Source of the DNA: an uncultured bacterium
GTDB taxonomy: Bacteria; Chloroflexota; Dormibacteria; Aeolococcales; Aeolococcaceae
Assembly (NCBI GenBank): GCA_963847225.1
Contig: CAWJYZ010000003.1
Span: 71,365 to 135,364, forward strand
Direction of reading: 5' to 3'
Length of the DNA stretch: 64,000 nt
How positions within the stretch are numbered: position 1 is the first letter of the stretch; every line of letters starts with the position of its first letter. Below are positions 1-64,000 of the stretch, piece after piece. The position numbers and the translations under genes were made by a program. Below the pieces are notes generated by a model. The model searched no databases, was not told where the DNA came from, and worked only from the letters and a program-made list of their open reading frames with translations.

Positions 1-1
1 C

Positions 2-1570
2 CACGATCTCCTGCTCTCCAGCTCGGACCGGGAGACCCTGGCCGGGCGCGCTCTGGAGTGGGCCATCCGCCTCGTGGGTGCCGAGGCAGGCTTGGTGGCG
101 GATGCCGACGGTGAGCTGCTTGCCGTCCAGGGTCTGACGGACCAGGAGGTGCGCGCGCTCAAGGCGAGGGCCAGCGGCACCCTGAAGGTGTCCCTGCTCC
201 GGATCGGACCGGGACCGCGGACCGCAATCGTCCAGCGACTTCCGCTGCAAACGGGAAGCGGACTCCTCGTGGTCACCTCCGGATTGCTGTCGCCCACCTT
301 CAGCGAGGACGAGGTCCAGTGGGTCTCCGCCTACGCCGCGTCGATGGCCATCGCTCTCGATCGCGCGCGTGTGGCAGAGCTGACCACCCTCCGGGAAAGA
401 CAGCTGCAGCAGGCGCATGACCTCGCCGTCAGCGCCAGCCGGGCAAAGAGCGAGTTCCTGTCCAGGATGAGTCACGAGCTCCGCACGCCGCTCACCGCCG
501 TCATCGGCTTCGCCGAGCTGATGCTGATGGAGGAGCCGGACGAGCCGCGCTCGCGCCATCTCCACACGATCCTCAAGGCGGGAGAACACCTTCTCGACCT
601 CATCAACGACGTCCTCGACATCGCCCGGATCGAGGAAGGCGCTATGGCCCTGTCCCTGGGATCCCTATCCCTCGCGCCGCTCCTTGCCGAGGCGCTCGAT
701 CTCACCCGGCCGATGGCGGATCAGCGCCGGGTGACCGTGCAGACCAAGATCCCTGCCGACGGCCTGAGCGTGATCGCAGACCATCAGCGTCTCAAGCAGG
801 TGCTGGTCAACATGGTGTCCAATGCCATCAAGTACAACCGAGTGGGCGGGTCCGTCGAGATCGCCGCCTCGGTCTCGACCGGCATGGTGCGGATCACAGT
901 ACGGGATACCGGGCCCGGATTGCGACCGGAGGAGATGGACCATCTCTTCTCCCCGTTCGAGCGACTCTCGGCGGCGACCTCGGGCATCGAAGGGACCGGT
1001 CTCGGCCTGGCCGTGTCGAAATCGCTGGTCGAGGCGATGGGGGGTCGGATCGGGGTGGACAGCACCGTCGGGGCGGGCAGCGTCTTCTGGTTCGAGCTTC
1101 CCCTCCCCGAGCCCCAGCTCCCGGGAGCGGAAGGCGACCTTGTCGGCGGGGTGGCGCTCAGCGAATCGGCCTTGCCGCCGAGCCTCGTCCTCTACGTTGA
1201 GGACACCGCGTCCAATGTCCGCCTCGTCGAACGCCTGGTGGCGCACCGGCCCGAGCTCACGCTCATCTCCGCACCCAACGGAGGTCGCGGCATCGAGATG
1301 GCCCACGAACGCCGCCCCGACCTGATCCTCCTCGACGCCCATCTTCCCGACATGGATGGCGTCGAGGTCCTCCGTCAGCTGGTCGCCGAACCGGCCACGG
1401 CCGCGATTCCGGTGGTGGTCTTCTCCGCCGACGCGACGCAGGCCCAGATCGACCGCTTCCTTGGCGCCGGAGCTCGCGAGTATCTGACCAAGCCGATCCG
1501 CCTCGCCGAGCTGGTCCGGGCCCTGGAGCGGCACCTCCTCCGACCGGCGGCGGTGCTCACCGCATCCTGA
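2..1570 (+). CDS. Hybrid sensor histidine kinase (GAF-like sensor, HisKA, HATPase_c, C-terminal receiver); 5' end cut by window edge
   Basis: The frame of ORF 74..1570 stays open back to base 2. H-box 'SHELRTPLTAVIGFAELM', N-box 'VSNAIKYN', G-boxes 'DTGPGL' and 'GTGLGLAVSKSLVE'. Receiver 'LVLYVEDTASNVRL...DLILLDAHLPDMDG...TKP'. Confidence 0.85.
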   Translation, partial: HDLLLSSSDRETLAGRALEWAIRLVGAEAGLVADADGELLAVQGLTDQEVRALKARASGTLKVSLLRIGPGPRTAIVQRLPLQTGSGLLVVTSGLLSPTFSEDEVQWVSAYAASMAIALDRARVAELTTLRERQLQQAHDLAVSASRAKSEFLSRMSHELRTPLTAVIGFAELMLMEEPDEPRSRHLHTILKAGEHLLDLINDVLDIARIEEGAMALSLGSLSLAPLLAEALDLTRPMADQRRVTVQTKIPADGLSVIADHQRLKQVLVNMVSNAIKYNRVGGSVEIAASVSTGMVRITVRDTGPGLRPEEMDHLFSPFERLSAATSGIEGTGLGLAVSKSLVEAMGGRIGVDSTVGAGSVFWFELPLPEPQLPGAEGDLVGGVALSESALPPSLVLYVEDTASNVRLVERLVAHRPELTLISAPNGGRGIEMAHERRPDLILLDAHLPDMDGVEVLRQLVAEPATAAIPVVVFSADATQAQIDRFLGAGAREYLTKPIRLAELVRALERHLLRPAAVLTAS

Positions 1571-1594
1571 CCCCTCGCCGGCCGCGCAGCGAGA

Positions 1595-2389
1595 TCAGCG
1601 GATCACAAAGCTGGAGGCTTGGGGTCCCGGCCCCGGGTTGGCGGGTACGGCGATGGCGTCCTCCGCTCCCAGGCCGTCGGCCGTCCCCGAGAAGGCCGGG
1701 CTGGTGGACACGCTGAGCTCCCCATTCTCCAGCTCGACCTCGGTGATCGACCCCCGACCGAGGGGCACCCGCCACCGCTCGCCGGGAAGGTCGCGGACGC
1801 TGGTGAGCATCAGCCGGATCATCACCGCATGGGTGACGGCGGCCACCGCCTCGCCGCCGTGCCGTCCCCCCATCAGCTGCAGACTCTCCAGGAAGCGCTC
1901 GCGTGCCTGGCTGAGCCGTTCACCGTTGGGGCACACGCACTGCAGGGGGTCCTCGCGGTACTGGAAGAAGCTGTCCGGGTCGTACGTTCGGGCCTCGTCC
2001 GCGGTCATCCCCTCCCAGGCGCCGTAGTCGAGGTTGGTGAGGCCGTGCAGGATGCGGATGTCCGGCACGCCCGCCTCGTCGGCGACGATCTGCGCGGTCG
2101 CGATGGTGCGCCGCAGCGGCCCGGTGTAGACAGCGCTCAGCCCGCGCTGGGAGAGGAAGCGGGCCGCGTCGACGGCATCCTGGTACCCCTGGGCGTCGAG
2201 AGGAACGTCGCGCCGGCCGCGATAGCGGTTCTCGCGGTTCATGGTCGTGGTGCCGTGACGGATCAGGTAGACCCGGCACGTCCCGCCGACGCTCACCACC
2301 CGCGGTAGCCCGCGCACAACCTCTGCCGTGTCCACACCGGTCCCCCTCTGATCTGCCTCCGTGTGCTGGACAACTTCGCACATCGCCAT
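1595..2389 (-). CDS. Histidine phosphatase superfamily (branch 1, PGM-like) protein
   Basis: 'RVYLIRHGTTTMNRENRYRGRRDVPLD' (RHG motif), 'GPLRRTIATAQIVAD', 'AAVTHAVMIRLML'. Full-length paralog of 7993..8688. The ORF opens at 2680, but the first ~97 codons have no counterpart in the paralog, so ATG 2389 was chosen. Start uncertain. Confidence 0.8.
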   Translation of the reverse strand: MAMCEVVQHTEADQRGTGVDTAEVVRGLPRVVSVGGTCRVYLIRHGTTTMNRENRYRGRRDVPLDAQGYQDAVDAARFLSQRGLSAVYTGPLRRTIATAQIVADEAGVPDIRILHGLTNLDYGAWEGMTADEARTYDPDSFFQYREDPLQCVCPNGERLSQARERFLESLQLMGGRHGGEAVAAVTHAVMIRLMLTSVRDLPGERWRVPLGRGSITEVELENGELSVSTSPAFSGTADGLGAEDAIAVPANPGPGPQASSFVIR

Positions 2390-2614
2390 CTCGATGGTCA
2401 ACCACCCAGATTGGTCGTCGGGACCCCCCAGATCAGCCCCGCGCAGTGTCCCGACCATGGCGCCGCGGCGGGGTCCTCCCATTGCACCGCCCGGGGTGAC
2501 CGGGGCGGCAGGACCGCTGTGGTAGCGTGTTATCGCTTGGGAAAAACGAAAGGTTCGGAAAGAGAGCGGCCATGGCCGCAGCGAGCCGACATCCCGCCGG
2601 CAGAGCGGCCACGC

Positions 2615-3487
2615 TTGGTCTTCGTGCTCGGCACCGGGCGGTGCGGGTCCACGCTCGTTCAGGAGATCCTCTGCCGCCACCCGGAGGTCGGGTTCGCCTC
2701 CAACCTGGCCGACCGGCTGCGTCTCCCCGCCCGGGCATCACGCTGGAACGGCGTTCTCTACCGCAATCTCCCGGCGGCAGCAACTCGGAAGGGTCGCATC
2801 CGCTACGCGCCATCCGAGTCGTACCGTGCCTTCGATCGGGCAGTGTCGTCTCTGTTGAGCGTTCCCTTCCGCGACCTCGTGGCGGAGGACGTGACCCCGT
2901 GGGTGGAGCGCCAGCTGCGCGCCTTCTTCCTGGGACGAGCGCATGCGCAGGGTGTGGACATCTTCCTTCACAAGCTCACCGGCTGGCCCCGGGTCGGATT
3001 TCTCGACCGGATCTTCCCGCAGGCCCGCTTCATCCACGTTGTGCGCGACGGCCGCGCGGTGGCCAACTCCTGGCTGCAGATGCCCTGGTGGCTCGGCTAC
3101 CGTGGTCCGGAGAAGTGGCAGTGGGGCCCGTTGCCTCCCGACCTTGCGGCCGGCTGGGCGGCGTCCGGATACTCCTTCGTGCTGCTTGCCGGCCTCCTGT
3201 GGGCTCTGCTCCTGGATGCGTACGAGCGAGCGGCCGCAGGACTGCCGGCGGACCGACGGCTGCAAATCCGCTATGAGGACGTCATCGCCCAGCCGCGGGA
3301 GGCCTTCCGGCGCATGCTCGACTTCTGCGGGCTGAGCTGGACACCCGGGTTTGAGCGTGGCTTCCGCCGCTACAGCTTTGCCCGGCAGAGGGAGGACGCC
3401 TTTGTCCGCGACCTCTCGGCCGCCCATGTCGAGCTCCTCACCGCCGCGCTCCGGTCGCGGCTGGTGGCGCACGGCTACGCCGCGTAG
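2615..3487 (+). CDS. PAPS-dependent sulfotransferase (class A, paralog of 8685..9611)
   Basis: 5'-PSB loop 'VLGTGRCGSTLV' and 3'-PB-like 'FIHVVRDGRAVANSWLQ'. The ORF opens at GTG 2363, but there is no ATG before the P-loop. In-frame TTG 2615 gives an N-terminus matching the paralog ('LVFVLGTGRCGST' vs 'LVVVFGTGRCGST'). Start uncertain. Confidence 0.75.
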   Translation: MVFVLGTGRCGSTLVQEILCRHPEVGFASNLADRLRLPARASRWNGVLYRNLPAAATRKGRIRYAPSESYRAFDRAVSSLLSVPFRDLVAEDVTPWVERQLRAFFLGRAHAQGVDIFLHKLTGWPRVGFLDRIFPQARFIHVVRDGRAVANSWLQMPWWLGYRGPEKWQWGPLPPDLAAGWAASGYSFVLLAGLLWALLLDAYERAAAGLPADRRLQIRYEDVIAQPREAFRRMLDFCGLSWTPGFERGFRRYSFARQREDAFVRDLSAAHVELLTAALRSRLVAHGYAA

Positions 3488-3519
3488 CGACAAGGAGGAG
3501 ACGGTCAGCGCTCCCTCGG

Positions 3520-4434
3520 TCAGTCGGCCGTCCCCGGGCTGGGCCGGCGGATGAGCAGTCGGTCACTGCGCCGAACCAGCATCCAGAGCAGCGGGCCGAC
3601 CACCGCCACGGAGAGGACCGTGAGGGCGAGCAGCATGCCGCCCACCTGGACGAGCTTGAGGCCGGTGGCGAGAAGGACGACGGAGAGCATTCGCCGCACC
3701 AGGCGCGGCGGGGCCAGGGACGAGACCTGGGCGCCGAAGAAGACACCGGGGACGCCGCCCACGATGAGCGAAACGCTCAGCGCGAACTGCACGTCGCCGA
3801 AGAGGAGGTGGGCAATCGCTGCGGAGCCGACCAGGGGGATGGCCTGTACTAGGTCGGTGCCGACGAGCTGCGGCGCCGTGAGACGCGGATAGAGGAAGAG
3901 CAAGAGGACGATGATGATGGTCCCCGCGCCCACCGAGGTCATGCCCACCACCAGGCCGCCGAGAGCGCCAACCAGGAGGGTGGGCAAGGGACGGACCTGG
4001 ACGCGCGCCGCGGGGCGGGAGCTGAGGTGCTCTCCGCTGGCGCGCTGGCGGAGATTCAGCAGTGCCTTGAGCACCATGCCCCCCACGGCCAGGAGCAGCG
4101 CCGCGCCGAGAGCGTACTGCACGATGTCCTGGATCCGCCCGCCGTGGGCAAAGAGCTTGAGCAGCAGCACTCCGGCGAACGCACTGGGCACGGAGCCGAT
4201 CCCTAGCCAGAGAGCCATCCTGCCTTGGACGGTGCGGCGGCGCAGGTGGACCGCAGCCCCAAGCGGCCGCATGACCAGAGAGGCGACCAGGTCGCTCGAC
4301 ACCGCGGCAGGGGCTGGCACTCCGAAGAGCAGAACCAGCATCGGGGTCATCAGCGCGCCCCCGCCCATTCCGGTCAGGCCCACGATGAAGCCGACAATCA
4401 GGCTCCCGACCGTGATGGGAAGATCGAGATGCAT
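3520..4434 (-). CDS. TauE/SafE family sulfite/organosulfonate exporter-type permease
   Basis: 'GFIVGLTGMGGGALMTPMLVLLFG' and the second-half repeat 'GALGGLVVGMTSVGAGTIIIVLL'. Polytopic and hydrophobic throughout. Confidence 0.8.
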   Translation of the reverse strand: MHLDLPITVGSLIVGFIVGLTGMGGGALMTPMLVLLFGVPAPAAVSSDLVASLVMRPLGAAVHLRRRTVQGRMALWLGIGSVPSAFAGVLLLKLFAHGGRIQDIVQYALGAALLLAVGGMVLKALLNLRQRASGEHLSSRPAARVQVRPLPTLLVGALGGLVVGMTSVGAGTIIIVLLLFLYPRLTAPQLVGTDLVQAIPLVGSAAIAHLLFGDVQFALSVSLIVGGVPGVFFGAQVSSLAPPRLVRRMLSVVLLATGLKLVQVGGMLLALTVLSVAVVGPLLWMLVRRSDRLLIRRPSPGTAD

Positions 4435-4480
4435 TGGGCCCCCCTCGCTCCTCGTCGGGAGCGCAGCTTCGGATCTAGGT

Positions 4481-4504
4481 ACATCAAGTCAATAGACTTG
4501 GTGT
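4481..4504. promoter_or_regulatory. 24-bp near-perfect palindrome (candidate operator) in the divergent promoter region upstream of the TauE gene
   Basis: ACATCAAGTC-AATA-GACTTGGTGT: 10-bp arms with 1 mismatch and a 4-bp spacer. It lies 47-70 bp upstream of the TauE start (4434) in a locally AT-richer stretch. Confidence 0.4.
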
Positions 4505-4659
4505 TGGAAAACTGTACCCGGGAGGACCGCCGCCGTCAACCGGGGTCCGCGGGGACGCCGCGGGCGAAGCCGTTGGCAGCCGGACGGCCTCCGTGTTCCA
4601 TTGCCTGGCTGAGGGGGCGGCACCAGTTGCGCGCCCGACACCACGAGGGGGAGAGTTCC

Positions 4660-4887
4660 ATGTCCAACGTTGCGACGACCTTTTGGAGCAACCGGCTGAT
4701 GGCCATCGGCTTGGTCGTGATCGCGGCTGTCTGCGCCGCTCTGGCCGTCTTCTACATGACGGTGAAGAGCAGCTTCCTGGCCAGTCATTACGGGCACCAG
4801 CCCAAGCACGCGTTGCTCTTCGCCGGCCTGGCCGTGATCGCCCTCATTGCCGCCAGCATCGTCTGGCGACGCCGGGCTTCGGCCTGA
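4660..4887 (+). CDS. Small two-TM membrane protein, unknown function
   Basis: ATG 4660 is preceded by 'GAGGGGGAGAG'. 'LMAIGLVVIAAVCAALAVFYM' and 'LLFAGLAVIALIAASIVW' are hydrophobic helices. The longer ORF 4225..4887 has a low-complexity N-terminus overlapping the TauE promoter. Confidence 0.45.
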   Translation: MSNVATTFWSNRLMAIGLVVIAAVCAALAVFYMTVKSSFLASHYGHQPKHALLFAGLAVIALIAASIVWRRRASA

Positions 4888-4890
4888 ACG

Positions 4891-6204
4891 TCAGTTCCCG
4901 ATCGGGGGGGCGAGCGGCTGCAGCGGGGTGCCGCCTCCCCCGATTGAGCTCGGGCCGTTGTTGGCAACGACGGCAAGGTGGGAGAAGATCGCGCTGATGT
5001 CGTGGGACCAGGGGGTGCCGGTCCCCGCAGGGGCCTCGAAGGGGAAGCCCCACGCCTGCTGGAACTGCGCCACCATCGATCCCGAGGGCCCCTCCTCCGT
5101 GCACACGGCAAAGACGCTGCGGGCGGCATCGTCGACGACGTAGGCGCCGTAGTTCTGCAGGGTCCAGGCGAGCATCCGCCCGGGCTCGGTCTCCAGCCCG
5201 AGGGAGCCGATGCTCATGCTGGTGGGCAGTGCGAGCAGAGCCCCCATCCGCAGTGCCGGCACCGTCCCTCCATAACAGCCGGGAGCACAGGCGTCGTGGC
5301 GGATCGCAGGCCATCGATAGCCCTGCGGGAAGAGGTCGGTAGCCCCATTCAGATCGATGGCCAGGGCATGCCGGATGCTTCCGCCGGGCACCAGCTCGCC
5401 AAGCCGTATCGCTCCACCGAATGAGCTCAATCCCGAGCCGCCGTGGCCGCCGAGGATGCCATTGCCGTACAGGTCGGCCGCCGGCGAGAGGGTCAGGAGG
5501 GTCGCGGGTCCTCCTGACGCGCAGCGTGCGAAGGGCTCTCCCTGAACAACGGTCCGCCCGTCCGGCATCACCGCGGCGAGGGTGTCGTTCTGCCCGTCGC
5601 TGGCGACGGTGAAGCCCGGCGGTATGGGCGCGCTCGCCAGAGTGCCGCCCCCGGGACACCGGTTGGAACCCGACCATCCCGCCCCGCTGTACTCGATCGT
5701 CGTCATCGGAGCCGTCGGGTCCATGACGATGATGTCCGGGTCGGCGGCCAGGTCTTTGTGGGTCCGGGGTGCAAGGTTGGCCGGGATGAAGAGGCTCCGA
5801 GAGCCAATCGGCATGTTCCAGATGCTGGTCGCCGCGAAAGGCCATACGTACTTGTTGCGCGTGGCGGCAGAGGGCTTGGGCGTGGGGCTCGGGCGGCGGG
5901 TGGCGCTGCGGGGGGCCGTCGCGGAGGAAGAGGGGGTGGTGCTGGCCGCCAGGCTCGGACTGGAACTCGGGCTCGAATAGGGGCTGGGGGGCGTCCACCC
6001 GCCGGAGGCCGGGCCGGCAAGGCCCGCGACGGCAGATGGCAGAACGGGGGTCGAGGAGGTGAGGGCGACATCGCGACCGCCGACCGCCGAGGCGGCCACC
6101 GCTCCGCTGAGCAGCGCACAGATGCAGGCCAGACATCGCCGGCGGGCCGCCCCGCCGGCGCCACCCCCGCGCAAACGGCGCCACAGGGACTCATGATCGC
6201 CCAC
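4891..6204 (-). CDS. Secreted protein: signal peptide, S/P/T-rich linker, unassigned ~320-aa domain ('domain X')
   Basis: GTG 6204 with GAGGGGA 7 nt upstream. Signal-like 'RRRCLACICALLSGAVAASAVGG'. Residues from about 117 align with the C-terminal half of 12295..14454 ('SIWNMPIG', 'GGSGL', 'RHAL', 'YGG..PALRMG.LLA.P', 'AWTL..YGAYVV.D.ARSVFAV', 'NGPS..GGGG.PLQPLA.P'). Confidence 0.75.
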   Translation of the reverse strand: MGDHESLWRRLRGGGAGGAARRRCLACICALLSGAVAASAVGGRDVALTSSTPVLPSAVAGLAGPASGGWTPPSPYSSPSSSPSLAASTTPSSSATAPRSATRRPSPTPKPSAATRNKYVWPFAATSIWNMPIGSRSLFIPANLAPRTHKDLAADPDIIVMDPTAPMTTIEYSGAGWSGSNRCPGGGTLASAPIPPGFTVASDGQNDTLAAVMPDGRTVVQGEPFARCASGGPATLLTLSPAADLYGNGILGGHGGSGLSSFGGAIRLGELVPGGSIRHALAIDLNGATDLFPQGYRWPAIRHDACAPGCYGGTVPALRMGALLALPTSMSIGSLGLETEPGRMLAWTLQNYGAYVVDDAARSVFAVCTEEGPSGSMVAQFQQAWGFPFEAPAGTGTPWSHDISAIFSHLAVVANNGPSSIGGGGTPLQPLAPPIGN

Positions 6205-6296
6205 TGCAGTATCCCCTCGAGATGGCGGGAGCGCGACCTCTGCGGTCGCGTCGCGGCATGTTACCCAGCCGGCTGGGGTACCGTCCAGCCCTCGGC

Positions 6297-6812
6297 TCAG
6301 CGGCCGCTCGGCGCTTCCCTCTCGTGACGGCGGGAGGCGACGGCCACGGGCAGGTCGTCGCTGCCGCTGGCCCGATAGGCAGCGGCCAGATGGCGAACCT
6401 CATCTGGCAAAGAGCCGTCGGCCACGTCGGCCAGGCTCACCTCCTCGAGAACGGAGCGCAGGCTGGCCCGCACCGCCATCCATACATCCTCTAGCGGCTC
6501 GGACGCCCCCCCGTAACCCAGCTGGGCGACGCGAGTGTCGCGCAGGTTGACCAGTGGCCCGTCCACGACCCGCATCACCTCGGCGAGGCTGATCTGCGCC
6601 GGCGGGCGGGAGAGGACGTACCCGCCCTCGGTGCCCCGGTGGCCGGTGACCAGGCGGGCACGCCGGAGTTCAGCCAGGATGCCGAGAAGAAAGCGCAGGG
6701 GGATGTCCTGCTGGGTGGCGAGGCGCTCGGCCTTCAACGGCTTGCCGCCCGGCTCGGCGGCCAGCTGCACCATGGCCCGGAGCGCATAGTCGACCTTGGC
6801 GGAGACCCTCAC
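6297..6812 (-). CDS. Rrf2-family transcriptional regulator
   Basis: 'VRVSAKVDYALRAMVQLA', '...IPLRFLLGILAELRRARLVTGHRGTEGGYVLSRP' (wHTH). GTG 6812 gives the canonical Rrf2 N-terminus; the ORF opens at 6881. Confidence 0.85.
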   Translation of the reverse strand: MRVSAKVDYALRAMVQLAAEPGGKPLKAERLATQQDIPLRFLLGILAELRRARLVTGHRGTEGGYVLSRPPAQISLAEVMRVVDGPLVNLRDTRVAQLGYGGASEPLEDVWMAVRASLRSVLEEVSLADVADGSLPDEVRHLAAAYRASGSDDLPVAVASRRHEREAPSGR

Positions 6813-7001
6813 GGGGGTGATCCTCGCATCTGAGGTGGCTGTGTGCTCACTGCCCGCCCCGCCGATGGGGTCGATCCCCAAAGCGCGGGATGCGATCCCC
6901 CCTCAGCGGGTCGCGCGGAGCCTTCCGATCCGCGCTATCCTGACGGAGGCTGCGAGCCGGCCACGGTTGGGTGGGGGCAGCCCGGTTTCATGAGGGGCCC
7001 A

Positions 7002-7823
7002 ATGAGCGTCAGAGAGAGGGTGGGGGAGCGGAGCGCGTGGCCGCTCGGAGCGGCGGCATTCGATGCCATCCAATCCGACCATGACCTGGCGGGTGCGGTC
7101 GCGGAGGAGGCCGGTCGGGCTCTGCTGTCGCTTCGGAGCGAAGTCGGTCACGACAATCCCGACGTCCTGCGCGATCTGGGCGACAGGCTATCGCACACGC
7201 TGATCACGCTGCGGCTCGCCAAGCAGCGCCCCGGTGATTCGATCCTCTCCGAGGAGGGCGGGGACGGCGCTGCGCGGCTTGCTTCCCGCCGCGTGTGGAT
7301 CGTCGATCCCCTGGACGGCACCCGTGAGTTCGGCGAGGTCGGGCGCTGTGACTGGGCTGTCCATGTCGCCCTGGTCGAAGGCGGCTCGCCCGTTGCCGCT
7401 GCGGTGAGCCTGCCGGCTCGGGGTCTGGTGATGACCACGGCGGCTGTTCCGCCGCGTGCCCCACGGCACGGCGGACGGCTCCGGCTGGTTGTGAGCCGGT
7501 CGCACACCCCGCGGCAGGCAACGGCGATCGCCGAGGACTTGGACGCTGAGCTGATCCACATGGGATCGGCGGGCGCCAAGGCCATGGCCGTCGTTCTCGG
7601 AGAGGCGGACGCGTACATCCACCTCGGCGGCCAATACGAGTGGGACTCCGCTGCCCCGGTCGGCATCGCTCTCGCTGCCGGTCTCCGGGCCAGCCGGATC
7701 GACGGGTCGCCGCTCAGGTACAACCAGCCCAATCCCTGGCTGCCCGACCAGGTGATCTGTCGACCGGAGATGCACTCCCCACTCCTGGTGGCGCTGCGCT
7801 GCCGTGTGCACGCGGCGGCCTGA
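7002..7823 (+). CDS. cysQ: 3'(2'),5'-bisphosphate nucleotidase (PAP phosphatase), inositol-monophosphatase fold
   Basis: 'ILSEEGGD', 'WIVDPLDGTREF', 'GQYEWDSAAPVGIALAAGL'. ATG 7002 is preceded by GAGGGG; the ORF opens at 6843. Confidence 0.85.
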   Translation: MSVRERVGERSAWPLGAAAFDAIQSDHDLAGAVAEEAGRALLSLRSEVGHDNPDVLRDLGDRLSHTLITLRLAKQRPGDSILSEEGGDGAARLASRRVWIVDPLDGTREFGEVGRCDWAVHVALVEGGSPVAAAVSLPARGLVMTTAAVPPRAPRHGGRLRLVVSRSHTPRQATAIAEDLDAELIHMGSAGAKAMAVVLGEADAYIHLGGQYEWDSAAPVGIALAAGLRASRIDGSPLRYNQPNPWLPDQVICRPEMHSPLLVALRCRVHAAA

Positions 7824-7928
7824 TCAGGGGGGGTCCCGCGCTCATCCCGCCAGGGCAGTGGGTCAATCTGTGCATGCTTGACCTACCGAGAGCGGGTTTG
7901 CTGTCTGGACGACGACCGGCGTAGGTTT

Positions 7929-7957
7929 TTGACCGCCTCGACTGGTTAAGGTATCGT
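7929..7957 (+). promoter_or_regulatory. Possible sigma70-type promoter for the phosphatase-sulfotransferase pair
   Basis: TTGACC (7929-7934), 17-nt spacer, TATCGT (7952-7957), about 35 nt upstream of ATG 7993. Pattern match only. Confidence 0.25.
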
Positions 7958-7992
7958 GAGGTTCGCCCAGCGGAAGTCGATGAGGGGAGCCC

Positions 7993-8688
7993 ATGGCTGG
8001 TTCAGCACCGTCCCAATCGCGCGTGCGTTCGGTCGAGGGACCCTGCCGCATCTTCCTGGTGCGTCACGGGACCGCGCGGGTAAACGCGGAGAATCGATAC
8101 CGCGGTCGCTGGGACGTGCCTCTCGACGTGCAGGGATACGAGGACGCGGTGGACGCGGCGCGCGCCCTCTCCGGTGTCCGGCTGAGCGCGGTCTACGCCG
8201 GGCCGCTGCGGCGGACCATCGCCACCGCGCAGATCATCGCCGACCAGTCGGGAATCCCCGACATCCGCATCCTCCAGCAGCTGACCAACGTCGACTACGG
8301 GATGTGGCATGGCATGACCGCGGCCGAGGCCGAGGCGAACAACCCGAAGGCCTTTGGTCTCTACTGCACCTCGCCGCTCGAGTGCGCCTGCCCCAACGGC
8401 GAACGACTGGTGGACGCCCAGGAGAGGATGGTGGAGGCGCTACAGCTCATCGGCGTCCGGCATCCGGGCGAGAATGTGGCCGGTGTCACCCACTCGGTCA
8501 TGATCCGCCTGCTGGTGGCACGGGTCGCGGGGATCAGCGGCCGTGGCTGGAGACTGCCGGTCAGCCGCGACGGGATCGTCGAGCTCCACGTCGAGGACGG
8601 CTCGGTCAGACTGGTCACGCCGCTCGAGGACGATGAGGCGACTTCGCCCGTGGCCCCTGCTGGCATAGGGATCAGCGAGCCCACGTGA
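7993..8688 (+). CDS. Histidine phosphatase superfamily (branch 1) protein, paralog of 1595..2389
   Basis: 'RIFLVRHGTARVNAENRYRGRWDVPLD', 'GPLRRTIATAQIIAD', 'GVTHSVMIRLLV'. RBS GAGGGGAG lies before the ATG. Confidence 0.85.
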   Translation: MAGSAPSQSRVRSVEGPCRIFLVRHGTARVNAENRYRGRWDVPLDVQGYEDAVDAARALSGVRLSAVYAGPLRRTIATAQIIADQSGIPDIRILQQLTNVDYGMWHGMTAAEAEANNPKAFGLYCTSPLECACPNGERLVDAQERMVEALQLIGVRHPGENVAGVTHSVMIRLLVARVAGISGRGWRLPVSRDGIVELHVEDGSVRLVTPLEDDEATSPVAPAGIGISEPT

Positions 8689-9611
8689 CGCTGGTCGTCG
8701 TCTTCGGGACGGGGCGCTGCGGCTCCACCCCCATCGCGGAGGTGCTCTGCCGCCATCGTGATGTCGGCTTCGTCTCGAACGTCGATGACAAGCTGAGCCT
8801 GCTCAACCTGGTGGGCCGCTGGAACAACACGCTTCACCGGCTGTCGCCGCCGCGTGACCCCCGGCTGCGGCCCTTTCGTGACCGGCAGAAGATGATCGAG
8901 CTGGCCCGGCTGCGCATCGCCCCCTCCGAGGCGTGGAAGCTGCTCGACAGACAGGTTGCCCCCATCATGGCGCAGCCCTTCCGCGACCTGCTGGCCGATG
9001 ACTGCACTCCCTGGCTTCGCCAGCGACTGCGCAGCTTCTTCGAGCGCCGCATGGCCGCGCAGCGACGGCCTCTCTTCCTGCAGCACCTCACCGGCTGGCC
9101 GCGGGTGGGCTTGCTACGGGCCGCCTTCCCCGACGCGCGCTTCATCCACGTCATCCGCGACGGCCGAGCGGTCGCCAACTCCTGGCTGCAGATGGGCTGG
9201 TGGCGCGGCTACGAGGGCCCGACCTCCTGGCACCTGGGCCCGCTGGCCGCCGCCGAGGCGGAGGAGTGGGAGCGCTCCGCCCGTTCCTTCGTGGTGCTGG
9301 CCGGCCTGGGCTGGCGGATTCTCATCGACGCCTTCGAGGCGGCCCGAAGGGAGGTCCCGCCCGAGCAGTGGATGCAGCTGCGTTACGAGGATGTCGTGGC
9401 CGAGCCGCGCCGGCAGGTCGCCGCCACGCTCGAGTTCATGGGGCTGCAGTGGAGCGATGACTTCGGGCGCCAGTTCGCCCGCTACCGTTTCGAGGCTGGA
9501 CGGGTGCAAGGCTTCCGTCGCGACCTCGATCCTGCCAGCCTGGCTCAGCTGGAGGTCAGCATCGGGGACAGCCTCCGCGCCTACGGGTACGAGACCTCGG
9601 CCGAGTGCTGA
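8685..9611 (+). CDS. PAPS-dependent sulfotransferase (class A)
   Basis: The GTG start overlaps the upstream stop (GTGA, 8685-8688). 'VFGTGRCGSTPI', 'FIHVIRDGRAVANSWLQ', 'LTGWPRVG'. Confidence 0.85.
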   Translation: MTLVVVFGTGRCGSTPIAEVLCRHRDVGFVSNVDDKLSLLNLVGRWNNTLHRLSPPRDPRLRPFRDRQKMIELARLRIAPSEAWKLLDRQVAPIMAQPFRDLLADDCTPWLRQRLRSFFERRMAAQRRPLFLQHLTGWPRVGLLRAAFPDARFIHVIRDGRAVANSWLQMGWWRGYEGPTSWHLGPLAAAEAEEWERSARSFVVLAGLGWRILIDAFEAARREVPPEQWMQLRYEDVVAEPRRQVAATLEFMGLQWSDDFGRQFARYRFEAGRVQGFRRDLDPASLAQLEVSIGDSLRAYGYETSAEC

Positions 9612-9669
9612 TAACCCGCCCGCCGTCTCTGAGGCTCGTGCCTCCAGGCAATCCCGGTCGACCTCACCG

Positions 9670-10812
9670 TCAGCCGAACAGGGAACTGAGGTCCCCGTTC
9701 CCCGCACTTGCCGCCTGGCCGAGCAGGCCGAGGCGGAAGGCTTCCTCGATGCTCCGCAGGGTGCCGTAGTGATCTCCGGCCAGGCTGACGTTCCGCCGCC
9801 CATGGGCACGAGAGGAGATCACCACCATGGGGATGTGACCGCCTGAGCCCGCACCGCCGCAGCAGGAGCCTGCGTTGGCTGAGCCATCACCCTCGTCCAT
9901 GGTCACGATCACCGTGCTCGCGTAGTCGCGGAACCACGAGGAGGTGAGGATGCCCGGGAGGTTGGCCTGGAGCCAGTTGTCGCCCTGGGTCACGGTGCCG
10001 TTATGCATGTCGTCCTGGAGGTTCGGCGTGATCCACACGAAGTCGGGTGCGTTGGCACCGTCGAGCACGCTCACCGCCGCCGATGCGCCGGGGTAGGGCT
10101 GGATGTGGCAGGCGCCCGAGTAGTTGTCACGGAAGAAGCCGAAGGGATTGTGCTTCAGCGCATAGTTGCCCGACGCGCCACCCGTGTAGCAGGCGGATGG
10201 CATCGATTCTTGCCAGTCCACCCAGGGGATGTCTGCCGCCGTCAACTGGCCGCCGAGGTCGGTGGCGCTGAGACTGTCGGCCGCACAGGAGCTGTCGGAC
10301 GTGCAGCCCTGGATCCCGCCGGAGCCGATGGCCACATAGTTCGGCTCCGAGGGATGGGTGACCCCGTACCAGCCCGTGGCGCTGGCATAGCCCGAGGCCA
10401 GCGAGCAGAGGTAGGGGTCCTGGGAGCATTTGCCCAGCGTCCCCGAGTAGCCGTGGTTCTCCTCCATGACCACGAGAATGTGGGGCCGCCCCCCGCGGGC
10501 TGGTGCCCGGGTGGACGGCGGATGGGTGGGGCTGGAGGTGTGGGCGGCGGGTGCAGCACTCTTGCTGTGTGCCGGCGATGGGGTCGGGGAGGGGCTTCCC
10601 ATGGTCGAGGGCGTGATCGGGAGGGGGAGGCTGATGTCGGGCGTTGGCGTGGAAGTGGCGGTCCGGTGTGAGGTTGGCGTGTTGCCACAGGCGCTGAGAA
10701 GAATGGTGGCCAGGGCCGTCACCAGCGTCCCCCAGCGCGAGATCCGCAACGCGCCGGTAGATGCGGACTTCAAGCCCCAGACCTCGCCTTCCCCGTCGAG
10801 CATTGTCATCAC
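9670..10812 (-). CDS. Secreted lipoprotein, phosphoesterase family (PF04185-like, alkaline-phosphatase superfamily)
   Basis: Lipobox 'ILLSAC' and a P/T/S linker. 'HILVVMEENHGYSG', 'THPSEPNYVAIGSG', 'ALKHNPF', 'ITPNLQDDMHNG'. Confidence 0.8.
   Translation of the reverse strand: MMTMLDGEGEVWGLKSASTGALRISRWGTLVTALATILLSACGNTPTSHRTATSTPTPDISLPLPITPSTMGSPSPTPSPAHSKSAAPAAHTSSPTHPPSTRAPARGGRPHILVVMEENHGYSGTLGKCSQDPYLCSLASGYASATGWYGVTHPSEPNYVAIGSGGIQGCTSDSSCAADSLSATDLGGQLTAADIPWVDWQESMPSACYTGGASGNYALKHNPFGFFRDNYSGACHIQPYPGASAAVSVLDGANAPDFVWITPNLQDDMHNGTVTQGDNWLQANLPGILTSSWFRDYASTVIVTMDEGDGSANAGSCCGGAGSGGHIPMVVISSRAHGRRNVSLAGDHYGTLRSIEEAFRLGLLGQAASAGNGDLSSLFG
9673..10482. repeat. Arm 1 of an inverted ~0.8-kb duplication (phosphoesterase catalytic region)
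   Basis: The reverse complement shares long identical runs with 12415..13218, e.g. 'ctcgtggtcatggaggagaaccacggctactcggg' and 'tacctctgctcgctggcctcgggctatgccagc'. Even the out-of-frame ORF translations match. Confidence 0.7.
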
Positions 10813-10971
10813 TCGGTCTCCCCGACCGGCTCGTCAGCAGCAACGCCATCCCCCCTTAGAGAGAGGGGCAGGGGCGGCAGGTCGCCGAGGGTAGCCCCAC
10901 CGGGGCCCCGAGCGCAAGCCCATGGACCTCGGGGGGCCATTCAGTCGAGCTGGACCCCGCCCGACATCGCG

Positions 10972-11895
10972 TCAGACGTACCGCCACCGTTTGAGCAGCG
11001 GCCAGCTGAGCGCGGTCACAGCCCAGCGGCTCGGGGCGGGCAGCCGTGTCCGCCAGGCGTCGTCCTCGCGTAGCGGGACCACCCCCTGCTCGAACCGAGA
11101 ATCGTTGCCCACCGCGGTGTGGTCCTCAGGGAAGTGAACCGCCCCCTCTTTGATGAAGTCGAGATCACGCTGCTGCACAGGCTGGCCGGTGAACCGCGCG
11201 ATCTGGGGCAACGTCTCTCGCGGTGACCTGACCACGTCCTCATAACGGACCAGGAGGCGCGGCGTGCCGGTCTGGGCGATGAGGTCGAAGATGGTGTGGT
11301 AGACCATCCAGCGCAGGGTGATCACCGCCGGAGCGTAGCGATGCTTGTGCACCGGGCGATCCACGCTGTCGCGCATGGTCTGACGCTTGGTGGCCGAGTA
11401 CGCCGTGCCACGGCTGTCCCGGATGAGATGCAGGATGCGCAGGTCGATGCCGGGAATCCCCCGAAGCACCAACGCATAGGCCGGCGCCTTGGTGGAGTCG
11501 ATGACCGTCGCGGCGCCGCTGACCGTCCCCACCCCCTGGTACAAGCGGTCCAGAAGCTCCCGATAGCGCTGCACCCGGCGGCAGAAGCCGGGGAAGAGGC
11601 GGGGAAAGGCGAGCTGCACCAGGTGGCGCTGCCGAGTCACCAGGGGATGCAGAGCCATCAACTCGCCCACCTCCGGAGCATCCCAGCTACCGAAGGTCGC
11701 CTCTCCCACGGCCCGCCAGAAGGGGCAGTCAAGGAAGCGCCGCCCGCAGCCGCAGAGGCGGTTCTCCGCGAGGCTGTGGGTGGTGATGAGGCCGAATTCG
11801 CCGGTGGAGACGAATCCCGGCAGCTGTCCGAGCATGCGGTCGACGAGGGTGCTGCCGCTCCGCGTGCAGCCCCCGATGTAGAGGACTCTCACCAT
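10972..11895 (-). CDS. PAPS-dependent sulfotransferase (class B, Cys-motif type)
   Basis: ATG 11895 with GGAGAGG 6 nt upstream. 'VLYIGGCTRSGSTLV' (PSB loop), 'LCGCGRRFLDCPFW', 'ILHLIRDSRGTAYS'. The ORF opens at 12015. Confidence 0.8.
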   Translation of the reverse strand: MVRVLYIGGCTRSGSTLVDRMLGQLPGFVSTGEFGLITTHSLAENRLCGCGRRFLDCPFWRAVGEATFGSWDAPEVGELMALHPLVTRQRHLVQLAFPRLFPGFCRRVQRYRELLDRLYQGVGTVSGAATVIDSTKAPAYALVLRGIPGIDLRILHLIRDSRGTAYSATKRQTMRDSVDRPVHKHRYAPAVITLRWMVYHTIFDLIAQTGTPRLLVRYEDVVRSPRETLPQIARFTGQPVQQRDLDFIKEGAVHFPEDHTAVGNDSRFEQGVVPLREDDAWRTRLPAPSRWAVTALSWPLLKRWRYV

Positions 11896-12294
11896 GACCC
11901 GCCTCTCCGTGCTCGCCGCTCTCTCCATCCCGGCTGACCGGCTTCCCGCCAGCATATGGGGCGGTGCGCATCGCCCAATGTAGCGCATCCGGTGGCCCGC
12001 ATCAATGCGGGCCATGCTTTGCTCGGCCAGGCCGTGGCCCGCAGATCGCCTCTGTCAGAAAGGCAACGCGTCTGCAACGAAGGCGACGGCCCCGCTACCG
12101 ACGGTGATGGATCGGTTGCAGCGTCGCACATCGCGATGCCGGAGTGTGGCGATTGTAACGGGGATGTAGCGCAGGATCGGGGGTTCCGCGACAGCTGCAC
12201 TCGCCGAGCCTAGAGTTCGCGCGTCGCAACCGGCGCGCCAGGCCGAGCGGGCGCCAGGTGGTGGGAAGGCTCCAGGAATCGGAGGAGCTCACGG

Positions 12295-14454
12295 ATGACA
12301 AGACGTGTCTTTGCTGTGCTCTGCGCGGTCGTGGCGGCGTCGCTGGGTGCTGCCGCCCTCAGGCAAATCCTGACCGGCTCGACCCTGAACCTTGCCGCCG
12401 CCTCCGGCCCGGCGCACATCCTCGTGGTCATGGAGGAGAACCACGGCTACTCGGGCACGCTGGGGGACTGCGCAGCCGATCCGTACCTCTGCTCGCTGGC
12501 CTCGGGCTATGCCAGCGCCACGGGCTGGTACGGGGTCACCCATCCCTCGGAGCCGAACTATGTGGCCATCGGCTCGGGCGGGATCCAGGGCTGCACCACC
12601 GACACCTCCTGCGCCGCCGACTCGCTGCCGGCGACGGACCTCGGCGGACAGCTCACGGCGGCGGGCATCCCGTGGGTCGGCTGGATGGAGTCGATGCCGT
12701 CCGCCTGCTACACCGGCAGCGGCTACAACAGCGAGTACGCGCTAAAGCACAACCCCTTCGCCTTCTTCAAGGACAACTACGTCGGCGCCTGCCACATTCA
12801 GCCGTACCCGGGCGCAACGGCGGCGGTGTCGGCCCTCGACGGCTCCAATGCTCCCGATTTCGTGTGGATCACGCCCAACCTCCAGGACGACATGCACAAC
12901 GGGACGGTCCAGCAGGGCGACGCGTGGCTCAAGGCCAACCTCCCGGGCATCCTCACCTCCTCGTGGTTCCGCGACTACCCGAGCACGGTGATCGTCACCA
13001 TGGATGAGGGCGACAGCAACCCCAACGGGTCGCTGAGCACGGAGCAGGGCGGCCACATCCCGACGGTGGCGATCTCGCTCAACGCCCAGGGCAAGGGACC
13101 TGTGAATCTCAGCGGAGACCACTACGGCACCCTGCGGAGCATCGAGGAGGCGTACCGGTTGACCCCGCTCGGGAGCGCAGCGGATGCTGCCAATGGCGAC
13201 CTCTCGGGGCTCTTCGGCGGCGCAGCTGCCCCGAGCTCTTCGTCGACGGGGACGCCGACACCATCGCCTTCTCATTCCCCTTCATCATCGCCTTCCGCCA
13301 CTGGGTCGCCTACCGCGGTTCCGTCGCCCTCGAGTACGCCCACCCCTCCCGGGCCTCCACGAGGCGGCGCCGGCCGCAATCCCCTGGATCAGCCATTCGC
13401 CTCGAACTCGATCTGGAACATGCCCATCGGAACGGCGGCAACATACTCGTCGGCGGGGTTGGTGAAGCCGGTGAGGGGCCTGGCCTCGGACAACTCGGCT
13501 GTCTTCATGGATCCCGCCGCCACGATGACCTCCATCGAACAGGGTCCACAGGGACAGAGGGGCAACCGCTGCCAGGTCGGGGGCAGCGTCCTGGTCGACG
13601 CTCCGCTGCCACCCGTCGCCATTCTCAACAACACCGACAACGAGGCCGCCGGCATCGTCGCCGCCAACGGCTCCACGCTGGTCCAAGCCAATCACTTCGC
13701 CCGCTGCACGCCTGGCCAGCCGGCGACGGCGGCGAGTGTCAACGCCACCCAGAGCCTCTACGGCGATGGGAGGTTGGGCAACACGGGGGGCTCCGGCCTC
13801 GACACGATCGGCGGGGTCACGCGGGTCGGCGACCTGGCTCCCGGCACCGTGACGCGCCACGCGCTCAGCGTCAACGTCTACGGGGCGCAGGACCTCTACA
13901 AGGCGAGCGCCAGCCTGTGCTACACGTGGCCGGCGACCCGCTGCGATGCCTACGGGCCGTCGCGATACGGAGGCACAAATCCGGCCCTCCGCATGGGCAG
14001 TCTCCTCGCCATCCCCGTCTCGCAGCTCGCCAACCTGCCGCTGACCACCACAGCGGGGCGGCAGCTCGCCTGGACCCTGGCCTATTACGGTGCCTACGTG
14101 GTCAACGACTCGGCGAGAAGCGTGTTCGCGGTCCGTACCGAGCAGGGGGACGCCGACTTTCTGGCGTCCTTCCAGCAGGAGTGGGGGTTCTCGTTCGCGA
14201 CCGTGGGAACCGGGGTCACCGGTACGGTCTCGAGTGCCTGGGCCTCGGACCTGCAGACGATCATCAGCAGGCTGGCGGTCGTGACCGACAACGGTCCCTC
14301 GGCGGTGGGAGGTGGGGGATCACCTCTGCAGCCCCTGGCCGCGCCCCTTGCCGGCCAGACGTCGTCCTCCGCTCCCCTCGCGCCCACGGCGACGCCAGCC
14401 CCGCAACACGCCGACCGTGACGGTGACCGGTCCCGGCGGAGGGATGACGACTGA
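12295..14454 (+). CDS. Secreted fusion protein: phosphoesterase-family domain + S/P/T linker + domain X
   Basis: RBS GGAGGAG and signal 'VFAVLCAVVAASLGAAAL'. The N-terminal half is near-identical to 9670..10812. The C-terminal half (from about 13378) is homologous to 4891..6204. Confidence 0.85.
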   Translation: MTRRVFAVLCAVVAASLGAAALRQILTGSTLNLAAASGPAHILVVMEENHGYSGTLGDCAADPYLCSLASGYASATGWYGVTHPSEPNYVAIGSGGIQGCTTDTSCAADSLPATDLGGQLTAAGIPWVGWMESMPSACYTGSGYNSEYALKHNPFAFFKDNYVGACHIQPYPGATAAVSALDGSNAPDFVWITPNLQDDMHNGTVQQGDAWLKANLPGILTSSWFRDYPSTVIVTMDEGDSNPNGSLSTEQGGHIPTVAISLNAQGKGPVNLSGDHYGTLRSIEEAYRLTPLGSAADAANGDLSGLFGGAAAPSSSSTGTPTPSPSHSPSSSPSATGSPTAVPSPSSTPTPPGPPRGGAGRNPLDQPFASNSIWNMPIGTAATYSSAGLVKPVRGLASDNSAVFMDPAATMTSIEQGPQGQRGNRCQVGGSVLVDAPLPPVAILNNTDNEAAGIVAANGSTLVQANHFARCTPGQPATAASVNATQSLYGDGRLGNTGGSGLDTIGGVTRVGDLAPGTVTRHALSVNVYGAQDLYKASASLCYTWPATRCDAYGPSRYGGTNPALRMGSLLAIPVSQLANLPLTTTAGRQLAWTLAYYGAYVVNDSARSVFAVRTEQGDADFLASFQQEWGFSFATVGTGVTGTVSSAWASDLQTIISRLAVVTDNGPSAVGGGGSPLQPLAAPLAGQTSSSAPLAPTATPAPQHADRDGDRSRRRDDD
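12415..13218. repeat. Arm 2 of the inverted ~0.8-kb duplication
   Basis: See 9673..10482. Confidence 0.7.
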
Positions 14455-14502
14455 GTTAGTCGCCTCATCTCTCGGCGGCGAGGTCCGGGAATCAGACCCG
14501 GC

Positions 14503-15712
14503 CGCTAGGCGAACCAGCCGGCGACATCGAGGATGAAGTCGATGGTGCCGCTGGCGTTGAAGACGGCGACGCCGGTGGAGGAGACCCTGACGTAGACCAT
14601 GTTGGTGGTCACCTTGTTGTGCAGGGGGTTGATGTCGGAGGTCCCCGGACGGGAGCTGCCGGCGGAATAGACGGTGACGTAGGTGCTGGAAAGGTAGGGG
14701 AGGACGGTGGCATTGCCGAGCAGGACGAAGCCGCTGGTGCTGGGCAGGCTGCCCTCACCGGCCGCCTGGACGGTGAGGATGCTCCCGCTGCCGATCGACT
14801 GGCCCTGGCAGGGGAGGCCGGAGCCGGCCCGGGTGTCGCAGATCCGGAAGGGCGCCAGGGGATGGAAGAAGAGCCCGGAGGAGGCCAGCGAGTCCGAGCT
14901 GCCCCCGAACCAGCCGTTGACGTCGATGAGGAAGTTGATCTGCCCGGCGGCGTTGTAGATGCACACGTCACCGCTGCTGGGATCGATGGGCACCACCACC
15001 CGGTTGGCCTGGACGGTATGGGCGGCGAGATTGAGGTTGGAGGCGGTGGGGGGAGTGCCGCAGGCATGGGTGGTGGGATCGGGGGGGTAGGCGGTGAGGT
15101 AGGTTCCCGCCGTGCCGTCGATCCCCACCAGGTTGAGCACCACCGCGGCGGCGCTGCCCGAGGGGATGCCGGCCGGGGTGGCGATGCTGACGGCGCGGGC
15201 CGCCTGGGCGCCGAGCGGGTTGCTGGTGCCCGAGTTGCAGAGGGTGCCCTGTCCACTCCGGGTGTCACAGACGCGGATCGCCGGAGCCACCGAGTGGAAG
15301 CGGCCGGTGGTGCCGCTGCTCTGGGTGAAGTAGCCCTCCACGTCGACGACCACGTTGATGCTGCCCACGGGGTTGTAGACGGCGATGCCGCCGCCCGTGC
15401 CCAGCTTGACGGTGACCAGGGCGGCGATGATGCTGTGCGCCGCGGGGTTGAGGTTGGAGGCCAGCGGGCGAGCCGAACCGGCCGGGAAGACGGTGAGATA
15501 GGTGGAGCTGGTCGGATCGACGGCGGTGACATTGAGGGTGACGGCGGCGGCCGTCGCCGGGACCACGGACCCGGTGTAGCCGGTCGGCTTGTAGCCGCCC
15601 ACCGTGAAGGTGCGGGTCTCGCCAGGGCCGAGGGCACCCGTGCCGCACTGCATGCAGGACGGGGACCGGGTGTCCACCGCCCGGTACGGCGGGAGCGGCG
15701 TGTAGGTCGTCG
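14503..15712. repeat. Copy 1 of a 1,210-bp near-identical direct repeat
   Basis: Aligns base-for-base with 16747..17956 (offset 2,244 bp). I found only two mismatches: 15278 T vs 17522 C, and 15696 C vs 17940 T. Confidence 0.9.
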
Positions 15713-16595
15713 CGGGGACGCTGGTCGCGGCATAGGTGTAGGTCGTGGTGGCGGTGACGGGGCCGCCCGAGAGGACCTTGTTGGCGGTGATGGTGTCGGT
15801 GCCGCTGGACGCCAACGACGCTGTATAGGTGATCGAGACCAGGCCGCTGCTGTTGGCGCCGAGGTCGGTTGGGGTGGCGCCCAGCGTTCGGGTGTGCCCG
15901 CTGCCGTCGATGGCCGTCGCCCCGCCGCTGGAAGAGGCGGTGCTGGTCAAGGCGAGGCTGAAGTCGGCGTCGGGCACCGCGGCGCCTGCGGATGTCTCGG
16001 CCTCCACGGTCAGGGAGACATGGGTCCCCGGCGCCAGGCTGCCGGTCGGAGCGATGGGGGTGGCGCTGAAGACGAATTTGGCGAGCGGGTTGAAGTTGTA
16101 CGCGACGCTATCGGTCACCGTTGGGGTCATCGGGTTGGTGGCCGTGATCACGTCCTGACCCGCCTGCTGAGGGCTCGGGTACGAGGTCGGGGCGGTGTAG
16201 GTGATGGCCAAGGCGTCGCTCAGGCTCGTGCCCCCGGTCGTCGTGCAGGTTCCCGCACCCGTCGGGGTGGTGAACGGAGTCGGGCTGGAGGTCAGCGCGG
16301 TGGTACCGACGGACGCGGACTCTCCGGTCGCCGACTCCCCCTTGGGAACGTCGGCGGTCGAGAAGCTGAGAGCGACGCTCGCGTCCGGCACGACCACCCC
16401 GTTCTGCTCGGCACGGACGCACACGGTGACCGCCGCCCCGGGCGCCAGGGAGGCGTTGGCCGCTATCGGGAAGGGGGAGAACACCACCTCGTTGTAGGCA
16501 GTGCTCTGCGCCGCCACCCGTCCGGCGGCTCCCAGCCCCATCGCGGTGATGGTGGCGACGACCGCGACAGCACCGAATAGCTTGCGACGAACCAT
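14505..16595 (-). CDS. Secreted surface/adhesin-like protein: two Ig-like (Big-type) domains + three-fold C-terminal repeat module
   Basis: ATG 16595 with GAGGTGG upstream and signal 'LFGAVAVVATITAMGLGAAGRVAAQ'. Two similar ~130-aa T/S/A-rich beta-type segments. The C-terminal ~400 aa are identical to the C-terminus of 16749..19481. Confidence 0.75.
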   Translation of the reverse strand: MVRRKLFGAVAVVATITAMGLGAAGRVAAQSTAYNEVVFSPFPIAANASLAPGAAVTVCVRAEQNGVVVPDASVALSFSTADVPKGESATGESASVGTTALTSSPTPFTTPTGAGTCTTTGGTSLSDALAITYTAPTSYPSPQQAGQDVITATNPMTPTVTDSVAYNFNPLAKFVFSATPIAPTGSLAPGTHVSLTVEAETSAGAAVPDADFSLALTSTASSSGGATAIDGSGHTRTLGATPTDLGANSSGLVSITYTASLASSGTDTITANKVLSGGPVTATTTYTYAATSVPATTYTPLPPYRAVDTRSPSCMQCGTGALGPGETRTFTVGGYKPTGYTGSVVPATAAAVTLNVTAVDPTSSTYLTVFPAGSARPLASNLNPAAHSIIAALVTVKLGTGGGIAVYNPVGSINVVVDVEGYFTQSSGTTGRFHSVAPAIRVCDTRSGQGTLCNSGTSNPLGAQAARAVSIATPAGIPSGSAAAVVLNLVGIDGTAGTYLTAYPPDPTTHACGTPPTASNLNLAAHTVQANRVVVPIDPSSGDVCIYNAAGQINFLIDVNGWFGGSSDSLASSGLFFHPLAPFRICDTRAGSGLPCQGQSIGSGSILTVQAAGEGSLPSTSGFVLLGNATVLPYLSSTYVTVYSAGSSRPGTSDINPLHNKVTTNMVYVRVSSTGVAVFNASGTIDFILDVAGWFA

Positions 16596-16746
16596 GACCA
16601 CGCCACCTCATGCAGCCACCGACCGGGGATGGCACCCCCTCACTACCCCCACAGCTTACCGAATGCCCCGTTCGCCTCGCCCCCCCAATATGGGGTGAGG
16701 CGCTCGCCATGGCAGTCCGGAGGCGCGAGGCCTGACGCCGCTCTCA

Positions 16747-17956
16747 CGCTAGGCGAACCAGCCGGCGACATCGAGGATGAAGTCGATGGTGCCGCTGGCG
16801 TTGAAGACGGCGACGCCGGTGGAGGAGACCCTGACGTAGACCATGTTGGTGGTCACCTTGTTGTGCAGGGGGTTGATGTCGGAGGTCCCCGGACGGGAGC
16901 TGCCGGCGGAATAGACGGTGACGTAGGTGCTGGAAAGGTAGGGGAGGACGGTGGCATTGCCGAGCAGGACGAAGCCGCTGGTGCTGGGCAGGCTGCCCTC
17001 ACCGGCCGCCTGGACGGTGAGGATGCTCCCGCTGCCGATCGACTGGCCCTGGCAGGGGAGGCCGGAGCCGGCCCGGGTGTCGCAGATCCGGAAGGGCGCC
17101 AGGGGATGGAAGAAGAGCCCGGAGGAGGCCAGCGAGTCCGAGCTGCCCCCGAACCAGCCGTTGACGTCGATGAGGAAGTTGATCTGCCCGGCGGCGTTGT
17201 AGATGCACACGTCACCGCTGCTGGGATCGATGGGCACCACCACCCGGTTGGCCTGGACGGTATGGGCGGCGAGATTGAGGTTGGAGGCGGTGGGGGGAGT
17301 GCCGCAGGCATGGGTGGTGGGATCGGGGGGGTAGGCGGTGAGGTAGGTTCCCGCCGTGCCGTCGATCCCCACCAGGTTGAGCACCACCGCGGCGGCGCTG
17401 CCCGAGGGGATGCCGGCCGGGGTGGCGATGCTGACGGCGCGGGCCGCCTGGGCGCCGAGCGGGTTGCTGGTGCCCGAGTTGCAGAGGGTGCCCTGTCCAC
17501 TCCGGGTGTCACAGACGCGGACCGCCGGAGCCACCGAGTGGAAGCGGCCGGTGGTGCCGCTGCTCTGGGTGAAGTAGCCCTCCACGTCGACGACCACGTT
17601 GATGCTGCCCACGGGGTTGTAGACGGCGATGCCGCCGCCCGTGCCCAGCTTGACGGTGACCAGGGCGGCGATGATGCTGTGCGCCGCGGGGTTGAGGTTG
17701 GAGGCCAGCGGGCGAGCCGAACCGGCCGGGAAGACGGTGAGATAGGTGGAGCTGGTCGGATCGACGGCGGTGACATTGAGGGTGACGGCGGCGGCCGTCG
17801 CCGGGACCACGGACCCGGTGTAGCCGGTCGGCTTGTAGCCGCCCACCGTGAAGGTGCGGGTCTCGCCAGGGCCGAGGGCACCCGTGCCGCACTGCATGCA
17901 GGACGGGGACCGGGTGTCCACCGCCCGGTACGGCGGGAGTGGCGTGTAGGTCGTCG
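16747..17956. repeat. Copy 2 of the 1,210-bp near-identical direct repeat
   Basis: See 14503..15712. Confidence 0.9.
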
Positions 17957-19481
17957 GGACCGACGGGCGGTACGCGTAGAGGTAGCCATCCGAGCCGCTG
18001 ATGAAGATCCGCCCGGTGGAGACGGCTGGCGAGGCGAAGAAGAACGATCGACTGTCCGACGGGTCGGGAACCGTATGGAAGACGACGACGCCGTTCGCGA
18101 GATCCAGTCCCCAGAGGGTGCTGGGCGTCGGACCAGTGGTGTTGGCCCCCGTCAGGTCGCCGAGGAGGAGCACCTGATCTCCGAGTGGGCCCGAGACGGC
18201 CGGGGAGGAGATGTTGGCCGGGATGCCGGTGTTGTTCCAGACCACGCTGCCGTTGCTGGCGTTGAGGGCGATCTCCCCGCCGCCATACCCCTCGTAGAGG
18301 GTGTCGCCCACCAGGGCAGCGCTGGACTGGGATGGATGGTTGTTGCTGAGCTGGTAGTGCCAGATCGACGCGCCTGTAGTGAGATTGAGAGCATAGACGT
18401 AGCCGTCCTTGCCAGTGTCGTAGACGACTCCGTCGGTGAAGCCGTTGACACCAGGCAGAGAGATCGTGGCCGCCGCGCCCACGTCGGAGTCGCTGCCCTG
18501 CAGCGTCTGGAACTTCCAGTCGATCACCCCCGTCGTGGCGTTGACGGCGTAGATCTCATCATCGGGATCCGTGGTGCCGAACACGACCAGCCGCGTGCCG
18601 TTCCCCTCGACCGCCCACGCTGGAGAGGTGTAGGTGCCCGCTCCCAGCTGACCGCTCGGAGGATTGCCGAAGGGTCCAATCCGCCACAGGAGCTTGCAGA
18701 ACCCGGACGAGCCCGGGGTGACATCCACGGCCCATTCGTTCCCCCCGTTGCCTCCCGGGGTGACGTTGCCGCTCTGTCCGTTGTCGCCGAAGTACGCGAC
18801 ATCCTGTGGGGTGGAATACCCGGGAACGGCGCTCACTCCGTCCTCGATGAGAGGCGATGCCGCGATGCGACCGCCGCCGTACCCGTCGGTGGCGTCGTTG
18901 AAGGTGCACTCCGACGCACCCGTCTGCGCGTTGAGCACGTAGAGATCGCCATCGGATGCGCCGAAGTAGACCGCGTTGTTGCTGGTGGAGATTGCCGGTG
19001 TGCCCTCGATGTTGGGGTTCTGCCACGACGGGTGGCCCACCGGCAGCTTGATCGTGAATCTCCAGTCGAGAACACCGGTTGCAGCTGAAAACGCCGACAA
19101 GTCTCCTTCCTGATCACCGACGTAGACGATTGACTGACCAAGGGTGGGGATGTAGGCGACGGTCGGCGAGCTGTAGGAGATGCACGACGCGCAGGAAGCA
19201 CCGATCGCCCCTTTCCACGCCAAGGCGAGCGAAGCGGCGGTGGAGGCGTTGACGCTCGTCTCCAAGGAGACGCCACCCCTTCCGGGGTCGTGGTGGAAGG
19301 TGGGCCAGTCGTCGACGCCGGCGGGCGTGCCCGCGCTCGCCGGGCGGGCCGAGGCGGATGGGTGGATGGGCGCTGCAGCCTGGGCGGGCCCCCCGGCCAT
19401 GGAGATGAGCGCGGCGAGGACGCCGGCTCCGAGACAGCCTCGGTTCCGCAAACGCTTGCTCAGCCGAGCTCGAGGATTCAT
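16749..19481 (-). CDS. Secreted PQQ-like beta-propeller repeat protein + three-fold C-terminal repeat module
   Basis: ATG 19481 and signal 'CLGAGVLAALISMAGGPAQAAA'. Repeated 'G.VY.G..DG.LYAL.A.TG...W' blades ('DLSAFSAATGVLDWRF', 'DGDLYVLNAQTGASECTF', 'DEIYAVNATTGVIDWKF', 'GYVYALNLTTGASIWHY'). The ORF opens at 19655. Confidence 0.8.
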   Translation of the reverse strand: MNPRARLSKRLRNRGCLGAGVLAALISMAGGPAQAAAPIHPSASARPASAGTPAGVDDWPTFHHDPGRGGVSLETSVNASTAASLALAWKGAIGASCASCISYSSPTVAYIPTLGQSIVYVGDQEGDLSAFSAATGVLDWRFTIKLPVGHPSWQNPNIEGTPAISTSNNAVYFGASDGDLYVLNAQTGASECTFNDATDGYGGGRIAASPLIEDGVSAVPGYSTPQDVAYFGDNGQSGNVTPGGNGGNEWAVDVTPGSSGFCKLLWRIGPFGNPPSGQLGAGTYTSPAWAVEGNGTRLVVFGTTDPDDEIYAVNATTGVIDWKFQTLQGSDSDVGAAATISLPGVNGFTDGVVYDTGKDGYVYALNLTTGASIWHYQLSNNHPSQSSAALVGDTLYEGYGGGEIALNASNGSVVWNNTGIPANISSPAVSGPLGDQVLLLGDLTGANTTGPTPSTLWGLDLANGVVVFHTVPDPSDSRSFFFASPAVSTGRIFISGSDGYLYAYRPSVPTTYTPLPPYRAVDTRSPSCMQCGTGALGPGETRTFTVGGYKPTGYTGSVVPATAAAVTLNVTAVDPTSSTYLTVFPAGSARPLASNLNPAAHSIIAALVTVKLGTGGGIAVYNPVGSINVVVDVEGYFTQSSGTTGRFHSVAPAVRVCDTRSGQGTLCNSGTSNPLGAQAARAVSIATPAGIPSGSAAAVVLNLVGIDGTAGTYLTAYPPDPTTHACGTPPTASNLNLAAHTVQANRVVVPIDPSSGDVCIYNAAGQINFLIDVNGWFGGSSDSLASSGLFFHPLAPFRICDTRAGSGLPCQGQSIGSGSILTVQAAGEGSLPSTSGFVLLGNATVLPYLSSTYVTVYSAGSSRPGTSDINPLHNKVTTNMVYVRVSSTGVAVFNASGTIDFILDVAGWFA

Positions 19482-19679
19482 CAGCCCCCCTGGTGGTGCG
19501 CTCGCGCCAACTCGATCGCCTGAGCCTAAAGCGTACTCATCCCCCCGGTCCAGTCGCCGGATTCCCCAATTCTGGGGGTAGGAGGCCTGAGCGCATCGCG
19601 TCCGGAAACTCCCGCTCGGGCCAAGCCACACGAGCCGCGGGGCGGCCCGCCGCACCCAGCTGTACCGCCAGATTCGGCC

Positions 19680-20038
19680 GGCAGGGAGGTCGTGCTGCGC
19701 AGCCGGGTGCTGGCTACGAGCAGGTCGCCGGAGCTGGTCCCCGAGGCCGGTGGGAGGGCCAGGGCCGTCCCGCCGGCGGAGTTGGCTGCGCCGAAGATCT
19801 GGCGCACTCCCAGTGTTGCGGCGGCCGGAGTGAGGGCCACGTTCGCCTGGGTGGCTGCCGGGCGCTCACCGTGCCAACGCTGATGCCGCTCTGCCATTGG
19901 AACCCGGAAGCGGTGACGGAACAGGGTGCAGCTTCCTGCCGGGGTGACCTCGGCGAAGTCGTCGTCGCCTGAGCCGTCCGTGGTGGCCGGGTCGGCGGCG
20001 CACGTGCAGCTGACCGTGGTGCGGGGGATCGGTTCCAC
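19680..20038 (-). pseudogene. Remnant of a CarboxypepD_reg-like/Ig-domain secreted protein (no signal peptide, internal frameshifts)
   Basis: High GC3 from 20038 to about 19680. 'TTVSCTCAADPATTDGSGDDDFAEVTPAGSCTL' parallels 'ATVTCTCATGSATTNGTGQYSFSGLTAGSYSL' of 21585..23185. The expected continuation 'SVTASGFQWQSGISVGTVSA' is in the +1 frame, then 'ANVALTP' returns to frame. Confidence 0.4.
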
Positions 20039-20096
20039 GAGAGAAGGGTTCGCTAGGCGACACCCAATTTTGGGGATCGGTGCGCCCGTGCACCAA

Positions 20097-20591
20097 TCAG
20101 CTGGCGGTGGGTCCGGCGACCCGACCCTCCCTGCGGGCGTCCATGGCCAGCTGTGCCGCCAGATTCGCGAGAGCGGCCTGCTGCCCCTGGGTGATCGCGG
20201 CTCGGGGGCGGCTCACCCGCACCCTGCGGTAGGCGTCCTCGAGCGACCAGCCCATCCGCAACAGGGCGGCGCAGGCGACGGTGGGCGCGCGCTCTAGCCC
20301 CGCCCGGCAGTGCACCAGCACGACGTGACCCTGACCAATACGGGCCGCCACGGTCTGCCCGGCCAGATCGATCTGCTCCACCGTCGGTACGGCGTGCTCC
20401 TCGAGGGGAATCTGGGCGACCTGAACCGATTCCGGCCAGAGACCGCGCCATTGCTCGGCCTCCGCGCAGAGGTCGACCACCCCCGTCACGCCGGCGGCAA
20501 CGAGGCGTCGAATGTGCGTCTGCCCAGGAGCCGAGCCGATCAGCAAGCCGGGGACGATCTGGTTGACATCGGGACGGCTGATCGCCCGCAC
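20097..20591 (-). CDS. Dual-specificity / Cys-based protein phosphatase
   Basis: 'VVLVHCRAGLERAPTV' (HCX5R P-loop). GTG 20591 with GGGAGAG 8 nt upstream. Codons upstream to 20918 have low GC3 and no similarity. Confidence 0.7.
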   Translation of the reverse strand: MRAISRPDVNQIVPGLLIGSAPGQTHIRRLVAAGVTGVVDLCAEAEQWRGLWPESVQVAQIPLEEHAVPTVEQIDLAGQTVAARIGQGHVVLVHCRAGLERAPTVACAALLRMGWSLEDAYRRVRVSRPRAAITQGQQAALANLAAQLAMDARREGRVAGPTAS

Positions 20592-20897
20592 CTCTACAGC
20601 TCTCCCACGACGCCAGCTCCTCCGCACGCACCTCGACGCGATGGCAGGACCTCGCGTCCCCCCGGCCCACCGCGTCGAAGCTGTGAATACCGTACCATCC
20701 GGTACTCCGGGCGCCTCACCGCCGTCGTGCTTCAACCGCGCGCACTCCAGGTGCGGTCGATTAGGAGCGCCGAGGATCAGTGGGAGGTCCGGCCATCGGG
20801 CATGGTGAGCGCCACCCGCACCGGCCAGGTCAGCGCATTGACCTGCTTTTCCCAGACGAGGGCGTAGCGCTCCGGGGAGACGCTCAGTTGGCCACCA

Positions 20898-21036
20898 GTG
20901 GGGAGGTCTCTTGGCCATGGGTGGGGAGATTTTCTGGCTGCAGATGGGGAGATCTTGATGACCGTTGACAGTCCTATCGCGTGGCCGGCGGTGGACCTAT
21001 TCCTTGGCCGTGGGTGGACCTATTGCCTGGCCGTTG
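20898..21036. repeat. Degenerate tandem array with 23-bp period (about 6 units)
   Basis: Units start at 20898, 20921, 20944, 20967, 20991 and 21014. The last two, 'gtggacctattccttggccgtgg' and 'gtggacctattgcctggccgttg', match 20/23. The first is 'gtggggaggtctcttggccatgg'. Loose consensus: GTGG.....T..CTTGGCC.TGG. Confidence 0.55.
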
Positions 21037-21037
21037 A

Positions 21038-21286
21038 CAGCCGGCACCACGAGGGCGGATCCCCCAGGGCCTGACCCGGCGGGAGCGGATGAAGCGTCGG
21101 CTGATGACCAAGCGCGGCCGGGCCACCTACCGGTTGCGGCAGCAGGTGGTGGAGCCGGTCTTCGGTCAGATCCGCAACAAGGGGCTGATCCGGTTATGGC
21201 TGCGAGGCGAGATCAAGGCGCTCGGCGAGTGGCTGCTCCATTGCATCGACCACAACTTGTGCAAGCCGCAGAAGGCGTGGGCATGA
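21038..21286 (+). mobile_element. C-terminal fragment of an IS5/IS1182-type DDE transposase (truncated; no N-terminal or catalytic part)
   Basis: 'RERMKRRLMTKRGRATYRLRQQVVEPVFGQIRNKGLIRLWLRGEIKALGEWLLHCIDHNLCK' matches the conserved C-terminal block of this transposase class ('...R..VEPVFGQIK....F..FLLRG...V..EW.L.C..HNL.K'). An in-frame stop lies at 21035. Confidence 0.7.
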
Positions 21287-21584
21287 GGAGGTAATGGTGA
21301 ACCCCGTCGGGGAGCCCGGTGGGGGACCGAGATCGCCATCTTGCGATCGCCTCGGGTGCCCGCACGCGCCCTCCCGAACCCAACGTCGCCGTGCCCCCTC
21401 TCACCCCGCCCCGTGATCGTTACCGGGACGGGCTGCTGGATGAGGTGAGCGTGGGTCGCATCCCGGTCGCTGACCGCCGGAGGATACCTTAGACCAAAGC
21501 TCCGCAATCGGGGGCGCTTCGCTGACCCCCTGAGGAACCGCAGACTGAGGTTGGGTTTGTCTCACTCCACCCACGAAGACAGCC

Positions 21585-23185
21585 TCAGGTGACCGTGACC
21601 ATCGTGTCAGCGTGCTGGGTAAACCAGAACTCGTTCTCCTTGACCATCTGGAGTTCGAGGGTCATGGTTCCCGTCTGGGTGCTGGGAGGGGTGATGGTGA
21701 CGCTGAGGGTCACCGACCCCCCGGAGGCCACATCGTTGGGCAGGGTGAAGCGTTGGTCGGTGTACCAAGTGCAGCACTCGCCTGGGGCGGCGAGGAAGTG
21801 GACGCCGAAGTGCACGGGATCCGTGCCCCCGGAGTTCCAGGTGTTGGCTCCGTTGTTGGTGAGGGTCACCGAGAAGGTCTGGCTCTGGCCGCTCGCCCAC
21901 GAGGTCGGCGGGCTGGCCGTGTACGAGGCCGACCAGACCGGAACGGGTGTTAGCGCCACGTTGACCGTGTTGTTCGACCCGTCGGCCACGGTGAGCGGGA
22001 CGGTGCTGGACGTGTAGGTGGGATCGGGGAGACCGTGAGGCTGTAGCTGCCCGCGGTGAGCCCTGAGAAGGAGTACTGGCCGGTGCCGTTCGTGGTCGCG
22101 CTACCCGTGGCGCACGTGCAGGTCACGGTCGCGCTCGCGATCGGATTGTTGGTGCTCGTATCCGTGACAGTTCCCGTGAGGGAAGTGAAGGCGGGGCTCA
22201 GGTCACCGTCCGCGGTGCCCGACGAGTGGCCCAGGAGGCCGACTCCGTAGGCTTCCTCCGTGGCCCGCAGGATGCCGTAGAGGTCGCCCTGACCCGTGAA
22301 GGCGCCGCTCGAGTAGGGGGTGATGACCAGCGTGGCGACGTGGCCGCCGCAGCCGGTCGTGGCCGTGGGGCCACAGGACCCGTTGTCGGGGGGGGTCCGA
22401 CGCCCAGCGTGGTGCCCCCCTCGTCCCAGGTGAAGATGACAACGCCGTTGTTCTGGAACCAGCTGGAGGTGAGGATTGGGCCCAGGTTGCTCTGGAGCCA
22501 CGTGTCTCCGGCGGAGATGAGCTGGTTCTGCGTGTCCCCGGTGTAGCTGTTGCCCCCGCCGTGCATGTCGTCGCACTCGTTGGGGACGACCATGACGAAG
22601 TCGGGTGGGCTGGCCCCGTTCGAGGGTGTTCACCAGCGTCGAGGCGCCCGGGTAAGGCTCCACACCCTGACTGGGGTCGCTGCTGCAGTAACTGGAGTAG
22701 CTACCGAGGTATGAGAAGGGGTTGTGGTTGTGATCGTAGAGGCCGTCGCTCGTGGATTGCACTGTCGAGCAGGCCGACGGCATGCTCTCCATGTACGCCT
22801 GCCAGGGGATGCTCGCGCCGTGGAGTTCGTCGACGATGGTCGTGGCTGAGAAGGGCGGCTTCTTGTTGGGCAGATCTTGGTCGGAGCCGGAGATCAGATC
22901 CAGGTGGTCGGTGGGACTGTTGTGCTCGACCGAGCACCAGTTGGTTGCCGAGGTGTAGGTGGCGGCCAGGTTGTTGATGTACGGCGCGTCCGTCGAATCA
23001 CCGATGATGTGGCGGTACTCTTGGTTCTCGTCGACGATGAGCATGATGTGGGGGCTAGCGGGGCTGGGGTTGCTCGCCCGAGCGACGGACCCGTTGCTGG
23101 CGGCGAGACCTCCGCCGCAGAGGGCGAGCACTCCCAGCCAGCGAATGGCCTCGTGGCCCACCGATAGCCTCTCTTCGTGCCGCAC
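21585..23185 (-). pseudogene. Phosphoesterase-family + CarboxypepD_reg-like + NBR1-like Ig domain gene disrupted by three frameshifts
   Basis: Comparison with paralog 23474..25216 shows the reading frame jumping three times. Jump 1 is near 22614-22617 (C4): '...TLVNTLE' then 'ASPPDFVMVVPNECDDMHGG'. Jump 2 is at 22388-22395 (G8): 'WDEGGTTLGVG' then 'PPDNGSCGPTATTGCGGHV'. Jump 3 is at 22026-22029 (G4): 'SYSLTVS' then 'DPTYTSSTVPLTVADGSNN'. The pieces correspond to ORFs 21950..23185, 22198..22593 and 21585..21989. Confidence 0.7.
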
Positions 23186-23473
23186 CCCCCTCTACAGTCT
23201 TCAGCCAGTCGCGGTTATAGCCCTTGGTCCGAGAATCGCAACCTCTCCTGGGTGAACGGTCCTCTGGGGAGCCCTGGTCGTTACACGATTGTCACCTGCG
23301 CCCACTGTCACCGAGATCGCCCTCACACCGGGTGCGGCTGGAGCAGGGCGGTTGCGGCTGCGAAGCAGGCCGGGGAGTTGTAGTCCTGGTGCCCCGAGCA
23401 AGCGCCACGGGTCGGCCAGGTTAGCGCGGCGGCCGCCCGGGCGACCGCCGCGCTTCTCGCCGCCGGTGAGACA

Positions 23474-25216
<1,743 letters not shown>

Positions 25217-25361
25217 GCCATCAACGCCGCTCAGAGCCACCGGTCCACTGGCTGCCTCCTTTCCCCTCGCTGCCCGAGGCCAATCCCTGCTTGCTGCGGT
25301 GGCCATGGACACCCCCCTGGTGCGCACCCTTGTCACACAGAGGTCAGCGTGGGTGTGCGGT

Positions 25362-26495
25362 TCATGCCGGGTTCTCCTCCAGGAGGGTGGCGGCCGCCTG
25401 GAACGAAGCGGCGGACTCCTCCCGGTACCCTTGGGGCAACTCTACAGCGTCCGCCCCGACGCTGACGGCCCAGGTCAGCGTCGCCTCGAGGTTGCCCACC
25501 CGATCGAGGGGCTCGGTCTGGAAGGAGATCGGCGGTCCCAGCTGCTGCATGGCCGTGTACATCTCCGCGTAGGCGCCGGTGAGCGGCGGGTAGCGGATGG
25601 AGTTGTTCTCCAGGACGCACTGCAGTCCGAGCCGGCTCCGGCAGTAGCCCATCATCTGCTCGGTCACGGCCTCAGCGGTGCTGGTCATCCCGTCCGCGCC
25701 GATGGTCTGGTAGGGGTTGAAAGCGACCCCCACCCGGGTCTGATGCCACATCGTGCCGTCGTCGATCTCCTGCTCCTCGCACTGCAGGTCGGCCGCGGCG
25801 GAGAAGCCAGCTGCCACGAGGTTCCGCACCGTCGTCGGGTCGCTGACATTGCGGATAAAGGGCTCGTCAAACACCGTCATGCAGCGGGCCACGGTGATCT
25901 CGCGAACCTCGAGGACACTGTCATAGGCGGCAGCCAGCTTCGCCCAGAGGTCGTCATAGGCGTGACCGAACGCGCTGGTCCAGAAGCGGCCGATGGTGCC
26001 GCCAGAGCCACTCTGCGGATCGAGCACCGCCACCGGAGCGCCGCCGAGCTGCTTGGCCCAGTCGGGGGCGTCAATCCCTGCGAGGAGGCGGATCTTGATT
26101 CCCACCTTTCCGGTGCCGAGGGTCTTCTCGAGGCTGCGGGCCGCGGCAATCGCCTGGTCGATGACGTTGTCTTTGGTGAGGGGCCCCTCCGGGGTGGCCT
26201 GGAGCTCGCTCCAGGGGGCGTTGATCACGAAGTTGCTCACGCTCTTGAGGTAGCTGAGGGGAGGAGGACCGACCCGGTCGATGAGACCCTGGATGATGGG
26301 CTTGAGGCCAGACGCCGATGGGGTGGAGGTCTGCACGGACGGCTTTGGGGGGCGCGTAGGGCTGGGCTGGGCTGAGCCGGTCGATGCCTGGGGCGAAGGG
26401 CCCGAGCCGCACGCGGCCATGAGCAGGACCAGGAGGAGAGAGGGCACGAGGGCGAGGGGCCGGCGCCGCCGCCTCGTCGGAGGGTTGCATCGCAC
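25362..26495 (-). CDS. Lipoprotein of unknown function (possibly glycan-processing), last gene of the polysaccharide operon
   Basis: GTG 26495 with AGAGGAA upstream. 'RRRRRPLALVPSLLLVLLMAACGSG' (lipobox). No catalytic motif that I can name. Confidence 0.6.
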   Translation of the reverse strand: MRCNPPTRRRRRPLALVPSLLLVLLMAACGSGPSPQASTGSAQPSPTRPPKPSVQTSTPSASGLKPIIQGLIDRVGPPPLSYLKSVSNFVINAPWSELQATPEGPLTKDNVIDQAIAAARSLEKTLGTGKVGIKIRLLAGIDAPDWAKQLGGAPVAVLDPQSGSGGTIGRFWTSAFGHAYDDLWAKLAAAYDSVLEVREITVARCMTVFDEPFIRNVSDPTTVRNLVAAGFSAAADLQCEEQEIDDGTMWHQTRVGVAFNPYQTIGADGMTSTAEAVTEQMMGYCRSRLGLQCVLENNSIRYPPLTGAYAEMYTAMQQLGPPISFQTEPLDRVGNLEATLTWAVSVGADAVELPQGYREESAASFQAAATLLEENPA

Positions 26496-26516
26496 CTTGG
26501 GTTCCTCTGGCTCTGG

Positions 26517-27860
26517 CTACCCGAGACCCTCGGCTGCCGACTCGCCGGGGCCCACCGGAGAGCCGGGGGCCGCGTGGGCCGCCGGCTCGACGGCGGCGAT
26601 TGGCGGCGGCGTCGCGGCCAGGGGCCGGGCCACCCCGCGCAGGTCGACCGGCTCGAGGTCGGCGAGTGGGCGCGAACCGGCTGGCCGCGACGGTGCCACA
26701 CGGCGCAGGCCCAGCCGCGTGTCCCGGAGGCGAAGGAGATCGGCGTAGAGGGTTTCGGTGGCGTCCGTCGCCACCTCCCAGTCGTACTCACGCACCACCC
26801 GTTCGGCAAGCTCCGCCGCGCCACGGCGCTCGTCCGGCAGCGCAGCGAGCACCGCCCCGAGGGTCCGGCTGAGCGCCGCCTGGTCGCCCTGGGGGAAGAG
26901 CCGGGCGCCGGGGGTGTCACGGCTCAGCACCTCGAGGTGTGGGGGGATGTCGCTGACGATCACCGGGAGCCGGTACGAGGCCGCCTCCAGAAGGGTGAGC
27001 GGAAGACCCTCGAGCCGGGAGGGCAGCACGAAGGCGGCGGCGTTGGAGTACAGCTCGTCGCGCAGCGACCCCTGGACAGCACCGGTCGTCACCACCCGCT
27101 CATCCTCGGCCGCCAGGGAGTTGAGGAGACGGACGTATCCGCTGGTGAAGCTGGATCCGCCGGCGATGACCAGACGCCTCGGGGTGTGGACCTGGCGGAA
27201 CGCCCGCAGCAGCAGGTCGGGCGCCTTCTCCGGAACCAGGCGTCCCAGGAAGAGCAGGTAGTCGCCCGTCTCGAGGCCCCATCGATCGGTGATCTGGCGC
27301 GGTTCCCGGACCACCGGAGAGGCGACGCCGTTGGGGATGTAGTGGACGGTCCGGCCGTACCGCTCCCGGTAGTAGTCGACGAGGTTGCGCGAGACGCTGA
27401 TGGTGGCGTGGGGAGCGTGGGCGCTGATCCAACCGGCGGCGCGCAGGCAGGCCCGCGCGCCGAGCCCCCACTTGGCTCGCTCCTGGTCGAGACCGTGAAT
27501 GGTGAGGACGACCCGCGCGGGGGAGAGGGCACGGGGAAGGGGGGAGAATACGGACGGGCCGATGGCGTGGTAATGGATGATGTCGTGGGAGTGCTCTCCG
27601 GGCAGCGTGGCGGCAGCCGTCGAGAGCCCGCTGTGGATCAGCGCCTCGAGCCGTTTGGTGGGAAGGGTGGGCACGTAGCGCACCCGCATGCCGCGGTGCT
27701 CGGCCAGCCTTTCGGGCCCGTAGTTGGCGCGTGCGTACACCGTGACCTGGTGACCGCGGGCAGCCAGGCGCGAGCCGATCTCCTCGACGTGGTGCTCGAT
27801 GCCACCGATGGTGGCGGGAACGCCGCGTTGGCCGATGAAGGCGATCCGCACCGGTCTCAT
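26517..27860 (-). CDS. Glycosyltransferase family 4 (GT-B)
   Basis: 'VRIAFIGQRGVPATIGGIEHHVEEIG' and 'FVLPSRLEGLPLTLLEAASYRLPVIVSDI' (E-x7-E region). Confidence 0.8.
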   Translation of the reverse strand: MRPVRIAFIGQRGVPATIGGIEHHVEEIGSRLAARGHQVTVYARANYGPERLAEHRGMRVRYVPTLPTKRLEALIHSGLSTAAATLPGEHSHDIIHYHAIGPSVFSPLPRALSPARVVLTIHGLDQERAKWGLGARACLRAAGWISAHAPHATISVSRNLVDYYRERYGRTVHYIPNGVASPVVREPRQITDRWGLETGDYLLFLGRLVPEKAPDLLLRAFRQVHTPRRLVIAGGSSFTSGYVRLLNSLAAEDERVVTTGAVQGSLRDELYSNAAAFVLPSRLEGLPLTLLEAASYRLPVIVSDIPPHLEVLSRDTPGARLFPQGDQAALSRTLGAVLAALPDERRGAAELAERVVREYDWEVATDATETLYADLLRLRDTRLGLRRVAPSRPAGSRPLADLEPVDLRGVARPLAATPPPIAAVEPAAHAAPGSPVGPGESAAEGLG

Positions 27861-29098
27861 GCCGCCGCTCGCACGGATGTGGCTCCGGCCTCTGCGTAGA
27901 CACGCTGGAGAAGCTCCAGGTGGCGCTCGGGCGAGAATTCCGTCCGAATCCGCTCACGGGCCTGCTCGCGCATGGCCCAGCCGTGGGCGGGATCGGCCAG
28001 AAAAGGGCGCATCGCGGCGGCGAGGGCGTCCGGGTCGGAGGGGGGGACAAGCTCCCCGGTCACGCCGCTCTCCACCAGTTCGGGCAGGCCGCCGAGGGCG
28101 CTGCCGATGACGGGAAGCCCGCGCGCCAGCGCCTCGAGAACGACCATGGGCTGGTTCTCGTACCAGCGCGAGGGCACTACGACGACCGCAGCTGCCGTCA
28201 TCAGGCGGTGCACCCCGTCCTTGGATAGCAGCCCGTGGAAGCGCACCCGGCCCGGCGCAACGGCGCTGGCGAGGAGGCGGAGCCGCTCCTCCTCGGGACC
28301 GGTGCCGGCGATGTCGAGCTCGGCCCCAGGGAGCAGGCCGACCGCCCGGATGGCGATGTCGACCCCCTTCTCCGGCGACAGCCGCCCGGCGACCAGGGCC
28401 GCACCCCCCGGCGCCGGCTTGGGCGTCATGCCGCGGATATCGATGAAATGGGGGACGTGGCGCATGCGCTGGGGGAAGACCCCAGCCTCGGTCATCTTCG
28501 CGGCCATGAACCGGCTGGGGCAGATGAAGATGCGCACGGGCGAGTAGGCGTGGGTCAGCGTGTGCAGGTACAGCTCCGCGGCGACGACGGCGCTGCGGCC
28601 CAGCGAGCCGTCCTTGCAGCGGCGCCGCACCGCCTGCTGGAAGTGGCCGCCCAGGCAGGCCTCGCAGACACGCCCGTGGTCCAGGAACTGATAGGTGGGA
28701 CAGGCGAGCTTGTAGTCGTGGAGGGTCATCACCGCGGGCAGCCCCCGGCGAGCCACGGGTCGGAGGACGGAGGGGGAGAGCTGGTGGTAGATGTTGTGCA
28801 GGTGGACCACGTCGGGCCGGAAGTCATCGATCACCGCTTCCATACCCCGGCTCGCCGCGGTCGAGTAGAGCATCCGCCCGACCCCGCGAAGCCGGCCGCC
28901 GAGGCTCGGCGGTGGCGGCTCCATCTCGATGTGGGGCGGGAAGTGGGCCGCATACTCGATGTGAGTGTTGTCGGGATGGGCCATGCCGAAGAAGGCGACC
29001 CGGTGGCCAGCTGCGGCTTGGAGCTCGGCCACGTCCTCCATGTACGCCTCCGCGCCGCCGCGGCGGTAGAGGAACTTGTTGACGTGGAGGATCCTCAC
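27857..29098 (-). CDS. Glycosyltransferase family 4 (GT-B)
   Basis: 'MRILHVNKFLYRRGGAEAYM' and 'VVVPSRWYENQPMVVLEALARGLPVIGSALGGLPELV'. ATGA overlap with the downstream GT. Confidence 0.8.
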   Translation of the reverse strand: MRILHVNKFLYRRGGAEAYMEDVAELQAAAGHRVAFFGMAHPDNTHIEYAAHFPPHIEMEPPPPSLGGRLRGVGRMLYSTAASRGMEAVIDDFRPDVVHLHNIYHQLSPSVLRPVARRGLPAVMTLHDYKLACPTYQFLDHGRVCEACLGGHFQQAVRRRCKDGSLGRSAVVAAELYLHTLTHAYSPVRIFICPSRFMAAKMTEAGVFPQRMRHVPHFIDIRGMTPKPAPGGAALVAGRLSPEKGVDIAIRAVGLLPGAELDIAGTGPEEERLRLLASAVAPGRVRFHGLLSKDGVHRLMTAAAVVVVPSRWYENQPMVVLEALARGLPVIGSALGGLPELVESGVTGELVPPSDPDALAAAMRPFLADPAHGWAMREQARERIRTEFSPERHLELLQRVYAEAGATSVRAAA

Positions 29099-29163
29099 TG
29101 GCAGGGTGCCCTCACCGTCGTGCCTTGGCGGTTCTCACGTGGAGCCCCCTCTCCCATTCCGCG

Positions 29164-30645
29164 CTAGGCCTCCTCACCCTCCTCCGCGGGCACGGGGAGG
29201 CCGCGCAGGACGGCGTTCTCGCGGTACCGGGTCACCGCATAGGCCGCGGCCGCGAAGGCGACGTAATACCAGAGAACCACGACCTCGGTGATCACGTTGG
29301 AGACGATGCTGATCATCATGAAGGCGATGACGCAGGAGGCGAAGCCGACCGCGACCGAGCGTTCGTAACTTCGCTTCTTCCATTTCGTATGGCGCATCGA
29401 TTGCCAGGCCACCGCGACCATGCTGAAGAGCAGGGCGAAGTAGGCGATGGTGCCCACCACACCTGTCTCGACATAGGCGCGCAGAAAGTCGTTGTGGGGC
29501 TCCTTCTGCTGGACGGTCTCGAAGGAACTCATCCCCAGTCCGATCCCAGTGATCGGATCCTTGTCGGCCAGGGGTAGGATCTGATCCCAGTAGTCGAAGC
29601 GCCACACAAGGGAGTTGTTGGCGTAGCCAGAGGCGCTCCTCGCCTGGCCGAGGTCGGCGAAGCGCTGCATGATGGTCGGAACCGCCACGACCGAGACCAT
29701 CGCGGCGACAACGATCAACCCGAGGGTCAACCGCCGTCGTCCGAAGATCGCCACGGCGACAACCCCGACCAGCGCGGCCAGCCAGGCGCTCCGGGTGAAT
29801 GTGTAGTAGAGGCAGATGACCGACCCGATCAAGAGCGGCGTGAGAAGCCACTTCTGGCGGCGGCTCAGATGAGGGAAGATGGCGACCCCCATGACGATCA
29901 GCAGGGTGAGGTAGATGGCAAAGGGGTTCGGTTGGGCGAAGGTCCCCTCGTAGCGACCGAAGCCGCCGCTCGAGAACTGCGAGTGGTGGGTCGCGATATT
30001 GAACAGGGCATAGCCCACCGGCACGATCGCGGAGAGGTAGATGGCCGTGACCATGCGTTGGATGGCGGCACGATCGACCAGCATCACCTCCAATACGGCG
30101 AGCATGACCACCACCGAGGCGATACGAAGAGCAGCCAGGAGGCTGACCAGGATGTTAGACGAATCGATCACGCTGAGGAAGCCCGCGATCGCGAAGAGGA
30201 TGAGGCAGATACGGTGGATCGAGGCGGGTGGCGACTTGCGTCCCTCATGCAGGCGACCGAGGAACCAGAAGTAGGCGAGGACGATGAGGAGCACCGCGAG
30301 GGCCCCGGCCGGGTCGAGGCCCGATGCCGACGCCGTGGTCTGAGTGACGACCCCGTTGCTGGTCGGTCCTCCCTTGACCACATCGAGGCTGGCGCGCAGG
30401 ACGATGGTGGTGAGCACGAAGCGCTGAAAGTCGACGAGGCCCAGGGCCATCAACCCGATCCCCCCGAAGACGGCGATGGGGAGGACGAGCAGCAGCTTGT
30501 TGCCGCCGAGAGCGCCCTCGATGGCCGTCTCGGCGGCGAGCGCCACGATGGCAACGGCGCAGAGAAGCATCAGCAGCTTCCGGCGCGCCGAGATCGGACC
30601 TCCGGTCGCTCGAGGCGGGGCGAGGGCTGCGGCCATGCCCGTCAC
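29164..30645 (-). CDS. O-antigen ligase / Wzy-type polymerase family membrane protein
   Basis: About 11-12 TM segments. 'YYTFTRSAWLAALVGVVAVAIF' is a Wzy_C-like block, followed by the periplasmic loop 'NNSLVWRFDYWDQILPLADKDPITGIGLG'. Confidence 0.7.
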   Translation of the reverse strand: MTGMAAALAPPRATGGPISARRKLLMLLCAVAIVALAAETAIEGALGGNKLLLVLPIAVFGGIGLMALGLVDFQRFVLTTIVLRASLDVVKGGPTSNGVVTQTTASASGLDPAGALAVLLIVLAYFWFLGRLHEGRKSPPASIHRICLILFAIAGFLSVIDSSNILVSLLAALRIASVVVMLAVLEVMLVDRAAIQRMVTAIYLSAIVPVGYALFNIATHHSQFSSGGFGRYEGTFAQPNPFAIYLTLLIVMGVAIFPHLSRRQKWLLTPLLIGSVICLYYTFTRSAWLAALVGVVAVAIFGRRRLTLGLIVVAAMVSVVAVPTIMQRFADLGQARSASGYANNSLVWRFDYWDQILPLADKDPITGIGLGMSSFETVQQKEPHNDFLRAYVETGVVGTIAYFALLFSMVAVAWQSMRHTKWKKRSYERSVAVGFASCVIAFMMISIVSNVITEVVVLWYYVAFAAAAYAVTRYRENAVLRGLPVPAEEGEEA

Positions 30646-30697
30646 CGGACCGGCTCCTCGGTGACCGGGGCACGGCCCCGTGGGCTGTCCCAGCTGC

Positions 30698-32443
30698 TCA
30701 TGTCAACCTTGCCTCAACAGCTGCAGGACCATTGATGACGTTGGCCTCCGGCAGAGGCAGGTTTCCTGTCTCCGCTGCCAGCCGGTCGTGGCGCAGCGCC
30801 GCGGTGGAGGCGGTGTTGGGCCGAGGCGGGGTCTGATCCCCTTGCTCAGGGCGTCCGGGTCGTAGCCAGCGCCAGCCCCCGGCGAGACCGCGCCCGGTGA
30901 GAACGAGCATCGCCCCGCCCAGCACGACGGCTCCACCGATGCCGACGAGCCCGGTCAGGAGCAGGAGGGTGACCCGTCCCATGGGTTGGTCAAGTCGGAG
31001 CAGGGTGATGGCAGCGACCATGGCCGCTCCACTGAGCAGGGAGGCGCCGGCGACCTTCATGGCGAAGCCGGCGAGACCCTCGGCCGCCCGCGGCACCACG
31101 GGTCTCAGACGGTACCAGGCGTGACCGACGTTGACCACCTGGGCCAGGGAATAGGCGAGGGCCACGCCGAGAACGGCGTGGGAGCTGGTCCGCCCGAAGG
31201 GGAGTGTGATGACCGGAAGCAGGGCCAGGTTGGCGACGACGCCGTACAGCGTGTTGCGCAAGACCATGCGGGTGTCGAGGCGGGCAAAGAAGGGCGCCAG
31301 GAGAGCACGCTGCAGCGCCTGGAGAACGAGGGCGATGGAGTAGACGGCCAGAACCGCTCCGAGCAACACGGCGCTGGCCCTGGTCAGGCTGCCACGGTGG
31401 AAGACGGCCAGCGCCCCCGGTTGGGACAGCGCCGCCACGAAGACCGTGAGGGGCAAGCTGATCGCCAGCATGAGACGCAGCCCGACCCCGACGGTCCGAC
31501 GCACCACCGCCTGGTCCCCGTGGATGTGCGCCTCGGTGAGGCGGGGCACCAGGGCGACGATCACCGACCGGAAGAAGACCGTGCCTCCGATCGAGGTGAT
31601 GAGCCGGTACCCGTAGTTGAGGATGGTGATGGAGCCGGGAGGAAGAAAGGAGACGAGAAGCTGCTCACCGATCCGGGCAATCGGGTTGAGCCCAGCGCCC
31701 CCCAAGGGGCGGACCACCAGCCTGCCGATGCTGCGAAGGTGAGGATCACGCAGGTCCAGGGTCGGCCGGAGGTTCAGGCCGCGGCGCATCGCCATCACGG
31801 TCATGAAGATGAGCTGCAGCACCGCCCCGGCCAGATAGGCCCAGGCGACGATATGGATGTCGTGGCGCCAGCCGAGCACCGGTCCCACCAGGATGAGGGC
31901 GGCGCCCGCTCCGGTGAGCACCCCGCTCATGAGGGCGGGTGCGATGAACCGATACTTCGAGTTCAAGTAGGCTCGCATCACCTCGGAGACCGCCACCAGC
32001 GGCGCCATGGCGAAGACGATCGGCACCATCGACGCGGCGGTGACCACCTCGGTGTTCGAGATCCCCGGCGCGGTGATGCGCATCAGCGGAGTGGCGACGA
32101 TCCAGACCAGGACAAACAAGGCCGCGCCGATGATGACGACCGCGCTGACGATCATCGAGATGAGGCGATGGGTTGCCTCCGCCCCCCGCTTCGAGAGGGA
32201 GGTGCGGAAGGCGGGGACCAGAGCCTGATTGGCAGCCACCATGACCACGGAGGCCACGGCCAGGGGGATGCGCGCTGCGACGTAGAAGGAGTTGGTTGCC
32301 CGGCCGGCTCCGAAGTGAGCAGCGATGCTGACGTCGAGGAGCAGACCAAAAACGACGCCGATCGCCGCCGCCACGGCGGTGAGGCCAGACTGGCGGACGA
32401 CGGCACGCTCGGAGTGCTGCGGTGCTGGCGCGGTCTGGCGCAT
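30698..32443 (-). CDS. MurJ/MviN-family (MOP superfamily) lipid-linked oligosaccharide flippase
   Basis: 'LLLDVSIAAHFGAGRATNSFYVAARIPLAVASVVMVAANQALVPAF' is the typical MurJ N-terminal signature. About 14 TM segments. Confidence 0.7.
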   Translation of the reverse strand: MRQTAPAPQHSERAVVRQSGLTAVAAAIGVVFGLLLDVSIAAHFGAGRATNSFYVAARIPLAVASVVMVAANQALVPAFRTSLSKRGAEATHRLISMIVSAVVIIGAALFVLVWIVATPLMRITAPGISNTEVVTAASMVPIVFAMAPLVAVSEVMRAYLNSKYRFIAPALMSGVLTGAGAALILVGPVLGWRHDIHIVAWAYLAGAVLQLIFMTVMAMRRGLNLRPTLDLRDPHLRSIGRLVVRPLGGAGLNPIARIGEQLLVSFLPPGSITILNYGYRLITSIGGTVFFRSVIVALVPRLTEAHIHGDQAVVRRTVGVGLRLMLAISLPLTVFVAALSQPGALAVFHRGSLTRASAVLLGAVLAVYSIALVLQALQRALLAPFFARLDTRMVLRNTLYGVVANLALLPVITLPFGRTSSHAVLGVALAYSLAQVVNVGHAWYRLRPVVPRAAEGLAGFAMKVAGASLLSGAAMVAAITLLRLDQPMGRVTLLLLTGLVGIGGAVVLGGAMLVLTGRGLAGGWRWLRPGRPEQGDQTPPRPNTASTAALRHDRLAAETGNLPLPEANVINGPAAVEARLT

Positions 32444-32559
32444 CTACGCCACCTCGCTCCTGCCGGCCCCGCCTCCCGGCACCGTCGAGAAGGTCTGCGC
32501 CCCGGGGGCAGAGGCCTCCTCGGCCGGGAGGCAGCATCGACCTCGCGCTGTGAAGCGGC

Positions 32560-33567
32560 TCATTCCGCGCTCCCCAAGGCGCCCCGGGCCCGGGTGGTCT
32601 CCACGGGCTCGCCGCGTGCTTGGGTCTGGGACGTCATCCGGACCGGGTAGCCATAACGGAGGAGGAGGGGAGCGGTGACGGTGGTCACCAGCAACCGGTC
32701 GCGCGCCGACATTGAGGTCAGCCACCGGGTGTCCTGGTGCACCTGGGTAGCCCCGTGGTGAAGCCGGTCGGGATTCCCGGCGACACTGTGATTGGGGCCG
32801 AGTCGCACGTCGCCATCCTCCCCCCAGGGAATGGGAGCGTCCTCCTCCATCCCCACGAGGCGGAGGATCCGCCGCATCGCGCGCACCGGCTCAGCGACCA
32901 GATCCTCATAGCGGAGCCGGAGATAGGTGCCCTGGCCCCGGTCAAGGAGGGCGGCGGCGGCGGTGTTCCAGACGTCCCAGAGCGCAGCGCTCTTCAAGGG
33001 ACCGATCTGCTGCATGTGGGATCGCTTCGCGCCATCGCCGAGGGTCTTGCGGCTCGACCATGAATGTGCCGCGGCGCGCGGGTCCCGGATCAGATGGACC
33101 ACTCGGAGGTCGATATCGGGGACTGCCGTCAGCAGGTTGGCGTAGACGGGAAGCTTCGAGGAGTCCACCACCACCTGGCTCGATGTGATGTCGGCGATTG
33201 CGGCGTAGAGGCCACGGAGGACAGTCCGGACCTCGGCGAGACGCGCCAATCGGCCGGGATCCCGCCGTGGGAGCGCCCGACCGGCAAGAGCCTCTGGCAG
33301 GCTCCGGACCCGCCCTGTCTTGCCGAGCAGCTCGGCCATCGCCTCCGGACTGGGGGCCGGTCCCCGGGATGCCGCCAGTACCTGCGTCCACACCGGGCAT
33401 TCAGGGACGGGCACCCCGCACCCGCAGAACCGGCGCTCGACGAGGCCGCGCTGCCAGAGGTAGCGCACCTCTCCGGCGGTGAAGACACCGGGGAGCTCGC
33501 CGAGGAGGCAGGCGAGCAGGGTGCTTCCACTGCGGCCGGTGCCGGCGATGTAGAGAACTCTGGTCAC
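32560..33567 (-). CDS. PAPS-dependent sulfotransferase (class B, Cys-motif type) embedded in the polysaccharide operon
   Basis: 'VLYIAGTGRSGSTLL', 'FCGCGVPVPECPVW', 'VVHLIRDPRAAAHSW'. Confidence 0.85.
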   Translation of the reverse strand: MTRVLYIAGTGRSGSTLLACLLGELPGVFTAGEVRYLWQRGLVERRFCGCGVPVPECPVWTQVLAASRGPAPSPEAMAELLGKTGRVRSLPEALAGRALPRRDPGRLARLAEVRTVLRGLYAAIADITSSQVVVDSSKLPVYANLLTAVPDIDLRVVHLIRDPRAAAHSWSSRKTLGDGAKRSHMQQIGPLKSAALWDVWNTAAAALLDRGQGTYLRLRYEDLVAEPVRAMRRILRLVGMEEDAPIPWGEDGDVRLGPNHSVAGNPDRLHHGATQVHQDTRWLTSMSARDRLLVTTVTAPLLLRYGYPVRMTSQTQARGEPVETTRARGALGSAE

Positions 33568-33669
33568 GGGGGAGGGATCTGAGCCTGCTCCTGCCGCGAT
33601 GCAGCGATCGCACCGTCGCGACTGCGCGTGATCACCGAGGTGCTCGAGGGCGGAAGGAGGGGCGGCGGG

Positions 33670-34839
33670 TCATCGACCCGCCGCCACATCCACGCCGTCG
33701 GTCTGAGCAGGTTGGTGGAGCACGCGGTCGCGGCCGTTGCCATAGCTCGGCTCACCGCCGAAGCTGAGCGGAGACGCCACGTGGGAGGAGCGCCGGGCGC
33801 CAAAGAGAGGTGGGCTGGCGACCCGCTCCTCGTTGGCTGGCTCGTCGACGGGGTGCTCGGCTCCGCCGATCGCGCTGAGTGCCGGAGCGCGGGCAGGAGC
33901 GGGCGGCTCCTCCTCTGCCGCACGGCTGCTGCGCATCAACTCCATGAGGAGCAGGAGACCGAGAGCCAGAATCAGGGCGACGGCAAAACCGATGCCCGCG
34001 AACTTCAGGGTGTTGGACAGCCGGGAGATCCGGCCGACGTTCCGAGTCACCACGGTGGTCGGGTTGTGGTCGGCAGCGAGCAGGGCTTGGGCGTCGTTGA
34101 GCTCCTGAGCAGCGTGGTCCCGAACCGTCAGCGCAGCCTGGCGCGCATCGCTGAGGCTGGAGTACTGGGTCAGCTGGGTGGCGAGGGTGGCGAGCTGCTG
34201 CTGGCGCTGCGTGATGATCTGCTGGAGAGCGGTCGCTCGCGCACTGTCGCCGACGATCTGCGCTTGCTGCAGCTGCAGCTCCAGCTGGTTGAGCTCCGAC
34301 TGTTGGGTGGTGAACAGCTGCTGGGGGTTGATCTGGCCGGTCCTGGCCGAGAAGTTCGTGAGCGCGGCATCGGCCTGCTGCAGCTGAGTCTGAGCCGCAG
34401 CCACCGCATTCTCCGCCTGGACGAGCTGCGGCTCGGCGATGGTGTCGAGAGCGATTGTCGATTCCTGGCTGACCACCGCCGTGGTGTTCTGGCCCTTGTA
34501 TCCCAGGTAGGTCACCTGAATGATGTTGCTCGACGCGGTGGCGGTCGTCGCGGTCACTCCGTCGACAAGATTGGCCACCGGGACGTGCGTGTCCGCCGAA
34601 ACCCTATCGACCACCGGACTAGATATGAGCACGTCTTGGAGGGTCGCTTCGTATTGCGCCGCGGCGCTGGTCGAGAAGCCGTGAGCGCTCACCGCGGGGA
34701 CGATCACCGTTGCCTGAGCCTCGTACCGGGACGGCTGCCCTTCGAGGATGAGGCCACTGAGGAGCGCAGCGGCGAGAGGTAGGCCGATGGGCAGCCAGAG
34801 CCAGCGGCGGATCGTTTGCAGATAGGCGCGTATTTCCAC
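33670..34839 (-). CDS. Polysaccharide co-polymerase (Wzz/GumC-like chain-length determinant) without a kinase domain
   Basis: GTG 34839, 16 nt after the upstream stop. N-terminal TM 'WLWLPIGLPLAAALLSGLIL', Q/A/L-rich coiled coil, C-terminal TM 'FAGIGFAVALILALGLLLLMELM'. No Walker motifs in the tail. Confidence 0.65.
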   Translation of the reverse strand: MEIRAYLQTIRRWLWLPIGLPLAAALLSGLILEGQPSRYEAQATVIVPAVSAHGFSTSAAAQYEATLQDVLISSPVVDRVSADTHVPVANLVDGVTATTATASSNIIQVTYLGYKGQNTTAVVSQESTIALDTIAEPQLVQAENAVAAAQTQLQQADAALTNFSARTGQINPQQLFTTQQSELNQLELQLQQAQIVGDSARATALQQIITQRQQQLATLATQLTQYSSLSDARQAALTVRDHAAQELNDAQALLAADHNPTTVVTRNVGRISRLSNTLKFAGIGFAVALILALGLLLLMELMRSSRAAEEEPPAPARAPALSAIGGAEHPVDEPANEERVASPPLFGARRSSHVASPLSFGGEPSYGNGRDRVLHQPAQTDGVDVAAGR

Positions 34840-34855
34840 GGTCGTCAGGTCCTCC

Positions 34856-35701
34856 TCAGATGTCCGGGAGCGGGTGGCGGGAGCGGTACGCGGGGAGAGC
34901 CCACCCCGCCGCGAGCAGGATCGCGCCGAGGGTAAGGATGAGCAGTCCGATGCTGATCCCCCCACCGCTTCCACCGGCCCCGGTGCCCGGGGTGCTGGCG
35001 GCTAAGACGTCCCCCCCAGGGGTGGCGGTGGAGCTCCCGGCTCCCTGTCCGGAGGGCGTGGAGGTGGACGTCGTCGCGGTGGAGGTTGGCTGCACGGAGC
35101 CCGACGGCGTCGGCGTCGTCAGTGGCGAGGTACAGCCGAGGACCCGGATGAAGCCGGAGGCGAGGCTCGCCCGGTTCTTCTGCTTCTGACCGGGGTACTG
35201 GTGAGCTGTGTGGGTTCCGATGTCGATCTGGAAGTAGCCGCAAGTGTCGACGCTGTACTCGTGGAGGAGTGTCTGGGTCTCGTTGGGCGTCCAGGTGACG
35301 CTGAAGGCCTGACTGCCGGGCATGGTGGCCTGGGTGGTGCCCTGCGGCCCCGGGAAGGCGATTCCAGGCTGGCCGGGCTGACCGTCGGAGACGTCGACCC
35401 CGTTGTAGGTGAGGATGTGATGGAGCGAGAAGGTGAAGGCGACGGTCTGCGTTTGGTCGGTGAGATTCTTGACCACCACATCGAAGTCAACGAGTGCCGG
35501 CCCGTCCGCGACGTCATAGGCGGTGGGGCTAACCTGGAACCCGGTCGGCGGGCTGGCATCCAAGATACCAAGAAAGGTCGGATTGCCCCCAGCCGCGACG
35601 GGGACCGGGATGGCCGATAGGGCGATGATGGCGGCACCGAGGGCGCTGAGGACGCCACCGCCGCGCTTGACCCAGGTCCTCGGACTCCGCTGGCCCTTCA
35701 T
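34856..35701 (-). CDS. Secreted protein with C-terminal anchor / sorting-signal-like tail, unknown function
   Basis: ATG 35701 with AGGAGG upstream and signal 'VLSALGAAIIALSAIPVPVAAGG'. C-terminus: '...STPGTGAGGSGGG' + 'ISIGLLILTLGAILLAAGWAL' + 'PAYRSRH'. Confidence 0.6.
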   Translation of the reverse strand: MKGQRSPRTWVKRGGGVLSALGAAIIALSAIPVPVAAGGNPTFLGILDASPPTGFQVSPTAYDVADGPALVDFDVVVKNLTDQTQTVAFTFSLHHILTYNGVDVSDGQPGQPGIAFPGPQGTTQATMPGSQAFSVTWTPNETQTLLHEYSVDTCGYFQIDIGTHTAHQYPGQKQKNRASLASGFIRVLGCTSPLTTPTPSGSVQPTSTATTSTSTPSGQGAGSSTATPGGDVLAASTPGTGAGGSGGGISIGLLILTLGAILLAAGWALPAYRSRHPLPDI

Positions 35702-35774
35702 CGGCGTCTCGCCTCCTGATATGCGGGTGCTTGGCATCCTCATGCACATGCGTTGTGGGCCCCTCCTCATCTCG

Positions 35775-36680
35775 TCAACAGGTCCGCGGCGGTGACGACC
35801 CGTCATCCGCCATGCAGGTCGTGATCTGGCTGAGTTCTGCTCGGGCGCTCGAGGCCGGTCCATTTTCCGTGCCGAGCTCCTCGCCCTTGAGAGCCTGCAG
35901 CTGCCCCACGTTGGCGGGATAGCCGGCGGGGGTCAACTGAAGCACCTGGGAGAAGAGGGCTCGCGCCGTCGACTGCATGGCGCTCGCCTGGCTCTCTACC
36001 CGCGCGAGGAGGGCCTTCTCCGTGGAGTAGTTGGCTGCCGAGCTCGTCAGAGCCCGACCCAGGTTCGCCGCGCGCCCGGCGATGGAGGAGGCCTCGACGC
36101 TCATGATGCCGGCTCCGATCCCAACGTGGACCAGGGGGTCGATGAGGCCGCCGACCCGGGTCGACGGGTCGACGCTGCGGACGTCTTGCAGGAGCACGTC
36201 CTCCAGGCTGTCCGTGGCGATCTTCGCCCCCACGGCTTGCAGCTGATGCTGGACGTCGTGGACCAGGGAGAGGAGGGCGGCGGCTTGGCTGGAACCGAGG
36301 CGGGCGGACTGGATATCGCCGATCAGCCTGTCCAGTACCTTCTGTCGTTCGGCGACGGCGCCGGCGCCGAGCCGTCTGAGGGAGTCCATCTGCTCCGCGA
36401 CGATGAGGGTGTGGTCGTTCATGAGGGCGTTGATCTCGGCCGTGATCTGGGTTGGCTCGCCATCACTGGGTGTGAGATCAATCTGGTTGAGCTCGCTGAC
36501 CAGCCGCTGCTCCAAGGCGTCCACGGCCTGGTTGGTCGATGCCACCGGGAGGGGCGGGCTGGCGACGGCCGGCGTCCCGATGACGGGGCCATACTCGGTG
36601 GTCCCGCACGCAGCCAGGGCGACTGCCGCGCTGGCCATGGCGCCCAGCCATGCTGCGGTCCGCAACCCCATACCTGTCAT
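35775..36680 (-). CDS. Helical lipoprotein of unknown function, first gene of the polysaccharide operon
   Basis: 'AAWLGAMASAAVALAACGT' (lipobox). The rest is predicted all-alpha (A/L/Q rich). Confidence 0.55.
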   Translation of the reverse strand: MTGMGLRTAAWLGAMASAAVALAACGTTEYGPVIGTPAVASPPLPVASTNQAVDALEQRLVSELNQIDLTPSDGEPTQITAEINALMNDHTLIVAEQMDSLRRLGAGAVAERQKVLDRLIGDIQSARLGSSQAAALLSLVHDVQHQLQAVGAKIATDSLEDVLLQDVRSVDPSTRVGGLIDPLVHVGIGAGIMSVEASSIAGRAANLGRALTSSAANYSTEKALLARVESQASAMQSTARALFSQVLQLTPAGYPANVGQLQALKGEELGTENGPASSARAELSQITTCMADDGSSPPRTC

Positions 36681-36923
36681 GGTCCCCCTCTGCCGTCTCG
36701 GCTCCCCGCTTGCGCCTGGTCACCGTGGACTGCTCGGATAAAATCAGCCGTGCCCGAAGACTGAGGCATTATCCCAGGCCGGTCCGCAAAGAGTCAATTT
36801 GTCGACATCGAAAGCTTCCGCGGCGGAGTGGGGGAATGCAACCCAATTGGGGGATCGGTGGCCCATTCAGGGGGGATATTGGGGGACGGTAGACGGAAAT
36901 ACCGCCGCCGCCATCGCCCGCTG

Positions 36924-36952
36924 TTGACCCATCCAGTCCGTTCAGGTACGCT
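36924..36952 (+). promoter_or_regulatory. Possible sigma70-type promoter for the priming transferase / PAPS synthase operon
   Basis: TTGACC (36924-36929), 17-nt spacer, TACGCT (36947-36952), about 70 nt upstream of ATG 37023. Pattern match only. Confidence 0.3.
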
Positions 36953-37022
36953 GAGTGGTGCACAGCTGGCGGGGCAGTGGCCTCTTGTATCACCTGACGC
37001 CGGCTGCACAGAGGGGGTCTGC

Positions 37023-38576
37023 ATGGCGGGGGTAGCGGATGTGGGGGACGGCTCGACCGAGCTGGCGGCGGTCCCCGCGGATTTTGTAGATGTCACTCTG
37101 ATCGGGCGCCGGAGCGCCGAGCTCGCCAGACGTGTTCGGGACGCTGTTCCTCATGCGCCGGCCCGACCGCGGGCCCGCACCCGCTGGCTGATGGTCATGG
37201 CTCTGCTGTCTCTGGCGGTTGACGTGGTCGCTGTCGAGCTCGCCTACATTCTTGCCAAGGCCTTCCGTGCCACCCACTTCGACATCGGCCCGGTGCTTCT
37301 CCATGAGGTTGATACGAGGATCTTCCTCACCAGCCTGGCCTGGCCCATGGTGTTCGCGCTCTATGGCCTGTATGACCTTCAGCGACCCACGCATATGACA
37401 GCCGAGATGCAGCGTCTACTGCAAGCCGTGGTCACGAGCGTCCTGCTGGTCGTCCTCATCGCCTTCGCCACCCAGATCGAGCTGTCCCGCGGGTTCATCC
37501 TCTCCCTCCTCGGGTTCGGCCTCGTCACCACGGTGGGGGGGCGGCTGGCGCTACGACGGTTAGCCCATGACTTGAATGCTCGGGCCGTCACCAGCCAGCT
37601 AACCTTGGTCGTCGGGTGCAACGACGAGGCTCGGACCATGGCGCGCACCTTCCGACGGCGCCCCTGGATGGGATACGCCGTCAGCGGGTTCGCCGAGGTC
37701 TCGCCAACAGGTCTCGACCATATCGACGGAATCCCCGTTCTGGGAGGCATCGAGAGCGTCGGCTCCATCGTCCGCGAGCGAGGCATCAGCACCATCGTGA
37801 TTGCCGGCAGTGCTGCGGGTGGTGAGACGCTCCAGCAGATCGACAGCGCCCTGGATGGCGCGGACGTGACCGTGCGGGTGTCGCCGGGATTGCCAAACCT
37901 CGGTGCCTCCCGCGTCGTTCTCGAGCCGGTCGATGGCATGGCCCTGTTTTCCCTCCGTCGCCAGCGCTTCTCTCGGCGCCAGCGACTGCTGAAACGCGCT
38001 CTGGACGTGGTAGCCGCTTCAATTCTCCTGACGATCACCCTGCCGTTCATCGTGGTTGCCGCCGTGTTGGTGCGGGTGACCAGCTCGGGTCCGGTTCTCT
38101 TTCGGCAGCGCAGGGTTGGCGCCCATGGACACCTCTTCACCCTCTACAAATTCCGCACCATGGTCCAAGACGCAGAAGAGCAGCGGTCGATCCTCCAGGC
38201 CGACAACGAGGCGGACGGCCTCCTCTTCAAGATGCGCGATGACCCGAGGGTAACTCGTGTCGGCCGCGTTCTCCGCCGCTTCTCTCTCGACGAGCTTCCC
38301 CAACTGTGGAACGTTCTGCGCGGTGAGATGAGCATGGTGGGTCCTCGGCCCGCGCTGCCCGAGGAGGTCGAGCGGTACGATGAGCAGCGCCGCGCCAGAC
38401 TGCGGGTCAAGCCGGGCCTCACCGGCCTCTGGCAGGTCAATGGGCGGCATGACCTGGTGTTCGAGGATTACGTGCGCTACGACCTCTTCTATGTTGCCAA
38501 CTGGTCCTTGACGATGGACCTCTACATCCTTGCGAAGACCATACCTGCGGTGCTCGGCGCTCGCGGGTCGTACTGA
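37023..38576 (+). CDS. Polyprenyl-phosphate sugar-1-phosphate transferase (WbaP/ExoY-type priming enzyme)
   Basis: ATG 37023 with GAGGGGG upstream. 'RALDVVAASILLTITLPFIVVAAVLVRVTSSGPVLFRQRRVGAHGHLFTLYKFRTM' and 'DELPQLWNVLRGEMSMVGPRP'. N-terminal TM bundle plus a central Rossmann-like region. Confidence 0.85.
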   Translation: MAGVADVGDGSTELAAVPADFVDVTLIGRRSAELARRVRDAVPHAPARPRARTRWLMVMALLSLAVDVVAVELAYILAKAFRATHFDIGPVLLHEVDTRIFLTSLAWPMVFALYGLYDLQRPTHMTAEMQRLLQAVVTSVLLVVLIAFATQIELSRGFILSLLGFGLVTTVGGRLALRRLAHDLNARAVTSQLTLVVGCNDEARTMARTFRRRPWMGYAVSGFAEVSPTGLDHIDGIPVLGGIESVGSIVRERGISTIVIAGSAAGGETLQQIDSALDGADVTVRVSPGLPNLGASRVVLEPVDGMALFSLRRQRFSRRQRLLKRALDVVAASILLTITLPFIVVAAVLVRVTSSGPVLFRQRRVGAHGHLFTLYKFRTMVQDAEEQRSILQADNEADGLLFKMRDDPRVTRVGRVLRRFSLDELPQLWNVLRGEMSMVGPRPALPEEVERYDEQRRARLRVKPGLTGLWQVNGRHDLVFEDYVRYDLFYVANWSLTMDLYILAKTIPAVLGARGSY

Positions 38577-38627
38577 TCGCGGCGCCCATAGGGTGGTCGC
38601 CTGGCACAACCGAACCTGGGAGAAGCG

Positions 38628-40283
38628 ATGGCCAAGGGTTTCGTCATCTGGTTGACCGGCCTGTCAGGTGCTGGGAAGTCGACGATCGCCGGACAGCTCT
38701 CCCGGGAGCTCCGCGAGCTGGGCCGGCATGTCGAGGTTCTCGATGGGGACGAGGTGCGCACCCACCTCTCCAAGGGCCTGGGGTTCTCCAAGGAGGACCG
38801 CGACACCAACATCCGCCGCATCGGCTATGTGGCGGGCCTGGTGGGCCGGAGCGGCGGGATCGCCATCACGGCGGCCATCTCCCCCTATCGTGAGATTCGC
38901 GACGAGATCCGAGGCCGGACCGAGAACTTCGTCGAGGTGTATGTGCGCTGCACCCTGGATGAGTTGATCCGGCGGGATGTCAAGGGTCTGTACGCCAAGG
39001 CCCTCGCCGGCGAGATCGCCAACTTCACCGGTATCAGCGACCCCTATGAGGAGCCTCTCCACCCGGAGATTGTCGTCGACAGCGGACGGGAATCGGTGGA
39101 GGATTCGGTTCGAATCATCCTCGCCCGGCTGGAGCAGCTGGGGCACATCGCACTCGGTGTCGGCGAGAGGCTCGTGGACGGGGAGGAGGCGAAGCTTCTC
39201 CGCGAGGAGGCGCGGACGCTGCCGTTCCTGGACCTGAGCCCGCACGCGGCAGCCGACGCCGGGATGATCGGGATTGGGGCGCTGGCCCCTCTGCGCGGTT
39301 TCATGGGGTCTGCCGACTACACGGCGGTCCTCGACTCTGGTCGGCTGCGCGGGGGCCAGCCGTTCACCATCCCCGTGGTCCTGCGCCTGGACGAGGACGA
39401 CGCAGAGCGGCTGCGCGCGGCCAGGCGTGTGGCGCTGCGATCGGCTGGGAAGGTGGTCGCCGTCACGGACGTGGAGGAGGTCTTCCGGACCGACCCGGCT
39501 CGGGAGGCGCTGACCGTCTATGGCACCGATGAGACAGCTCATCCCGGGGTCCGGCTGCTCCAGACCTCGGGTGACTGGGCGCTGGCGGGACCGGTGACGG
39601 CGCTCAGCCGTCCGAGCACGGGTTTCCCGGTGTACGACCTCACGCCGCTCGAGGTGCGACGGCTCATCGCCGAGCGAGGCTGGCGGACGGTGGTTGGTTT
39701 CCAGACCCGCAACCCCGTCCACCGCGCCCACGAGTATCTCCAGAAGGTGGCTCTCGAGAACGTTGATGGGCTGCTGCTCCATCCCCTGGTCGGGGAGACC
39801 AAGAGCGACGACATCCCGGCTGACGTGCGGATGGCGTGCTATGAGGTGCTCCTGGAGGGGTACTACCCGAAGGACCGGGTCCTGCTGGTGACCAATCCGG
39901 CCTGGATGCGCTACGCCGGCCCCAAGGAGGCGGTCTTCCACGCCCTGATCCGGCGCAACTACGGATGCACCCACTTCATCGTCGGTCGCGACCACGCCGG
40001 GGTGGGGAGCTACTACGACACGTACGCTGCCCACCGGATCTTCGACGAGTACGCACCCGGCGAGCTGGGCATCGAGATCCTGCGCTTCGAGCATGCGTTC
40101 TTCTGCCGCGCCTGTGGTGGGATGGCATCGACTCGAACCTGCCCACACTCCGTCGACGACCATGCGGTGCTGAGTGGCACGCGGGTCCGTGAGCTCCTCC
40201 GGCGGGGTGAGCCGCTGCCGCTCGAGTTCACCCGCCCGGAGATCGCCGAGCTGCTTCGGACGTCCACCGAGGACGTCGCCTAG
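38628..40283 (+). CDS. Bifunctional PAPS synthase: N-terminal APS kinase (CysC) + C-terminal ATP sulfurylase (Sat)
   Basis: Kinase: 'IWLTGLSGAGKSTIA', 'LDGDEVR', 'FSKEDRDTNIRRIGYVA'. Sulfurylase: 'GFQTRNPVHRAHEYL', 'HPLVGETKSDDIP', 'IVGRDHAGVG'. Confidence 0.9.
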   Translation: MAKGFVIWLTGLSGAGKSTIAGQLSRELRELGRHVEVLDGDEVRTHLSKGLGFSKEDRDTNIRRIGYVAGLVGRSGGIAITAAISPYREIRDEIRGRTENFVEVYVRCTLDELIRRDVKGLYAKALAGEIANFTGISDPYEEPLHPEIVVDSGRESVEDSVRIILARLEQLGHIALGVGERLVDGEEAKLLREEARTLPFLDLSPHAAADAGMIGIGALAPLRGFMGSADYTAVLDSGRLRGGQPFTIPVVLRLDEDDAERLRAARRVALRSAGKVVAVTDVEEVFRTDPAREALTVYGTDETAHPGVRLLQTSGDWALAGPVTALSRPSTGFPVYDLTPLEVRRLIAERGWRTVVGFQTRNPVHRAHEYLQKVALENVDGLLLHPLVGETKSDDIPADVRMACYEVLLEGYYPKDRVLLVTNPAWMRYAGPKEAVFHALIRRNYGCTHFIVGRDHAGVGSYYDTYAAHRIFDEYAPGELGIEILRFEHAFFCRACGGMASTRTCPHSVDDHAVLSGTRVRELLRRGEPLPLEFTRPEIAELLRTSTEDVA

Positions 40284-40337
40284 GTCCTCGGATTGAGCCG
40301 GCCGGGCATCCCCGAAGTGAGGCGAGCCGGGCTGGAT

Positions 40338-40649
40338 TCACCGGACTCCCACCACCAGCGCGATGGCGAGGGTGAGGAGGGCCCCGCCGACCGCTCCGCT
40401 CAACTCGGCGACCAGGGTTGGCCAGCCGATGGGGGCGCGACAGGAGCGGCAGCGGCCGCGCTGGACGGCATAGCTGCCGAGGGGAACCAGCTCGTACCAG
40501 CGCAGGCTCCGCTGACAAGCGACGCAGTGCGACCGGCCTCGCAGGGCACCTCGCCAGCCCCGATCCCCGACCACCCCCGCGAAGGAGCCGAGGGTCGCTC
40601 CGACGGCGGTCCCCAACAGGGTGAGTGTCACAACGAGGGCGACTGTCAT
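40338..40649 (-). CDS. Prepilin-peptidase N-terminal (DiS-P-DiS / four-Cys) domain only; A24 aspartyl-peptidase domain absent
   Basis: 'GSFAGVVGDR...RSHCVACQRSLRWYELVPLGSYAVQRGRCRSCRAPIGW'. The ORF ends after one more TM, at 103 aa. Confidence 0.6.
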   Translation of the reverse strand: MTVALVVTLTLLGTAVGATLGSFAGVVGDRGWRGALRGRSHCVACQRSLRWYELVPLGSYAVQRGRCRSCRAPIGWPTLVAELSGAVGGALLTLAIALVVGVR

Positions 40650-40734
40650 GACGGCTTCGTCACAGGCATACCAAGGACTATGGAGCCCTATTGCGGCTTG
40701 ATCACAGCTTATCCAGAGCCCCTGGTCCCACCCT

Positions 40735-41880
40735 GTGCAAAAGTCCCCACCCCCCTATACTTCTAAGACTGTGTCCAACCCGGGGGAGATCCGAATCGAG
40801 CCGCTCCTCGACGCCCTGTTCGATCAGGGAGCGTCGGATCTCATCCTGAGCGCGGGGGCGGCTCCCTCTCTTCGTCTCGACGGCCAGCTGGTCGCTGCCG
40901 CATCCCGCCCGCTGACTGCCGAGCAGACGCACCAATTGGCGGAGCAGCTGCTCACTCCGGAGCACCGGCGCCGCCTCGGTGAAGAGAGTTCCGTCGACTT
41001 CTCCTTTCAATGGACCGACCGCGGCAGGGTGCGGGGCAACGCGTTCCACCAGCGTGGCTCGGTCGCCCTGGCTCTGCGTGCCATCACCAGCCACATCCCC
41101 GGCTTCGCCGAGCTGCGCCTCCCCTCGGTCATCGAGCGGCTGGTGGAGCTGCCGCGGGGACTGATCCTCTCGAGCGGACCCACCGGCGCAGGGAAGTCCA
41201 CCACTCAGGCATCCATGCTCGATTGGATCAATCGGTCGCGAGCGCAGCACATCATCACCATCGAGGACCCGATCGAATACGTCCACTTCAATCGTCGCTG
41301 CGTGGTCGAGCAGCGCGAGCTGGGGCTGGACACCCCGAGCTTCGCGGAGGCGCTGCGCGCTGTCCTTCGCCAGGACCCGGATGTCCTGCTCGTCGGGGAG
41401 ATGCGCGACCTGGAGTCGATCCGCATCGCCCTTGCCATTGCCGAAACCGGTCACCTCGTCTTCGCCACCCTGCACACCAATGACACCACCCAGGCGATCA
41501 ACCGGATCGTCGATGTCTTCCCCGGGGAGCAGCAGCAGCAGATCCGCGTCCAGCTCGCCGCCTGCCTCCAGGCCGTCATCTACCAGCAACTCCTGCCGAT
41601 GCGGGAGGGGGGCCGTGTCGCCGCCTTCGAGGTCCTGGTGGCCAATAGCGCCGTCAAGAATCTCATCCGCGAGAACAAGTCCGCTCAGCTGCGCAACATC
41701 ATCGCCACGAGCCGCGGTGAGGGTATGCAGACACTCGAGCACTCCCTGAATGAGCTGATCGAGGAGGGCCTGGTGGACTGGGAGGACGCTCTCGCGGTCT
41801 CCCTCTACCCCAAGGAGATCCGCCGGCCCGAGCCGCCCGTGGGCTATGTTCCCGCGGTGCAGGCGGCTGCTGGCAGGTAG
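40735..41880 (+). CDS. pilT: Type IV pilus retraction ATPase
   Basis: 'GASDLILSAGAAPSLRLDG', Walker A 'SGPTGAGKSTT', 'LLVGEMRDLESI', 'TGHLVFATLHTNDT'. The start may instead be GTG 40771. Confidence 0.85.
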   Translation: MQKSPPPYTSKTVSNPGEIRIEPLLDALFDQGASDLILSAGAAPSLRLDGQLVAAASRPLTAEQTHQLAEQLLTPEHRRRLGEESSVDFSFQWTDRGRVRGNAFHQRGSVALALRAITSHIPGFAELRLPSVIERLVELPRGLILSSGPTGAGKSTTQASMLDWINRSRAQHIITIEDPIEYVHFNRRCVVEQRELGLDTPSFAEALRAVLRQDPDVLLVGEMRDLESIRIALAIAETGHLVFATLHTNDTTQAINRIVDVFPGEQQQQIRVQLAACLQAVIYQQLLPMREGGRVAAFEVLVANSAVKNLIRENKSAQLRNIIATSRGEGMQTLEHSLNELIEEGLVDWEDALAVSLYPKEIRRPEPPVGYVPAVQAAAGR

Positions 41881-42016
41881 GCCAGCTCTTTCCGTCGCCA
41901 TCGATCGCTCGCGAGCCGGTTCGACGCTCTGCATCAAGGCAGAGGCTGGAGACTATCGGTGCCGCGCCGGGGTCACGGGACCGGTCTCCTCGCCGATTTC
42001 CCGATCGAAGCAAGAA

Positions 42017-42039
42017 GGCTCGCCGCTGGGCGGCGAGCC
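42017..42039. terminator. Intrinsic (bidirectional) terminator hairpin between convergent pilT and the pilin gene
   Basis: GGCTCGCCGC-TGG-GCGGCGAGCC: a perfect 10-bp GC-rich stem. On the minus strand it is followed by TTCTTGCTTCG. Confidence 0.6.
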
Positions 42040-42070
42040 CTCTTCCCGAGGCCGAGCGCTTGCAGCGCTC

Positions 42071-42475
42071 CTAGCCGGCGCAGATTGCGCCTTGCACCAC
42101 GCCTTGGACCGTACCGATGGGGTTGGTGTAGGTGAACTTCTCGGTGCTCGGAGGTGTCGTTTGCAGGTAGTTGCCAGTGGTGAGCTCGCTGATGTCGACG
42201 CCCGACCCGTTCCCCGGCGTCGCGCTGTCACCCCCGACGACTGGGTAGACATCGGGCGTCGTCGCATTGTAGTAGGCATCGACCGCCGTCTGGATGCTCT
42301 CGGTGTCGGTGGCGCAGGCTGCCTTGATCCCCTGAGTCTTCACTCCGGTGACGTTGAAGACGACGATCGCCGCCAGGACACCGAGGATGGCGATGACCAC
42401 GAGAAGCTCGATCAAAGTGAAGCCATCCTGACCCCTCCGCCTCCGGCGGGCCACACGATTAAACAGGTGGTCCAT
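42071..42475 (-). CDS. Type IV (major) pilin with class III signal peptide
   Basis: 'MDHLFNRVARRRRRGQDG/FTLIELLVVIAILGVLAAIVV' (G-1, F+1, E+5). ATG 42475; the ORF opens at 42565. Confidence 0.8.
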   Translation of the reverse strand: MDHLFNRVARRRRRGQDGFTLIELLVVIAILGVLAAIVVFNVTGVKTQGIKAACATDTESIQTAVDAYYNATTPDVYPVVGGDSATPGNGSGVDISELTTGNYLQTTPPSTEKFTYTNPIGTVQGVVQGAICAG

Positions 42476-42545
42476 AGATACCCCCTTTTCTGATGTTCCT
42501 ATCCCTTGGGTGCGCGGCAGACCGAAGCCGGCGCGCGAAGGCCGT

Positions 42546-43901
42546 TCACTGTCCGTAGGTGACATCGACGATTCCCGACCCTCCGCTGCTGCATTCGGTC
42601 GCCACGATGATGTGTGATTGTACCGTCTCAGCTGCCTCTGTCACGCGTGCGCTGTCGTCGTAGACCCAGCAATATCCCCCATTTGGGGGAGCGGCGGTGA
42701 CGCTGACCTGAGAGGAGGTGTCCACGCTGATGGAACTCACGATCAGGTCCCCCGAGGCGAAGGATGAGGAGGGCCGGGGCGAGATGGTGAGCGAGCCGCC
42801 CCCTGATCTCCCCTGCCCCCCTCCACTGTCACTGAGGGCCAGGCCCGCTTGCGGTGCATAGACCGTACCGGCGACGCTGAGCTGGCCGCCGTCGACGTTG
42901 ATGAGCGGCCCTCCGCTCAGGTCTCCCGGATCGGCGAAGATGACGATGTCACCCGCGCCGCCTACCGGCCCATGGTCGAGGCTGAGGTTGCCCTCCGGGC
43001 CGATGCTCAGGCTACCGCCCCTCTGCCCGTAGTAGCCCGGTGCCAGGTCGAGCAGGACGGGGCCATCGGCGACGACCGACGCGCCTTGACCGATGTCAAA
43101 GGGGCCCTCCAAGATCAGGACGCTGTTGGCTGCGATGTGCAGGGTAGCGTCTGGGCTCTGCGGCTGCCACGTGATGGAGCAATACGTTCCGCTCCCAAGA
43201 ATGTAGGTGTTGGGGGGGTTGGGGGGTGAGGGAGCCGGCGGGTAGTTGTCGTCGTCAACAGGCTTGCAGGGAAAGGTCGGATTCGGGGGGGTCCATCCGC
43301 TGAGGGACGGAGCCGTCACTCGTTGATCCAGCGGCGCCGCGGCCGGTGCGAAGGTACCATTTGAGCATCCCCCATAACAGCCGATGAAGCCGGGGTTGGA
43401 TTGCGAGCTGGCGAGCCGCACCGTTGATGCGACGCTGCCTCCGCGGCCGAGATCCGGGCTGCTGTTGAAAGCGATCGGGCCCTGAGCGGCGAGGGACCCT
43501 CGGATCTCAGACCCGGAGTCAAGCACGCAGACCGAGCATTGGTTCGCGATCAGGTCGGCGGTGTGGCCAGGATTGCATCGATTGGTCGTGTACGTCACCT
43601 GTGCGCCGTCCGTCATGGTGAGGACGCTGGTGGAGCCAGCGACACAGCTTCCCGCAGGATACGGGCCGGGCGAGGTGGTGGAGCGCTGGATCGCATCCGC
43701 GGCTGCGAAGAGGGCGCCACCCTCAGCGGCGGCGTGCTGATCGGCGGTCTTCAGGGTGCTCCTCTGCTGCAACTCCACAGTATCGGCGAACCCCAGAACG
43801 GCGGTGGTGATCACCCCGAAGAAGGCGATGAAGGCAAGAGCCATCAGCAGTACCTGGCCTTGCTGCCCGGGGCGACAGCGGCGTGGCCTGGGCATCAGCA
43901 C
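42546..43901 (-). CDS. Pilus-associated protein (PilX/TadG-like N-terminal anchor, large variable domain)
   Basis: 'GQVLLMALAFIAFFGVITTAVLGF' N-terminal helix. Position inside the pilin operon. Confidence 0.55.
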   Translation of the reverse strand: MLMPRPRRCRPGQQGQVLLMALAFIAFFGVITTAVLGFADTVELQQRSTLKTADQHAAAEGGALFAAADAIQRSTTSPGPYPAGSCVAGSTSVLTMTDGAQVTYTTNRCNPGHTADLIANQCSVCVLDSGSEIRGSLAAQGPIAFNSSPDLGRGGSVASTVRLASSQSNPGFIGCYGGCSNGTFAPAAAPLDQRVTAPSLSGWTPPNPTFPCKPVDDDNYPPAPSPPNPPNTYILGSGTYCSITWQPQSPDATLHIAANSVLILEGPFDIGQGASVVADGPVLLDLAPGYYGQRGGSLSIGPEGNLSLDHGPVGGAGDIVIFADPGDLSGGPLINVDGGQLSVAGTVYAPQAGLALSDSGGGQGRSGGGSLTISPRPSSSFASGDLIVSSISVDTSSQVSVTAAPPNGGYCWVYDDSARVTEAAETVQSHIIVATECSSGGSGIVDVTYGQ

Positions 43902-44584
43902 GGCGCTGTTCCCGTCGTGATCCCTGCCGCAGATCCGGTAGGTTGGGTCGCCAGTGGAGTGAGGGTGAACGAGACGGCGGGTGGGTTGCCTGTGACATCC
44001 GGGCTGGTGATGCTCACCTGCAACTGGACATCTGACCAGCTCGTCGCGGGGGAGGAGCTGGCATGAGCGGTCACCCGCACGGGTTCCCTACTCGTGCCCA
44101 CGGTCTGGGTGCCCAAAGGCGATCCACCAGCCCATTCCCGCCGTGTCAGCGCCGCGGCAGTGGTCGAATAGGCGGCCACGTGACAGGTGACCGCATACGG
44201 AGAGGATGCGGCGATCTGCGGCCATCCGAAGCACACGAGGTCGGCTGCGGTGCAGCGAGAGGCCACGCTGTTGCAGGCGCCTAGGGAGCCTGAGCCTGGA
44301 GTGACCACGCAGGAGGCACGCTCGGTGTCCTGGGAAAGGAGCTGCTGGATGAGCATGATGTCACTGGACGCGGCCAAGCGGCTGTCCGACGCACCCGGTG
44401 CGAGTATGGTGCGCAATCCAACGGTGAAAACCACGCCCATGACGCTACCGATAAGGGCCAGGATCGCCAGCGAAATCAGGGCTTCGATGAGCGTGAACCC
44501 GCCTTGCCCAGCATGTCCGCGCGAGGCATGCAGTGCACGGCGCCGTCTCACGTGTCCCCCTTCCAGACGGTCTGCTGGATGCAT
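43895..44584 (-). CDS. Minor pilin (prepilin-type N-terminal cleavage/methylation domain)
   Basis: 'GQGG/FTLIEALISLAILALIGSVMGVVF'. Start uncertain; overlaps the upstream gene by 37 nt if 44584 is used. Confidence 0.7.
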   Translation of the reverse strand: MHPADRLEGGHVRRRRALHASRGHAGQGGFTLIEALISLAILALIGSVMGVVFTVGLRTILAPGASDSRLAASSDIMLIQQLLSQDTERASCVVTPGSGSLGACNSVASRCTAADLVCFGWPQIAASSPYAVTCHVAAYSTTAAALTRREWAGGSPLGTQTVGTSREPVRVTAHASSSPATSWSDVQLQVSITSPDVTGNPPAVSFTLTPLATQPTGSAAGITTGTAPC

Positions 44585-45060
44585 CGGGACGTGCAGACAC
44601 GTACGGTGATCTCCTGGATACCATAGTCATACGAGGCTGCACAGGATCCGCCGGCGATCGGCGCCACGCCGCTCCGGTTCGACCCGGAGCCCGTGCTGGT
44701 TGGACGGCTGAGTGACCGGGGGACGGATTCCGCGACAGCGGTGATTGACCAGGTGACTCCGCTCGGGGGAATTCCCAGGGCGTACGTGCCAACCTTGGCG
44801 CAAGGCTCGTACGACAAGGCCGGGTTCCGCAGCCTGCTGGAGGCGGTACGAGCGGCGGCATCCAAGGTCGCCTGTTGCTGCGCCAGGCTCGAGCCGCGGA
44901 CCACCGAGCCGAACCCATAGGCGATACCCACCACCGCGATCGCGATCACCGCAAGGGCGACCAGCGTTTCGATGAGGGTCAGGCCCGCCTGGCAAGCGCG
45001 GTGCGGCTTGGTCGACCGGGCCGGCCGCCCTCGGATTGACGCCGAGGATTGCCTGATCAT
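44548..45060 (-). CDS. Minor pilin (prepilin-type N-terminal domain)
   Basis: 'CQAG/LTLIETLVALAVIAIAVVGIAYG'. ATGA-type overlap with the pilC stop. Confidence 0.7.
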   Translation of the reverse strand: MIRQSSASIRGRPARSTKPHRACQAGLTLIETLVALAVIAIAVVGIAYGFGSVVRGSSLAQQQATLDAAARTASSRLRNPALSYEPCAKVGTYALGIPPSGVTWSITAVAESVPRSLSRPTSTGSGSNRSGVAPIAGGSCAASYDYGIQEITVRVCTSRCIQQTVWKGDT

Positions 45061-46310
45061 TGTGCTTTGAAGCCTGAAGCGAAACCGTAGATCGCCGATA
45101 TCAAGGAGATTGCAACGATACCGACGATCACCCCCACACTGATGATCAATACCGGCTCGACAACGGAAGTCAGCCTTTTGAGGCGCCGCTCCAGCTCCGT
45201 GTCGTACATGCGGGCGGTCTCCGCAAGGTGCTGGTCAAGGGTCCCGGTCTCCTCGCCAACTCTCACCATCTGCACGACGAGCGGGGGGAACAGCCCCGTC
45301 CTGCGAAGAGATCGGGAGAAGCTCTCGCCGACGGCTACTTCGCTCCCCACTTCGCGCAAAGCCTGCTTGTAGACCACATTCCGGGTGCTTTCAACAACAA
45401 CCGAGAAGCTCGTACTGACCGGAACTCCGGCGGCGAGAGTGTCGCTCAATGCCCGACAGAAGCGCTCGATGGTTGCAGCACGCATCATCTCGCCTACGGC
45501 CGGGACTCTCAGCAGAAAGCGTGTGACCTGCAGCCGGCCCGGTGCACTGCGCGTATAGACTCCTCCGCCGAGGACCAGAAGGAGAAGGAGGATCAGGATG
45601 TAGGCCGCGTTCGAGCTGATGAAACTGGACAGGTTCAGCAGCGCAGAGACTATCCACGGCAGCTTCTCATCGAACTGCTTGAAGAGATTCACAAACTGAG
45701 GGAGGACAAAGACGACGAGGCCGGTGGCCACCAGCAGAGCCATACAGAAGACGATCGAGGGGTACATCAACGCACCCTGAATCTTCGCCCGCGTCTGCAG
45801 CTCCCGCTCGAAGTGGTCGGCGGCGCGGACCAGGGTCTCGTCGATGTGGCCGGTGACCTCCGAGGCGCGGAGAAGGTCGGCCAGAACCGAAGGAAAGACC
45901 TGCCGGTGGCGGGCGAGACTGGCGCTCAGGAGGCCGCCCCGCTCGAGATCGGCCACCATCGAGGCACAGGCCCGGCGCATCCGCTTGTTGGACGATCCCT
46001 CGGCGATCGTCTCCAGGCCGGTGGTCAGGGGGACGCCGACGCGGACAAAGGTGGCGAGCTGACGACAGAAGACCACGACCTCCGGGAGGCCGACCTTGGT
46101 CAGCTGATCGATGAAGCCCTGCAGGGGCGAGCCCTGCCGGACCTTGACGGCCGTCGGTCGAAGCCCGCGCACCGAGATCGCATGCCAGACGGCTTCCCGG
46201 TCGGCGGCCTCCATCATGCCCTTGACCACAGTTCCCTCGGGACTCACCGCGGTGTAGTCGAAGAGACGCGTCCGAGTCGGCGTCGGTACGGCAGCCTGCA
46301 TTGATTCCAT
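45057..46310 (-). CDS. pilC: Type IV pilus platform protein (GspF/PilC family)
   Basis: Two T2SS-F repeats ('...SLARHRQVFPSVLADLLRASEVTGHIDETL' and '...SLRRTGLFPPLVVQMVRVGEETGTLDQHL') with 3-4 TM segments. Confidence 0.85.
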   Translation of the reverse strand: MESMQAAVPTPTRTRLFDYTAVSPEGTVVKGMMEAADREAVWHAISVRGLRPTAVKVRQGSPLQGFIDQLTKVGLPEVVVFCRQLATFVRVGVPLTTGLETIAEGSSNKRMRRACASMVADLERGGLLSASLARHRQVFPSVLADLLRASEVTGHIDETLVRAADHFERELQTRAKIQGALMYPSIVFCMALLVATGLVVFVLPQFVNLFKQFDEKLPWIVSALLNLSSFISSNAAYILILLLLLVLGGGVYTRSAPGRLQVTRFLLRVPAVGEMMRAATIERFCRALSDTLAAGVPVSTSFSVVVESTRNVVYKQALREVGSEVAVGESFSRSLRRTGLFPPLVVQMVRVGEETGTLDQHLAETARMYDTELERRLKRLTSVVEPVLIISVGVIVGIVAISLISAIYGFASGFKAQ

Positions 46311-46314
46311 CGCC

Positions 46315-48096
46315 TCAGATGGTGTACACGGTGCGCATCACCTCGGTGAGGGTGGTGCGCCCGCTGGCCGCAAGGTCGCAACCGGCCTGCTGCATGGTGC
46401 GCATGCCGCCCGCCACGGCGATGTCGCGCAGCTCCGCGTGATGAGCCTTGGCGACGATGCGCTCGCGGAGCTGGTCGTCGACCTGGAGGCATTCGAACAC
46501 GCCGATGCGCCCGTAGAATCCGGTGCCTCCGCAGCGCTGGCAGCCAACCACCTGCGCGAGGCGCGCGGGGGGCATCTGGCCGGTCGTCGAGGTGAAGAAG
46601 GCTGCCTGGGCGGGGTCCGGCGGGGCGGAGCCGGCGCAGCGTTCACAGGCCAGGCGCACCAGGCGCTGGGCCACGACGCCGATCAGTGCCGAGCTGATCA
46701 GGAAGGGCTCGATGCCCATGTCGATGAACCGGTACACCGCGCCCACGGCGTCGGCCGCATGCATCGAGCAGAGCACGAGGTGTCCGGTGAGGGCCGATTG
46801 GATGGCGATCTGCGCCGTCTCGACATCACGGACCTCGCCGACCAGGATGATGTCGGGGTCCTGGCGGAGGATCGCCTTGAGCCCATTGGCGAAGGTGGTG
46901 CCCGCCAAACGGTTGATCTGAACCTGGTTGATATTCGCGAACCGATACTCGACGGGATCTTCGATGGTGGTGATGTTGCGGGAGCGGCTGTCCAGCTCGC
47001 TGAGAGCGGCATACAGAGTGGTCGTCTTGCCAGCTCCCGTCGGCCCGCTCACGATGAGCATCCCATAGGGGGATTCGATGAGGCGTTCCAGCCTCTGGCG
47101 ATCGACGTCCTGCAGTCCGAGGTCGTGCAAGGGGACAAGGGAGCGGGTGCGATCGAGGAGACGCAGCACCACCTTCTCCCCCCAGATCGTCTCCATGGTG
47201 GAGACGCGGATGTCGACCGGGCGTCCATCGATGTTCATCTCGATCTGACCATCCTGGCTGCGATGGCGATCGACGATGTCCATCTCTGCCATGATCTTGA
47301 GGCGGGAGGCGATCGGCCCCACCAAGGAGGTGGGGAGCGAGTTGACGTCGTGCAGGGCTCCGTCGATGCGGAAGCGGATGCGAAGGCGGTCGGCTTGGGG
47401 CTCGATATGCACGTCGGAGGCTCGGTCCCGAAGCGCCTGCGTGAGCAGAAGGTCGACGATCTGGACCACCGGTGCGTCGGCGCGCAGGGGGATGGCCAGG
47501 GTTGCCCGGGCGGAGGAATCGCGGTCGACCACCGCTCGCCGGACCGCATGGTCGACGCGGTGGAGGACCGTGTAGTAACGGTCCATGGCCTGCTCCAGCG
47601 CCCTCCGGCCGGCCAGGCGAGGGAAGATCGGCTTGCCGATCGCCTCCTCGAGCGCCCGCATCTGCTGGGCGTCGTTGGGATCGATGACGGCGCAGTGGAC
47701 CATGCCCAGCTCGTCAATGAGCAAGGGCAGCGCCTCCAGGGTGCGCGCCATGGACGCGTCGAGCAGGTAGAGGGCCTCGTCCTCGGGGTGCACCTGCTCG
47801 AGATCCACGGCGTTGTGGCCCAGCTGCTTGGCAAGGACGCCGACGATGTCGATCTCTCGAACGCCCTCTTCGACGAGCAGCTCACCGATCCGGCGCTTGT
47901 CGCGGCGCTGCCGGCGGAGAGCGGAGCGGACCACGCCATCCGAGGTGACCCCTTGCTCAACGAGCAACTCCCCAAGGCGGCGCGCGGGCGGCGAAGGTTT
48001 CGATCCCGGTGCCAACTCCCGGTCCCACCGGCCCGTGATCAGCGGCATGATGACGTGCGGACCTTCATCATCGCCGTCTCTCACTTGGCTCTCCAC
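46315..48096 (-). CDS. pilB: Type IV pilus assembly ATPase (GspE/PilB family)
   Basis: N-terminal T2SE_Nter-like 'RRLGELLVEQGV' and 'RRIGELLVEEGV' repeats. Walker A 'VSGPTGAGKTTTLYA', 'ILVGEVRDVETAQIAIQSALTGHLVLCSMHA', and Cys cluster 'CERC...CQRCGGTGFYGR'. Start may be ATG 48048. Confidence 0.85.
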   Translation of the reverse strand: MESQVRDGDDEGPHVIMPLITGRWDRELAPGSKPSPPARRLGELLVEQGVTSDGVVRSALRRQRRDKRRIGELLVEEGVREIDIVGVLAKQLGHNAVDLEQVHPEDEALYLLDASMARTLEALPLLIDELGMVHCAVIDPNDAQQMRALEEAIGKPIFPRLAGRRALEQAMDRYYTVLHRVDHAVRRAVVDRDSSARATLAIPLRADAPVVQIVDLLLTQALRDRASDVHIEPQADRLRIRFRIDGALHDVNSLPTSLVGPIASRLKIMAEMDIVDRHRSQDGQIEMNIDGRPVDIRVSTMETIWGEKVVLRLLDRTRSLVPLHDLGLQDVDRQRLERLIESPYGMLIVSGPTGAGKTTTLYAALSELDSRSRNITTIEDPVEYRFANINQVQINRLAGTTFANGLKAILRQDPDIILVGEVRDVETAQIAIQSALTGHLVLCSMHAADAVGAVYRFIDMGIEPFLISSALIGVVAQRLVRLACERCAGSAPPDPAQAAFFTSTTGQMPPARLAQVVGCQRCGGTGFYGRIGVFECLQVDDQLRERIVAKAHHAELRDIAVAGGMRTMQQAGCDLAASGRTTLTEVMRTVYTI

Positions 48097-48494
48097 ACCC
48101 CGACTGGAGCGGCCGATTCCGCATGATCATGCCGCGCTCCCTCCCCCTCGGGGCGTACGGCGCCGTGACCCTGCTGGGCCCCCTCTCGGTCCCCGCAGCC
48201 CCCCCAGGCCACGACGCCGTCCTATCGCTGTCCCGCACCCCGGTGGGTTCGGGTGGCCCTGAGCTTACCGAGGCCCCCGAGGGATGCACAGCCCCAGTCT
48301 GAGGGCGTGGAGGCGACCCAAATGGGGGGCGTGACGATGCCGGGACGGGAGCGGCATCTCGACCGGCTCATCATGCCGTACCAAATGTGGCGGGATTGGA
48401 GGGACGCTTCGACCGCGTCATGGGTTACGCTTACAGGCCGGTGGGCGGTAGGCGCTCTGCCGCCGATGTTGACCTTCGCGGCGATACACGGGGG

Positions 48495-49385
48495 GTGAAC
48501 GGCGTGGCAGCTGGTGACGAGCTGGAGGCGCAGCTGGCCGAGCTCGAGCGTCAGCGCGGCGAGGGACACATCTCCGAGCTCACCTTCACCGTACAGAAGA
48601 ACCTGCTGCTCACCCTACGCGAGCAGTCGGATCGCCGGCACGCCGTCGCCCTGCGGATCGCTCCGCCACCCGTTCCGCTTCCCCTCCCGGTGCAGAAGGA
48701 ACGGAGGGGGCGCCCGCGACCCGTCCGCCTCCACGCCCTGCCAGCCCGTCTCCCGTCACCTCGAGAGCCGCAGCCAACCGCCCCGCCGCCTCTGCCATCG
48801 GCCCCGGCGGCCGCCACTGGCGGACGATTGCGGCGCGCTCGTCCGATGCTGTGGCTCGTGCCCGCGGCCATCGTCGTCGTGGTGCTCGGAGCCGTCGTCT
48901 TCACGCGTCTCGCCATCCCGGGCCGGACCCCTGGTCAGCCGAGCGGCGTCGCCACGTCCTCGAACCCCGCCTCCAAGGCTCAACCGGGCATCGGAACGTC
49001 CGGCCCGACCGTCCTGACCCTGGACAAGTCCCGCCCGCTTCGCGCCGGCGGGACGGCCACCCTGTTCATCTACTCCGACCATTTCACCCCGGTGGACGTG
49101 GGGAGCAGTCCGCTTCCCTCTGGGAACTTCTTCGCGGCCGCCCAGGTGCAGCTTTGTGCGGGGAGCGCGGCCATGACCGTGTCCCCATCGGCCTTTGTCC
49201 TCATCGAGCCCGACCACTCTCCGGTAACCACCACGGCCGCACCCGGGGAGGGGATGCAGCCGGGGCTTCAGGTGCAGGCGCTGGAGCCCCGGCAGTGCGC
49301 CAGCGGCTGGCTGACCTATGCCGTGGCCACCCGGCCGGCGGCGCTCGACGACACCGCCGACCATCTCAGCTGGGCCATCCCCTAA
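48495..49385 (+). CDS. Single-pass membrane protein: SHOCT-like N-terminal motif, Pro-rich linker, extracytoplasmic beta-sandwich-like domain
   Basis: 'LERQRGEGHISELTFTVQKNLLL' and TM 'MLWLVPAAIVVVVLGAVVF'. Start ambiguous (GTG 48495 or 48504); the ORF opens at 48387. Confidence 0.5.
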   Translation: MNGVAAGDELEAQLAELERQRGEGHISELTFTVQKNLLLTLREQSDRRHAVALRIAPPPVPLPLPVQKERRGRPRPVRLHALPARLPSPREPQPTAPPPLPSAPAAATGGRLRRARPMLWLVPAAIVVVVLGAVVFTRLAIPGRTPGQPSGVATSSNPASKAQPGIGTSGPTVLTLDKSRPLRAGGTATLFIYSDHFTPVDVGSSPLPSGNFFAAAQVQLCAGSAAMTVSPSAFVLIEPDHSPVTTTAAPGEGMQPGLQVQALEPRQCASGWLTYAVATRPAALDDTADHLSWAIP

Positions 49386-49457
49386 GCCCTCCCGGTCACG
49401 GAGGCCCGTTCCGCCGGCACAGCCCCGCCGGACCTCTCCAGGGACGATCCGGGGACG

Positions 49458-51377
49458 TCAGGGGTGGCGGGTGGGGCGACCCTTTCGGCCACTCACGGTC
49501 TCGGCCACGAGGTCGAGCAGATCCCGGGCGGCCAGGGGCTTGAGTCCGAACTGATCGCAGCCGGCGGCCATAGCCTGCGCCGCCATGTCACCCACGCGGT
49601 CAGCGGAGAGGGCCACCACCACGAGCGGCCGTCCCGCTGCCAAGCGCAGATCACCCACGATCTCAAGACCGCTGCCGTCGGGCAGGTGGATGTCGAGGAG
49701 GACGAGGTCAAAGGGTGCCTCTGCCATCTCCTGCAAAGCCCTGCCGCGCGTATCGACCGAGCGCACGCGATACCCGGCTGCGGCGAGCACATCGCGCATC
49801 GAATCGCGGTTCACTGGGTCGTCCTCAACGAGAAGAATGGTCGCCGGCCCCCCATCCGCCCCGGTCACCGCGACCTCACCTCTTGGAGCGCGGAGCAGGC
49901 GCGGCGGCGGCGGCTCGCGGGACGGCCGCAAACTGAACCAGAAGCGGCTTCCCCGACCCAGCTCGCTCACCACCTCGAGGCGGCTCCCGTGCAGCTCTAC
50001 CACGCGTTGCGAGATGGCGAGGCCAAGACCGATCCCGGGGATATCGGCGCTGGCTGCGCGCTCAAAGGGCTCGAAGATCCGCTCTGTCTCGGAAGCCGGT
50101 ATGCCCCGTCCGGTGTCGCACACGGCGAGGAGCACCTTCTCGTCCCTCGTCTCGCATTCGAGCCAGACCCGTCCGCCCGCCGGCGTGAACTTGATCGCAT
50201 TCGTGAACAGGTTGGTCAGCACCTGGCGAAGCCGGATCGGGTCGGCCGCCACCCGCGGGATATCCTTCAGCGACGGCAGCTGTACCGCCACACCCGCCGT
50301 GTCTGCCAGAGGGCAGACGACGCTGGCCACGTCGTTCAGCGTCTCCATCAGGATGAGCGGCTGCAGACGCACGTCCAACCGCCCCGCCTCCAAGCGGCCC
50401 AGGTCGAGGAGGTTATCGACGAGCGCAAGAAGGTTGCTGGCGACGCTGTGTATCCGCTCGCCGACGGTGCGGAGCTGCGCCTCGCTGAGACCTCCCAAGG
50501 AGGGATCGGTCAGCAGCTCGCTGGAGAGCATGATCCCGCTGATCGACCCGCGGAGCTCGTGCGAAAGGTTGCTGAGGAAGGACCGGGTCGCCGCCATCTC
50601 CTTGCGCAGCGAGCGGGTCGCCGCCGCGAGGCGCTCCATGAGCTCCGGTGGCTCAGGTTCGGTCGAGAGGAGGCGTGAACGCGCCAGCTCCGCGGCAACC
50701 CGGGTGAGGAAGCTCTCATCATCCACGGTGAACTCGGCGCCATCCTTCTTGTTGCTGGCGAAGATAAGGCCGATGACCCTGTCATCACGGATCAGCGGCG
50801 CGGCCACGAATGAGGTCATCTCGGGATGACCCGGGGGGAAACCGGAGAAGGCCGGATGCAGGCGGAGGTCCGACAGCCGAATGGGTCGGCCCGCAGCGGC
50901 GATGGCACCGAGGAAGGCGTTGGCCGCGGGTCTCTCCGCGCTGATCCGCGCCTGGATTCCGCGAGCCATTCCCGACTGGGCGAAGGTTCCCGTCGTCCCC
51001 CTGGGGCCGTCCAGGAGAAACAGCGCGGCATAGGTCGCGTTGACGATGGTGCGCACGTCATTGGTCGCCCACTGAGCGGCGCCACTGGGGCGGAGCTGGC
51101 GCAGCAGGGCCAGGTTGGCTCGAACGAGCCGCTGCTGCTCGCTGCGCAGCCGGCGAACGCTGGACCCCTGGTCCGCTCCCTCCGCGAGAATGGAGGCCGC
51201 AGCCAGGGTGGCCGGCGCTTCGAGGAGGCTGGCCCTCTGAGACACTCGTCGATGGCGTTCCGTCAAGGGGCCGCTAGGTGGAGAACTCTGCGGAGGTTCA
51301 GGTGCGAGCGTGCTGCCAAGGGTCACTTCCGCATCCGCGTCATGGTTGCTTCCCCGCGTCCAGCGTGGCTTGCGCAT
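49458..51377 (-). CDS. Hybrid sensor histidine kinase (GAF, HisKA, HATPase_c, receiver)
   Basis: 'LSNLSHELRGSISGIML', 'LTNLFTNAIKFT', 'DTGRGIP', 'GIGLGLAISQRVVELHG'. Receiver 'ILLVEDDPVNRD...DLVLLDIHLPDGSG...LKP'. Confidence 0.85.
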   Translation of the reverse strand: MRKPRWTRGSNHDADAEVTLGSTLAPEPPQSSPPSGPLTERHRRVSQRASLLEAPATLAAASILAEGADQGSSVRRLRSEQQRLVRANLALLRQLRPSGAAQWATNDVRTIVNATYAALFLLDGPRGTTGTFAQSGMARGIQARISAERPAANAFLGAIAAAGRPIRLSDLRLHPAFSGFPPGHPEMTSFVAAPLIRDDRVIGLIFASNKKDGAEFTVDDESFLTRVAAELARSRLLSTEPEPPELMERLAAATRSLRKEMAATRSFLSNLSHELRGSISGIMLSSELLTDPSLGGLSEAQLRTVGERIHSVASNLLALVDNLLDLGRLEAGRLDVRLQPLILMETLNDVASVVCPLADTAGVAVQLPSLKDIPRVAADPIRLRQVLTNLFTNAIKFTPAGGRVWLECETRDEKVLLAVCDTGRGIPASETERIFEPFERAASADIPGIGLGLAISQRVVELHGSRLEVVSELGRGSRFWFSLRPSREPPPPRLLRAPRGEVAVTGADGGPATILLVEDDPVNRDSMRDVLAAAGYRVRSVDTRGRALQEMAEAPFDLVLLDIHLPDGSGLEIVGDLRLAAGRPLVVVALSADRVGDMAAQAMAAGCDQFGLKPLAARDLLDLVAETVSGRKGRPTRHP

Positions 51378-51383
51378 CCTTGC

Positions 51384-52052
51384 CTAGGTCCTATCCGAGA
51401 CGATGCCGAGCCGCATGGCCTTCACGACCGCTTCCAGCTGACTGTGCGCCTCGAGCTTGGCTAGGATGCTCTTCACGTGGCCTCGACACGTATGCAGGCT
51501 GATCCCCAGGCGACGCGCGATCGCTTGCGGGTCGCGGCCCTCGCTGAGCAGGGCGAGCACCTCCGTCTCGCGATCCGTCAGACTGGCATGGCTCGTCACC
51601 GCAGGCACGCCTTCCGGTCTCATGCGGTTGAGCAGGCCATCGAGCACGGCCTGGTCCACCGACATCTCCCCAGCGCCGGCACGGCGAAGCGCCGTGAGGA
51701 CAGCGCTGATGCTGCTCTCCTTGGGAAGGATGCCATGGGCGCCCACCAGGGCAGCGCGTCCCAGCACCTGCATGTCCGCGTAACCGGTGAGCACCACGAT
51801 GCGAAGTTGCGGGCGCAGCTGCAGGAGCCGGCTCGCGGCGTCCAGGCCATCCCCGTCGGGGAGCCGCACGTCGGTGAGCATGACGTCTGGAGCTCCGGTG
51901 ATGACCAGCCCGCGGGCCTCGGCGATGGTGCCGGCGACGCCCACGCAGCGCATGTCGGGTTGCAGGTCGATGGCCATGGCGATGGACTCGGCGACCGCGC
52001 GATGGTCGTCCACCACAAGGATCCCGAGGCGCTTCCGGGGTGGATCAGGCAT
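51384..52052 (-). CDS. NarL/FixJ (LuxR-type) response regulator
   Basis: ATG 52052 with GAGGGGG upstream. 'GILVVDDHRAV', 'DVMLTDVRLPDGDG'. HTH 'LTDRETEVLALLSEGRDPQAIARRLGISLHTCRGHVKSILAKL'. Confidence 0.85.
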   Translation of the reverse strand: MPDPPRKRLGILVVDDHRAVAESIAMAIDLQPDMRCVGVAGTIAEARGLVITGAPDVMLTDVRLPDGDGLDAASRLLQLRPQLRIVVLTGYADMQVLGRAALVGAHGILPKESSISAVLTALRRAGAGEMSVDQAVLDGLLNRMRPEGVPAVTSHASLTDRETEVLALLSEGRDPQAIARRLGISLHTCRGHVKSILAKLEAHSQLEAVVKAMRLGIVSDRT

Positions 52053-52479
52053 CACGAACCCCCTCGTCAGACCGGTGGGGGCGACGGTTGGTGACATGGG
52101 TACAGGCACCACCGGCCAGTAGGGTAGGCAGTGTAGGCGATCGCCCCTCCGGCATGTCCCTAACGCTTACCACGGCGGGCCGGTGCCGGCAAGCCGCCGG
52201 GGCCGATCTCGGGAAGGCTCCAGCGACCACATGGTCCTCCGGCCGTCGTGCCCGGATGCCCGGGTGCGGAGTGGCCAGGCTCCGCGGCAGCGGGTCCTGA
52301 GGGGGCCGGTCACTCCGAGAGAACGAGCCGAGCCGAGGCCGCAGCGCGGCGAGCGGTCAGGCGCTGGCCTATCATCGGGGCCGACGACCGAGCCGTGCGG
52401 GACTCGCGGACAGCCCGCCCACCTCGGTGCTGGACCATGGTTCGCATCGGCTCCTCAGGATGCTCGGAGGGTCAGCACG

Positions 52480-54342
52480 ATGACGCCCCAGCGGGAAGGG
52501 CAGAGCGCGAGCCCAGGCCGGACCCGCCTCCTGGCCGTCACCGTGACCGGGTTCCGAAGCATCCGTGAGCCCCAGCACCTGGTGGTCGAGCCGGATCTCA
52601 CGGTGCTGGCCGGCCGGAACAATGTCGGCAAGACGGCTCTGCTCCATGCGCTCACACTCCCCACCACGGAGCGCCCCGGTTGGAATGACAACTTCCAGCT
52701 CACCATGCGATGGGCGGTCGCGGGGGACGAGCTTCGCTCCGCCTTGGAGGTGTCCTCGTGGTCGGTCGGCGAGGTGACCTCTCGCTTCCTCAATGCCGAG
52801 GAATTAGAACTGGAGTGTCAGATCGAGGGCCTGCGCGACCCGGAGGCGCTTCCCAACGCGACCGAGGAGGTGCTGGGGGACAGCGTGCTCCTGGTGGGCG
52901 GCAAGCCCGCGCTTCAAGTGTCCGCCGCGCGCATCAACTCTGGCACCGTCGCGCTCGCCAGGAAGCACAGCCGGGTGCGTGGCCCGGGACGTGGCACGTT
53001 CACCTGGGAGGCGGGGACCAGTCCGGTGCTTCTGGAATTCGCCCAGGTCCCCGGACTGGTGTTCGACCTGTGTCAGCGTCTACTGACCTCGGTTCTCTAC
53101 ATCGGCCCACGGCGCGCCAGCATCCCTCGCGTCCAGCTCGCCGAGGCCGGCGAGATCTCGCCCGATGGGGAAAACCTCACCAGCGTGCTCGCGGACCTGT
53201 ACATCAATCACCGGCGAACGGTCTACCCCAAGGTGGAGGAGCTCGTCCGCAGTGCCTTCCCCGAGGTTGTGCATGTCGATGTCCACGTCTCCCCGGGCAC
53301 GCCCGCAGTGGCGGAGATCTACGTCGTCTACCCCGGCGAGCCACCCGAGGAGGTGCCCCTGGAGCACTGTGGAACCGGCATCGAACAGCTGCTCATCCTG
53401 GGTGCGGCGATTCTCGGAAGTCCGCGATCCGGACGCACCTTCCTCATCGACGAACCGCACGCCTTCCTCCACCCCCAGGCGGAGCGCAGTCTGCTGAGGC
53501 TCATTCGCCAGCACCCCGAGCACCAGTACATCGTGGCCACCCACTCGCCGCTCTTTCTTCGCACCACCCAGCTGCACAGGGTGCGCCTGCTGCGACGGGA
53601 GGTCAGCGGCACGGTGATCAGGTCCTTCGGCGAGGAGGCCGGGCTGCTGCTCGAGCTGGGCATGACCGCCGATGACGCATGGTCCGGCGACGCCGTCCTC
53701 TGGGTGGAGGGTCAGACGGAGGTCGAGATCTACGGTGTTCTGGGCGAGAACTACCCGGATCTGCTCGGGGGGGTCCGGGTCAAATCCATGCCGGACTACA
53801 TCCGAGCGGCTCGACTGCGACCTCGCGAGATGGGTCGCGTCATCGCCTTGGTCCGTTCCCTCAGCATCGCCCTCCGCCCTTTCGGGGTCCGGACCCTGTT
53901 CCTCTTCAACCCCGATGAGGTCTCCGAGACGCGCAAGCGGAACCTGCTGGAGGGCACTGCCGGGAATGCCATGTTCCAGCCCTGCCGCGAGGTGGAGAAC
54001 CTCCTTCTGGATGCCGGCTCCATCACCGCAGTGTTGAGGCGAAGGCGGGGTGCTCTCGGTCTTTCGCCGGTGTCCGAGGAAACCGTCTCCCAGCGCCTCG
54101 ACGATCTCATGGCGGACGTGACCAACAAGGAGTTCTATCCGACCGGCACCAGGAAGACGGATTCCGCAACGGTGCGCGGCTCGCGAATCCTGAATCGGCT
54201 CTTCGCCTCCTTGGGCAGCCTCGAATACGATCCGGTGCGCGACGCGCGCGCCATCGCCCGGGAGATCATCAGCGCCACGCCGGGAATGCTCACCCCGCTC
54301 CGAGCCGCCGTCGAGGCTCTGAAGCGGCTCCAGCCGGATTGA
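52480..54342 (+). CDS. ABC-type ATPase fused to a Toprim/DUF4435-like domain (OLD-family nuclease / fused PARIS-like candidate defence protein)
   Basis: ATG 52480 with GGAGGG upstream. Walker A 'LAGRNNVGKTALL', signature-like 'CGTGIEQLL', Walker B 'FLIDEPHAFLHP', H-loop 'VATHSPLF'. C-terminal: 'AVLWVEGQTEVEIYG', 'LFLFNPDEVSE', 'CREVENLLLD'. Confidence 0.65.
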   Translation: MTPQREGQSASPGRTRLLAVTVTGFRSIREPQHLVVEPDLTVLAGRNNVGKTALLHALTLPTTERPGWNDNFQLTMRWAVAGDELRSALEVSSWSVGEVTSRFLNAEELELECQIEGLRDPEALPNATEEVLGDSVLLVGGKPALQVSAARINSGTVALARKHSRVRGPGRGTFTWEAGTSPVLLEFAQVPGLVFDLCQRLLTSVLYIGPRRASIPRVQLAEAGEISPDGENLTSVLADLYINHRRTVYPKVEELVRSAFPEVVHVDVHVSPGTPAVAEIYVVYPGEPPEEVPLEHCGTGIEQLLILGAAILGSPRSGRTFLIDEPHAFLHPQAERSLLRLIRQHPEHQYIVATHSPLFLRTTQLHRVRLLRREVSGTVIRSFGEEAGLLLELGMTADDAWSGDAVLWVEGQTEVEIYGVLGENYPDLLGGVRVKSMPDYIRAARLRPREMGRVIALVRSLSIALRPFGVRTLFLFNPDEVSETRKRNLLEGTAGNAMFQPCREVENLLLDAGSITAVLRRRRGALGLSPVSEETVSQRLDDLMADVTNKEFYPTGTRKTDSATVRGSRILNRLFASLGSLEYDPVRDARAIAREIISATPGMLTPLRAAVEALKRLQPD

Positions 54343-54347
54343 GACGC

Positions 54348-54602
54348 TCAGAACGGTGCACAACCCCGAGACCTCCTCAAAGCCGCTATACGGTTAGCCT
54401 TGGCGTCCTTCTTGGAAGCCGACTGGTGCGCCGGCGTCATCGGGGTGTTGTGCATGCCGTGCGCGGCCACCGGGGTGGTCCGGAACAGCATCACCACTCC
54501 GATGAGGACGACGATCGCGCTGGCGATCCCCAGGCGCGTCCTCCGCGAGTGCGGCTCCACTCTGAGGCTCTCTCCGTCCTCATCCCATCGGCTGCGATGC
54601 AT
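54348..54602 (-). CDS. Small single-pass membrane protein, unknown function
   Basis: ATG 54602 directly follows GGAGGGAGGGAG. High GC3. TM 'LGIASAIVVLIGVVMLF', then 'AAHGMHNTPMTPAHQ'. Confidence 0.45.
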   Translation of the reverse strand: MHRSRWDEDGESLRVEPHSRRTRLGIASAIVVLIGVVMLFRTTPVAAHGMHNTPMTPAHQSASKKDAKANRIAALRRSRGCAPF

Positions 54603-54761
54603 CTCCCTCCCTCCAAGCATGCGTGACACCCGCTATCGGGCTATTGCTGATAACGGCGCTGTCAGCTTTTTCCTTGCGCGTGGCCTCCGCCGGAGGGTCG
54701 GGGGAGAGCCTCGAGCGGTCGGCCCGGAGCGGGGGGCCGGTCGCCAGCGAGGAGCCTGGGC

Positions 54762-55538
54762 CTATTCGGGGCGGCGCATCGCCCAGGCGGCCGCGGCGAG
54801 CGCAGCCACGGCATAGAGGGCCAGGGACACCCAGTCGGCGAGGCTGCCCGCGGTGCCTCCCAGGCTCACGTCGCGGAGCAGGGAGATCCCGTAGGTGGAG
54901 GGGAGGAGGCGGAGGAGCCAGACCGCCCAGGCTGAGGCGCCGGCGATGGGTACGACTCCGGCGAAGAGGATGCCCATCATCACCAGGTTGCCGAAGAGCC
55001 CGGCCAGGCCCTCGCGCGGCGAGAGGAGTCCGATGAGGGCACCGATGCCTCCGAGGGCGACGCCGGAGAGGAGAAGGATCGGCAGCATCAAGAGGCTGAC
55101 GTGGAGGGGCAGCCCGTCGAGGAGGCCGCCCTCCAAGCCGATGCAGAGGACGCCCGGCCAGGCGAAGAGCGAATAGCAGAGGGTGAGGATGCCGAGAAAG
55201 AGGGGCTCACTGATGGGCATGAGCCGGTAGTGGTCGAGAGCGCGGCTCTGGCGGAGCCACGCCATCTGCTGGGAGAGCATCACGAGGGTGCTGATGGCCT
55301 CGGCGAGGAGAATGTCGCCGAGCACCACCTGCGCCGTCTCCGTGCGCCCCATGCTCGGCGCCACCATGTGGATGAGGAGGACGATCCCGGCCGGCATCAC
55401 CGCGCTCACCATCACGTAGGGGCGCCAGTGCCGGCGCAGCCCGGCGAGCTGAAGGCGGAAGAGGATCGACACCATGCTCGATGCCGGCGCTCGCGCCGCC
55501 GCGCCGGGAGAGGCGACCGGCGCCGCCGCCGCCGTCAC
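54762..55538 (-). CDS. ABC-2 type transporter permease
   Basis: Six hydrophobic segments. GTG 55538 overlaps the ATPase stop (GTGA); the alternative start is ATG 55475. ORF 54762..56054 is over-extended with an R/P/G-rich artefact. Confidence 0.7.
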   Translation of the reverse strand: MTAAAAPVASPGAAARAPASSMVSILFRLQLAGLRRHWRPYVMVSAVMPAGIVLLIHMVAPSMGRTETAQVVLGDILLAEAISTLVMLSQQMAWLRQSRALDHYRLMPISEPLFLGILTLCYSLFAWPGVLCIGLEGGLLDGLPLHVSLLMLPILLLSGVALGGIGALIGLLSPREGLAGLFGNLVMMGILFAGVVPIAGASAWAVWLLRLLPSTYGISLLRDVSLGGTAGSLADWVSLALYAVAALAAAAWAMRRPE

Positions 55539-56518
55539 GGTGTCCTTCCCGCCCTGGCGGGGGCCGCCGTCTCCACCGCCTCCGGCGCCTGGCCGTCGAC
55601 CTCCTCCATGGCGGCGCGATAGGAGAGGTAGAGCTCCTCGAGGCTCGGCTCCTGCAGATGGACGTCGAGGAGGCGGGCCCGGTGGGGCGTGGAGAGGAGC
55701 TCGCCCAGGCGCCTCTCCGCCTCCTCGCGGGGGAGCCGCCAGCGCAGGCGGTGAACCCCGTCGGCGGCGGGCCCCACCGGCGTACCCGGATGGCCGAGAA
55801 GGCGCGCTTCGCCGCGGTAGCGGACCTCGAGCCAGACCCCGCTGCCCTGGTCCCGGCGCAGGGCGGCGGGGGATCCGGAGGCGAAGACCCGGCCCCGATG
55901 GAGGATGAGCACCCGGTCGAGCACCGCCTCCGCCTCCAACACGTTGTGAGAGACGAGGAGGACGAGGCGGCCCGGCTGGCGCAGCTCGCCGACCAGGTCC
56001 CACACCCGGCGGCGCATCAGCGGGTCGAGCTCGTTGCTGGGCTCGTCGAGGCACATGAGCGGGGTCGGTGCCACCACGGCCACCGCGATGGTGACGAGGC
56101 GGTGCTCGCCACCCGAGAGGCGGGCGACGAGGCGGTCTCGGAATGGGAGGAGCCCGAGGGCTTCGAGCAGGCCGAGGGCCCGGGCGCGCGCCTCGCGCGG
56201 CGGCTGCCCGCGCAGCACCGCGGTGGTCCAGACGGCCTCGAAGACGGTGAGGTCGAGGAGGGCGAGGGGGTGCTGCGGGAGGTAGGCGACCTGGCGGCGG
56301 AGCCAGCCGGCGCCGGGGGTGATCTGGCGTCCCCGGAGCTCGAGGCGGCCGGAGGTCGGCCGCATCAAGCCGACCACCTGGCGGAGGAGGGTGGACTTGC
56401 CGGCGCCATTGGGGCCGAGGATGCCCACCACCTGCCCCGCCTCCAGGTCGACGGTGATGCCGTCGTTGGCCCGCACGCGTCCGCCGAAGATCTTGGTCAG
56501 CTCCTCGACCCGGAGCAT
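55535..56518 (-). CDS. ABC transporter ATP-binding protein (DrrA-like, with C-terminal accessory domain)
   Basis: 'MLRVEELTKIFGG', Walker A 'GPNGAGKSTLL', signature 'LSGGEHR', Walker B 'LMCLDEPSNELD'. Confidence 0.85.
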   Translation of the reverse strand: MLRVEELTKIFGGRVRANDGITVDLEAGQVVGILGPNGAGKSTLLRQVVGLMRPTSGRLELRGRQITPGAGWLRRQVAYLPQHPLALLDLTVFEAVWTTAVLRGQPPREARARALGLLEALGLLPFRDRLVARLSGGEHRLVTIAVAVVAPTPLMCLDEPSNELDPLMRRRVWDLVGELRQPGRLVLLVSHNVLEAEAVLDRVLILHRGRVFASGSPAALRRDQGSGVWLEVRYRGEARLLGHPGTPVGPAADGVHRLRWRLPREEAERRLGELLSTPHRARLLDVHLQEPSLEELYLSYRAAMEEVDGQAPEAVETAAPARAGRTP

Positions 56519-56584
56519 GGGAGCCTCTGCGAGCCGGGTGAGCGGCGGCGGGGGCGACGGGGCGGAATCCATCCGCCGAGCAGA

Positions 56585-57253
56585 CTACAGGGGAAGGGCC
56601 CGGGGGCCGGGCTCGGCTCCCTCCGCCGGCCGCTGCCCGCGGACCACCACGAAAGCTCCGACGCCGTGACCGGGGCGGCTGGATTGCACCGCGGTCACCT
56701 CCCGGAGCGAGCCGAACACGGTCTGGCGGAAGCGCAGGTCGCAGAAGCCGGCAGCCCGGATCGCCGCGGCAAGCTCGAGGGTGGAGGAGAAGGTCGCCTC
56801 GCGGTAGAAAACGCTCTCCGCCCGGCGGGCCTCGTAGTCGCGCCCGACGGAGCTCTCCCGGTCGATGAAGCCGATGACGAGGTGGCCCTCGGGGCGAAGC
56901 ACGCGGTAGGCCTCGCGCAGCGAGCGAGGCACGTCGTCAAGGAAGCAGATCGTCGTCACCATGAGGACGGTGTCGAAGGTGCCGTCGAGGTAGGGGAGAT
57001 CCTCGGCGACACCGTCCACGGCGTCAACGCCGCGCTCCCGGGCCAGCTTGCGCATGGCCGTCGAGGGGTCGACGCCGGCGCTGATGCCGAGGGGGACGGC
57101 GAAGCGCCCGCTGCCGACGCCGACCTCCAGGGCGCGGCCCGGCGGGAGCATCTCGCGAACCGCCTGGAGCTCCGACATGTAAGCGAGGTCGTGCCGCGAG
57201 AACCAGGCCTCGTAGCGGTCGAGGTGGTCGTTGAACGGTTGGGTCCTGGGCAT
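56585..57253 (-). CDS. Class I SAM-dependent methyltransferase
   Basis: Motif I 'ALEVGVGSGRFAVPLG', 'FDTVLMVTTICFLDD', 'LRPEGHLVIGF'. ATG 57253 with AAGGGAG upstream. Confidence 0.75.
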   Translation of the reverse strand: MPRTQPFNDHLDRYEAWFSRHDLAYMSELQAVREMLPPGRALEVGVGSGRFAVPLGISAGVDPSTAMRKLARERGVDAVDGVAEDLPYLDGTFDTVLMVTTICFLDDVPRSLREAYRVLRPEGHLVIGFIDRESSVGRDYEARRAESVFYREATFSSTLELAAAIRAAGFCDLRFRQTVFGSLREVTAVQSSRPGHGVGAFVVVRGQRPAEGAEPGPRALPL

Positions 57254-57332
57254 GAAATCTCCCTTCACGCCAGATCGCTGCCGGGGGCTGGCCCGGCGGC
57301 GATGATCACGTCACGTTGGTGCCCCAGAGGGA

Positions 57333-58313
57333 TCAGACGAGGACGGGCGCGAGAAGGGAGGGAAGGGCGGCGTCGATCTTCTGGCGGTTGCGCTCGATGA
57401 TCTGAACCACCTCCTCGACCGCCGCCGCGGAGCGGCGGAGCGCGGCCCGGTCAGCGTCGACAAGGTCGACCTCGATCACCTCGAGAAGCCCGCCGGCGCC
57501 GAGGCGAGCCGGGACCCCACTGTAGACTCCGGTGATCCCATACTCGCCCTCCAAGTGGATGCTGCAGGGCAGGATCTGGCGGGTGTCGAGCAGGATGGCG
57601 TCGACCATCTGCGCTACCGCCGCGCTCGGCGCGTAGTAGGCGCTGCCGCTCTTCAGGAGATTGACGATCTCCGCGCCACCGTCGCGGGTCCGCTGGACCA
57701 TCTGCTCCAGGCGTTCCTTGGGAATCAGGACGTCAACGGGGACGCCGGCCACGCTGGTGAGGTGGGTGAGCGGCACCATGGTGTCCCCGTGGCCGCCAAG
57801 GACATAGGCCTCCACGTCGCGCACCGATGCGCCCAGCTCCTGGGCCACGAAGGTGCGGAAGCGGGCGGTGTCGAGGATGCCGGCCATGCCGATGACCCTC
57901 TCCCGCGGGAAGCAGCTCACCTTGAGCGCCACCTGGGCCATGGCGTCAAGTGGGTTGCTGACGACGAGGATCACCGCGTCCGGTGACTGGACGGCGGCCC
58001 GGCGCACCACCTGGGCGACGATTCCCGCGTTGGTCATCACCAGGTCATCGCGTGACATGCCCGGCTTGCGGGCGATGCCGCTGGTCACCACGACGATGTC
58101 GCTGTTGGCTGTCTCAGCGTAGCCGTTGCTCCCCGTGACCAGGCTGTCGTAGCCCACCACCGGCCCCGCCTCCAGGAGATCGAGGGCCTTGCCCTGAGGC
58201 AGGCCCTCGATGATGTCGACGAGGACGATGTCAGCGTAGTCGCGCTCAGCGAGACGCTGGGCGAGGGTGGCGCCGACGTTGCCGGCGCCGATGATGGTGA
58301 TCTTGTGACGCAT
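57333..58313 (-). CDS. mdh: Malate dehydrogenase (LDH-like MDH family)
   Basis: '[18 protein letters not shown]', '[18 protein letters not shown]', '[11 protein letters not shown]'. ORF 57333..58673 is over-extended into gltA antisense sequence. Confidence 0.85.
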
Positions 58314-58323
58314 GGTGTTTTCC

Positions 58324-59631
58324 TCAGACCGTCGCCAGGACCTTCGGTTCGATGAGGTGACGCTCCGCCTCTCCGACGTACAGCTGGCGCGGCCGCGAGA
58401 TCTTCTGCTCAGGATCGAGAAGCCCCTCCTGCCACTGGGCCAGCCAACCCGGCGTCCGGCCGATGGCGAAGAGGACCGGGAACATGGTGACGGGGAAGCC
58501 CATCGCCTGGTAGATGATCCCGGAGTAGAAGTCGACGTTCGGGTACAGCTTGTGGCGGATGAAGTACTCGTCCTCGAGGGCGATCTTCTCCAGCTCGAGC
58601 GCGATGTCCAGGAGCGGGTTGCGACCGGTGACGGTGAAGACCTCGTCGGCGATCCGCTTGATGATCTTGGCACGAGGATCGAAATTCTTGTAGACGCGGT
58701 GGCCGAAGCCCATCAGCCGGAACTCGCCCTGCTTCACCCGGGTGATGTAGTCGGGGACGTTGTCGACCGAGCCGATCGCCTTCAGCATGTTGAGAACCTG
58801 CTCGTTGGCACCGCCGTGCAGCGGACCGTAGAGAGCTGCTGTCGCCGCCGCCGCCGCCGAGTAGGCATCGGCGTGGGAGCTCCCCACCGTGCGCATGGTG
58901 TGCGTGGAGCAGTTCTGCTCGTGGTCGGCATGGAGGATAAAGAGCACGTCCAGAGCGTGCTCCAGGACCGGGTTGGGCCGGTACTTGAGCTCCGTCGCCT
59001 TCCACATCATGTTGAGGAAGTTGCCCGGATAGGAAAGGTCGTCATCGGGGTAGGCGTAAGGGAGGCCCATGGCGTGGCGGTAGGCGAAGGCGGCGAGGGT
59101 GGGCATCTTGGCGATGAGGCGCACGCTCTCGAGGTGGCGAACCTCGGCGTCGAGGAACTGCTTCGCCTCCGGATAGAAGGTGGAGAGGGCGGCCACGGTG
59201 CTGACCAGGATGCCCATGGGGTGGGCGTCGTGGTGGAAGCCGTCGATGAACTTCTTGACGTTCTCGTGGATGAAGGTGTGGTTGGTGATCTCGTCGACCC
59301 ACGCCTTGCGCTGCGCCTCATCGGGGAGCTCGCCGTGCACCACGAGGTAGGCGACCTCGAGGAAGCTGCTCCTCTCGGCCAGCTCCTCGATGGGGTAGCC
59401 GCGGTAGCGGAGGATGCCGCGGTCACCGTCGATGAAGGTGATGCTGCTCTGGCAGCTCGCGGTGTTGAGGAAGCCCGGGTCATAGGAGAGGAGACCGGGC
59501 TCCTCCGGGTCGGTTTTGATCTGGCTCAGATCGCTGGCGCGAAGGCTGCCCTTGCTGATGGGCAGCTCGTAGACCTTGCCGGTCCGGCTGTCGGTGACGC
59601 TCAGGAAGCCCTCGCCATTGGCTGTGTCCAT
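58324..59631 (-). CDS. gltA: Citrate synthase
   Basis: '[14 protein letters not shown]', '[14 protein letters not shown]', '[15 protein letters not shown]'. ATG 59631; the ORF opens at 59919. Confidence 0.9.
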
Positions 59632-59882
59632 AGGGAACACCTCACCTCCACCGGCCCAGGCGGCCGGCCACCTCGCGCCACGCGCCGATGGGTCCATCAA
59701 GCACTCCCCGGGGGCCCCGAACAAGGGCCGTTGGGCATCAGCGGAGAGGACCTTTGGGGGGGGTCGGCGCTGCCCCTGGCTTGGTCCGTAAGGTACGCGA
59801 GGAAGCCCTACGCGCTGAGAGCCGTGGCGCCCCGGGCCCGGCCCTGCCTGGGGGCCGAGCCGAGGCGTGAAGGAGAGCCTCG

Positions 59883-62033
59883 ATGAACCGACTGGCCGGC
59901 ATCCTGGGCCGCCACCCATGGCGCGCCGTCGCCGCGGCCGCCCTCCTCACGCTCTTCGGCTTCGCCCTCTCCGGTGCGGTGTCCAGCCGGCTCACCAATT
60001 CCATCTCCGACTACAACGACCCCTCCTCGCCGAGCTCGCAGGCCCGGGTGGAGGTCCAGCGCGCCACCGGGGTGGACATCGAGGAGGGGTACACGCTGCT
60101 GGTCTCGGTGCCGAGCCCGGCGAGCCCCGCCGAGGCGGCCCCGGCGCGAGTCACCGCCGCCGTCCGCCTCCTGCACAGCCGGCCGGAGGTGGTGCAGGTG
60201 ACTGACGCTTGGTCTGCCCACCTTCCCAGCCTCATCTCGCGGGACGGCCGCACGGCGGTGGTGGATGCCAGCCTCCACCCCGTCGACGAGAAGCGCGTGG
60301 TCGATGCTCTGGAGGCCGACATCAACAAGGACCCACTGCTCCGCGGTCATGTGCTCCTGGGCGGGTCGACGGCTCTTGACGTCCAGGCCACGACGCAGAG
60401 CTCCAAGGATCTGACCTTCGCCGAGACCATCGCGCTGCCGATCCTCCTGGTCCTGTTGCTCCTCATCTTCCGCGGCGTGGTGGCGGCGCTCCTCCCCCTC
60501 GCCGGGGCGCTGGTCAGCATCGGCCTCACCACCCTGCTCCTGCTCGCCGCGGCGAGCGCCACCCATGTCTCGGTCTACGCCCTCAATCTGGTGTACGCGT
60601 TGGGGATCGGGCTGTCCATCGATTTCAATCTCCTGATCGTCTCCCGCTACCGCGAGGAGGTGGACCGGCGGGGCCCAGGGATGGCGGCGCTCGAGCGGAC
60701 CGTCTCCAGCGCGGGGCGCACCGTGCTGTTCAGCGCCGCCACCGTGACCGCAGCCCTGGGGGCGCTGCTGCTGTTCCCCATCCCCGCCATCTCGTCGATG
60801 GGCCTGGCGGGGATGCTCGTCACCATCTGCTCCGCCGCCAACGCGGTGCTCATCCTTCCCGCTGTGCTCTCGCTCCTCGGAACCCGGGTGGACGCGCTGC
60901 GGCTTCTCCACCACCGCCGCCACGCAGCCAGCGACCCCTCCCGGGGCTTCTGGATTCGCCTCTCAAGACTGGTGATGCGCGGACCTCTGTTGGTGGCCGT
61001 GCTCACCGCCGCCGCCCTGCTGGCGGCGGGCTCGCTCTCCTTCGGCGTGACCCTCTCCGGCTACAGCACCAAGGAGCTCCCGGCGAGCCTTGCCGGAACC
61101 CAGGTTGCCACCCAGCTCGCCACCGACTTCCGCGGCCTTTCGGCGAGCCCCCTGCAGTTGGTGATCAGCGGGGGAAGCGCGGCCCAACCCGCGGTGCGCG
61201 CCTACGCGGCCGCAGTGGCTCGGGTGCCCGGCGTGGAATCGGTGGTCCCACCCGTCCGGGTCGGCTCCGACCTCTGGGAGGTGGACGCCAGCCTGCGCGG
61301 GCAGGCGCTCTCCCCGGGGGCGCTGGCCAGCCTCAGCCGGGTGCGCGCCATCCCGACGCTCCTCACGGTGCACGCCACGGGTTACACGGCAGCCTTCGCC
61401 GACGAGGAGTCGAGCCTCGGTGCGCACCTTCCCGCGGCGGCGGGGATGCTCATCATCACCACGCTGCTCGTGCTCTTCGCCATGACCGGTTCGGTCGTGC
61501 TGCCCGTCAAGGCGCTGGTGATGAACGCCCTCACGCTGTCCGCCACCCTGGGACTGCTGGTGCTGGTCTTCCAGGGCGGCTTCCTCTCCGGTCTCCTGGG
61601 CTTCACGCCGCCGGGCGGGATCGACATCGAGACGCCCGTGCTGGTCGGCTCCCTCGCCTTTGGGCTCTCCACCGACTACGGGGTCTTCCTGCTCAGCCGG
61701 ATCCGCGAGGAGCACCTCGCGGGACTTCCGACCCGCGACGCCGTGGCGTTGGGGCTGCAGCGCGTGGGCCGGGTTGTCACCGCGGCGGCGGCGCTGTTCT
61801 GCATCGCGGTGGGGGCCCTCGCGCTCTCCACCACGGTGGTGCTCAAGGAGATCGGGCTGGGAGCGGGACTGGCGGTGCTCATTGACGCGTCGATCGTGCG
61901 GGCGCTCTTGGTGCCGTCCGTGATGGCCCTGCTGGGCCGCTGGAACTGGTGGGCTCCGCGCTGGCTGGCGGCTTTCCACCGCCGCCTCCGGATCGATGGT
62001 TTCGAGAGCGGGCGGGAGTCGGTGGCCGCCTGA
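59883..62033 (+). CDS. MMPL-family (RND superfamily) membrane transporter
   Basis: Two homologous halves with 'LGIGLSIDFNLLIVSRYREE' and 'FGLSTDYGVFLLSRIREE'. About 12 TM segments. Confidence 0.85.
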   Translation: MNRLAGILGRHPWRAVAAAALLTLFGFALSGAVSSRLTNSISDYNDPSSPSSQARVEVQRATGVDIEEGYTLLVSVPSPASPAEAAPARVTAAVRLLHSRPEVVQVTDAWSAHLPSLISRDGRTAVVDASLHPVDEKRVVDALEADINKDPLLRGHVLLGGSTALDVQATTQSSKDLTFAETIALPILLVLLLLIFRGVVAALLPLAGALVSIGLTTLLLLAAASATHVSVYALNLVYALGIGLSIDFNLLIVSRYREEVDRRGPGMAALERTVSSAGRTVLFSAATVTAALGALLLFPIPAISSMGLAGMLVTICSAANAVLILPAVLSLLGTRVDALRLLHHRRHAASDPSRGFWIRLSRLVMRGPLLVAVLTAAALLAAGSLSFGVTLSGYSTKELPASLAGTQVATQLATDFRGLSASPLQLVISGGSAAQPAVRAYAAAVARVPGVESVVPPVRVGSDLWEVDASLRGQALSPGALASLSRVRAIPTLLTVHATGYTAAFADEESSLGAHLPAAAGMLIITTLLVLFAMTGSVVLPVKALVMNALTLSATLGLLVLVFQGGFLSGLLGFTPPGGIDIETPVLVGSLAFGLSTDYGVFLLSRIREEHLAGLPTRDAVALGLQRVGRVVTAAAALFCIAVGALALSTTVVLKEIGLGAGLAVLIDASIVRALLVPSVMALLGRWNWWAPRWLAAFHRRLRIDGFESGRESVAA

Positions 62034-62143
62034 ACCGGGCCGGGGCCAGAGCGAAGGCGCCCTGGGTCGAGCAAGCACGCCGGCGCGGAACGCATCCCAA
62101 CCCACTCCTCCGCAGGATGGGACGCGCCCACGCCGGGCGGCGA

Positions 62144-63673
62144 TCAGGCGGCCTCGACAACCTCCGGCATGGCCACAGCGGGCTCCAGCTCGCGCACCCA
62201 CTGGGGCACGTCGGCCACCGCAGCGGTGGCGCGGGCGGTCGCGCGCCGCCCGCGAATCGCCACCGCCAGGATCAGCACCGTCGCCCCGACGAAGAGGGTG
62301 GAGGCGATGAAGGCGTGGTCCGCACCGACGACGAACGCGGCGCGTGCGGCCGCCGCCGACTGCCCGGCCACCACGCGGCCCACCGATCCGAACACCGACA
62401 CCAGCACCGCCAGGCCGAGCGCGCCACCCATCTGCTGCATCACGTTGACCAGCCCAGACGCCGCGCCGGCGTCCTCCTGGCGCACGCCCGCCAGGGACGC
62501 GCTCGTCAGGGGCACGAACGCGAGCCCGTTGCCGGTCCCGAACAGGAGCACAGGGATGAGGACGAAGGCATAGGTGCTCGACGCCGACAGCTGCGTCATC
62601 AGGAGCATGGCGAGGGTTGAGAGGCTGAAGCCCACCACCATCAGCGACTTGCCGCCGAACCGCTCGACCAGCCGCCGCGCGCTGAGCTGAGACATCGCGA
62701 AGAGCGCCGCGCTGAAGGGCAGGAAGGCGAGACCGGCCTGGAGCGGGCCGTAGCCGAGCACGTCCTGGAGGAACTGGGTGAGAAAGAAGAACATCCCGAA
62801 CATGCCGGCCACGAGGAACAGCCGCCCCACGTACGAGGCGTTGCGGCTGCGGTCGGCGAACAGTCGCAGCGGTGTGATCGGCTCCGCGGCGCGCCTCTCG
62901 AGTGTCACGAACAGGCCGAGCAGCACCACGCCCACCGCGAAGGCGCCGATGGTCAGCACGTCGCCCCAGCCGTCGCTCGCCGCCCGCACGAACCCGTAGG
63001 CCAGAGAGGCGACCCCGCCGGTCGAGGTCACCGCGCCCAGCAGGTCGAAGTGGCCGTTGCGGCTCGGCGTCTCCGTGAGCGACCGCCGCGCCAGGGCGAC
63101 CACGACCAGGCCGATCGGCACGTTGACGAACAGCACAAAGCGCCAGGAGGCAACCTGGGTCAGGAGCCCACCGAGGATCAGCCCGACCGCGCTGCCGCCG
63201 ATCGAGACGGCGGCGTAGTAACCGAGCGCTCTCAGGCGCTCGCGGCCCTCGGGGAACATGATCATGAGGAAGGCCAGCGCCGAGGGTGCGGCGAGCGCTC
63301 CACCCACGCCCTGCAGCGCCCGCGCCGCGAGCAAGAGGCCGGCGTTGGGAGCCAGCCCGCCGAGGAGCGAGGCGAGGGTGAAGAGGCCGATGCCCGCCAT
63401 GAAGACGCGCTTGCGGCCGAGCAGGTCGCCGGCGCGCGCGCCGAGCAGGAGGAAGCCCCCGAAGGCCAGGGTGTAGGCGGTGATCACCCACGACAGGCTG
63501 GCCGGCGAGAATTTCAGTGCGCTGGCGATGTCGGGGAGGGCGATGTTCACGATGGTGGCGTCGAGCACCACCATCAGCTGCACGGCCAGGATGATCCCCA
63601 GCACCAGCCCGGGGCGGGCACGGCGCTGGGTCGCCCGGCCGGTCGGGCGGGGGAGGGTCGCGGTGGGTGGCAT
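62144..63673 (-). CDS. MFS transporter, DHA2 (EmrB/QacA, 14-TMS) type
   Basis: ATG 63673. 'LMVVLDATIVNIALPDI' and motif A 'GARAGDLLGRKRVFMAG'. ORF 62144..63982 is over-extended across the intergenic region. Confidence 0.85.
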   Translation of the reverse strand: MPPTATLPRPTGRATQRRARPGLVLGIILAVQLMVVLDATIVNIALPDIASALKFSPASLSWVITAYTLAFGGFLLLGARAGDLLGRKRVFMAGIGLFTLASLLGGLAPNAGLLLAARALQGVGGALAAPSALAFLMIMFPEGRERLRALGYYAAVSIGGSAVGLILGGLLTQVASWRFVLFVNVPIGLVVVALARRSLTETPSRNGHFDLLGAVTSTGGVASLAYGFVRAASDGWGDVLTIGAFAVGVVLLGLFVTLERRAAEPITPLRLFADRSRNASYVGRLFLVAGMFGMFFFLTQFLQDVLGYGPLQAGLAFLPFSAALFAMSQLSARRLVERFGGKSLMVVGFSLSTLAMLLMTQLSASSTYAFVLIPVLLFGTGNGLAFVPLTSASLAGVRQEDAGAASGLVNVMQQMGGALGLAVLVSVFGSVGRVVAGQSAAAARAAFVVGADHAFIASTLFVGATVLILAVAIRGRRATARATAAVADVPQWVRELEPAVAMPEVVEAA

Positions 63674-63700
63674 GTGGGCTCTCCAGGTGGTACGATGACG

Positions 63701-63744
63701 AAACGGAAGCTTCCTCCGGTAGTATACGGAGGATTCCTCCGTTT
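63701..63744. promoter_or_regulatory. Candidate TetR operator(s) in the MFS/TetR divergent intergenic region
   Basis: GGAAGCTTCC (63705-63714) is a perfect palindrome. CGGAGGA-T-TCCTCCG (63727-63741) is a perfect 7-bp inverted repeat. The whole 44-bp stretch is an imperfect dyad: arms AAACGGAAGCTTCCTCCG and CGGAGGATTCCTCCGTTT, 15/18. Confidence 0.5.
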
Positions 63745-63772
63745 TGCAAGTCAGGATACAGGTGCCCCAGTC

Positions 63773-64000
63773 GTGAGACGTGAAGTCGCAGCGGCAGACC
63801 CCGGGGTGGTCGAGGCCGCCGACCCCCCATCCACAGGCCGCCCCCTCCGCGCCGACGCGGTGCGCAACCGCGAGCTCCTGATCACTACCGCCGCAGCCGC
63901 CTTCTCCGCTCAGGGCGCCGAGGTTCCCCTCGAGGACCTCGCCCGCCAGGCCGGTGTCGGCATCGGCACCCTCTACCGGCACTTCCCCACACGCGACTCA
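63773..64000 (+). CDS. TetR-family transcriptional regulator, 3' end cut by window edge
   Basis: Open frame to the window end: '...GRPLRADAVRNRELLITTAAAAFSAQGAEVPLEDLARQAGVGIGTLYRHFPTRD' (TetR_N HTH). GTG 63773 is a tentative start. This ORF is not in the ORF track. Confidence 0.75.
   Translation, partial: MRREVAAADPGVVEAADPPSTGRPLRADAVRNRELLITTAAAAFSAQGAEVPLEDLARQAGVGIGTLYRHFPTRDS

Follow-up and report, generated by a model that had tools for sequence, protein, structure and literature searches.

What does a small histidine phosphatase do beside a sulfotransferase, and why does this arrangement occur twice in one locus? The window, i.e., the whole stretch of 64,000 nucleotides analysed here, carries two such pairs, consisting of the following genes.

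HP1, 1595..2389, minus strand: branch-1 histidine phosphatase, widespread (actinobacterial-type) clade of its subfamily
ST1, 2615..3487, plus strand: PAPS-type sulfotransferase, divergent from HP1
HP2, 7993..8688, plus strand: branch-1 histidine phosphatase, Dormibacteraeota clade of the subfamily
ST2, 8685..9611, plus strand: PAPS-type sulfotransferase, its start overlapping the HP2 stop (GTGA)

The four genes and their families, as given by the original prediction, are upheld by Pfam: His_Phos_1 is matched by HP1 (E 5e-45) and HP2 (E 8e-43), and Sulfotransfer_3 by ST1 (E 3e-27) and ST2 (E 7e-24). The paralogy proposed for both couples also holds, with 61% identity between HP1 and HP2 over 200 aa (E 1e-89) and 49% between ST1 and ST2 over 300 aa (E 1e-95). 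The genes of pair 1 point away from each other across a 225-bp spacer (2390-2614), and ST1 begins with a TTG codon. The overlap claimed for pair 2 can be read directly in bases 8685-8688, where the start codon of ST2, GTG (8685-8687), shares two bases with the stop codon of HP2, TGA (8686-8688); the resulting N-terminus of ST2, MTLVVVFGTGRCGST, agrees with those of its homologues. Neither the 5'-PSB loop (GTGRCGST) nor the 3'-PB motif (RDGRAVANS) varies, and ST1 contains both. By sequence, the nearest solved relatives of ST2 are tyrosylprotein sulfotransferases, a resemblance at the motif level only.

Judged from sequence, both phosphatases are members of a single tight subfamily of small, soluble enzymes, uncharacterised so far, which comprises only 33 clusters at 50% identity (E <= 1e-30) and is 55-70% identical across Dormibacteraeota and Actinomycetota. 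The AF2 model of HP2 (pLDDT 82) predicts an ordinary PhoE/PspA/CobC-like phosphatase fold, matching PhoE/YhfR of Geobacillus (1H2E), PspA (4IJ5), CobC (6E4B) and GpgP (4PZA) with Foldseek E 1e-14 and TM 0.75-0.85. Like HP1 and HP2, these enzymes are single-domain proteins of similar size with the RHG nucleophile motif, a second arginine and a second histidine, but identity is only 25-31%, and none of them is tied to sulfation genes. No named NCBIfam family reaches its cut-off; the best named match is the nucleotide-type phosphatase CobC, which like GpgP and PspA scores far below, and SixA appears as a weak match. Orthology to GpgP, PspA or CobC was rejected on these scores. Upon alignment, the catalytic residues expected of such an enzyme are mostly in place: RHG (R24/H25), R73/R74 and H167 are present, and the nucleophile histidine, both arginines and the second histidine are invariant across the subfamily. 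The exception is the canonical proton-donor glutamate (E83 in PhoE), whose position is occupied by asparagine (Asn99) in every subfamily member; at the same place, Asp followed by Glu is seen in more distant relatives. Because this glutamate is missing, catalytic activity itself is only putative. A further difference is the loop NRYRGR, whose RYRGR has extra arginines compared with RRMQG in PhoE-type enzymes.

The surroundings of the pairs place both phosphatases among genes of sulfate activation and polysaccharide assembly.

TauE/SafE-family anion permease, 3520..4434, minus strand: Pfam TauE E 4e-39, convergent with ST1
Rrf2-family regulator, 6297..6881, minus strand: Pfam Rrf2 E 2e-32, divergent from cysQ
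CysQ, 3'-phosphoadenosine-5'-phosphate phosphatase, 6843..7823, plus strand: Inositol_P E 2e-29
PF04185 phosphoesterase, 9670..10812, minus strand: Pfam Phosphoesterase E 2e-23
ST3, third sulfotransferase, 10972..12015, minus strand: Sulfotransfer_3 E 4e-12
Two GT4 glycosyltransferases, 26517..29134, minus strand: Pfam Glycos_transf_1 and Glyco_transf_4
Wzy_C/O-antigen-ligase-like polymerase, 29164..30702, minus strand: Pfam Wzy_C E 3e-22
MurJ-family flippase, 30698..32443, minus strand: Pfam MurJ E 4e-51
ST4, fourth sulfotransferase, 32560..33669, minus strand: Sulfotransfer_3 E 7e-15, 34% identical to ST3
Priming phosphoglycosyl transferase (Bac_transf and CoA_binding_3), 36828..38576, plus strand: Pfam Bac_transf E 3e-69
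Fused PAPS synthase, 38628..40283, plus strand: APS_kinase E 2e-59, PUA_2, ATP-sulfurylase E 1e-94

With four sulfotransferases (ST1-ST4) and a PAPS synthase whose APS kinase is N-terminal and ATP sulfurylase C-terminal, the window is, by its predicted gene content, a PAPS-sulfation and Wzx/Wzy glycan island, a wider setting which the original prediction had overlooked. The DNA probably stems from a Dormibacteraeota genome. The priming transferase shares 46% identity with the gene that opens HP-containing operons elsewhere, and TauE-like genes often adjoin HP homologues in other loci too. CysQ lies directly upstream of HP2, 170 bp away; it matches M. tuberculosis CysQ (5DJF) with 238 bits (E 9e-70) over residues from position 7068 onward, and its real start probably lies downstream of 6843. 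The Rrf2-family gene exceeds the cut-off for rrf2_super in NCBIfam; its best named match, CymR (75.6 bits), is below cut-off.

Clusters with the same parts list have been described for Wzx/Wzy sulfated exopolysaccharides, namely xss/synechan of Synechocystis (PMC8205485) and wps-1 of Actinoplanes missouriensis (PMC13390465). The word "phosphatase" is absent from the wps-1 paper (PMC13390465). Both clusters share with the present island a priming transferase, a flippase, a Wzy-like polymerase, a chain-length regulator, glycosyltransferases, several sulfotransferases and an adjacent sulfate adenylyltransferase/APS kinase. The study of the xss cluster reportedly lists no phosphatase. As the original prediction had supposed, no description of a pathway with a phosphatase step tied to a sulfotransferase was found in the searched literature.

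The functional coupling proposed for the two families is borne out by their adjacency in other genomes. Metagenomic loci around HP homologues were scanned, 21 of which are well flanked (3 kb or more on each side). A sulfotransferase-fold gene lies within 2.5 kb of HP in 19 of these 21 loci (and in 29 of the 32 loci that extend 3 kb or more downstream), some sulfation gene is present in 20, and a Sat-type ATP sulfurylase is linked to it in 15. Where no sulfotransferase is adjacent, HP adjoins Sat, CysC or TauE, and most Dormibacteraeota loci have retained a CysQ gene close to HP. The adjacency occurs in all four orientations, in two phyla and on many unrelated contigs. Furthermore, a mobile two-gene ST-HP cassette recurs in Actinomycetota amid unrelated flanks, including a cultured Pedococcus, where it lies near a TauE-like permease with no glycan-assembly genes nearby; Pedococcus ginsenosidimutans JCM 18961 is one cultured carrier of HP. 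A common actinobacterial operon has the order HP, directly followed by GT4, then a sulfotransferase-fold gene. Since sulfotransferase genes are rare, 19 of 21 would be far above chance. The subfamily is thus nearly always found a few genes from a sulfotransferase-fold gene, a Sat/CysC PAPS synthase, CysQ or TauE, regardless of the sulfotransferase family involved. Phosphatase and sulfotransferase families are functionally linked and the pairing is not due to chance. Its recurrence in many soil-bacterial genomes suggests that sulfation in bacteria has an auxiliary step so far undescribed.

The partners themselves are very divergent: they come from four sulfotransferase families (ST1/2, ST3/4, the pair at locus L165, and U275), which share about 26% identity or give no BLAST alignment. 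U275, a previously unannotated family, is predicted to have a sulfotransferase fold, recognised by structure only: its AF2 model has a pLDDT of 87.7, and the top 50 Foldseek matches in the PDB are all PAPS sulfotransferases. The usual partner of an HP2-type gene in Dormibacteraeota is a convergent ST3-like gene. ST3 is 66-71% identical to the sulfotransferase convergent with HP in nine such loci (L081, L083, L084 and L088-L093), of which it is, from these identities, the orthologue. The original suggestion that an existing pairing survived duplication is not supported in that form. HP1 groups with the homologues of loci L155 and L165, apart from HP2, so that a recent duplication was rejected in favour of deep paralogues in separate clades; orthologues of ST1 and ST2 in close relatives are mostly not beside HP, and no HP was found within 8 kb in 11/11 Dormibacteraeota loci with an ST2 orthologue. 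Separate HP clades and sulfotransferase orthologues mostly without HP point to two old lineages, each near a sulfotransferase, rather than to a duplicated pair.

How might the phosphatase contribute to sulfation? That it is a housekeeping enzyme which came to lie in sulfation islands by chance is very unlikely: in its favour, 73/80 loci anchored on ST1/2 lack HP within 8 kb, which indicates that enzymes of this family do not generally require it, but viewed from HP the sulfotransferase is there in every orientation, in both phyla and with changing flanks. We prefer, tentatively and as a possibility rather than a probability, that the subfamily is a dedicated helper in PAPS-dependent sulfation whose substrate lies on the cofactor side (PAP or PAPS). 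As HP is conserved while its partner changes, its substrate is probably one common to every sulfotransferase, i.e., on the nucleotide side. HP would hydrolyse the 3'-phosphate of PAP, possibly also of PAPS, close to the sulfotransferase, and would thereby ease inhibition by the product while a Wzx/Wzy-made glycan is being heavily sulfated, on top of the Mg-dependent CysQ. The Arg-rich loop putatively fits such a polyanionic substrate, and the invariant Asp two residues after Asn99 may replace Glu as proton donor. PAP removal, already proposed in the original prediction, is retained as the best guess, weakened by the bona fide CysQ: with CysQ next to HP2 and near most Dormibacteraeota HPs, a plain PAP phosphatase would be redundant. 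CysQ/HAL2-type enzymes would share this role, yet differ in fold and mechanism, belonging to the inositol-monophosphatase superfamily, whereas HP is a phospho-histidine enzyme. No histidine-phosphatase-type PAP phosphatase was found in the searched literature, and to our knowledge none is known. The constant cassette with variable flanks supports cofactor-side action, and also the nearly as likely alternative, likewise proposed originally, that HP dephosphorylates the compound which its neighbour sulfates, before or after sulfation. This reading, which we regard as a serious if doubtful candidate, would make ST and HP a two-step pathway on a sugar phosphate or glycosyl-phospho intermediate, whose anionic product TauE might export. 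It accommodates the Pedococcus copy and pair 1, where these three families are likewise together (HP1, ST1, TauE), as well as the operon order with GT4, reminiscent of synthase/phosphatase pairs such as sucrose-phosphate synthase and its phosphatase, and it leaves PAP to CysQ. GpgP exemplifies the same fold acting on glycosyl-phospho compounds, but the comparison suffers from HP not being its orthologue, nor that of PspA or CobC. Moreover, no kinase or phospho-sugar synthase consistently adjoins HP, and a phosphatase this conserved beside four unrelated sulfotransferase families, or beside Sat, CysC or TauE alone, would need one common phosphorylated acceptor everywhere. The several sulfotransferases of a cluster may act on one glycan, so that such partner diversity would be compatible with a shared acceptor.

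Two further roles appear improbable. HP could be a regulatory protein phosphatase controlling glycan assembly, as the superfamily includes the protein phosphatases SixA, Sts-1 and PGAM5. Proposed targets are the chain-length-regulator/BY-kinase-like protein (a Wzz plus P-loop protein is encoded immediately upstream of HP in 34 loci) or a phospho-His/Asp relay, for instance that of the hybrid histidine kinase whose gene ends 25 bp from HP1; the weak SixA match would fit. However, the Walker A motif of these upstream proteins is degenerate (SPAWEEKTT) and they lack a C-terminal tyrosine cluster, which makes BY-kinase activity unlikely; the window, despite its two HPs, has no homologue of the Wzz/P-loop protein, which is also absent from the cassette and Dormibacteraeota loci, and histidine kinases are not consistent neighbours. 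Similarly unlikely is a different part in the cofactor cycle, either phosphate transfer from PAP to APS by a dPGM-like ping-pong mechanism or hydrolysis of Sat-made pyrophosphate, which would pull APS formation forward. The linkage to Sat and the Arg-rich phosphate-binding loop agree with it, it would not be redundant with CysQ, and the change of Glu to Asn might be expected to slow phospho-enzyme hydrolysis, or to matter less with a good leaving group. The case is inferential throughout, though, and we know of no precedent in the superfamily for either reaction, which counts against it; given the Asp and Glu of distant relatives, Asn may also be a drift variant, with Asp101 as the acid.

An independent case comes from Pseudomonas syringae pv. 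phaseolicola 1448A, where an HrpL-regulated plasmid operon co-transcribes a phosphoglycerate-mutase family gene (PSPPH_A0112) near a sulfotransferase gene (PSPPH_A0109), in a different phylum and context (PMC3879358). PSPPH_A0112 was rejected as a subfamily member, since none of the plasmid records contains a protein more than 40% identical to HP2. Within the window, the PF04185 phosphoesterase, whose translation, read by eye, shows a hydrophobic segment at the N-terminus and a linker rich in Pro/Ser/Thr, is probably secreted and may be a neighbour outside the mechanism; in Dormibacteraeota MAGs, orthologues of ST2 and ST3 also have genes of this family at their side.

The two predicted phosphatase-sulfotransferase pairs comprise four genes, which lie where the original prediction had placed them and whose matches to Pfam profiles support both family assignments:

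1595-2389 (-): HP1, histidine phosphatase of pair 1, Pfam His_Phos_1 (E 5e-45)
2615-3487 (+): ST1, PAPS-type sulfotransferase of pair 1, Pfam Sulfotransfer_3 (E 3e-27)
7993-8688 (+): HP2, histidine phosphatase of pair 2, Pfam His_Phos_1 (E 8e-43)
8685-9611 (+): ST2, PAPS-type sulfotransferase of pair 2, Pfam Sulfotransfer_3 (E 7e-24)

HP1 and HP2 share 61% identity over 200 residues, and ST1 and ST2 49% over 300 residues. Pair 1 is divergent, with a spacer of 225 bp, and in pair 2 the anticipated overlap of the HP2 stop with the ST2 start is present as GTGA at bases 8685-8688, with the N-terminus of ST2 in agreement with its homologues. Both sulfotransferases exceed the Pfam gathering score (PF13469/PF00685 membership), and in all 15 aligned sequences the 5'-phosphosulfate-binding loop GTGRCGST and the 3'-phosphate-binding motif RDGRAVANS are invariant. 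These align with GVPRSGTTL and VRDGRASVHS of human TPST2, a likeness to tyrosylprotein sulfotransferases which exists at the motif level only (E 2e-8).

Counted from the phosphatase, the functional link with sulfotransferases is general and strongly supported. On long Dormibacteraeota contigs retrieved by homologue look-ups, HP (the subfamily of HP1 and HP2) is convergent with a sulfotransferase resembling ST3 of the window and has the PAP phosphatase CysQ upstream; in Petropleomorpha and one other contig, it adjoins a Sat-type ATP sulfurylase. An HP-anchored metagenome scan added 80 further loci, including 21 which were well flanked (at least 3 kb on both sides). With the window proteins as the only probes, a sulfation gene was detected in 18 of these 21 loci, with Sat in 15 of the 18. 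When all sulfotransferase-fold probes were used, some sulfation gene was found in 20/21, and a sulfotransferase-fold gene lay at most 2.5 kb from HP in 19/21, so that the expected adjacency is indeed common in other genomes. Where 3 kb of downstream sequence was available, such a gene was present in 29 of 32 HP loci. Clustering of the neighbouring ORFs revealed a common operon of a priming transferase, one or two MurJ-like flippases, a Wzz/P-loop protein, HP, a GT4 glycosyltransferase, a 275-aa protein and Sat-CysC (CysC being the APS kinase). The partners vary considerably: the HP of L165 (loci from other genomes and metagenomes carry L numbers), 72% identical to HP1 and among its closest relatives, has another sulfotransferase pair, one on each side, and the four partner sulfotransferase families share about 26% mutual identity or cannot be aligned by BLAST.

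The 275-aa protein of this operon represents a family of about 265-285 aa, annotated as "hypothetical proteins" and usually located between HP/GT4 and the Sat-CysC gene (L107:7992-8819, L082:6671-7462, L102:6678-7592 and about 35 other loci). At the sequence level the family matched nothing in Pfam or the PDB, nor, by hhalign, the ST alignment. The family motifs, VIDGYTRSASTF and LIREPxGAILSQ, and an AF2 model (pLDDT 87.7) with a PAPS sulfotransferase as every one of its 50 best PDB matches (probability ~1), indicate a previously unannotated, very divergent predicted sulfotransferase family.

The scan from the opposite side was anchored on the alignment of ST1/2 homologues, with one genome per species, and yielded 80 loci, covered over 8 kb to either side, of which only seven have an HP homologue (L012, L014, L016 and L019-L022). 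The gene order is HP, ST, CysQ in L012, and ST followed by HP in L016 and L019-L022, which originate from Nocardioidaceae, Oryzihumus, Pedococcus and Propionibacteriales and whose HP is 63-67% identical to HP1; the HP-like gene of L014 is a distant relative. No HP was found within 8 kb of the 11 closest ST2 orthologues, all of them from Dormibacteraeota, and the ST loci of Micromonospora and Phytohabitans contain tandem sulfotransferases in place of HP. Since HP is absent from most ST-anchored loci, sulfotransferases of the ST1/2 type do not generally need an HP nearby. In L027-L079 (Micromonospora, Phytohabitans, Polymorphospora), a sulfotransferase trio with no HP within 8 kb is conserved, comprising a gene like ST4 of the window, then an ST2-like gene, and a distant third about 4 kb upstream on the opposite strand. 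This Micromonosporaceae trio may be connected with the Actinoplanes clusters for which a sulfated exopolysaccharide is predicted.

In L016, L019-L022 and L145, ST is 71-78% and HP 73-80% identical to the reference L022, and the flanking genes differ. In the cultured Pedococcus ginsenosidimutans JCM 18961 (L022:6320-9606), a permease like the anion permease TauE and a lectin-like protein are located on one side of ST-HP, unrelated hydantoinase and CoA-transferase genes on the other, and no glycan-assembly genes were found around the cassette. Its trio of TauE, ST and HP belongs to the same families as pair 1 of the window. Petropleomorpha daqingensis (L082) and Geodermatophilus ruber are further cultured bacteria with an HP gene.

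The two pairs had been thought to descend from one pair whose partnership outlived duplication, which is not borne out, as HP1 and HP2 fall into different deep clades. When all HP homologues were placed in a neighbour-joining tree, HP2 grouped with the Dormibacteraeota sequences, which are usually partnered by a convergent ST3-like gene, and HP1 with L155 and L165 in the other deep clade. This tree and the differing neighbours of the ST1 and ST2 orthologues rule out a recent segmental duplication of the pair. By contig coordinates, the ST2 orthologue and the HP/ST3 pair of relatives are on one contig, some 20 kb apart (L001 with L081, L008 with L083), and the window order HP2-ST2-PE-ST3 (PE being a PF04185 phosphoesterase) is therefore a local rearrangement; it is also found in a few other contigs (L106, L109, L152).

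The window has a G+C content of about 69%, and its closest proteins come from Candidatus Dormibacteraeota MAGs (ST2 65-80%, HP2 63-73%, CysQ about 65-70%, ST3 66-71%). Further genes of sulfation and glycan assembly are as follows:

3520-4434: TauE permease
6297-6881 (-): Rrf2 regulator, nearest named match CymR, under cut-off
6843-7823 (+): CysQ, 238 bits and E 9e-70 over 240 residues to M. tuberculosis CysQ 5DJF
10972-12015: ST3, sulfotransferase (Sulfotransfer_3)
32560-33669: ST4, sulfotransferase (Sulfotransfer_3)
36828-38576: priming transferase (Bac_transf)
38628-40283: fused PAPS synthase (APS_kinase and ATP-sulfurylase)
in the window: two GT4 glycosyltransferases, a Wzy-like gene (Wzy_C) and a MurJ-type flippase

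The part list for a Wzx/Wzy sulfated polysaccharide is thus complete, with priming transferase, flippase, polymerase, glycosyltransferases, four Sulfotransfer_3 proteins, PAPS supply and CysQ, and it is the same as that of the cyanobacterial xss cluster and the wps-1 cluster of Actinoplanes. Judged by gene content, the window appears to be a PAPS-fed Wzx/Wzy glycan-sulfation island with a predicted sulfated product, in an organism represented solely by metagenomes. The cysQ gene ends 170 bp upstream of HP2, and its product has TIGR01331 as its top NCBIfam match, under the cut-off. The Rrf2 ORF overlaps the longest cysQ ORF by 39 bases; because CysQ homology begins only near 7068, cysQ probably starts further downstream, in divergent arrangement with the Rrf2 gene. 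The Rrf2 protein may make sense at this place as a regulator of sulfur status. The search for an Rrf2-site motif shared by the HP1-ST1, Rrf2-cysQ and cysQ-HP2 spacers returned only short GC-rich matches of 10-12 bases, which is chance level at 69% GC. In the PAPS synthase of the window, the APS kinase is N-terminal and the ATP sulfurylase C-terminal, an order which is reversed in actinobacterial-type operons (L107:8862-10646), and the two fusion orders probably have independent origins.

HP1 and HP2 score far over the gathering score of PF00300 and have an alpha/beta PGM-like fold. Foldseek with the predicted HP structure retrieved PspA, PhoE and CobC at E 1e-14, and the modelled fold is of the small-phosphatase type (PspA, PhoE, CobC, GpgP). 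The subfamily is tight, with 55-70% identity between members across phyla, and a search of 1.8 billion representatives yielded only 33 clusters (50% identity) of its homologues at E <= 1e-30. As for the catalytic residues expected of a histidine phosphatase, the RHG motif, the second arginine and the second histidine are present on alignment, but the glutamate proton donor is absent. R24, H25 (the nucleophilic histidine of RHG), R73/R74 and H167 (the second histidine) show little or no variation in 31 sequences and correspond in the alignment to R10, H11, R59 and H151 of PhoE. The proton donor of dPGM is E89, the counterpart of PhoE E83; in an ungapped HMMER alignment, LREIHLGDWEG of PhoE, containing E83, stands opposite LNNVDYGAWEG of HP, which places Asn99 at the Glu position. 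Asn occupies this position in 120/120 close homologues (pattern x-N-[VL]-D/E-Y-G), followed two residues later by Asp in all but one of the 120, which has Glu. In homologues of 35-46% identity the Glu position is occupied by Asp, and in still more remote ones by Glu. Asp101 may be a candidate substitute proton donor. The phosphate-binding loop is NRYRGR, with extra arginines.

None of the named NCBIfam families searched with HP1 and HP2 reached its cut-off. PspA was rejected at 96-97 bits against a cut-off of 350, CobC at 103-110 bits against 162.9 (TIGR03162), and SixA and MSMEG_4193 at scores under their cut-offs. GpgP of the Rv2419c type was also rejected, the match to 4PZ9 being partial and only 38 bits, with no NCBIfam equivalog at cut-off. 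In the window as in the HP loci, the glycosyltransferases encountered belong to GT4. PADLOC defence-system models gave no match for HP1 or HP2.

With regard to function, we tentatively favour a putative role in which HP would dephosphorylate PAP or PAPS close to the sulfotransferase, since a conserved HP, an interchangeable sulfotransferase partner and the link with Sat, CysC, TauE and CysQ suggest a substrate common to all sulfation. The chief objection is the true CysQ adjoining HP2. That the locus already has a CysQ next door, and that ST-HP(-TauE) forms a self-contained cassette, argue for a phosphatase acting on the acceptor side, a possible role which we regard as nearly as likely. HP might also be a protein phosphatase of an upstream "kinase" (BY-kinase, Wzc/Wzb type), as a Wzz and AAA_31 protein is encoded directly upstream of HP in 34 loci (L107:4181-5869, L097:4346-5935 and 32 others). 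This partnership is weakened and was demoted, however, because all 16 of the 16 upstream proteins checked have a degenerate Walker A motif and lack Tyr in their last 30 residues, and because the window contains no homologue of the protein. With a Walker A decayed to S-P-A-W-E-E-K-T-T and no C-terminal tyrosine cluster, the upstream protein looks like a pseudo-BY-kinase.

A phosphotransferase or pyrophosphatase activity of HP is possible and, to our knowledge, without precedent. In dPGM, phosphate is passed between glycerates, and HP could, though this is very improbable, act as a cofactor recycler whose phospho-His takes the 3'-phosphate of PAP and hands it to APS. PAPS would then be remade without ATP and the inhibitor PAP removed in the same step, the invariant Glu-to-Asn exchange would curb wasteful hydrolysis of the phospho-enzyme, and the location of HP beside both Sat-type sulfurylases and sulfotransferases, as well as its coexistence with CysQ, would be explained.

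Bacterial sulfation is usually described by four activities, namely ATP sulfurylase, APS kinase, sulfotransferase and CysQ, and a fifth conserved component, a predicted phosphatase, would make this scheme incomplete for many soil bacteria of the Actinomycetota and Dormibacteraeota. A metal-independent PAP or PAPS phosphatase, the favoured reading of HP, would add a new class of enzyme to that step. The yield of in-vitro sulfation is limited by PAP inhibition, and an HP which removes the phosphate of PAP or PAPS could serve as an additive. Should the acceptor prove to be its target, HP would define a new two-step pathway leading to a sulfated metabolite.

As originally supposed, no described pathway is known to pair a histidine phosphatase with a PAPS sulfotransferase; full-text literature searches found none, and no paper tying a histidine phosphatase to PAP/PAPS or to a sulfotransferase mechanism. 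Incidental and unexplained co-occurrences are a histidine phosphatase encoded at the margin of the nucleocidin cluster, required for fluorination and not for sulfamylation, and an HrpL-regulated plasmid operon of P. syringae with a PGM-family gene and a sulfotransferase (PMC3879358). The latter is an independent case, as the plasmid collection contains no member of the HP subfamily (every match <40% identity). Among bacteria, sulfated polysaccharides were long believed to be near-exclusive to cyanobacteria (PMC13390465); the loci described here indicate that soil metagenomes commonly contain PAPS-fed Wzx/Wzy clusters.

Several paralogous PF04185 phosphoesterases are found in the set 9670-10812 (-), 12295-14454 (+), 22028-23089 (-), 23474-25441 (-) and 4891-6204 (-), one of them fused to a domain homologous to the 4891-6204 protein. 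They carry Pro/Ser/Thr-rich linkers and are probably secreted; in other Dormibacteraeota MAGs, these families adjoin ST2/ST3 orthologues, sometimes with more than 1000 aa and CarboxypepD_reg repeats. Hybrid histidine kinases carrying receiver domains are encoded at two sites, 74-1570 (+), ending 25 bp from the HP1 stop, and 49458-51383 (-), with a GAF domain; across the other HP loci, no kinase was seen as a consistent neighbour. An ABC-type ATPase at 52123-54342 (+) matches AAA_15/AAA_21/DUF2813 and, weakly and mainly over the ATPase motif region, the PADLOC models of the AriA, GajA and Old-type defence ATPases. Beside the glycan island there may be a cluster for a type IV pilus or type II secretion, as suggested by two T2SSE-family secretion ATPases at 40735-41880 (+) and 46315-48096 (-), of which one has an MshEN domain.

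Follow-up and report, generated by a model that had tools for sequence, protein, structure and literature searches.

What does an uncultured soil bacterium of the Candidatus Dormibacterota sulfate with the four sulfotransferases encoded in a 39-kb gene neighbourhood that is also present in its relatives? The initial annotation of the DNA analyzed, a stretch of 64 kb hereafter called the window, placed these enzymes next to a PAPS synthase (PAPSS), the PAP phosphatase CysQ, a TauE/SafE permease and an Rrf2 regulator, and a Pfam search recovered all eight genes at the positions given there. The same interval also contains four secreted PF04185 phosphoesterases, a dual-specificity phosphatase (DSP), two histidine phosphatases paired with sulfotransferases and a complete Wzx/Wzy polysaccharide operon, none of which had been listed; it is the operon that gives the locus its meaning. 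Judged from gene content, a heavily sulfated cell-surface polysaccharide is the most likely product, and we consider it reasonably probable, as a genomic inference, that Dormibacterota have here their own version of a sulfated-polysaccharide locus. This view is based on the identities of the genes, on catalytic and binding motifs that are intact, on spacing like that of an operon and on synteny that is conserved.

The sulfotransferases, all PAPS-dependent by family, fall into two types that share only about 27-29% identity. ST1 (2615..3487, plus strand, start codon TTG) and ST2 (8685..9611, plus strand) represent the first, ST3 (10972..12015, minus strand, true start probably at 11895) and ST4 (32560..33567, minus strand) the second; they match Sulfotransfer_3 with 95, 86, 47 and 57 bits, respectively (Pfam cut-off 27 bits). 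A six-frame motif scan of the 64 kb turned up four sulfotransferase P-loops and no more. The PAPS-binding residues, whose loss would have counted against the initial annotation, are retained in all four enzymes, as both the 5'-PSB loop and the 3'-PB RDxRxxxxS motif are kept and line up with the corresponding segments in TPST and in the sulfotransferase domain of a polyketide synthase. The motifs are GTGRCGST and RDGRAVANS in ST1, CTRSGST and RDSRGTAYS in ST3, and GTGRSGST and RDPRAAAHS in ST4, the last pair aligning to PDB 4gox. In ST2 the PAPS-binding columns are invariant in the family alignment, and all three PAPS-binding segments align to TPST2 at the profile level. The ST4 orthologues of relatives are 618-651 aa long and carry a second sulfotransferase domain. 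The NCBIfam model for NoeE matched ST1 and ST4 weakly (19-23 bits, cut-off 500).

ST4 is located inside the polysaccharide cluster, which spans 23.5-38.6 kb of the window. A same-strand run, in which no gap exceeds 145 nt, covers 36680 to 23474 and starts with unk335 and unk301 (34856..36680, minus strand), secreted or membrane proteins without a family match in Pfam or NCBIfam, whose position is conserved in relatives. It continues on the minus strand with a Wzz/PCP-like chain-length protein (33670..34974), ST4, a MurJ-like flippase of the MOP superfamily (30698..32443; PF03023, 174 bits), a Wzy-type polymerase (29164..30645; Wzy_C domain, 80 bits), the family 4 glycosyltransferases GT4b (27857..29098) and GT4a (26517..27860), the secreted lipoprotein unk377 (25362..26495) and finally the secreted phosphoesterase PE4 (23474..25336; PF04185, 67.5 bits). 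The chain-length protein matches PF02706 weakly (17 bits, cut-off 25.5) and has two membrane segments and a coiled coil; for its orthologues PF02706 is recorded without the weak mark. The flippase, whose position within the cluster is conserved in relatives, is taken to be the Wzx. Its match to MurJ means that it could instead be the lipid II flippase. The priming polyprenyl glycosylphosphotransferase, PGT (36828..38576, plus strand; PF02397, 232 bits; TIGR03025, 427 bits, cut-off 296), is divergent from this run. Only two promoter-like sites were found in the scanned region 21000-40800, both in the single divergent gap 36681-36827, and the one at 36797-36768 precedes the minus-strand operon. 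PE4 begins 25-145 nt 3' of unk377, depending on the start codon chosen, and is probably co-transcribed with the polysaccharide genes. No OPX gene was seen in the window.

ST1, ST2 and ST3 are 14-30 kb away from this operon in the window, and their link to it thus rests on synteny in other genomes. The comparison with relatives called for by the initial annotation revealed the same gene families together in Dormibacterota and in many Actinomycetota; for this reason the clustering is unlikely to be a matter of chance, a judgement drawn from relatives and not from the single window. ST2 orthologues (65-74% identity) adjoin GT4a in Dormibacterota, with 10 genome loci placing them directly beside a GT4a-GT4b-Wzy-MurJ-ST4-Wzz block and 4 further loci no more than 7 kb from the cluster, while ST1 orthologues (64-66% identity) abut PGT, at the cluster's other end, in 10 Dormibacterota loci. 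Polysaccharide genes are found within 10 kb in 70 of the 80 genome loci encoding an ST1/ST2 relative, and 59 of these 70 hold two or three sulfotransferase genes. ST3 orthologues (68-71% identity) are convergent with a histidine phosphatase gene in L089 and L090, and L094 has the same arrangement by Pfam. Contig_8977 (L089 and L006) has, in one contiguous region of about 42 kb, CysQ, the histidine phosphatase, the ST3 orthologue, PF04185 genes, ST2 and the cluster. In other phyla, an ST4-type and an ST2-type gene come after GT4b in 35 loci, mostly of Micromonosporaceae and most with Wzy or Wzz nearby, and ST4-type genes are present within Wzx/Wzy clusters on Sinorhizobium and Ruegeria replicons.

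The initial annotation had foreseen several sulfated molecules. Because the orthologues of ST1, ST2 and ST4 occupy or flank one glycosyltransferase-flippase-polymerase-chain-length cluster in most relatives, with the ST3 orthologue of one relative about 19 kb off on the same contig, a single multiply sulfated Wzx/Wzy-type glycan appears to be the more economical reading. If several products were made, ST4 alone would decorate the polysaccharide, whereas HP1-ST1-TauE, HP2-ST2 and ST3 would act on further acceptors, for example a small metabolite, osmolyte or lipid, with one of the products exported by TauE. The low identity between the two sulfotransferase types would fit such a division of labour, as would the pairs of sulfotransferase and histidine phosphatase in five loci of Intrasporangiaceae and Nocardioidaceae (L004, L023, L024, L027 and L029), which have no polysaccharide genes within 10 kb and indicate that enzymes of this kind may also have non-polymer acceptors. 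On the other hand, seven contigs have a histidine phosphatase gene placed between PGT and ST2, and the window contains no gene for making a specific small acceptor. We therefore consider several products rather unlikely.

The position of the permease bears on the same question. TauE (3520..4434, minus strand; Pfam TauE, 135 bits), with a promoter-like site at 4539-4511, lies beside ST1, and the pair recurs in L051 (69% and 70% identity) in an otherwise unrelated context, an arrangement also compatible with the export of a small sulfated product. According to PMC11535334, sulfite and sulfoacetate exporters do exist in the TauE family, but experiments on one member demonstrated the uptake of sulfate, so that transport may run in either direction. 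The view of TauE as an exporter or as a recycling function is thus not borne out, and the protein may be a candidate sulfate importer rather than a product exporter.

The two histidine phosphatases are proposed, on the basis of their gene context, to belong to the sulfation toolkit. HP1 (1595..2389, minus strand; His_Phos_1, 153 bits, with RHG and second-His motifs) is divergent from ST1 and 61% identical to HP2 (7993..8688, plus strand; His_Phos_1, 147 bits). The HP1 open reading frame extends to 2680 (1595-2680, minus strand) and forms the left edge of the interval of the initial annotation, with the start probably near 2389; as a sulfotransferase candidate it was rejected, being a His_Phos_1 phosphatase. 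A promoter-like site is found at 7929-7957 for HP2, whose 3' end overlaps the ST2 start by 4 nt, so that the two form an operon. Homologues of HP2 are 60-73% identical, and this conserved phosphatase is paired with sulfotransferases across two phyla. A compact PGT-HP-ST2 operon was identified in six metagenome contigs and in the genome locus L021, with CysQ following it in two of the six metagenome contigs and PAPSS nearby in one. The nearest solved structure to HP2 is the broad-specificity phosphatase 1ebb/1h2e. Handling of the nucleotide co-substrate PAP or PAPS and removal of phosphate from the acceptor would both fit as the step performed.

PAPSS (38628..40283, plus strand), a fusion with the APS kinase at its N terminus and the ATP sulfurylase at its C terminus (Pfam APS_kinase, PUA_2 and ATP-sulfurylase), begins 52 nt 3' of PGT and retains the catalytic motifs GLSGAGKST, DGD, QTRNPVHRAH and GRDHAG. 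The same two activities are combined in metazoan PAPSS1/2 and bacterial Sat-CysC fusions. Residues 3-539 are collinear in one stretch with human PAPSS1 (PDB 1x6v), whereas the sulfurylase domain has its nearest match in the bifunctional Aquifex-type enzyme (2gks), with an alignment broken into two stretches; in the NCBIfam bifunctional-type model the sulfurylase is N-terminal. CysQ (7002..7823, plus strand; Pfam Inositol_P) is solidly identified by homology: it aligns nearly full length with PDB 5djf, titled 3'-phosphoadenosine 5'-phosphate phosphatase (E = 1e-69), and keeps the motifs DPLDGT and WDSAA, while scoring under the NCBIfam equivalog cut-offs. Divergent from it is the Rrf2-family regulator (6297..6812, minus strand; Pfam Rrf2 and TIGR00738, both above cut-off), a protein with no Cys residues. 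By predicted function, the locus is a genuine site of PAPS-consuming sulfation, with the donor synthase and the PAP phosphatase co-located as originally proposed; a part for TauE in recycling is not supported.

Could PAPSS, CysQ, TauE and Rrf2 be ordinary assimilatory sulfur genes lying near the sulfotransferases by coincidence? PAPSS orthologues at 75-78% identity do occur in assimilatory operons: in L087 one follows a sulfate ABC transporter, and in L088 one is flanked by CysH and a sirohaem synthase/sulfite reductase gene. Among the NCBIfam models, CymR, a regulator of cysteine metabolism, ranks second for the Rrf2 protein behind the superfamily-wide one, with a score under its cut-off. However, no CysH, sulfite reductase or cysteine synthase gene was detected by Pfam in the window, at least eight independent contigs link CysQ to genes for histidine phosphatases or sulfotransferases (L021, L089, L090, L094, L106, L109, L143 and L154), and the cluster-PGT-PAPSS arrangement is repeated in L086, with PAPSS about 1.4 kb from the priming transferase and one sulfotransferase gene between them. 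Coincidence is thus very improbable. The orthologues in assimilatory operons nevertheless indicate that PAPSS is not inherently dedicated to sulfation, contrary to the "dedicated" production first suggested; as a difference from the PAPSS1/2 and Sat-CysC fusions compared above, the Dormibacterota enzyme would also serve assimilation, and that of the window may be the genome's only sulfate-activating enzyme.

In the pathway that we propose, sulfate would enter possibly via the TauE-family permease and be converted to PAPS by the fused APS kinase/ATP sulfurylase. PGT and the two GT4 enzymes would assemble, at the cytoplasmic face and on undecaprenyl phosphate as carrier, a short repeat unit of about three sugars. 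There the four cytoplasmic sulfotransferases, two of each type, would sulfate several of its positions. The MurJ-like flippase would then export the unit, Wzy polymerize it and the Wzz-like protein fix the chain length, while CysQ would turn the inhibitory by-product PAP into AMP.

Secreted proteins accompany these genes. PE1 (9670..10812, minus strand; PF04185, 84 bits, lipoprotein-type signal peptide) is 80% identical to PE2 (12295..14454, plus strand), a secreted PF04185 phosphoesterase, assigned by Pfam and paralogy, that is fused to a C-terminal domain of the unk437 type. PE3 (21950..23185, minus strand) combines PF04185 with a CarboxypepD_reg domain, and tblastn with PE4 showed its segment 22378-22620 to be frame-shifted, with residues 233-316 in the other frame. 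DSP (20097..20918, minus strand; PF22784, PF00782), with a Cys-based phosphatase domain, is a candidate member of the locus. Neither unk437 (4891..6204, minus strand, with signal peptide) nor unk377 had a match in Pfam, NCBIfam or PDB. The former is 48% identical to PE2 residues 326-685, and its paralogues adjoin the cluster in relatives; homologues of the latter accompany sulfation genes there, between CysQ and the histidine phosphatase in L089 and L090 (in L094 by position and size only) and next to GT4a in L017, L019 and L020.

Ser/Thr/Pro-rich linkers are present in PE1, PE2, PE4, unk437, unk377 and unk335, and such proteins, or pilins, might receive a short sulfated O-glycan in place of a free polymer, with the Wzy_C protein acting as oligosaccharyltransferase. 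The Wzy_C domain is common to O-antigen ligases and PglL/PilO-type O-oligosaccharyltransferases, and PAPSS is succeeded by a type IV pilus/T2SS block, at 40.7-48.1 kb in the window and likewise in L086. Most relatives, however, have no pilus block beside the cluster, and the conserved Wzz/PCP-like protein argues for polymerization. An O-glycan is thus very unlikely.

Glycan sulfation by PAPS-dependent enzymes is established in rhizobia, with LpsS of Sinorhizobium meliloti and NodH/NoeE and the dedicated PAPS supply genes nodPQ. ST4-type homologues (33% identity) were found in Wzx/Wzy-type clusters on two plasmids, one of S. meliloti (1.6 Mb) and one of Ruegeria, in diderm Proteobacteria, with one sulfotransferase each as opposed to four in the window; no histidine phosphatase or CysQ is annotated in these 19-kb stretches, for which the PLSDB gene tables are incomplete. 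Judged by gene content, two known systems come closest to the locus: the synechan (xss) cluster of cyanobacteria and wps-1, a predicted cluster of Actinoplanes. The wps-1 cluster of Actinoplanes missouriensis is a Wzx/Wzy cluster with two sulfotransferases of different families (WpsB and WpsH), and its sulfated polysaccharide is a prediction, like that of the window; a GH26 hydrolase, a methyltransferase and a kinase-like protein are further members, and the paper does not mention PAPS (PMC13390465, 2026). Its host family, Micromonosporaceae, also carries the GT4b/ST4-type/ST2-type block. The xss cluster of Synechocystis sp. PCC 6803 likewise comprises a priming transferase, flippase, polymerase, PCP and embedded sulfotransferases (XssA and XssE) of a Wzx/Wzy system, and its model, like ours, places sulfation of the repeat unit in the cytoplasm, ahead of flipping (PMC8205485). 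Both clusters contain or neighbour a two-component system. Synechan is chemically proven, while the window product is predicted from genes, and the phylum, perhaps also the envelope, differs. PAPS synthase, CysQ, permease and histidine phosphatase, present in the window locus, are unlisted in the xss description, which gives eight glycosyltransferases and two sulfotransferases (PMC8205485). The window cluster has only three glycosyltransferases against four sulfotransferases; should all four modify the polymer, its sulfate density would be much higher than that of synechan.

The initial annotation described a PAPS sulfation supercluster of about 39 kb, taken to serve the dedicated production of several sulfated molecules. 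All genes on which it was based were found in place by Pfam and NCBIfam annotation, with genes chosen by third-position G+C in a window of 66-71% G+C. They comprise the Sulfotransfer_3 proteins ST1 (2615-3487, plus strand), ST2 (8685-9611, plus strand), ST3 (10972-12015, minus strand) and ST4 (32560-33567, minus strand), an APS-kinase/PUA_2/ATP-sulfurylase fusion, i.e., a fused PAPS synthase (PAPSS; 38628-40283, plus strand), the IMPase-family protein CysQ (7002-7823, plus strand), a TauE permease (3520-4434, minus strand) and an Rrf2 regulator (6297-6812, minus strand). Our analysis revealed that the same interval also carries an apparently complete Wzx/Wzy-type polysaccharide operon, two His_Phos_1 histidine phosphatases, four secreted PF04185 phosphoesterases (PE1-PE4) and a dual-specificity phosphatase, none of which had been listed before. 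HP1 (1595-2389, minus strand) is divergent from ST1, and HP2 (7993-8688, plus strand) overlaps ST2 by 4 nt. The closest relatives of ST2, HP2 and PAPSS, at 65-84% identity, were Candidatus Dormibacterota metagenome-assembled genomes, with no cultured representative among these matches; the proteins of the window itself are recorded from one 1.46-Mb contig. Rfam and tRNA scans of the window returned no matches, the former indicating that no riboswitch precedes the sulfur genes.

All four sulfotransferases exceeded the gathering cut-off of 27 bits for Sulfotransfer_3 (PF13469), scoring 95.4 (ST1), 85.8 (ST2), 47.2 (ST3) and 56.7 (ST4), and a six-frame P-loop scan of the window recovered exactly these four sulfotransferase genes. 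The 5'-phosphosulfate-binding loop near the N-terminus (GxxRxG[ST][ST]) reads GTGRCGST in ST1 and ST2, GCTRSGST in ST3 and GTGRSGST in ST4, and aligns with the corresponding loops PRSGTT of TPST1/2 and PRSGST of PDB 4gox. Likewise, the 3'-phosphate-binding motif R-x(7)-S is RDGRAVANS in ST1 and ST2, RDSRGTAYS in ST3 and RDPRAAAHS in ST4, aligning with RDGRASVHS of TPST. In an alignment of ST1 and ST2 with eight homologues the PAPS-binding columns are invariant, and the profile of this family places all three PAPS-binding segments on the matching segments of protein-tyrosine sulfotransferase 2. For ST4, the equivalent alignment is with 4gox, a polyketide-synthase sulfotransferase domain. The initial annotation had made its reading dependent on the retention of PAPS-binding residues; given these motifs and their alignment with TPST2 and 4gox, the residues are kept in all four proteins. 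Glu82 (E82) of ST2, invariant in the family alignment, is a candidate catalytic base. Two sulfotransferase types can be distinguished, since identity is 49% between ST1 and ST2, 35% between ST3 and ST4, and about 27-29% between types. No signal peptide or membrane segment was found in ST1-ST4, which should therefore act in the cytoplasm, the site of PAPS synthesis.

The ST4 orthologue of several relatives (L001, 16736-18691, and also loci L002, L003 and L086) is a two-domain fusion of 618-651 aa, in which an ST4-type domain is joined to a second sulfotransferase domain of a different type with its own RSGT loop. The second domain has no match anywhere in the window, where ST4 corresponds to the first domain alone. 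Its loss by frameshift was considered and rejected, because of this missing match and because ST4 and the flippase gene are just 116 nt apart.

Concerning PAPS supply, the APS kinase domain of PAPSS carries the P-loop GLSGAGKST, LDGDEVR and FSKEDRDTNIRR (pattern FSxxDRxxNIRR), scoring 201 bits for PF01583 and 218 bits for TIGR00455 (cut-off 139). The ATP sulfurylase domain carries QTRNPVHRAH (pattern QxRNPxHxxH) and VGRDHAG, with 316 bits for PF01747 and 395 bits for TIGR00339 (cut-off 323). PAPSS is an immediate neighbor of the polysaccharide genes in the window, and in L086 a distance of 1.4 kb separates it from them. A search among relatives showed the fused form of the synthase to be standard in Dormibacterota; its orthologue follows a sulfate ABC transporter in L087 and in L088 has a PAPS reductase gene on one side and a sirohaem synthase/sulfite reductase gene on the other. 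These operon contexts indicate that the enzyme also serves assimilation, and "dedicated" PAPS production thus cannot be claimed from the window. They also bear on a rival explanation, namely that assimilatory genes are adjacent to the sulfotransferases by coincidence, against which the recurrence of the neighborhood described below has to be weighed. The domain order of PAPSS is of the animal type, with APS kinase first and ATP sulfurylase last, and is common to its Dormibacterota homologues (68-84% identity). Over residues 3-539 the protein is collinear with human PAPSS1, and the Aquifex bifunctional enzyme matches it in two separate stretches.

CysQ matched the solved 3'-phosphoadenosine 5'-phosphate phosphatase 5djf over residues 25-263 (E = 1e-69) and contains the metal- and substrate-binding motifs ILSEEG, DPLDGT and WDSAAP. 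It falls below the NCBIfam equivalog cut-offs (TIGR01331, 104.6 vs. 228.8 bits); for a putative PAP phosphatase function, we consider that the structure-based match outweighs the missed score. The TauE permease scored 135 bits for the TauE/SafE (TSUP) profile (gathering cut-off 32.6), and its gene is paired with an ST1 orthologue in one other genome (L051). The TauE family has exporting members and at least one for which sulfate import is proven, and an E. coli cysA mutant was complemented by a TauE-family protein (PMC11535334). Import of sulfate by this candidate permease would be at least as likely as export. The Rrf2 regulator matched PF02082 (113 bits) and TIGR00738 (113 bits, cut-off 73). 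It contains no cysteine, and so lacks the three-Cys Fe-S ligand set of IscR and NsrR; it therefore cannot be an Fe-S sensor of that kind and should be of the cluster-less type. CymR is a regulator of this type, and was also the next best NCBIfam match after the superfamily model (78 bits vs. a cut-off of 195). Across 15 intergenic regions, the search for an operator common to the sulfation genes gave no meaningfully shared 9-mer and isolated palindromes only, hence an Rrf2 regulon is not supportable.

The polysaccharide operon is a minus-strand run from 36680 to 23474 with gaps of at most 145 nt. Its genes encode, in order, unk301, unk335, a Wzz-like protein, ST4, a MurJ-like flippase, a Wzy_C polymerase, the family 4 glycosyltransferases GT4b and GT4a, unk377 and PE4. 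Unk301 and unk335 are secreted and unk377 is a lipoprotein, all three without a known family. The priming glycosylphosphotransferase gene (TIGR03025, 427 bits vs. a cut-off of 296) is divergent from the run, and PAPSS lies 52 nt beyond it. The flippase matched PF03023 (MurJ, MOP superfamily; 174 bits) and is thus MurJ-like rather than a member of the classical Wzx Pfam family, and the polymerase matched PF04932 (Wzy_C) with 80 bits. The Wzz/PCP-like protein reached 17 bits for PF02706 against a cut-off of 25.5, its orthologues in L001 and L002 being recorded without a mark of weakness. Just two sigma-70-like sites were found in 21000-40800, one per strand and both in the divergent gap, a count not above that of the shuffled control and obtained with a consensus that may not be that of Dormibacterota. 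PE4 is probably co-transcribed with the polysaccharide genes. ST4 is embedded between flippase and Wzz, and the ST1 and ST2 orthologues of relatives flank the cluster.

In order to place this arrangement in context, 80 genome and 80 metagenome loci with ST1/ST2 relatives were compared, further loci being taken via relatives of ST2, PAPSS and HP, and the window proteins were mapped onto all of them by tblastn. At least one polysaccharide gene was located within 10 kb in 70 of the 80 genome loci, 59 of these 70 having two or three sulfotransferase genes. In 10 genome loci of Dormibacterota the immediate neighbor of GT4a-GT4b-Wzy-MurJ-ST4-Wzz-unk335 is the ST2 orthologue, which lies within 7 kb of this cluster in four more. 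In 10 other loci an ST1 orthologue, itself following an additional, distant sulfotransferase, abuts the priming transferase at the opposite end of the cluster. Contig_8977 (L089 and L006) carries, within about 42 kb, CysQ, an unk377-like gene, HP, an ST3 orthologue, PF04185 genes, unk437 paralogues, ST2 and the cluster; the left part of this arrangement is repeated in L090 and L094. In L086, whose PAPSS is 81% identical, the cluster is followed by the priming transferase, a distant sulfotransferase and PAPSS, and then by a LuxR/GAF-kinase pair and a pilus block, as in the window. The neighborhood thus recurs in Dormibacterota loci, and the arrangements of contig_8977, L090, L094 and L086 indicate that as a whole it is a lineage feature. 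Judging from gene order, the window is a rearranged copy, with ST1 and ST2 relocated beside the HP genes. In other phyla, 35 loci, mostly Micromonosporaceae genomes, have GT4b and, behind it, one ST4-type and one ST2-type gene, and most of them have Wzy or Wzz nearby together with a third, distant sulfotransferase. Furthermore, ST4-type genes occur within Wzx/Wzy clusters on Sinorhizobium and Ruegeria replicons. Regarding the region beyond PAPSS, the type IV pilus/T2SS block (PilT-like ATPase, pseudopilins, T2SSF, T2SSE) occupies 40735-48096 in the window and 15865-21656 in L086, in inverted orientation relative to each other, and the GAF histidine kinase/LuxR regulator pair (49458-52112 in the window) is beside PAPSS in both.

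The histidine phosphatases belong to branch 1 (PF00300, 153 and 147 bits) and carry the RHG motif (LIRHG/LVRHG) and the second catalytic His (VTHAV/VTHSV), while neither reached an NCBIfam equivalog. Their homologues are 60-73% identical across Dormibacterota and Actinomycetota and are better conserved than the partner sulfotransferase in shared loci (e.g., 64% vs. 57% in L004). HP adjoins ST2-type genes in Knoellia, Oryzihumus, Pedococcus, Nocardioidaceae and Propionibacteriales, and ST3-type genes in L089, L090 and L094; in Petropleomorpha it is near an ATP sulfurylase gene, with a Na/H exchanger gene between them. In seven contigs HP lies between the priming transferase and ST2, with CysQ next in three of the seven, and all four contexts retrieved via HP contained sulfation genes. 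A role as a mere CysQ substitute was rejected, both genes being present in the window and in L021, L089, L090, L094, L106 and L109. Since the type of partner sulfotransferase varies and CysQ co-occurs, HP seems to be tied to sulfation chemistry itself and not to CysQ replacement. The closest solved structure is a broad-specificity phosphatase, and our literature search found no report pairing a sulfotransferase with a histidine phosphatase. We suggest that HP may participate either in PAP/PAPS handling or in phosphate removal from the acceptor. As a separate observation, a Na_H_Exchanger-family gene precedes HP in Actinomycetota (L004, 8436-12626; L005; L091, 8333-10660). The order is exchanger-ST-HP in Knoellia and a farmland-soil contig and ATP-sulfurylase-exchanger-HP in Petropleomorpha, and the Knoellia ST-HP pair is followed by a secreted 329-aa protein.

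Based on the observed gene identities, motifs, spacing and synteny, we infer the acceptor, product and regulation of a sulfated-polysaccharide pathway. Sulfate would be taken up and converted to PAPS, a short repeat unit would be assembled on a lipid carrier and sulfated several times in the cytoplasm, and it would then be flipped and polymerized under chain-length control, with CysQ hydrolyzing PAP. A rival reading is that the same genes make a sulfated protein O-glycan. Several distinct sulfated products, as initially proposed, are another alternative to a single one; ST-HP pairs without polysaccharide genes nearby and the pairing of TauE with an ST1 orthologue speak for it, to be set beside the polysaccharide genes near most ST1/ST2 relatives.

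The closest experimentally characterized system to such a sulfated polysaccharide locus is the synechan xss cluster, with eight glycosyltransferases and two sulfotransferases and no PAPS genes named in its description (PMC8205485). For an actinomycete, the wps-1 cluster of Actinoplanes has recently been predicted to be of this kind (PMC13390465). A sulfotransferase gene lies within a Wzx/Wzy cluster in both the xss kind of system and the window, where the sulfated polymer is a prediction. The window differs in having a much higher sulfotransferase to glycosyltransferase ratio (four sulfotransferases and three glycosyltransferases), co-located PAPS synthase, CysQ and candidate sulfate permease, a conserved histidine phosphatase and a PF04185 phosphoesterase probably co-transcribed with the polysaccharide genes, and it comes from a different phylum. 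A further reading, to which we give only a slim chance, is that an undescribed toolkit (priming transferase, two GT4, sulfotransferases of two types, CysQ and a dedicated histidine phosphatase) is common to Dormibacterota and many Actinomycetota of soil, and that it makes a polymer with roughly one sulfate or more per sugar, similar to heparin in charge density. In PAPS-dependent glycan sulfation the histidine phosphatase would then play a new and necessary part, and the polymer would be a phosphate-free polyanion replacing phosphate-containing wall polymers when phosphorus is scarce, a role suggested by the presumed co-transcription of the operon with secreted alkaline-phosphatase-superfamily phosphoesterases.

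Bacterial sulfated polysaccharides are said to be known from cyanobacteria only (PMC8205485, PMC13390465), and we found no literature pairing Dormibacterota with a sulfotransferase. From the window and about 170 related loci, sulfotransferase-rich Wzx/Wzy clusters prove to be a conserved trait of an uncultured soil phylum and of many Actinomycetota, often near CysQ and less often near PAPS-synthase genes, with similar clusters in rhizobia. If the product exists, sulfated glycans would be common on soil bacterial surfaces, with a bearing on water retention, metal binding and sulfur cycling, and new sulfated polymers would become tractable through culturable carriers (e.g., Micromonospora). Bacterial sulfation biochemistry would then also have a concrete, testable unknown in the conserved histidine phosphatase partner.

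Among the remaining secreted proteins, the PF04185 genes form two paralogue pairs still detectable as DNA (9743-10482 and 12415-13148, 82% identity; 22202-23053 and 24212-25078, 77% identity), which indicates repeated local duplication of the family. PE3 (21950-23185) is open in one frame, and its segment 22378-22620 matches PE4 residues 233-316 (73% identity) in another, the called frame giving an Arg-rich stretch there. This double frameshift points either to a paralogue in decay or to indels introduced by error in a long-read assembly. The secreted domain of the unk437 family is about 330 aa in length, has WNMPIG as a conserved motif and is stand-alone or fused to a PF04185 domain; it was found in the window (4891-6204 and 13345-14370) and in L001, L006, L009, L011, L014-L017, L019 and L020, and many Dormibacterota have one or two copies next to the polysaccharide cluster. 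This domain had no match in Pfam, NCBIfam or PDB, its profile reaching only an insignificant GH5 hit in PDB (E = 0.024), and a PDB sequence search with PE2 and unk377 gave nothing significant. AlphaFold models of the PF04185 catalytic domain and the unk437 domain, built on alignments of window paralogues only, were useless (pLDDT 33 and 29).

A 719-aa AAA_15/AAA_21 ATPase (52183-54342) matched OLD, GajA, AriA and PtuA-type defence ATPases in PADLOC (E ~1e-17), with no recognizable partner gene adjoining it. Finally, a 1,210-bp direct repeat (14503-15712 and 16747-17956; 99.8% identity, 2 mismatches) may represent a recent duplication, gene conversion or an assembly effect. It spans the 3' ends of two minus-strand genes, whose products, a secreted protein of 698 aa and a PQQ beta-propeller protein of 968 aa, therefore have about 403 C-terminal residues in common.

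What the first reader, a model, noticed from the sequence alone, without database searches (positions are those of the whole stretch)
25362..40283. Wzx/Wzy-type polysaccharide locus with embedded sulfotransferase and its own PAPS synthase (predicted sulfated glycan)
Two divergent operons share one intergenic region (36681..37022).

Minus strand, in order: lipoprotein, anchored secreted protein, Wzz-like co-polymerase, class-B sulfotransferase, MurJ-type flippase, Wzy/O-antigen-ligase-like polymerase, GT4, GT4, lipoprotein. Gaps are tight or genes overlap (ATGA at 27857).

Plus strand: WbaP-type priming transferase, then the fused APS kinase/ATP sulfurylase.

One priming enzyme plus two GTs predicts a short (about trisaccharide) repeat unit, sulfated at the lipid-linked or polymer stage. 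Sulfated bacterial exopolysaccharides are known in a few lineages (e.g. cyanobacteria, rhizobia, marine bacteria) but are rare. A locus that carries its own PAPS synthase is unusual. No nucleotide-sugar genes, BY-kinase or outer-membrane export component are present.
Basis: partly seen in the sequence, partly recalled or inferred. Interest (0 to 1): 0.7.

Follow-up and report, generated by a model that had tools for sequence, protein, structure and literature searches.

The report
Predicted sulfated surface-glycan locus in Dormibacterota
This is a real gene cluster from an uncultured soil phylum (Dormibacterota) that most likely builds a sulfate-decorated surface polysaccharide; such clusters are already known in cyanobacteria, an actinomycete and marine bacteria, and the new point is that this one is conserved across dozens of Dormibacterota species.

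Summary
On the minus strand lie LipoB, a wall-anchored protein (Anch), a Wzz-like co-polymerase, a sulfotransferase (ST1), a MurJ-type flippase, a Wzy_C polymerase, two GT4 glycosyltransferases and the lipoprotein LipoA. Transcribed divergently are a WbaP/WcaJ-class priming transferase and a fused APS kinase/ATP sulfurylase. Catalytic motifs are intact in ST1 and in both PAPS-synthase domains.

The window comes from Candidatus Dormibacterota. The core is collinear in about 34 species-level genomes of that phylum. The PAPS synthase is adjacent in only about 7 of them; elsewhere extra sulfotransferases flank the core. ST1-family genes also sit in glycan-assembly loci in Rubrobacteraceae and other Actinomycetota.

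The best explanation is Wzx/Wzy-type assembly of a sulfated repeat-unit glycan, with sulfation in the cytoplasm before flipping (confidence about 0.65). The kind is known: synechan xss, Actinoplanes wps-1 with its adjacent sulfurylase/APS-kinase gene, and Vibrio capsule loci with cysDNC. A locus with its own PAPS synthase is therefore not unprecedented.

It also missed that Anch carries a sortase-type sorting signal and that LipoA is a TIM barrel resembling glycosidases.

Verdict: new member of a known kind. No chemistry is shown. Interest 0.45.

The parts
35775..36680 (-). LipoB: first gene of the minus-strand operon. A lipoprotein of an orphan family; function unknown.
   Evidence: Lipobox VALAAC in the window protein and a conserved LLAGC-type lipobox in 22 of the 23 orthologues examined. 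Present in about 29 Dormibacterota loci at 27-43% identity. No Pfam hit and no solved-structure hit with a profile.
34856..35701 (-). Anch: secreted Ig/Fn3-like beta-sandwich protein with a Thr/Pro/Ser-rich stalk and a sortase-type C-terminal sorting signal ([ST]TPxTG, hydrophobic helix, basic tail).
   Evidence: Alignment A2 shows the conserved motif, two invariant Cys and the three-part C-terminus. Some homologues are annotated LPXTG, and P0327 carries PF00746. AF2 model has a beta-sandwich core with pLDDT around 90. Foldseek matches Fn3-like domains of GH3 enzymes and of streptococcal C5a peptidase.
33670..34839 (-). Wzz-like polysaccharide co-polymerase (PCP) with no kinase domain.
   Evidence: Two TM helices flank an extracytoplasmic region of about 250 aa. 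Pfam Wzz is below threshold for the window protein, but 26 of 27 orthologues match PF02706. The start codon was set from the conserved MEIRDYLRAIRR N-terminus.
32560..33567 (-). ST1: soluble PAPS-dependent sulfotransferase, the conserved in-operon sulfotransferase.
   Evidence: Sulfotransfer_3 at 5.2e-15. Has the 5'-PSB motif GTGRSGST and the 3'-PB motif RDPRAAAHS, and no TM helix. Family alignment A1 shows these as invariant, plus E33 and a CGCG..C cluster. The nearest solved structures are the OLS and CurM PKS sulfotransferase domains (3.7e-15 and 1.9e-10).
30698..32443 (-). MurJ-type MOP-superfamily flippase, predicted to export the sulfated lipid-linked unit.
   Evidence: PF03023 at 4.2e-51. 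The NCBIfam MurJ equivalog scores 172.5, below its 235.55 cutoff. About 13 TM segments. A 52%-identical homologue lies in the same GT4b/GT4a/ST1 module in an Actinomycetes MAG.
29164..30645 (-). Wzy_C-domain membrane protein, predicted repeat-unit polymerase. A ligase or O-oligosaccharyltransferase role is not excluded.
   Evidence: PF04932 at 2.2e-22. The crude hydropathy scan gives 14 partly overlapping TM segments. Weak NCBIfam hits to IctB and TfpM, far below their cutoffs. No hit to any solved structure.
27857..29098 (-). GT4b: cytoplasmic GT4 glycosyltransferase.
   Evidence: Glycos_transf_1 at 8.7e-34 and Glyco_transf_4 at 8.7e-16. 69-80% identical across Dormibacterota loci and 57-63% in Actinomycetota modules.
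26517..27860 (-). GT4a: cytoplasmic GT4 glycosyltransferase, translationally coupled to GT4b through an ATGA overlap.
   Evidence: Pfam GT4 domains. Overlap verified. 67-75% identical across the phylum.
25362..26495 (-). LipoA: lipoprotein with a (beta/alpha)8 TIM-barrel domain, a candidate glycanase. Found only in part of the phylum.
   Evidence: No Pfam hit. AF2 model pLDDT 88.9, pTM 0.83. Top Foldseek PDB hits are GH35, GH42, GH14, GH10 and the PgaB C-terminal domain, with TM-scores of only 0.39-0.49. E211, E296/N297 and E352 are invariant. Not related to GHL15. Follows GT4a in L005, L023, L025, L026, L031, L033, L034 and L038.
36681..37022 (.). Divergent intergenic region holding the two promoter-like sites.
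   Evidence: Minus strand: TTGACT, 18 nt, GATAAT (10 of 12 matches, with an extended TG) at 36797-36768. Plus strand: 36717-36744. These are the only two hits in 23-41 kb; shuffled sequence gives a mean of 0.9. No Rfam family anywhere in the window.
37023..38576 (+). Large polyprenyl-phosphate hexose-1-phosphate transferase (priming transferase, WbaP/WcaJ class).
   Evidence: Bac_transf at 3.3e-69 plus CoA_binding_3. TIGR03025 scores 427 bits, above its 295.55 cutoff. WcaJ (365) and WbaP (342) both fall below their cutoffs, so the sugar specificity is open. Four to five TM segments.
38628..40283 (+). Fused PAPS synthase: N-terminal APS kinase, then PUA-like domain and ATP sulfurylase.
   Evidence: Pfam domains. 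Motifs GLSGAGKS, DGD, QTRNPVHRAH and GRDHAG are present. Aligns collinearly with human PAPSS1 (1x6v, residues 3-539) but only as two swapped stretches with Aquifex 2gks. NF004040 scores 523, below its 669 cutoff, in two stretches. Sits 51 nt downstream of the priming transferase. Adjacent to the locus in L005, L026, L031, L033, L034 and L038.
10972..12015 (-). ST4: paralogue of ST1 (35% identity). Possibly associated with the locus.
   Evidence: Sulfotransfer_3; blastp against ST1 gives 5e-55.
8685..9611 (+). ST3: second-type sulfotransferase. Its orthologues (71-74% identity) lie next to the GT4a end of the locus in other Dormibacterota.
   Evidence: Its start overlaps the stop of a His_Phos_1 gene at 7993-8688.
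2363..3487 (+). ST2: paralogue of ST3. Its orthologues (59-70% identity) lie downstream of the priming transferase in many Dormibacterota loci.

Best explanation
This is a chromosomal Dormibacterota locus for Wzx/Wzy-type assembly of a sulfated surface heteroglycan, built from lipid-linked repeat units.

Proposed pathway:
1. The WbaP/WcaJ-class priming transferase puts a hexose-1-phosphate on polyprenyl phosphate.
2. The two cytoplasmic GT4 enzymes extend this to a unit of at least three sugars, using housekeeping nucleotide sugars.
3. ST1 has no TM helix or signal peptide, so it must work in the cytoplasm, where PAPS is found. It sulfates the lipid-linked unit before export. PAPS comes from the fused APS kinase/ATP sulfurylase, which is co-transcribed with the priming transferase in this lineage. 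The ST2/ST3/ST4-type enzymes encoded nearby may add further sulfates.
4. The MurJ-type MOP flippase moves the anionic unit across the membrane.
5. The Wzy_C protein polymerises it, with the Wzz-like co-polymerase controlling chain length.
6. The product stays at the surface of what is probably a monoderm cell. The same operon encodes a sortase-type anchored Ig-like protein and the lipoprotein LipoB. In this subclade the TIM-barrel lipoprotein LipoA probably trims or releases the polymer.

What is shown: domain identities, intact catalytic motifs, operon-like organisation, phylum-wide collinearity, and recurrent linkage of the ST1 family to glycan-assembly genes.

What is inferred: the acceptor, the stage at which sulfation happens, whether polymerisation occurs, and where the product ends up.
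For: Domain assignments and cutoffs.

Topology: ST1, both GT4s and the PAPS synthase have no TM segment; the hydropathy scan gives about 13 TM segments for the flippase, 14 partly overlapping ones for Wzy and 2 for the Wzz-like protein.

Motifs are intact in ST1 and in both PAPS-synthase domains.

Operon signals: short gaps, the ATGA overlap, and two promoter-like sites confined to the divergent intergenic region.

Conservation: the order priming transferase <-> LipoB, Anch, Wzz, ST1, MurJ, Wzy, GT4b, GT4a is collinear in about 34 Dormibacterota species genomes. 26 of 27 Wzz orthologues match PF02706.

ST1-family context in other lineages:
- GT4b-GT4a-ST1 with overlapping genes in an Actinomycetota MAG.
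- GT4b, GT4a, GHL15, ST1 and a MurJ-like gene in Actinomycetes.
- Wzx, ST, WecG, priming transferase, sulfatase, Wzx, ST1 in Rubrobacteraceae, in one case with a UDP-glucose dehydrogenase.
- GT4, three sulfotransferases and a CysQ-like Inositol_P gene.

The PAPS synthase is adjacent in about 7 loci at 60-82% identity, or 39% in the rearranged L039.

Published analogues with the same logic: synechan xss (PMC8205485), Actinoplanes wps-1 with AMIS_7390 (PMC13390465), and Vibrio KMM 8419 (PMC11641403).
Against: There are no chemical or expression data, and the phylum has no cultured member.

The nearest solved relatives of ST1 are PKS-embedded sulfotransferase domains (CurM and OLS), not carbohydrate sulfotransferases. 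The family is uncharacterised.

Sequence alone cannot separate a Wzy_C polymerase from a ligase or an O-oligosaccharyltransferase.

The window's own Wzz-like protein is below the Pfam threshold.

The PAPS synthase is adjacent only in a subclade. It could be the organism's general sulfate-activating enzyme.

The locus has no nucleotide-sugar genes, no LCP ligase and no sortase, so the composition and attachment of the product are unknown.
Confidence: 0.65

Rival explanations
1. Protein glycosylation instead of a free polymer. The sulfated oligo- or polysaccharide is transferred onto a surface protein, most obviously onto the Thr/Pro/Ser-rich stalk of Anch, which is encoded in the same operon. 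The transfer would be done either by the Wzy_C protein acting as an O-oligosaccharyltransferase (as PglL, TfpO and WsaB do) or by an LCP enzyme encoded elsewhere (as with Actinomyces oris LcpA and GspA). Alternatively the target could be the pilins encoded next door.
For: The Wzy_C family includes O-oligosaccharyltransferases, and the window protein has a weak TfpM hit (1.2e-07). Anch is a sortase-type substrate with an S/T/P-rich stalk and is conserved as the second gene of the operon across the phylum. Glycosylation of a sortase-anchored protein has a precedent in A. oris (PMC6381275, listed). Type IV pilus genes start 450 nt beyond the PAPS synthase.
Against: The operon has a conserved Wzz-like co-polymerase, which points to chain-length-controlled polymerisation. 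The TfpM score is 31 bits against a 600-bit cutoff. No homologue of the adjacent PilT-family gene (the only pilus gene used as a query) was found next to the locus in any other genome, so the pilus link appears specific to this window. No LCP gene was found among the window ORFs scanned. S/T/P-rich linkers are common in wall-anchored proteins and lipoproteins generally.
Confidence: 0.12
2. The PAPS synthase is not dedicated to the locus. It is the cell's general sulfate-activation enzyme, serving assimilation and all sulfotransferases, and it simply happens to lie downstream of the priming transferase in one subclade. The glycan locus may still be sulfated, but 'its own PAPS synthase' is a positional accident.
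For: Adjacency holds in only about 7 of about 34 Dormibacterota loci. In the others the slot downstream of the priming transferase holds sulfotransferases or unrelated genes. The window has four sulfotransferases spread over 30 kb that would all need PAPS. No second sulfate-activation gene is visible in the window.
Against: The gap from the priming transferase is 51 nt on the same strand, with no promoter-like or convincing terminator-like site between them. Linkage is kept at 60-82% identity in several species, and in a rearranged Dormibacteraceae locus (L039) a PAPS-synthase homologue (39%) lies about 2 kb from ST1. In Actinoplanes, deleting the adjacent sulfurylase/APS-kinase gene gave the same kind of developmental defect as deleting cluster genes (PMC13390465).
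Confidence: 0.3
3. ST1 acts on something other than a glycan, such as a membrane lipid, a hydroxy-fatty-acyl intermediate, or a protein tyrosine or serine. On this view its place in the operon reflects shared envelope function rather than modification of the repeat unit.
For: The best solved-structure matches are the activating sulfotransferase domains of the CurM and OLS polyketide synthases, followed by tyrosylprotein sulfotransferases. No carbohydrate sulfotransferase family matches strongly; NoeE scores only 19 bits.
Against: No PKS, ACP or lipid-synthesis genes lie nearby. Across at least three lineages the constant neighbours of ST1 are GT4s, MOP flippases, priming transferases, a sulfatase and glycosidase-like proteins. 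In Actinomycetota ST1 overlaps the stop codon of GT4a.
Confidence: 0.08

Closest known systems
Actinoplanes missouriensis wps-1 cluster with the adjacent AMIS_7390 gene (PMC13390465, 2026)
   Same: A Wzx/Wzy-dependent cluster in a monoderm, high-GC soil bacterium. It has Wzx, Wzy and Wzz proteins, embedded sulfotransferases and a glycoside hydrolase. A sulfate adenylyltransferase/APS kinase family gene lies beside it, and deleting that gene gives a phenotype. Sulfation there is also predicted, not shown.
   Different: wps-1 has two sulfotransferases from other families (Gal/GlcNAc-type and heparan-sulfate-type signatures), plus a methyltransferase, a kinase-like protein and a GH26. Here the sulfotransferase belongs to an uncharacterised Sulfotransfer_3 clade and the flippase is MurJ-type. 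The operon also carries an orphan lipoprotein and a sortase-type anchored protein, and the whole core is conserved across many species of a phylum. No sequence comparison with the wps proteins was run.
Synechan xss cluster of Synechocystis PCC 6803 (PMC8205485)
   Same: A Wzx/Wzy system (priming GT, Wzx, Wzy, PCP) with sulfotransferases inside the cluster. The number of GTs and sulfotransferases matches the sugar:sulfate ratio of a chemically verified sulfated EPS.
   Different: xss is plasmid-borne in a diderm. It has eight GTs, a PCP and a chromosomal OPX, its own regulators, and no PAPS-synthesis gene is listed among its cluster genes (the term PAPS does not occur in the paper's main text). 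The Dormibacterota locus has two GTs, no OPX or kinase, and in this subclade a linked PAPS synthase.
Sulfated capsule locus of Vibrio sp. KMM 8419 (PMC11641403)
   Same: Second copies of PAPS-synthesis genes lie together with sulfotransferases in a polysaccharide cluster. The authors propose this pairing as a hallmark of sulfated polysaccharide synthesis, and the polymer's structure has been solved.
   Different: Export is ABC-transporter (Kps) dependent, in a diderm. PAPS is made by separate CysD, CysN and CysC proteins, not by a kinase-first fusion with a Sat-type sulfurylase.
Bacillus subtilis teichuronic acid (tua) operon (comparison from established knowledge, not tested by sequence here beyond NCBIfam TuaC hits)
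   Same: A monoderm Wzx/Wzy-like gene set making an anionic wall polymer: priming transferase (TuaA), MOP flippase (TuaB), GT4 (TuaC), Wzy_C protein (TuaE) and Wzz-like protein (TuaF). Both window GT4s hit the TuaC model weakly (1e-12 to 1e-15).
   Different: The negative charge in teichuronic acid comes from uronic acid made by TuaD (UDP-glucose dehydrogenase). No such gene is in this locus, where the charge would come from sulfate. The TuaC scores (47-58 bits) are far below the 550-bit cutoff.
Metazoan PAPS synthase (PAPSS1/2) and bacterial Sat-CysC fusions
   Same: One polypeptide carries both the APS kinase and the ATP sulfurylase activities. The window protein is collinear with human PAPSS1 over residues 3-539.
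   Different: Its highest-scoring relatives overall are bacterial and archaeal sulfurylases and the Aquifex Sat/CysC enzyme, which has the opposite domain order. Only about 16 of the top 150 cluster representatives share the kinase-first order (my reading of the stretch positions).

Membership tests
Wzx/Wzy-dependent glycan assembly pathway | Polyprenyl-phosphate sugar-1-phosphate priming transferase | tested here: met
   Bac_transf at 3.3e-69. TIGR03025 scores 427 bits, above its 295.55 cutoff.
Wzx/Wzy-dependent glycan assembly pathway | MOP-superfamily flippase for the lipid-linked repeat unit | tested here: met
   PF03023 MurJ at 4.2e-51 with about 13 TM segments. It is MurJ-type, not Wzx-type (PF01943), and scores below the NCBIfam MurJ equivalog cutoff (172.5 against 235.55). 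What it actually flips is inferred.
Wzx/Wzy-dependent glycan assembly pathway | Wzy-type polymerase (polytopic membrane protein with a Wzy_C domain) | tested here: inconclusive
   The Wzy_C domain (2.2e-22) and multiple TM segments are present. The same domain occurs in ligases and O-oligosaccharyltransferases, and no solved relative was found.
Wzx/Wzy-dependent glycan assembly pathway | Polysaccharide co-polymerase (Wzz/PCP): two TM helices around an extracytoplasmic helical domain | tested here: met
   Two-TM topology. The window protein is below threshold (17 bits against 25.5), but 26 of 27 orthologues match PF02706, best E 3e-09.
Wzx/Wzy-dependent glycan assembly pathway | OPX (Wza) outer-membrane exporter and BY-kinase (needed for diderm group-1-type capsules and EPS only) | tested here: not met
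   No such domain was found among the GC3-supported ORFs scanned in the window or among the genes called in L001/L002. This is expected for a monoderm envelope, so it does not argue against the pathway.
PAPS-dependent sulfotransferase superfamily | 5'-phosphosulfate-binding loop and 3'-phosphate-binding motif | tested here: met
   GTGRSGST at residue 9 and RDPRAAAHS at residue 161. Both are invariant in the family alignment and align with CurM and OLS ST.
PAPS-dependent sulfotransferase superfamily | Catalytic base near the acceptor site | tested here: inconclusive
   The invariant E33 aligns with the Glu of the PPELHLL segment of OLS/CurM ST in a weak N-terminal stretch (8.4 bits) of the profile match. 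That this Glu is the catalytic base is from my memory of the CurM ST literature, not checked here.
Carbohydrate (glycan) sulfotransferases | Demonstrated sugar acceptor, or membership of a characterised carbohydrate sulfotransferase family | not testable with these tools
   Only context supports a glycan acceptor. The NoeE model scores 19 bits against a 500-bit cutoff.
Bifunctional PAPS synthase | Intact APS kinase (P-loop, DGD) and ATP sulfurylase (QxRNPxHxxH, GRDHAG) active-site motifs | tested here: met
   GLSGAGKS, DGD, QTRNPVHRAH and GRDHAG are present. TIGR00455 (218 bits against 138.7) and TIGR00339 (395 against 323) are both above their cutoffs.
Bacterial Sat/CysC bifunctional family (NF004040) | Sulfurylase-first domain order and a score above the family cutoff | tested here: not met
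   523 bits against a 669 cutoff, matched as two stretches. The order is kinase-first, collinear with PAPSS1.
Sortase-dependent wall-anchored proteins | N-terminal signal peptide plus a C-terminal LPXTG-like motif, hydrophobic segment and basic tail | tested here: inconclusive
   The three-part signal is conserved, but the motif is [ST]TP[GS]TG, not LPXTG. One homologue matches PF00746 and several are annotated LPXTG. No sortase gene was found among the window ORFs scanned.
Teichuronic-acid-type (tua) anionic wall polymer operon | UDP-glucose dehydrogenase supplying uronic acid, together with the TuaA/B/C/E/F-like set | tested here: not met
   Counterparts of TuaA, B, C, E and F are present by domain. 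No UDPG_MGDP_dh gene was found among the window ORFs scanned. The resemblance is one of mechanism only.
Clan GH-A glycoside hydrolases (for LipoA) | (beta/alpha)8 barrel with catalytic Glu residues on strands 4 and 7, and significant family-level similarity | tested here: inconclusive
   The TIM-barrel model is confident (pLDDT 88.9) and the top Foldseek hits are GH35, GH42 and GH10, but TM-scores are 0.39-0.49 and old yellow enzymes also match. Glu residues are invariant. There is no Pfam hit.

The most novel reading that the evidence does not exclude
The locus may not be a variable capsule or EPS locus at all. It may encode a core envelope component of the phylum: a phosphate-free, sulfate-charged anionic wall glycopolymer. 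This would play the role that teichoic or teichuronic acids play in Firmicutes, held at the surface with the co-encoded sortase-type anchored protein and lipoprotein, and suited to phosphorus-poor peat and desert soils.

Hints in favour:
- Gene content and order are the same across about 34 species. By general knowledge, capsule and O-antigen loci usually vary in gene content even within a species.
- The gene set resembles the tua operon, with no uronic-acid gene.
- Secreted PF04185 phosphoesterases (phospholipase C/acid phosphatase type) recur as neighbours of the locus: four paralogues in this window and PE4-type orthologues beside about 15 other loci. A PhoD phosphatase lies beside the related Actinomycetes module.
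- Up to three sulfotransferase types travel together, so the product could be heavily sulfated.
Probability: 0.15. Interest if true: 0.8.

Novelty: new member of a known kind. Interest (0 to 1): 0.45.

Why it matters
Some recent papers still describe sulfated polysaccharides in bacteria as essentially confined to cyanobacteria (PMC8205485, PMC13390465). A sulfotransferase-bearing Wzx/Wzy locus conserved across many Dormibacterota, with related modules in Rubrobacteraceae and other Actinomycetota, would mean that sulfated surface glycans are widespread in soil Terrabacteria.

It would also give the first concrete hypothesis about the cell surface of a phylum that has no cultured member. That surface matters for desiccation tolerance, metal binding and phage recognition in peat and polar desert soils.

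Practically, the compact 15-kb locus is a manageable candidate for producing a sulfated polysaccharide in another host: one priming transferase, two GTs, one sulfotransferase, a flippase, a polymerase, a co-polymerase and a single-polypeptide PAPS synthase. ST1 also defines a large uncharacterised sulfotransferase clade, with more than 2,000 hits, that is worth biochemical study.

All of this is prediction. Without chemistry it remains an annotation-level result.

Tried and rejected
1. LipoA as a member of the GHL15 family that accompanies ST1 in Actinomycetes loci. Rejected: hhalign probability 0.4%.

2. An Anch-Wzz gene fusion as 'Rosetta stone' evidence of interaction. P0352 (488 aa) looked like a fusion, but its sequence breaks down into frameshift-like nonsense. 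The apparent L026 fusion came from an error in my ORF extension; there is a stop codon between the two genes. Dropped.

3. A riboswitch or other known RNA element in the divergent intergenic region. No Rfam hit at gathering threshold anywhere in the window.

4. A link to pilin glycosylation through the neighbouring type IV pilus genes. No PilT-family homologue (the only pilus gene queried) lies beside the locus in any of the 84 loci then in hand, L001-L084, although flanks beyond the PAPS synthase are short (about 2 kb). Downgraded to part of a minor rival.

5. Assigning LipoB by profile search against solved structures. Only noise was returned, E >= 0.06.

6. Telling Wzy polymerase from ligase through solved structures. 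No hits.

7. Literature on the Dormibacterota envelope or on sulfotransferases in the phylum. No paper holds both 'Dormibacterota' and 'sulfotransferase', and three broader searches found nothing relevant.

8. Horizontal-transfer island. G+C is even across the locus at 0.66-0.72; tRNA and integrase genes were not searched for. Combined with conservation across the phylum, I did not pursue this.

9. One Pfam batch failed because of a bad coordinate. The STa-type gene between the PAPS synthase and the priming transferase in L005-type loci is therefore known only from tblastn.

Full report
OBSERVATION

The window is about 68% G+C, so I used third-position GC to separate real genes from the many spurious ORFs.

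On the minus strand, in transcription order:
- LipoB, 35775-36680.
- Anch, an anchored secreted protein, 34856-35701.
- A Wzz-like protein, 33670-34839.
- ST1, a Sulfotransfer_3 protein, 32560-33567.
- A MurJ-family flippase, 30698-32443.
- A Wzy_C protein, 29164-30645.
- Two GT4 glycosyltransferases, 27857-29098 (GT4b) and 26517-27860 (GT4a).
- LipoA, a lipoprotein, 25362-26495.

On the plus strand:
- A Bac_transf/CoA_binding_3 priming transferase, 37023-38576.
- A fused APS kinase/PUA/ATP sulfurylase, 38628-40283.

The ATGA overlap at 27857-27860 is real. Gaps between genes run from -4 to 116 nt. The only two sigma-70-like promoter matches in 18 kb both fall in the 342-bp divergent intergenic region, one on each strand.

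Orthologue alignments move three start codons downstream of the longest ORF: Wzz to 34839, Anch to 35701 and the priming transferase to 37023. This removes the apparent overlaps between genes.

No nucleotide-sugar, BY-kinase or OPX gene was found among the GC3-supported ORFs scanned across the window.

ARE THE ENZYMES INTACT?

ST1 has the 5'-phosphosulfate loop (GTGRSGST) and the 3'-phosphate motif (RDPRAAAHS). Both are invariant across a 12-member family alignment, as are E33 and a CGCG..C cysteine cluster. ST1 has no TM segment or signal peptide, so it must act in the cytoplasm.

Its nearest solved relatives are the sulfotransferase domains of the OLS and CurM polyketide synthases (3.7e-15 and 1.9e-10), then tyrosylprotein sulfotransferases. 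No carbohydrate sulfotransferase matches well.

The PAPS synthase has all the kinase and sulfurylase motifs. It exceeds the NCBIfam domain cutoffs for both activities. It is collinear with human PAPSS1, but matches the Aquifex Sat/CysC enzyme and NF004040 only as two swapped stretches. In a search of 1.84 billion cluster representatives, about 16 of the best 150 share the kinase-first order (my reading of the stretch coordinates). The architecture is therefore uncommon but not unique.

ORGANISM AND CONSERVATION

A genome-collection scan with the ST1 alignment returned 396 relatives. The best 35 or so (58-65% identity) are all Candidatus Dormibacterota MAGs; four of them are labelled Saccharimonadales or Chloroflexia in their records. 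NCBI places the phylum in kingdom Bacillati. Next come Rubrobacteraceae and other Actinomycetota at about 45% identity.

I ran tblastn with every window protein against these loci. The order priming transferase <-> LipoB, Anch, Wzz, ST1, MurJ, Wzy, GT4b, GT4a is collinear in about 34 species-level genomes. Identities to the window proteins are:
- GT4a and GT4b: 67-80%.
- Wzy: 63-71%.
- MurJ-like: mostly 60-74%.
- Priming transferase: 61-70%.
- ST1: 58-65%.
- Anch: 49-65%.
- Wzz-like: 40-65%.
- LipoB: 27-43%.

The window's own Wzz-like protein is below the Pfam threshold, but 26 of 27 orthologues match PF02706.

The PAPS synthase is adjacent only in L005, L026, L031, L033, L034 and L038, plus a rearranged L039. 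LipoA follows GT4a in those six loci (L039 carries only a rearranged, opposite-strand copy) plus L023 and L025.

In other lineages the core is flanked by additional sulfotransferases. Downstream of the priming transferase these are an 'STa' type and an orthologue of window ST2 at 59-70%. Beside GT4a they are an orthologue of window ST3 at 71-74% together with a PF04185 phosphoesterase.

The window itself has ST2 (2363-3487), ST3 (8685-9611) and ST4 (10972-12015, a 35% paralogue of ST1). It also has a TauE/SafE permease, an Rrf2 regulator, two histidine phosphatases and four PF04185 paralogues.

IS THE ACCEPTOR A GLYCAN?

There is no direct evidence. The context, however, is consistent across lineages:
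- In an Actinomycetota MAG, GT4b, GT4a and ST1 form a run with overlapping stop and start codons, among four other sulfotransferases.
- In Actinomycetes MAGs the set is GT4b, GT4a, GHL15, ST1 and a MurJ-like flippase (fused to NHL/Big_7 domains in one case), with NHL-repeat surface proteins.
- In two Rubrobacter-type loci ST1 directly follows a Wzx-type gene, in clusters with a WecG/TagA GT, a priming transferase and a sulfatase. One also has a second sulfotransferase; the other has a UDP-glucose dehydrogenase and an epimerase.
- One locus has a GT4, three sulfotransferases and a CysQ-like inositol-phosphatase-family gene, which is the expected way to recycle PAP.

ST1 usually lies next to, or within a gene or two of, a MOP flippase. 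This fits a dedicated exporter for an anionic lipid-linked unit. The MurJ-like protein scores below the NCBIfam MurJ equivalog cutoff and travels with the module into Actinomycetes. I therefore read it as a locus-specific flippase, not the housekeeping lipid II flippase. I could not check for a second murJ in the genome.

THE ORPHAN PROTEINS

Anch belongs to a family of about 150 sequences with no Pfam domain. Its layout is a signal peptide, a conserved domain of about 170 aa with two invariant cysteines, a Thr/Pro/Ser-rich stalk, a conserved [ST]TP[GS]TG motif, a hydrophobic helix and a basic tail. That is the layout of a sortase sorting signal, although the motif is not canonical LPXTG. One homologue matches PF00746. 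The AF2 core is a beta-sandwich resembling Fn3-like domains of GH3 enzymes and of wall-anchored streptococcal peptidases.

LipoA gives a confident TIM-barrel model (pLDDT 88.9). Its best structural neighbours are clan GH-A glycosidases and the PgaB C-terminal domain, but TM-scores are only 0.39-0.49 and unrelated TIM barrels also match. 'Candidate glycanase' is as far as the evidence goes. It is not GHL15.

LipoB has a conserved lipobox, and no detectable relatives in Pfam or the PDB.

Lipoproteins, a sortase-type signal and the lack of OPX all fit a monoderm envelope. That is an inference.

MECHANISM

The best-supported reading is Wzx/Wzy-type assembly of a sulfated repeat-unit glycan, in these steps:
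1. The priming transferase primes polyprenyl phosphate.
2. Two GT4s extend the unit to at least three sugars.
3. ST1 sulfates it in the cytoplasm using PAPS from the co-transcribed synthase. ST2, ST3 and ST4 may add further sulfates.
4. The MurJ-type flippase exports it.
5. The Wzy_C protein polymerises it under Wzz control.
6. The product is kept at the surface or processed there.

Confidence is about 0.65.

Rivals:
- The glycan is transferred to a protein such as the Anch stalk, with the Wzy_C protein or an LCP enzyme as the transferase (0.12).
- ST1 has a non-glycan acceptor (0.08).
- Not exclusive of the main model: the PAPS synthase is the cell's general sulfate-activating enzyme and is linked only by position (0.3).

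COMPARISON WITH WHAT IS KNOWN

The kind is established.
- Synechan xss is a Wzx/Wzy cluster with two sulfotransferases and a verified sulfated product (PMC8205485).
- Actinoplanes wps-1 is a monoderm Wzx/Wzy/Wzz cluster with two sulfotransferases and a GH26. Next to it lies a sulfate adenylyltransferase/APS-kinase family gene whose deletion impairs sporangium formation (PMC13390465).
- The Vibrio KMM 8419 capsule locus carries second copies of cysDNC alongside sulfotransferases. Its authors call that pairing a hallmark of sulfated polysaccharide synthesis (PMC11641403).

The claim that a linked PAPS synthase is unusual is therefore weakened.

What differs here is the lineage (an uncultured phylum), the fixed gene content and order across dozens of species, the MurJ-type flippase, the orphan anchored protein and lipoprotein, the uncharacterised ST1 clade, and the kinase-first PAPS synthase. 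I found no paper linking Dormibacterota with sulfotransferases or sulfated glycans.

The gene set also resembles the B. subtilis teichuronic acid operon (established knowledge, plus weak TuaC hits). It lacks the UDP-glucose dehydrogenase, so the resemblance is one of mechanism only and does not make it a member.

VERDICT

This is a real, well-delimited and conserved locus, and its interpretation as a predicted sulfated glycan is reasonable. It is a new member of a known kind, not a new kind.

The most novel reading not excluded is a phosphate-free, sulfate-charged wall polymer that is a core envelope component of the phylum. It rests on the fixed synteny and the recurring secreted phosphoesterase or PhoD neighbours. 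I put it at about 0.15.

Interest 0.45.

Noticed in passing
window 1595-12015: A second sulfation-rich stretch. It holds three more Sulfotransfer_3 genes (2363-3487, 8685-9611, 10972-12015), a TauE/SafE anion permease (3520-4434), an Rrf2 regulator whose best specific match is CymR (6297-6881), and two His_Phos_1 phosphatases. One phosphatase (7993-8688) overlaps the start of the sulfotransferase at 8685, and the other (longest ORF 1595-2680, minus strand; start not refined) overlaps the 5' end of the opposite-strand ST2 ORF at 2363-3487. They could be PAP-recycling phosphatases, but that is speculation.
   Followed up: partly
window 9670-10812, 12295-14454, 21950-23185, 23474-25336: Four secreted or lipoprotein paralogues of the PF04185 'phosphoesterase' family (phospholipase C/acid phosphatase type) lie within 16 kb. 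PE1 starts 25 nt after LipoA. PE4-type orthologues lie next to the glycan locus in about 15 other Dormibacterota genomes, often paired with an ST3 orthologue. A PhoD phosphatase sits beside the related module in L085.
   Followed up: partly
window 14503-15700 and 16747-17950: A direct repeat of about 1.2 kb at 99-100% identity (775 nt exact). As a result the C-terminal ~400 aa of two adjacent large secreted proteins are identical: 14505-16601 (no Pfam hit) and 16749-19655 (PQQ-like beta-propeller). This could be a recent duplication, gene conversion or an assembly artefact.
   Followed up: partly
window 40735-48096: A type IV pilus gene set lies directly beyond the PAPS synthase: a PilT-family ATPase (40735-41880, +), two proteins with prepilin N-methylation motifs (43895-44584 and 44548-45060, which overlap by 37 nt, -), PilC (45057-46310, -) and PilB (46315-48096, -). 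A PilT-family homologue is not next to the glycan locus in the other genomes examined (only PilT was queried).
   Followed up: partly
window 32560-33567 (ST1 residues 46-60) and alignment A1: The ST1 family has an invariant R-x-C-x-C-G...C-x-x-W cluster, in a segment (residues about 40-100) that was not aligned to the CurM or OLS sulfotransferase domains in the profile search. It may be a metal site or an acceptor-binding lid. ST4 has it too.
   Followed up: no
L008, L011, L013, L014, L016, L020, L022 (between Wzy and GT4b); L053; L085: Several Dormibacterota loci carry an insert of 2.5-4 kb between Wzy and GT4b. In L014 it encodes an 859-aa NHL-repeat protein. Related Actinomycetes loci have giant NHL/Big_7 proteins, and in L085 the called gene fuses NHL/Big_7 domains to the MurJ-like flippase (1708 aa).
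   Followed up: no
L040 6184-7665; L086 5226-6686: Two Rubrobacter-type loci (L040, a Rubrobacteraceae chromosome; L086, an untitled metagenome contig with near-identical gene order) encode a PF00884 sulfatase between the priming transferase and the Wzx-ST1 pair. This suggests that the sulfation pattern is edited or turned over in that lineage.
   Followed up: no
L087 11844-12596: A CysQ-like Inositol_P family gene lies directly after a run of GT4, ST1, ST, ST. This fits PAP recycling linked to the sulfotransferase module.
   Followed up: no
L012, L027, L031, L034: MAGs labelled 'Candidatus Saccharimonadales' or 'uncultured Chloroflexia' carry the full Dormibacterota-type locus at the same identity as bona fide Dormibacterota. 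They are probably mislabelled records.
   Followed up: no
window 52183-54342: A 719-aa AAA_15/AAA_21 ATPase (OLD/Abi-like domains) lies next to a two-component system. It could be a defence gene; I did not examine it.
   Followed up: no
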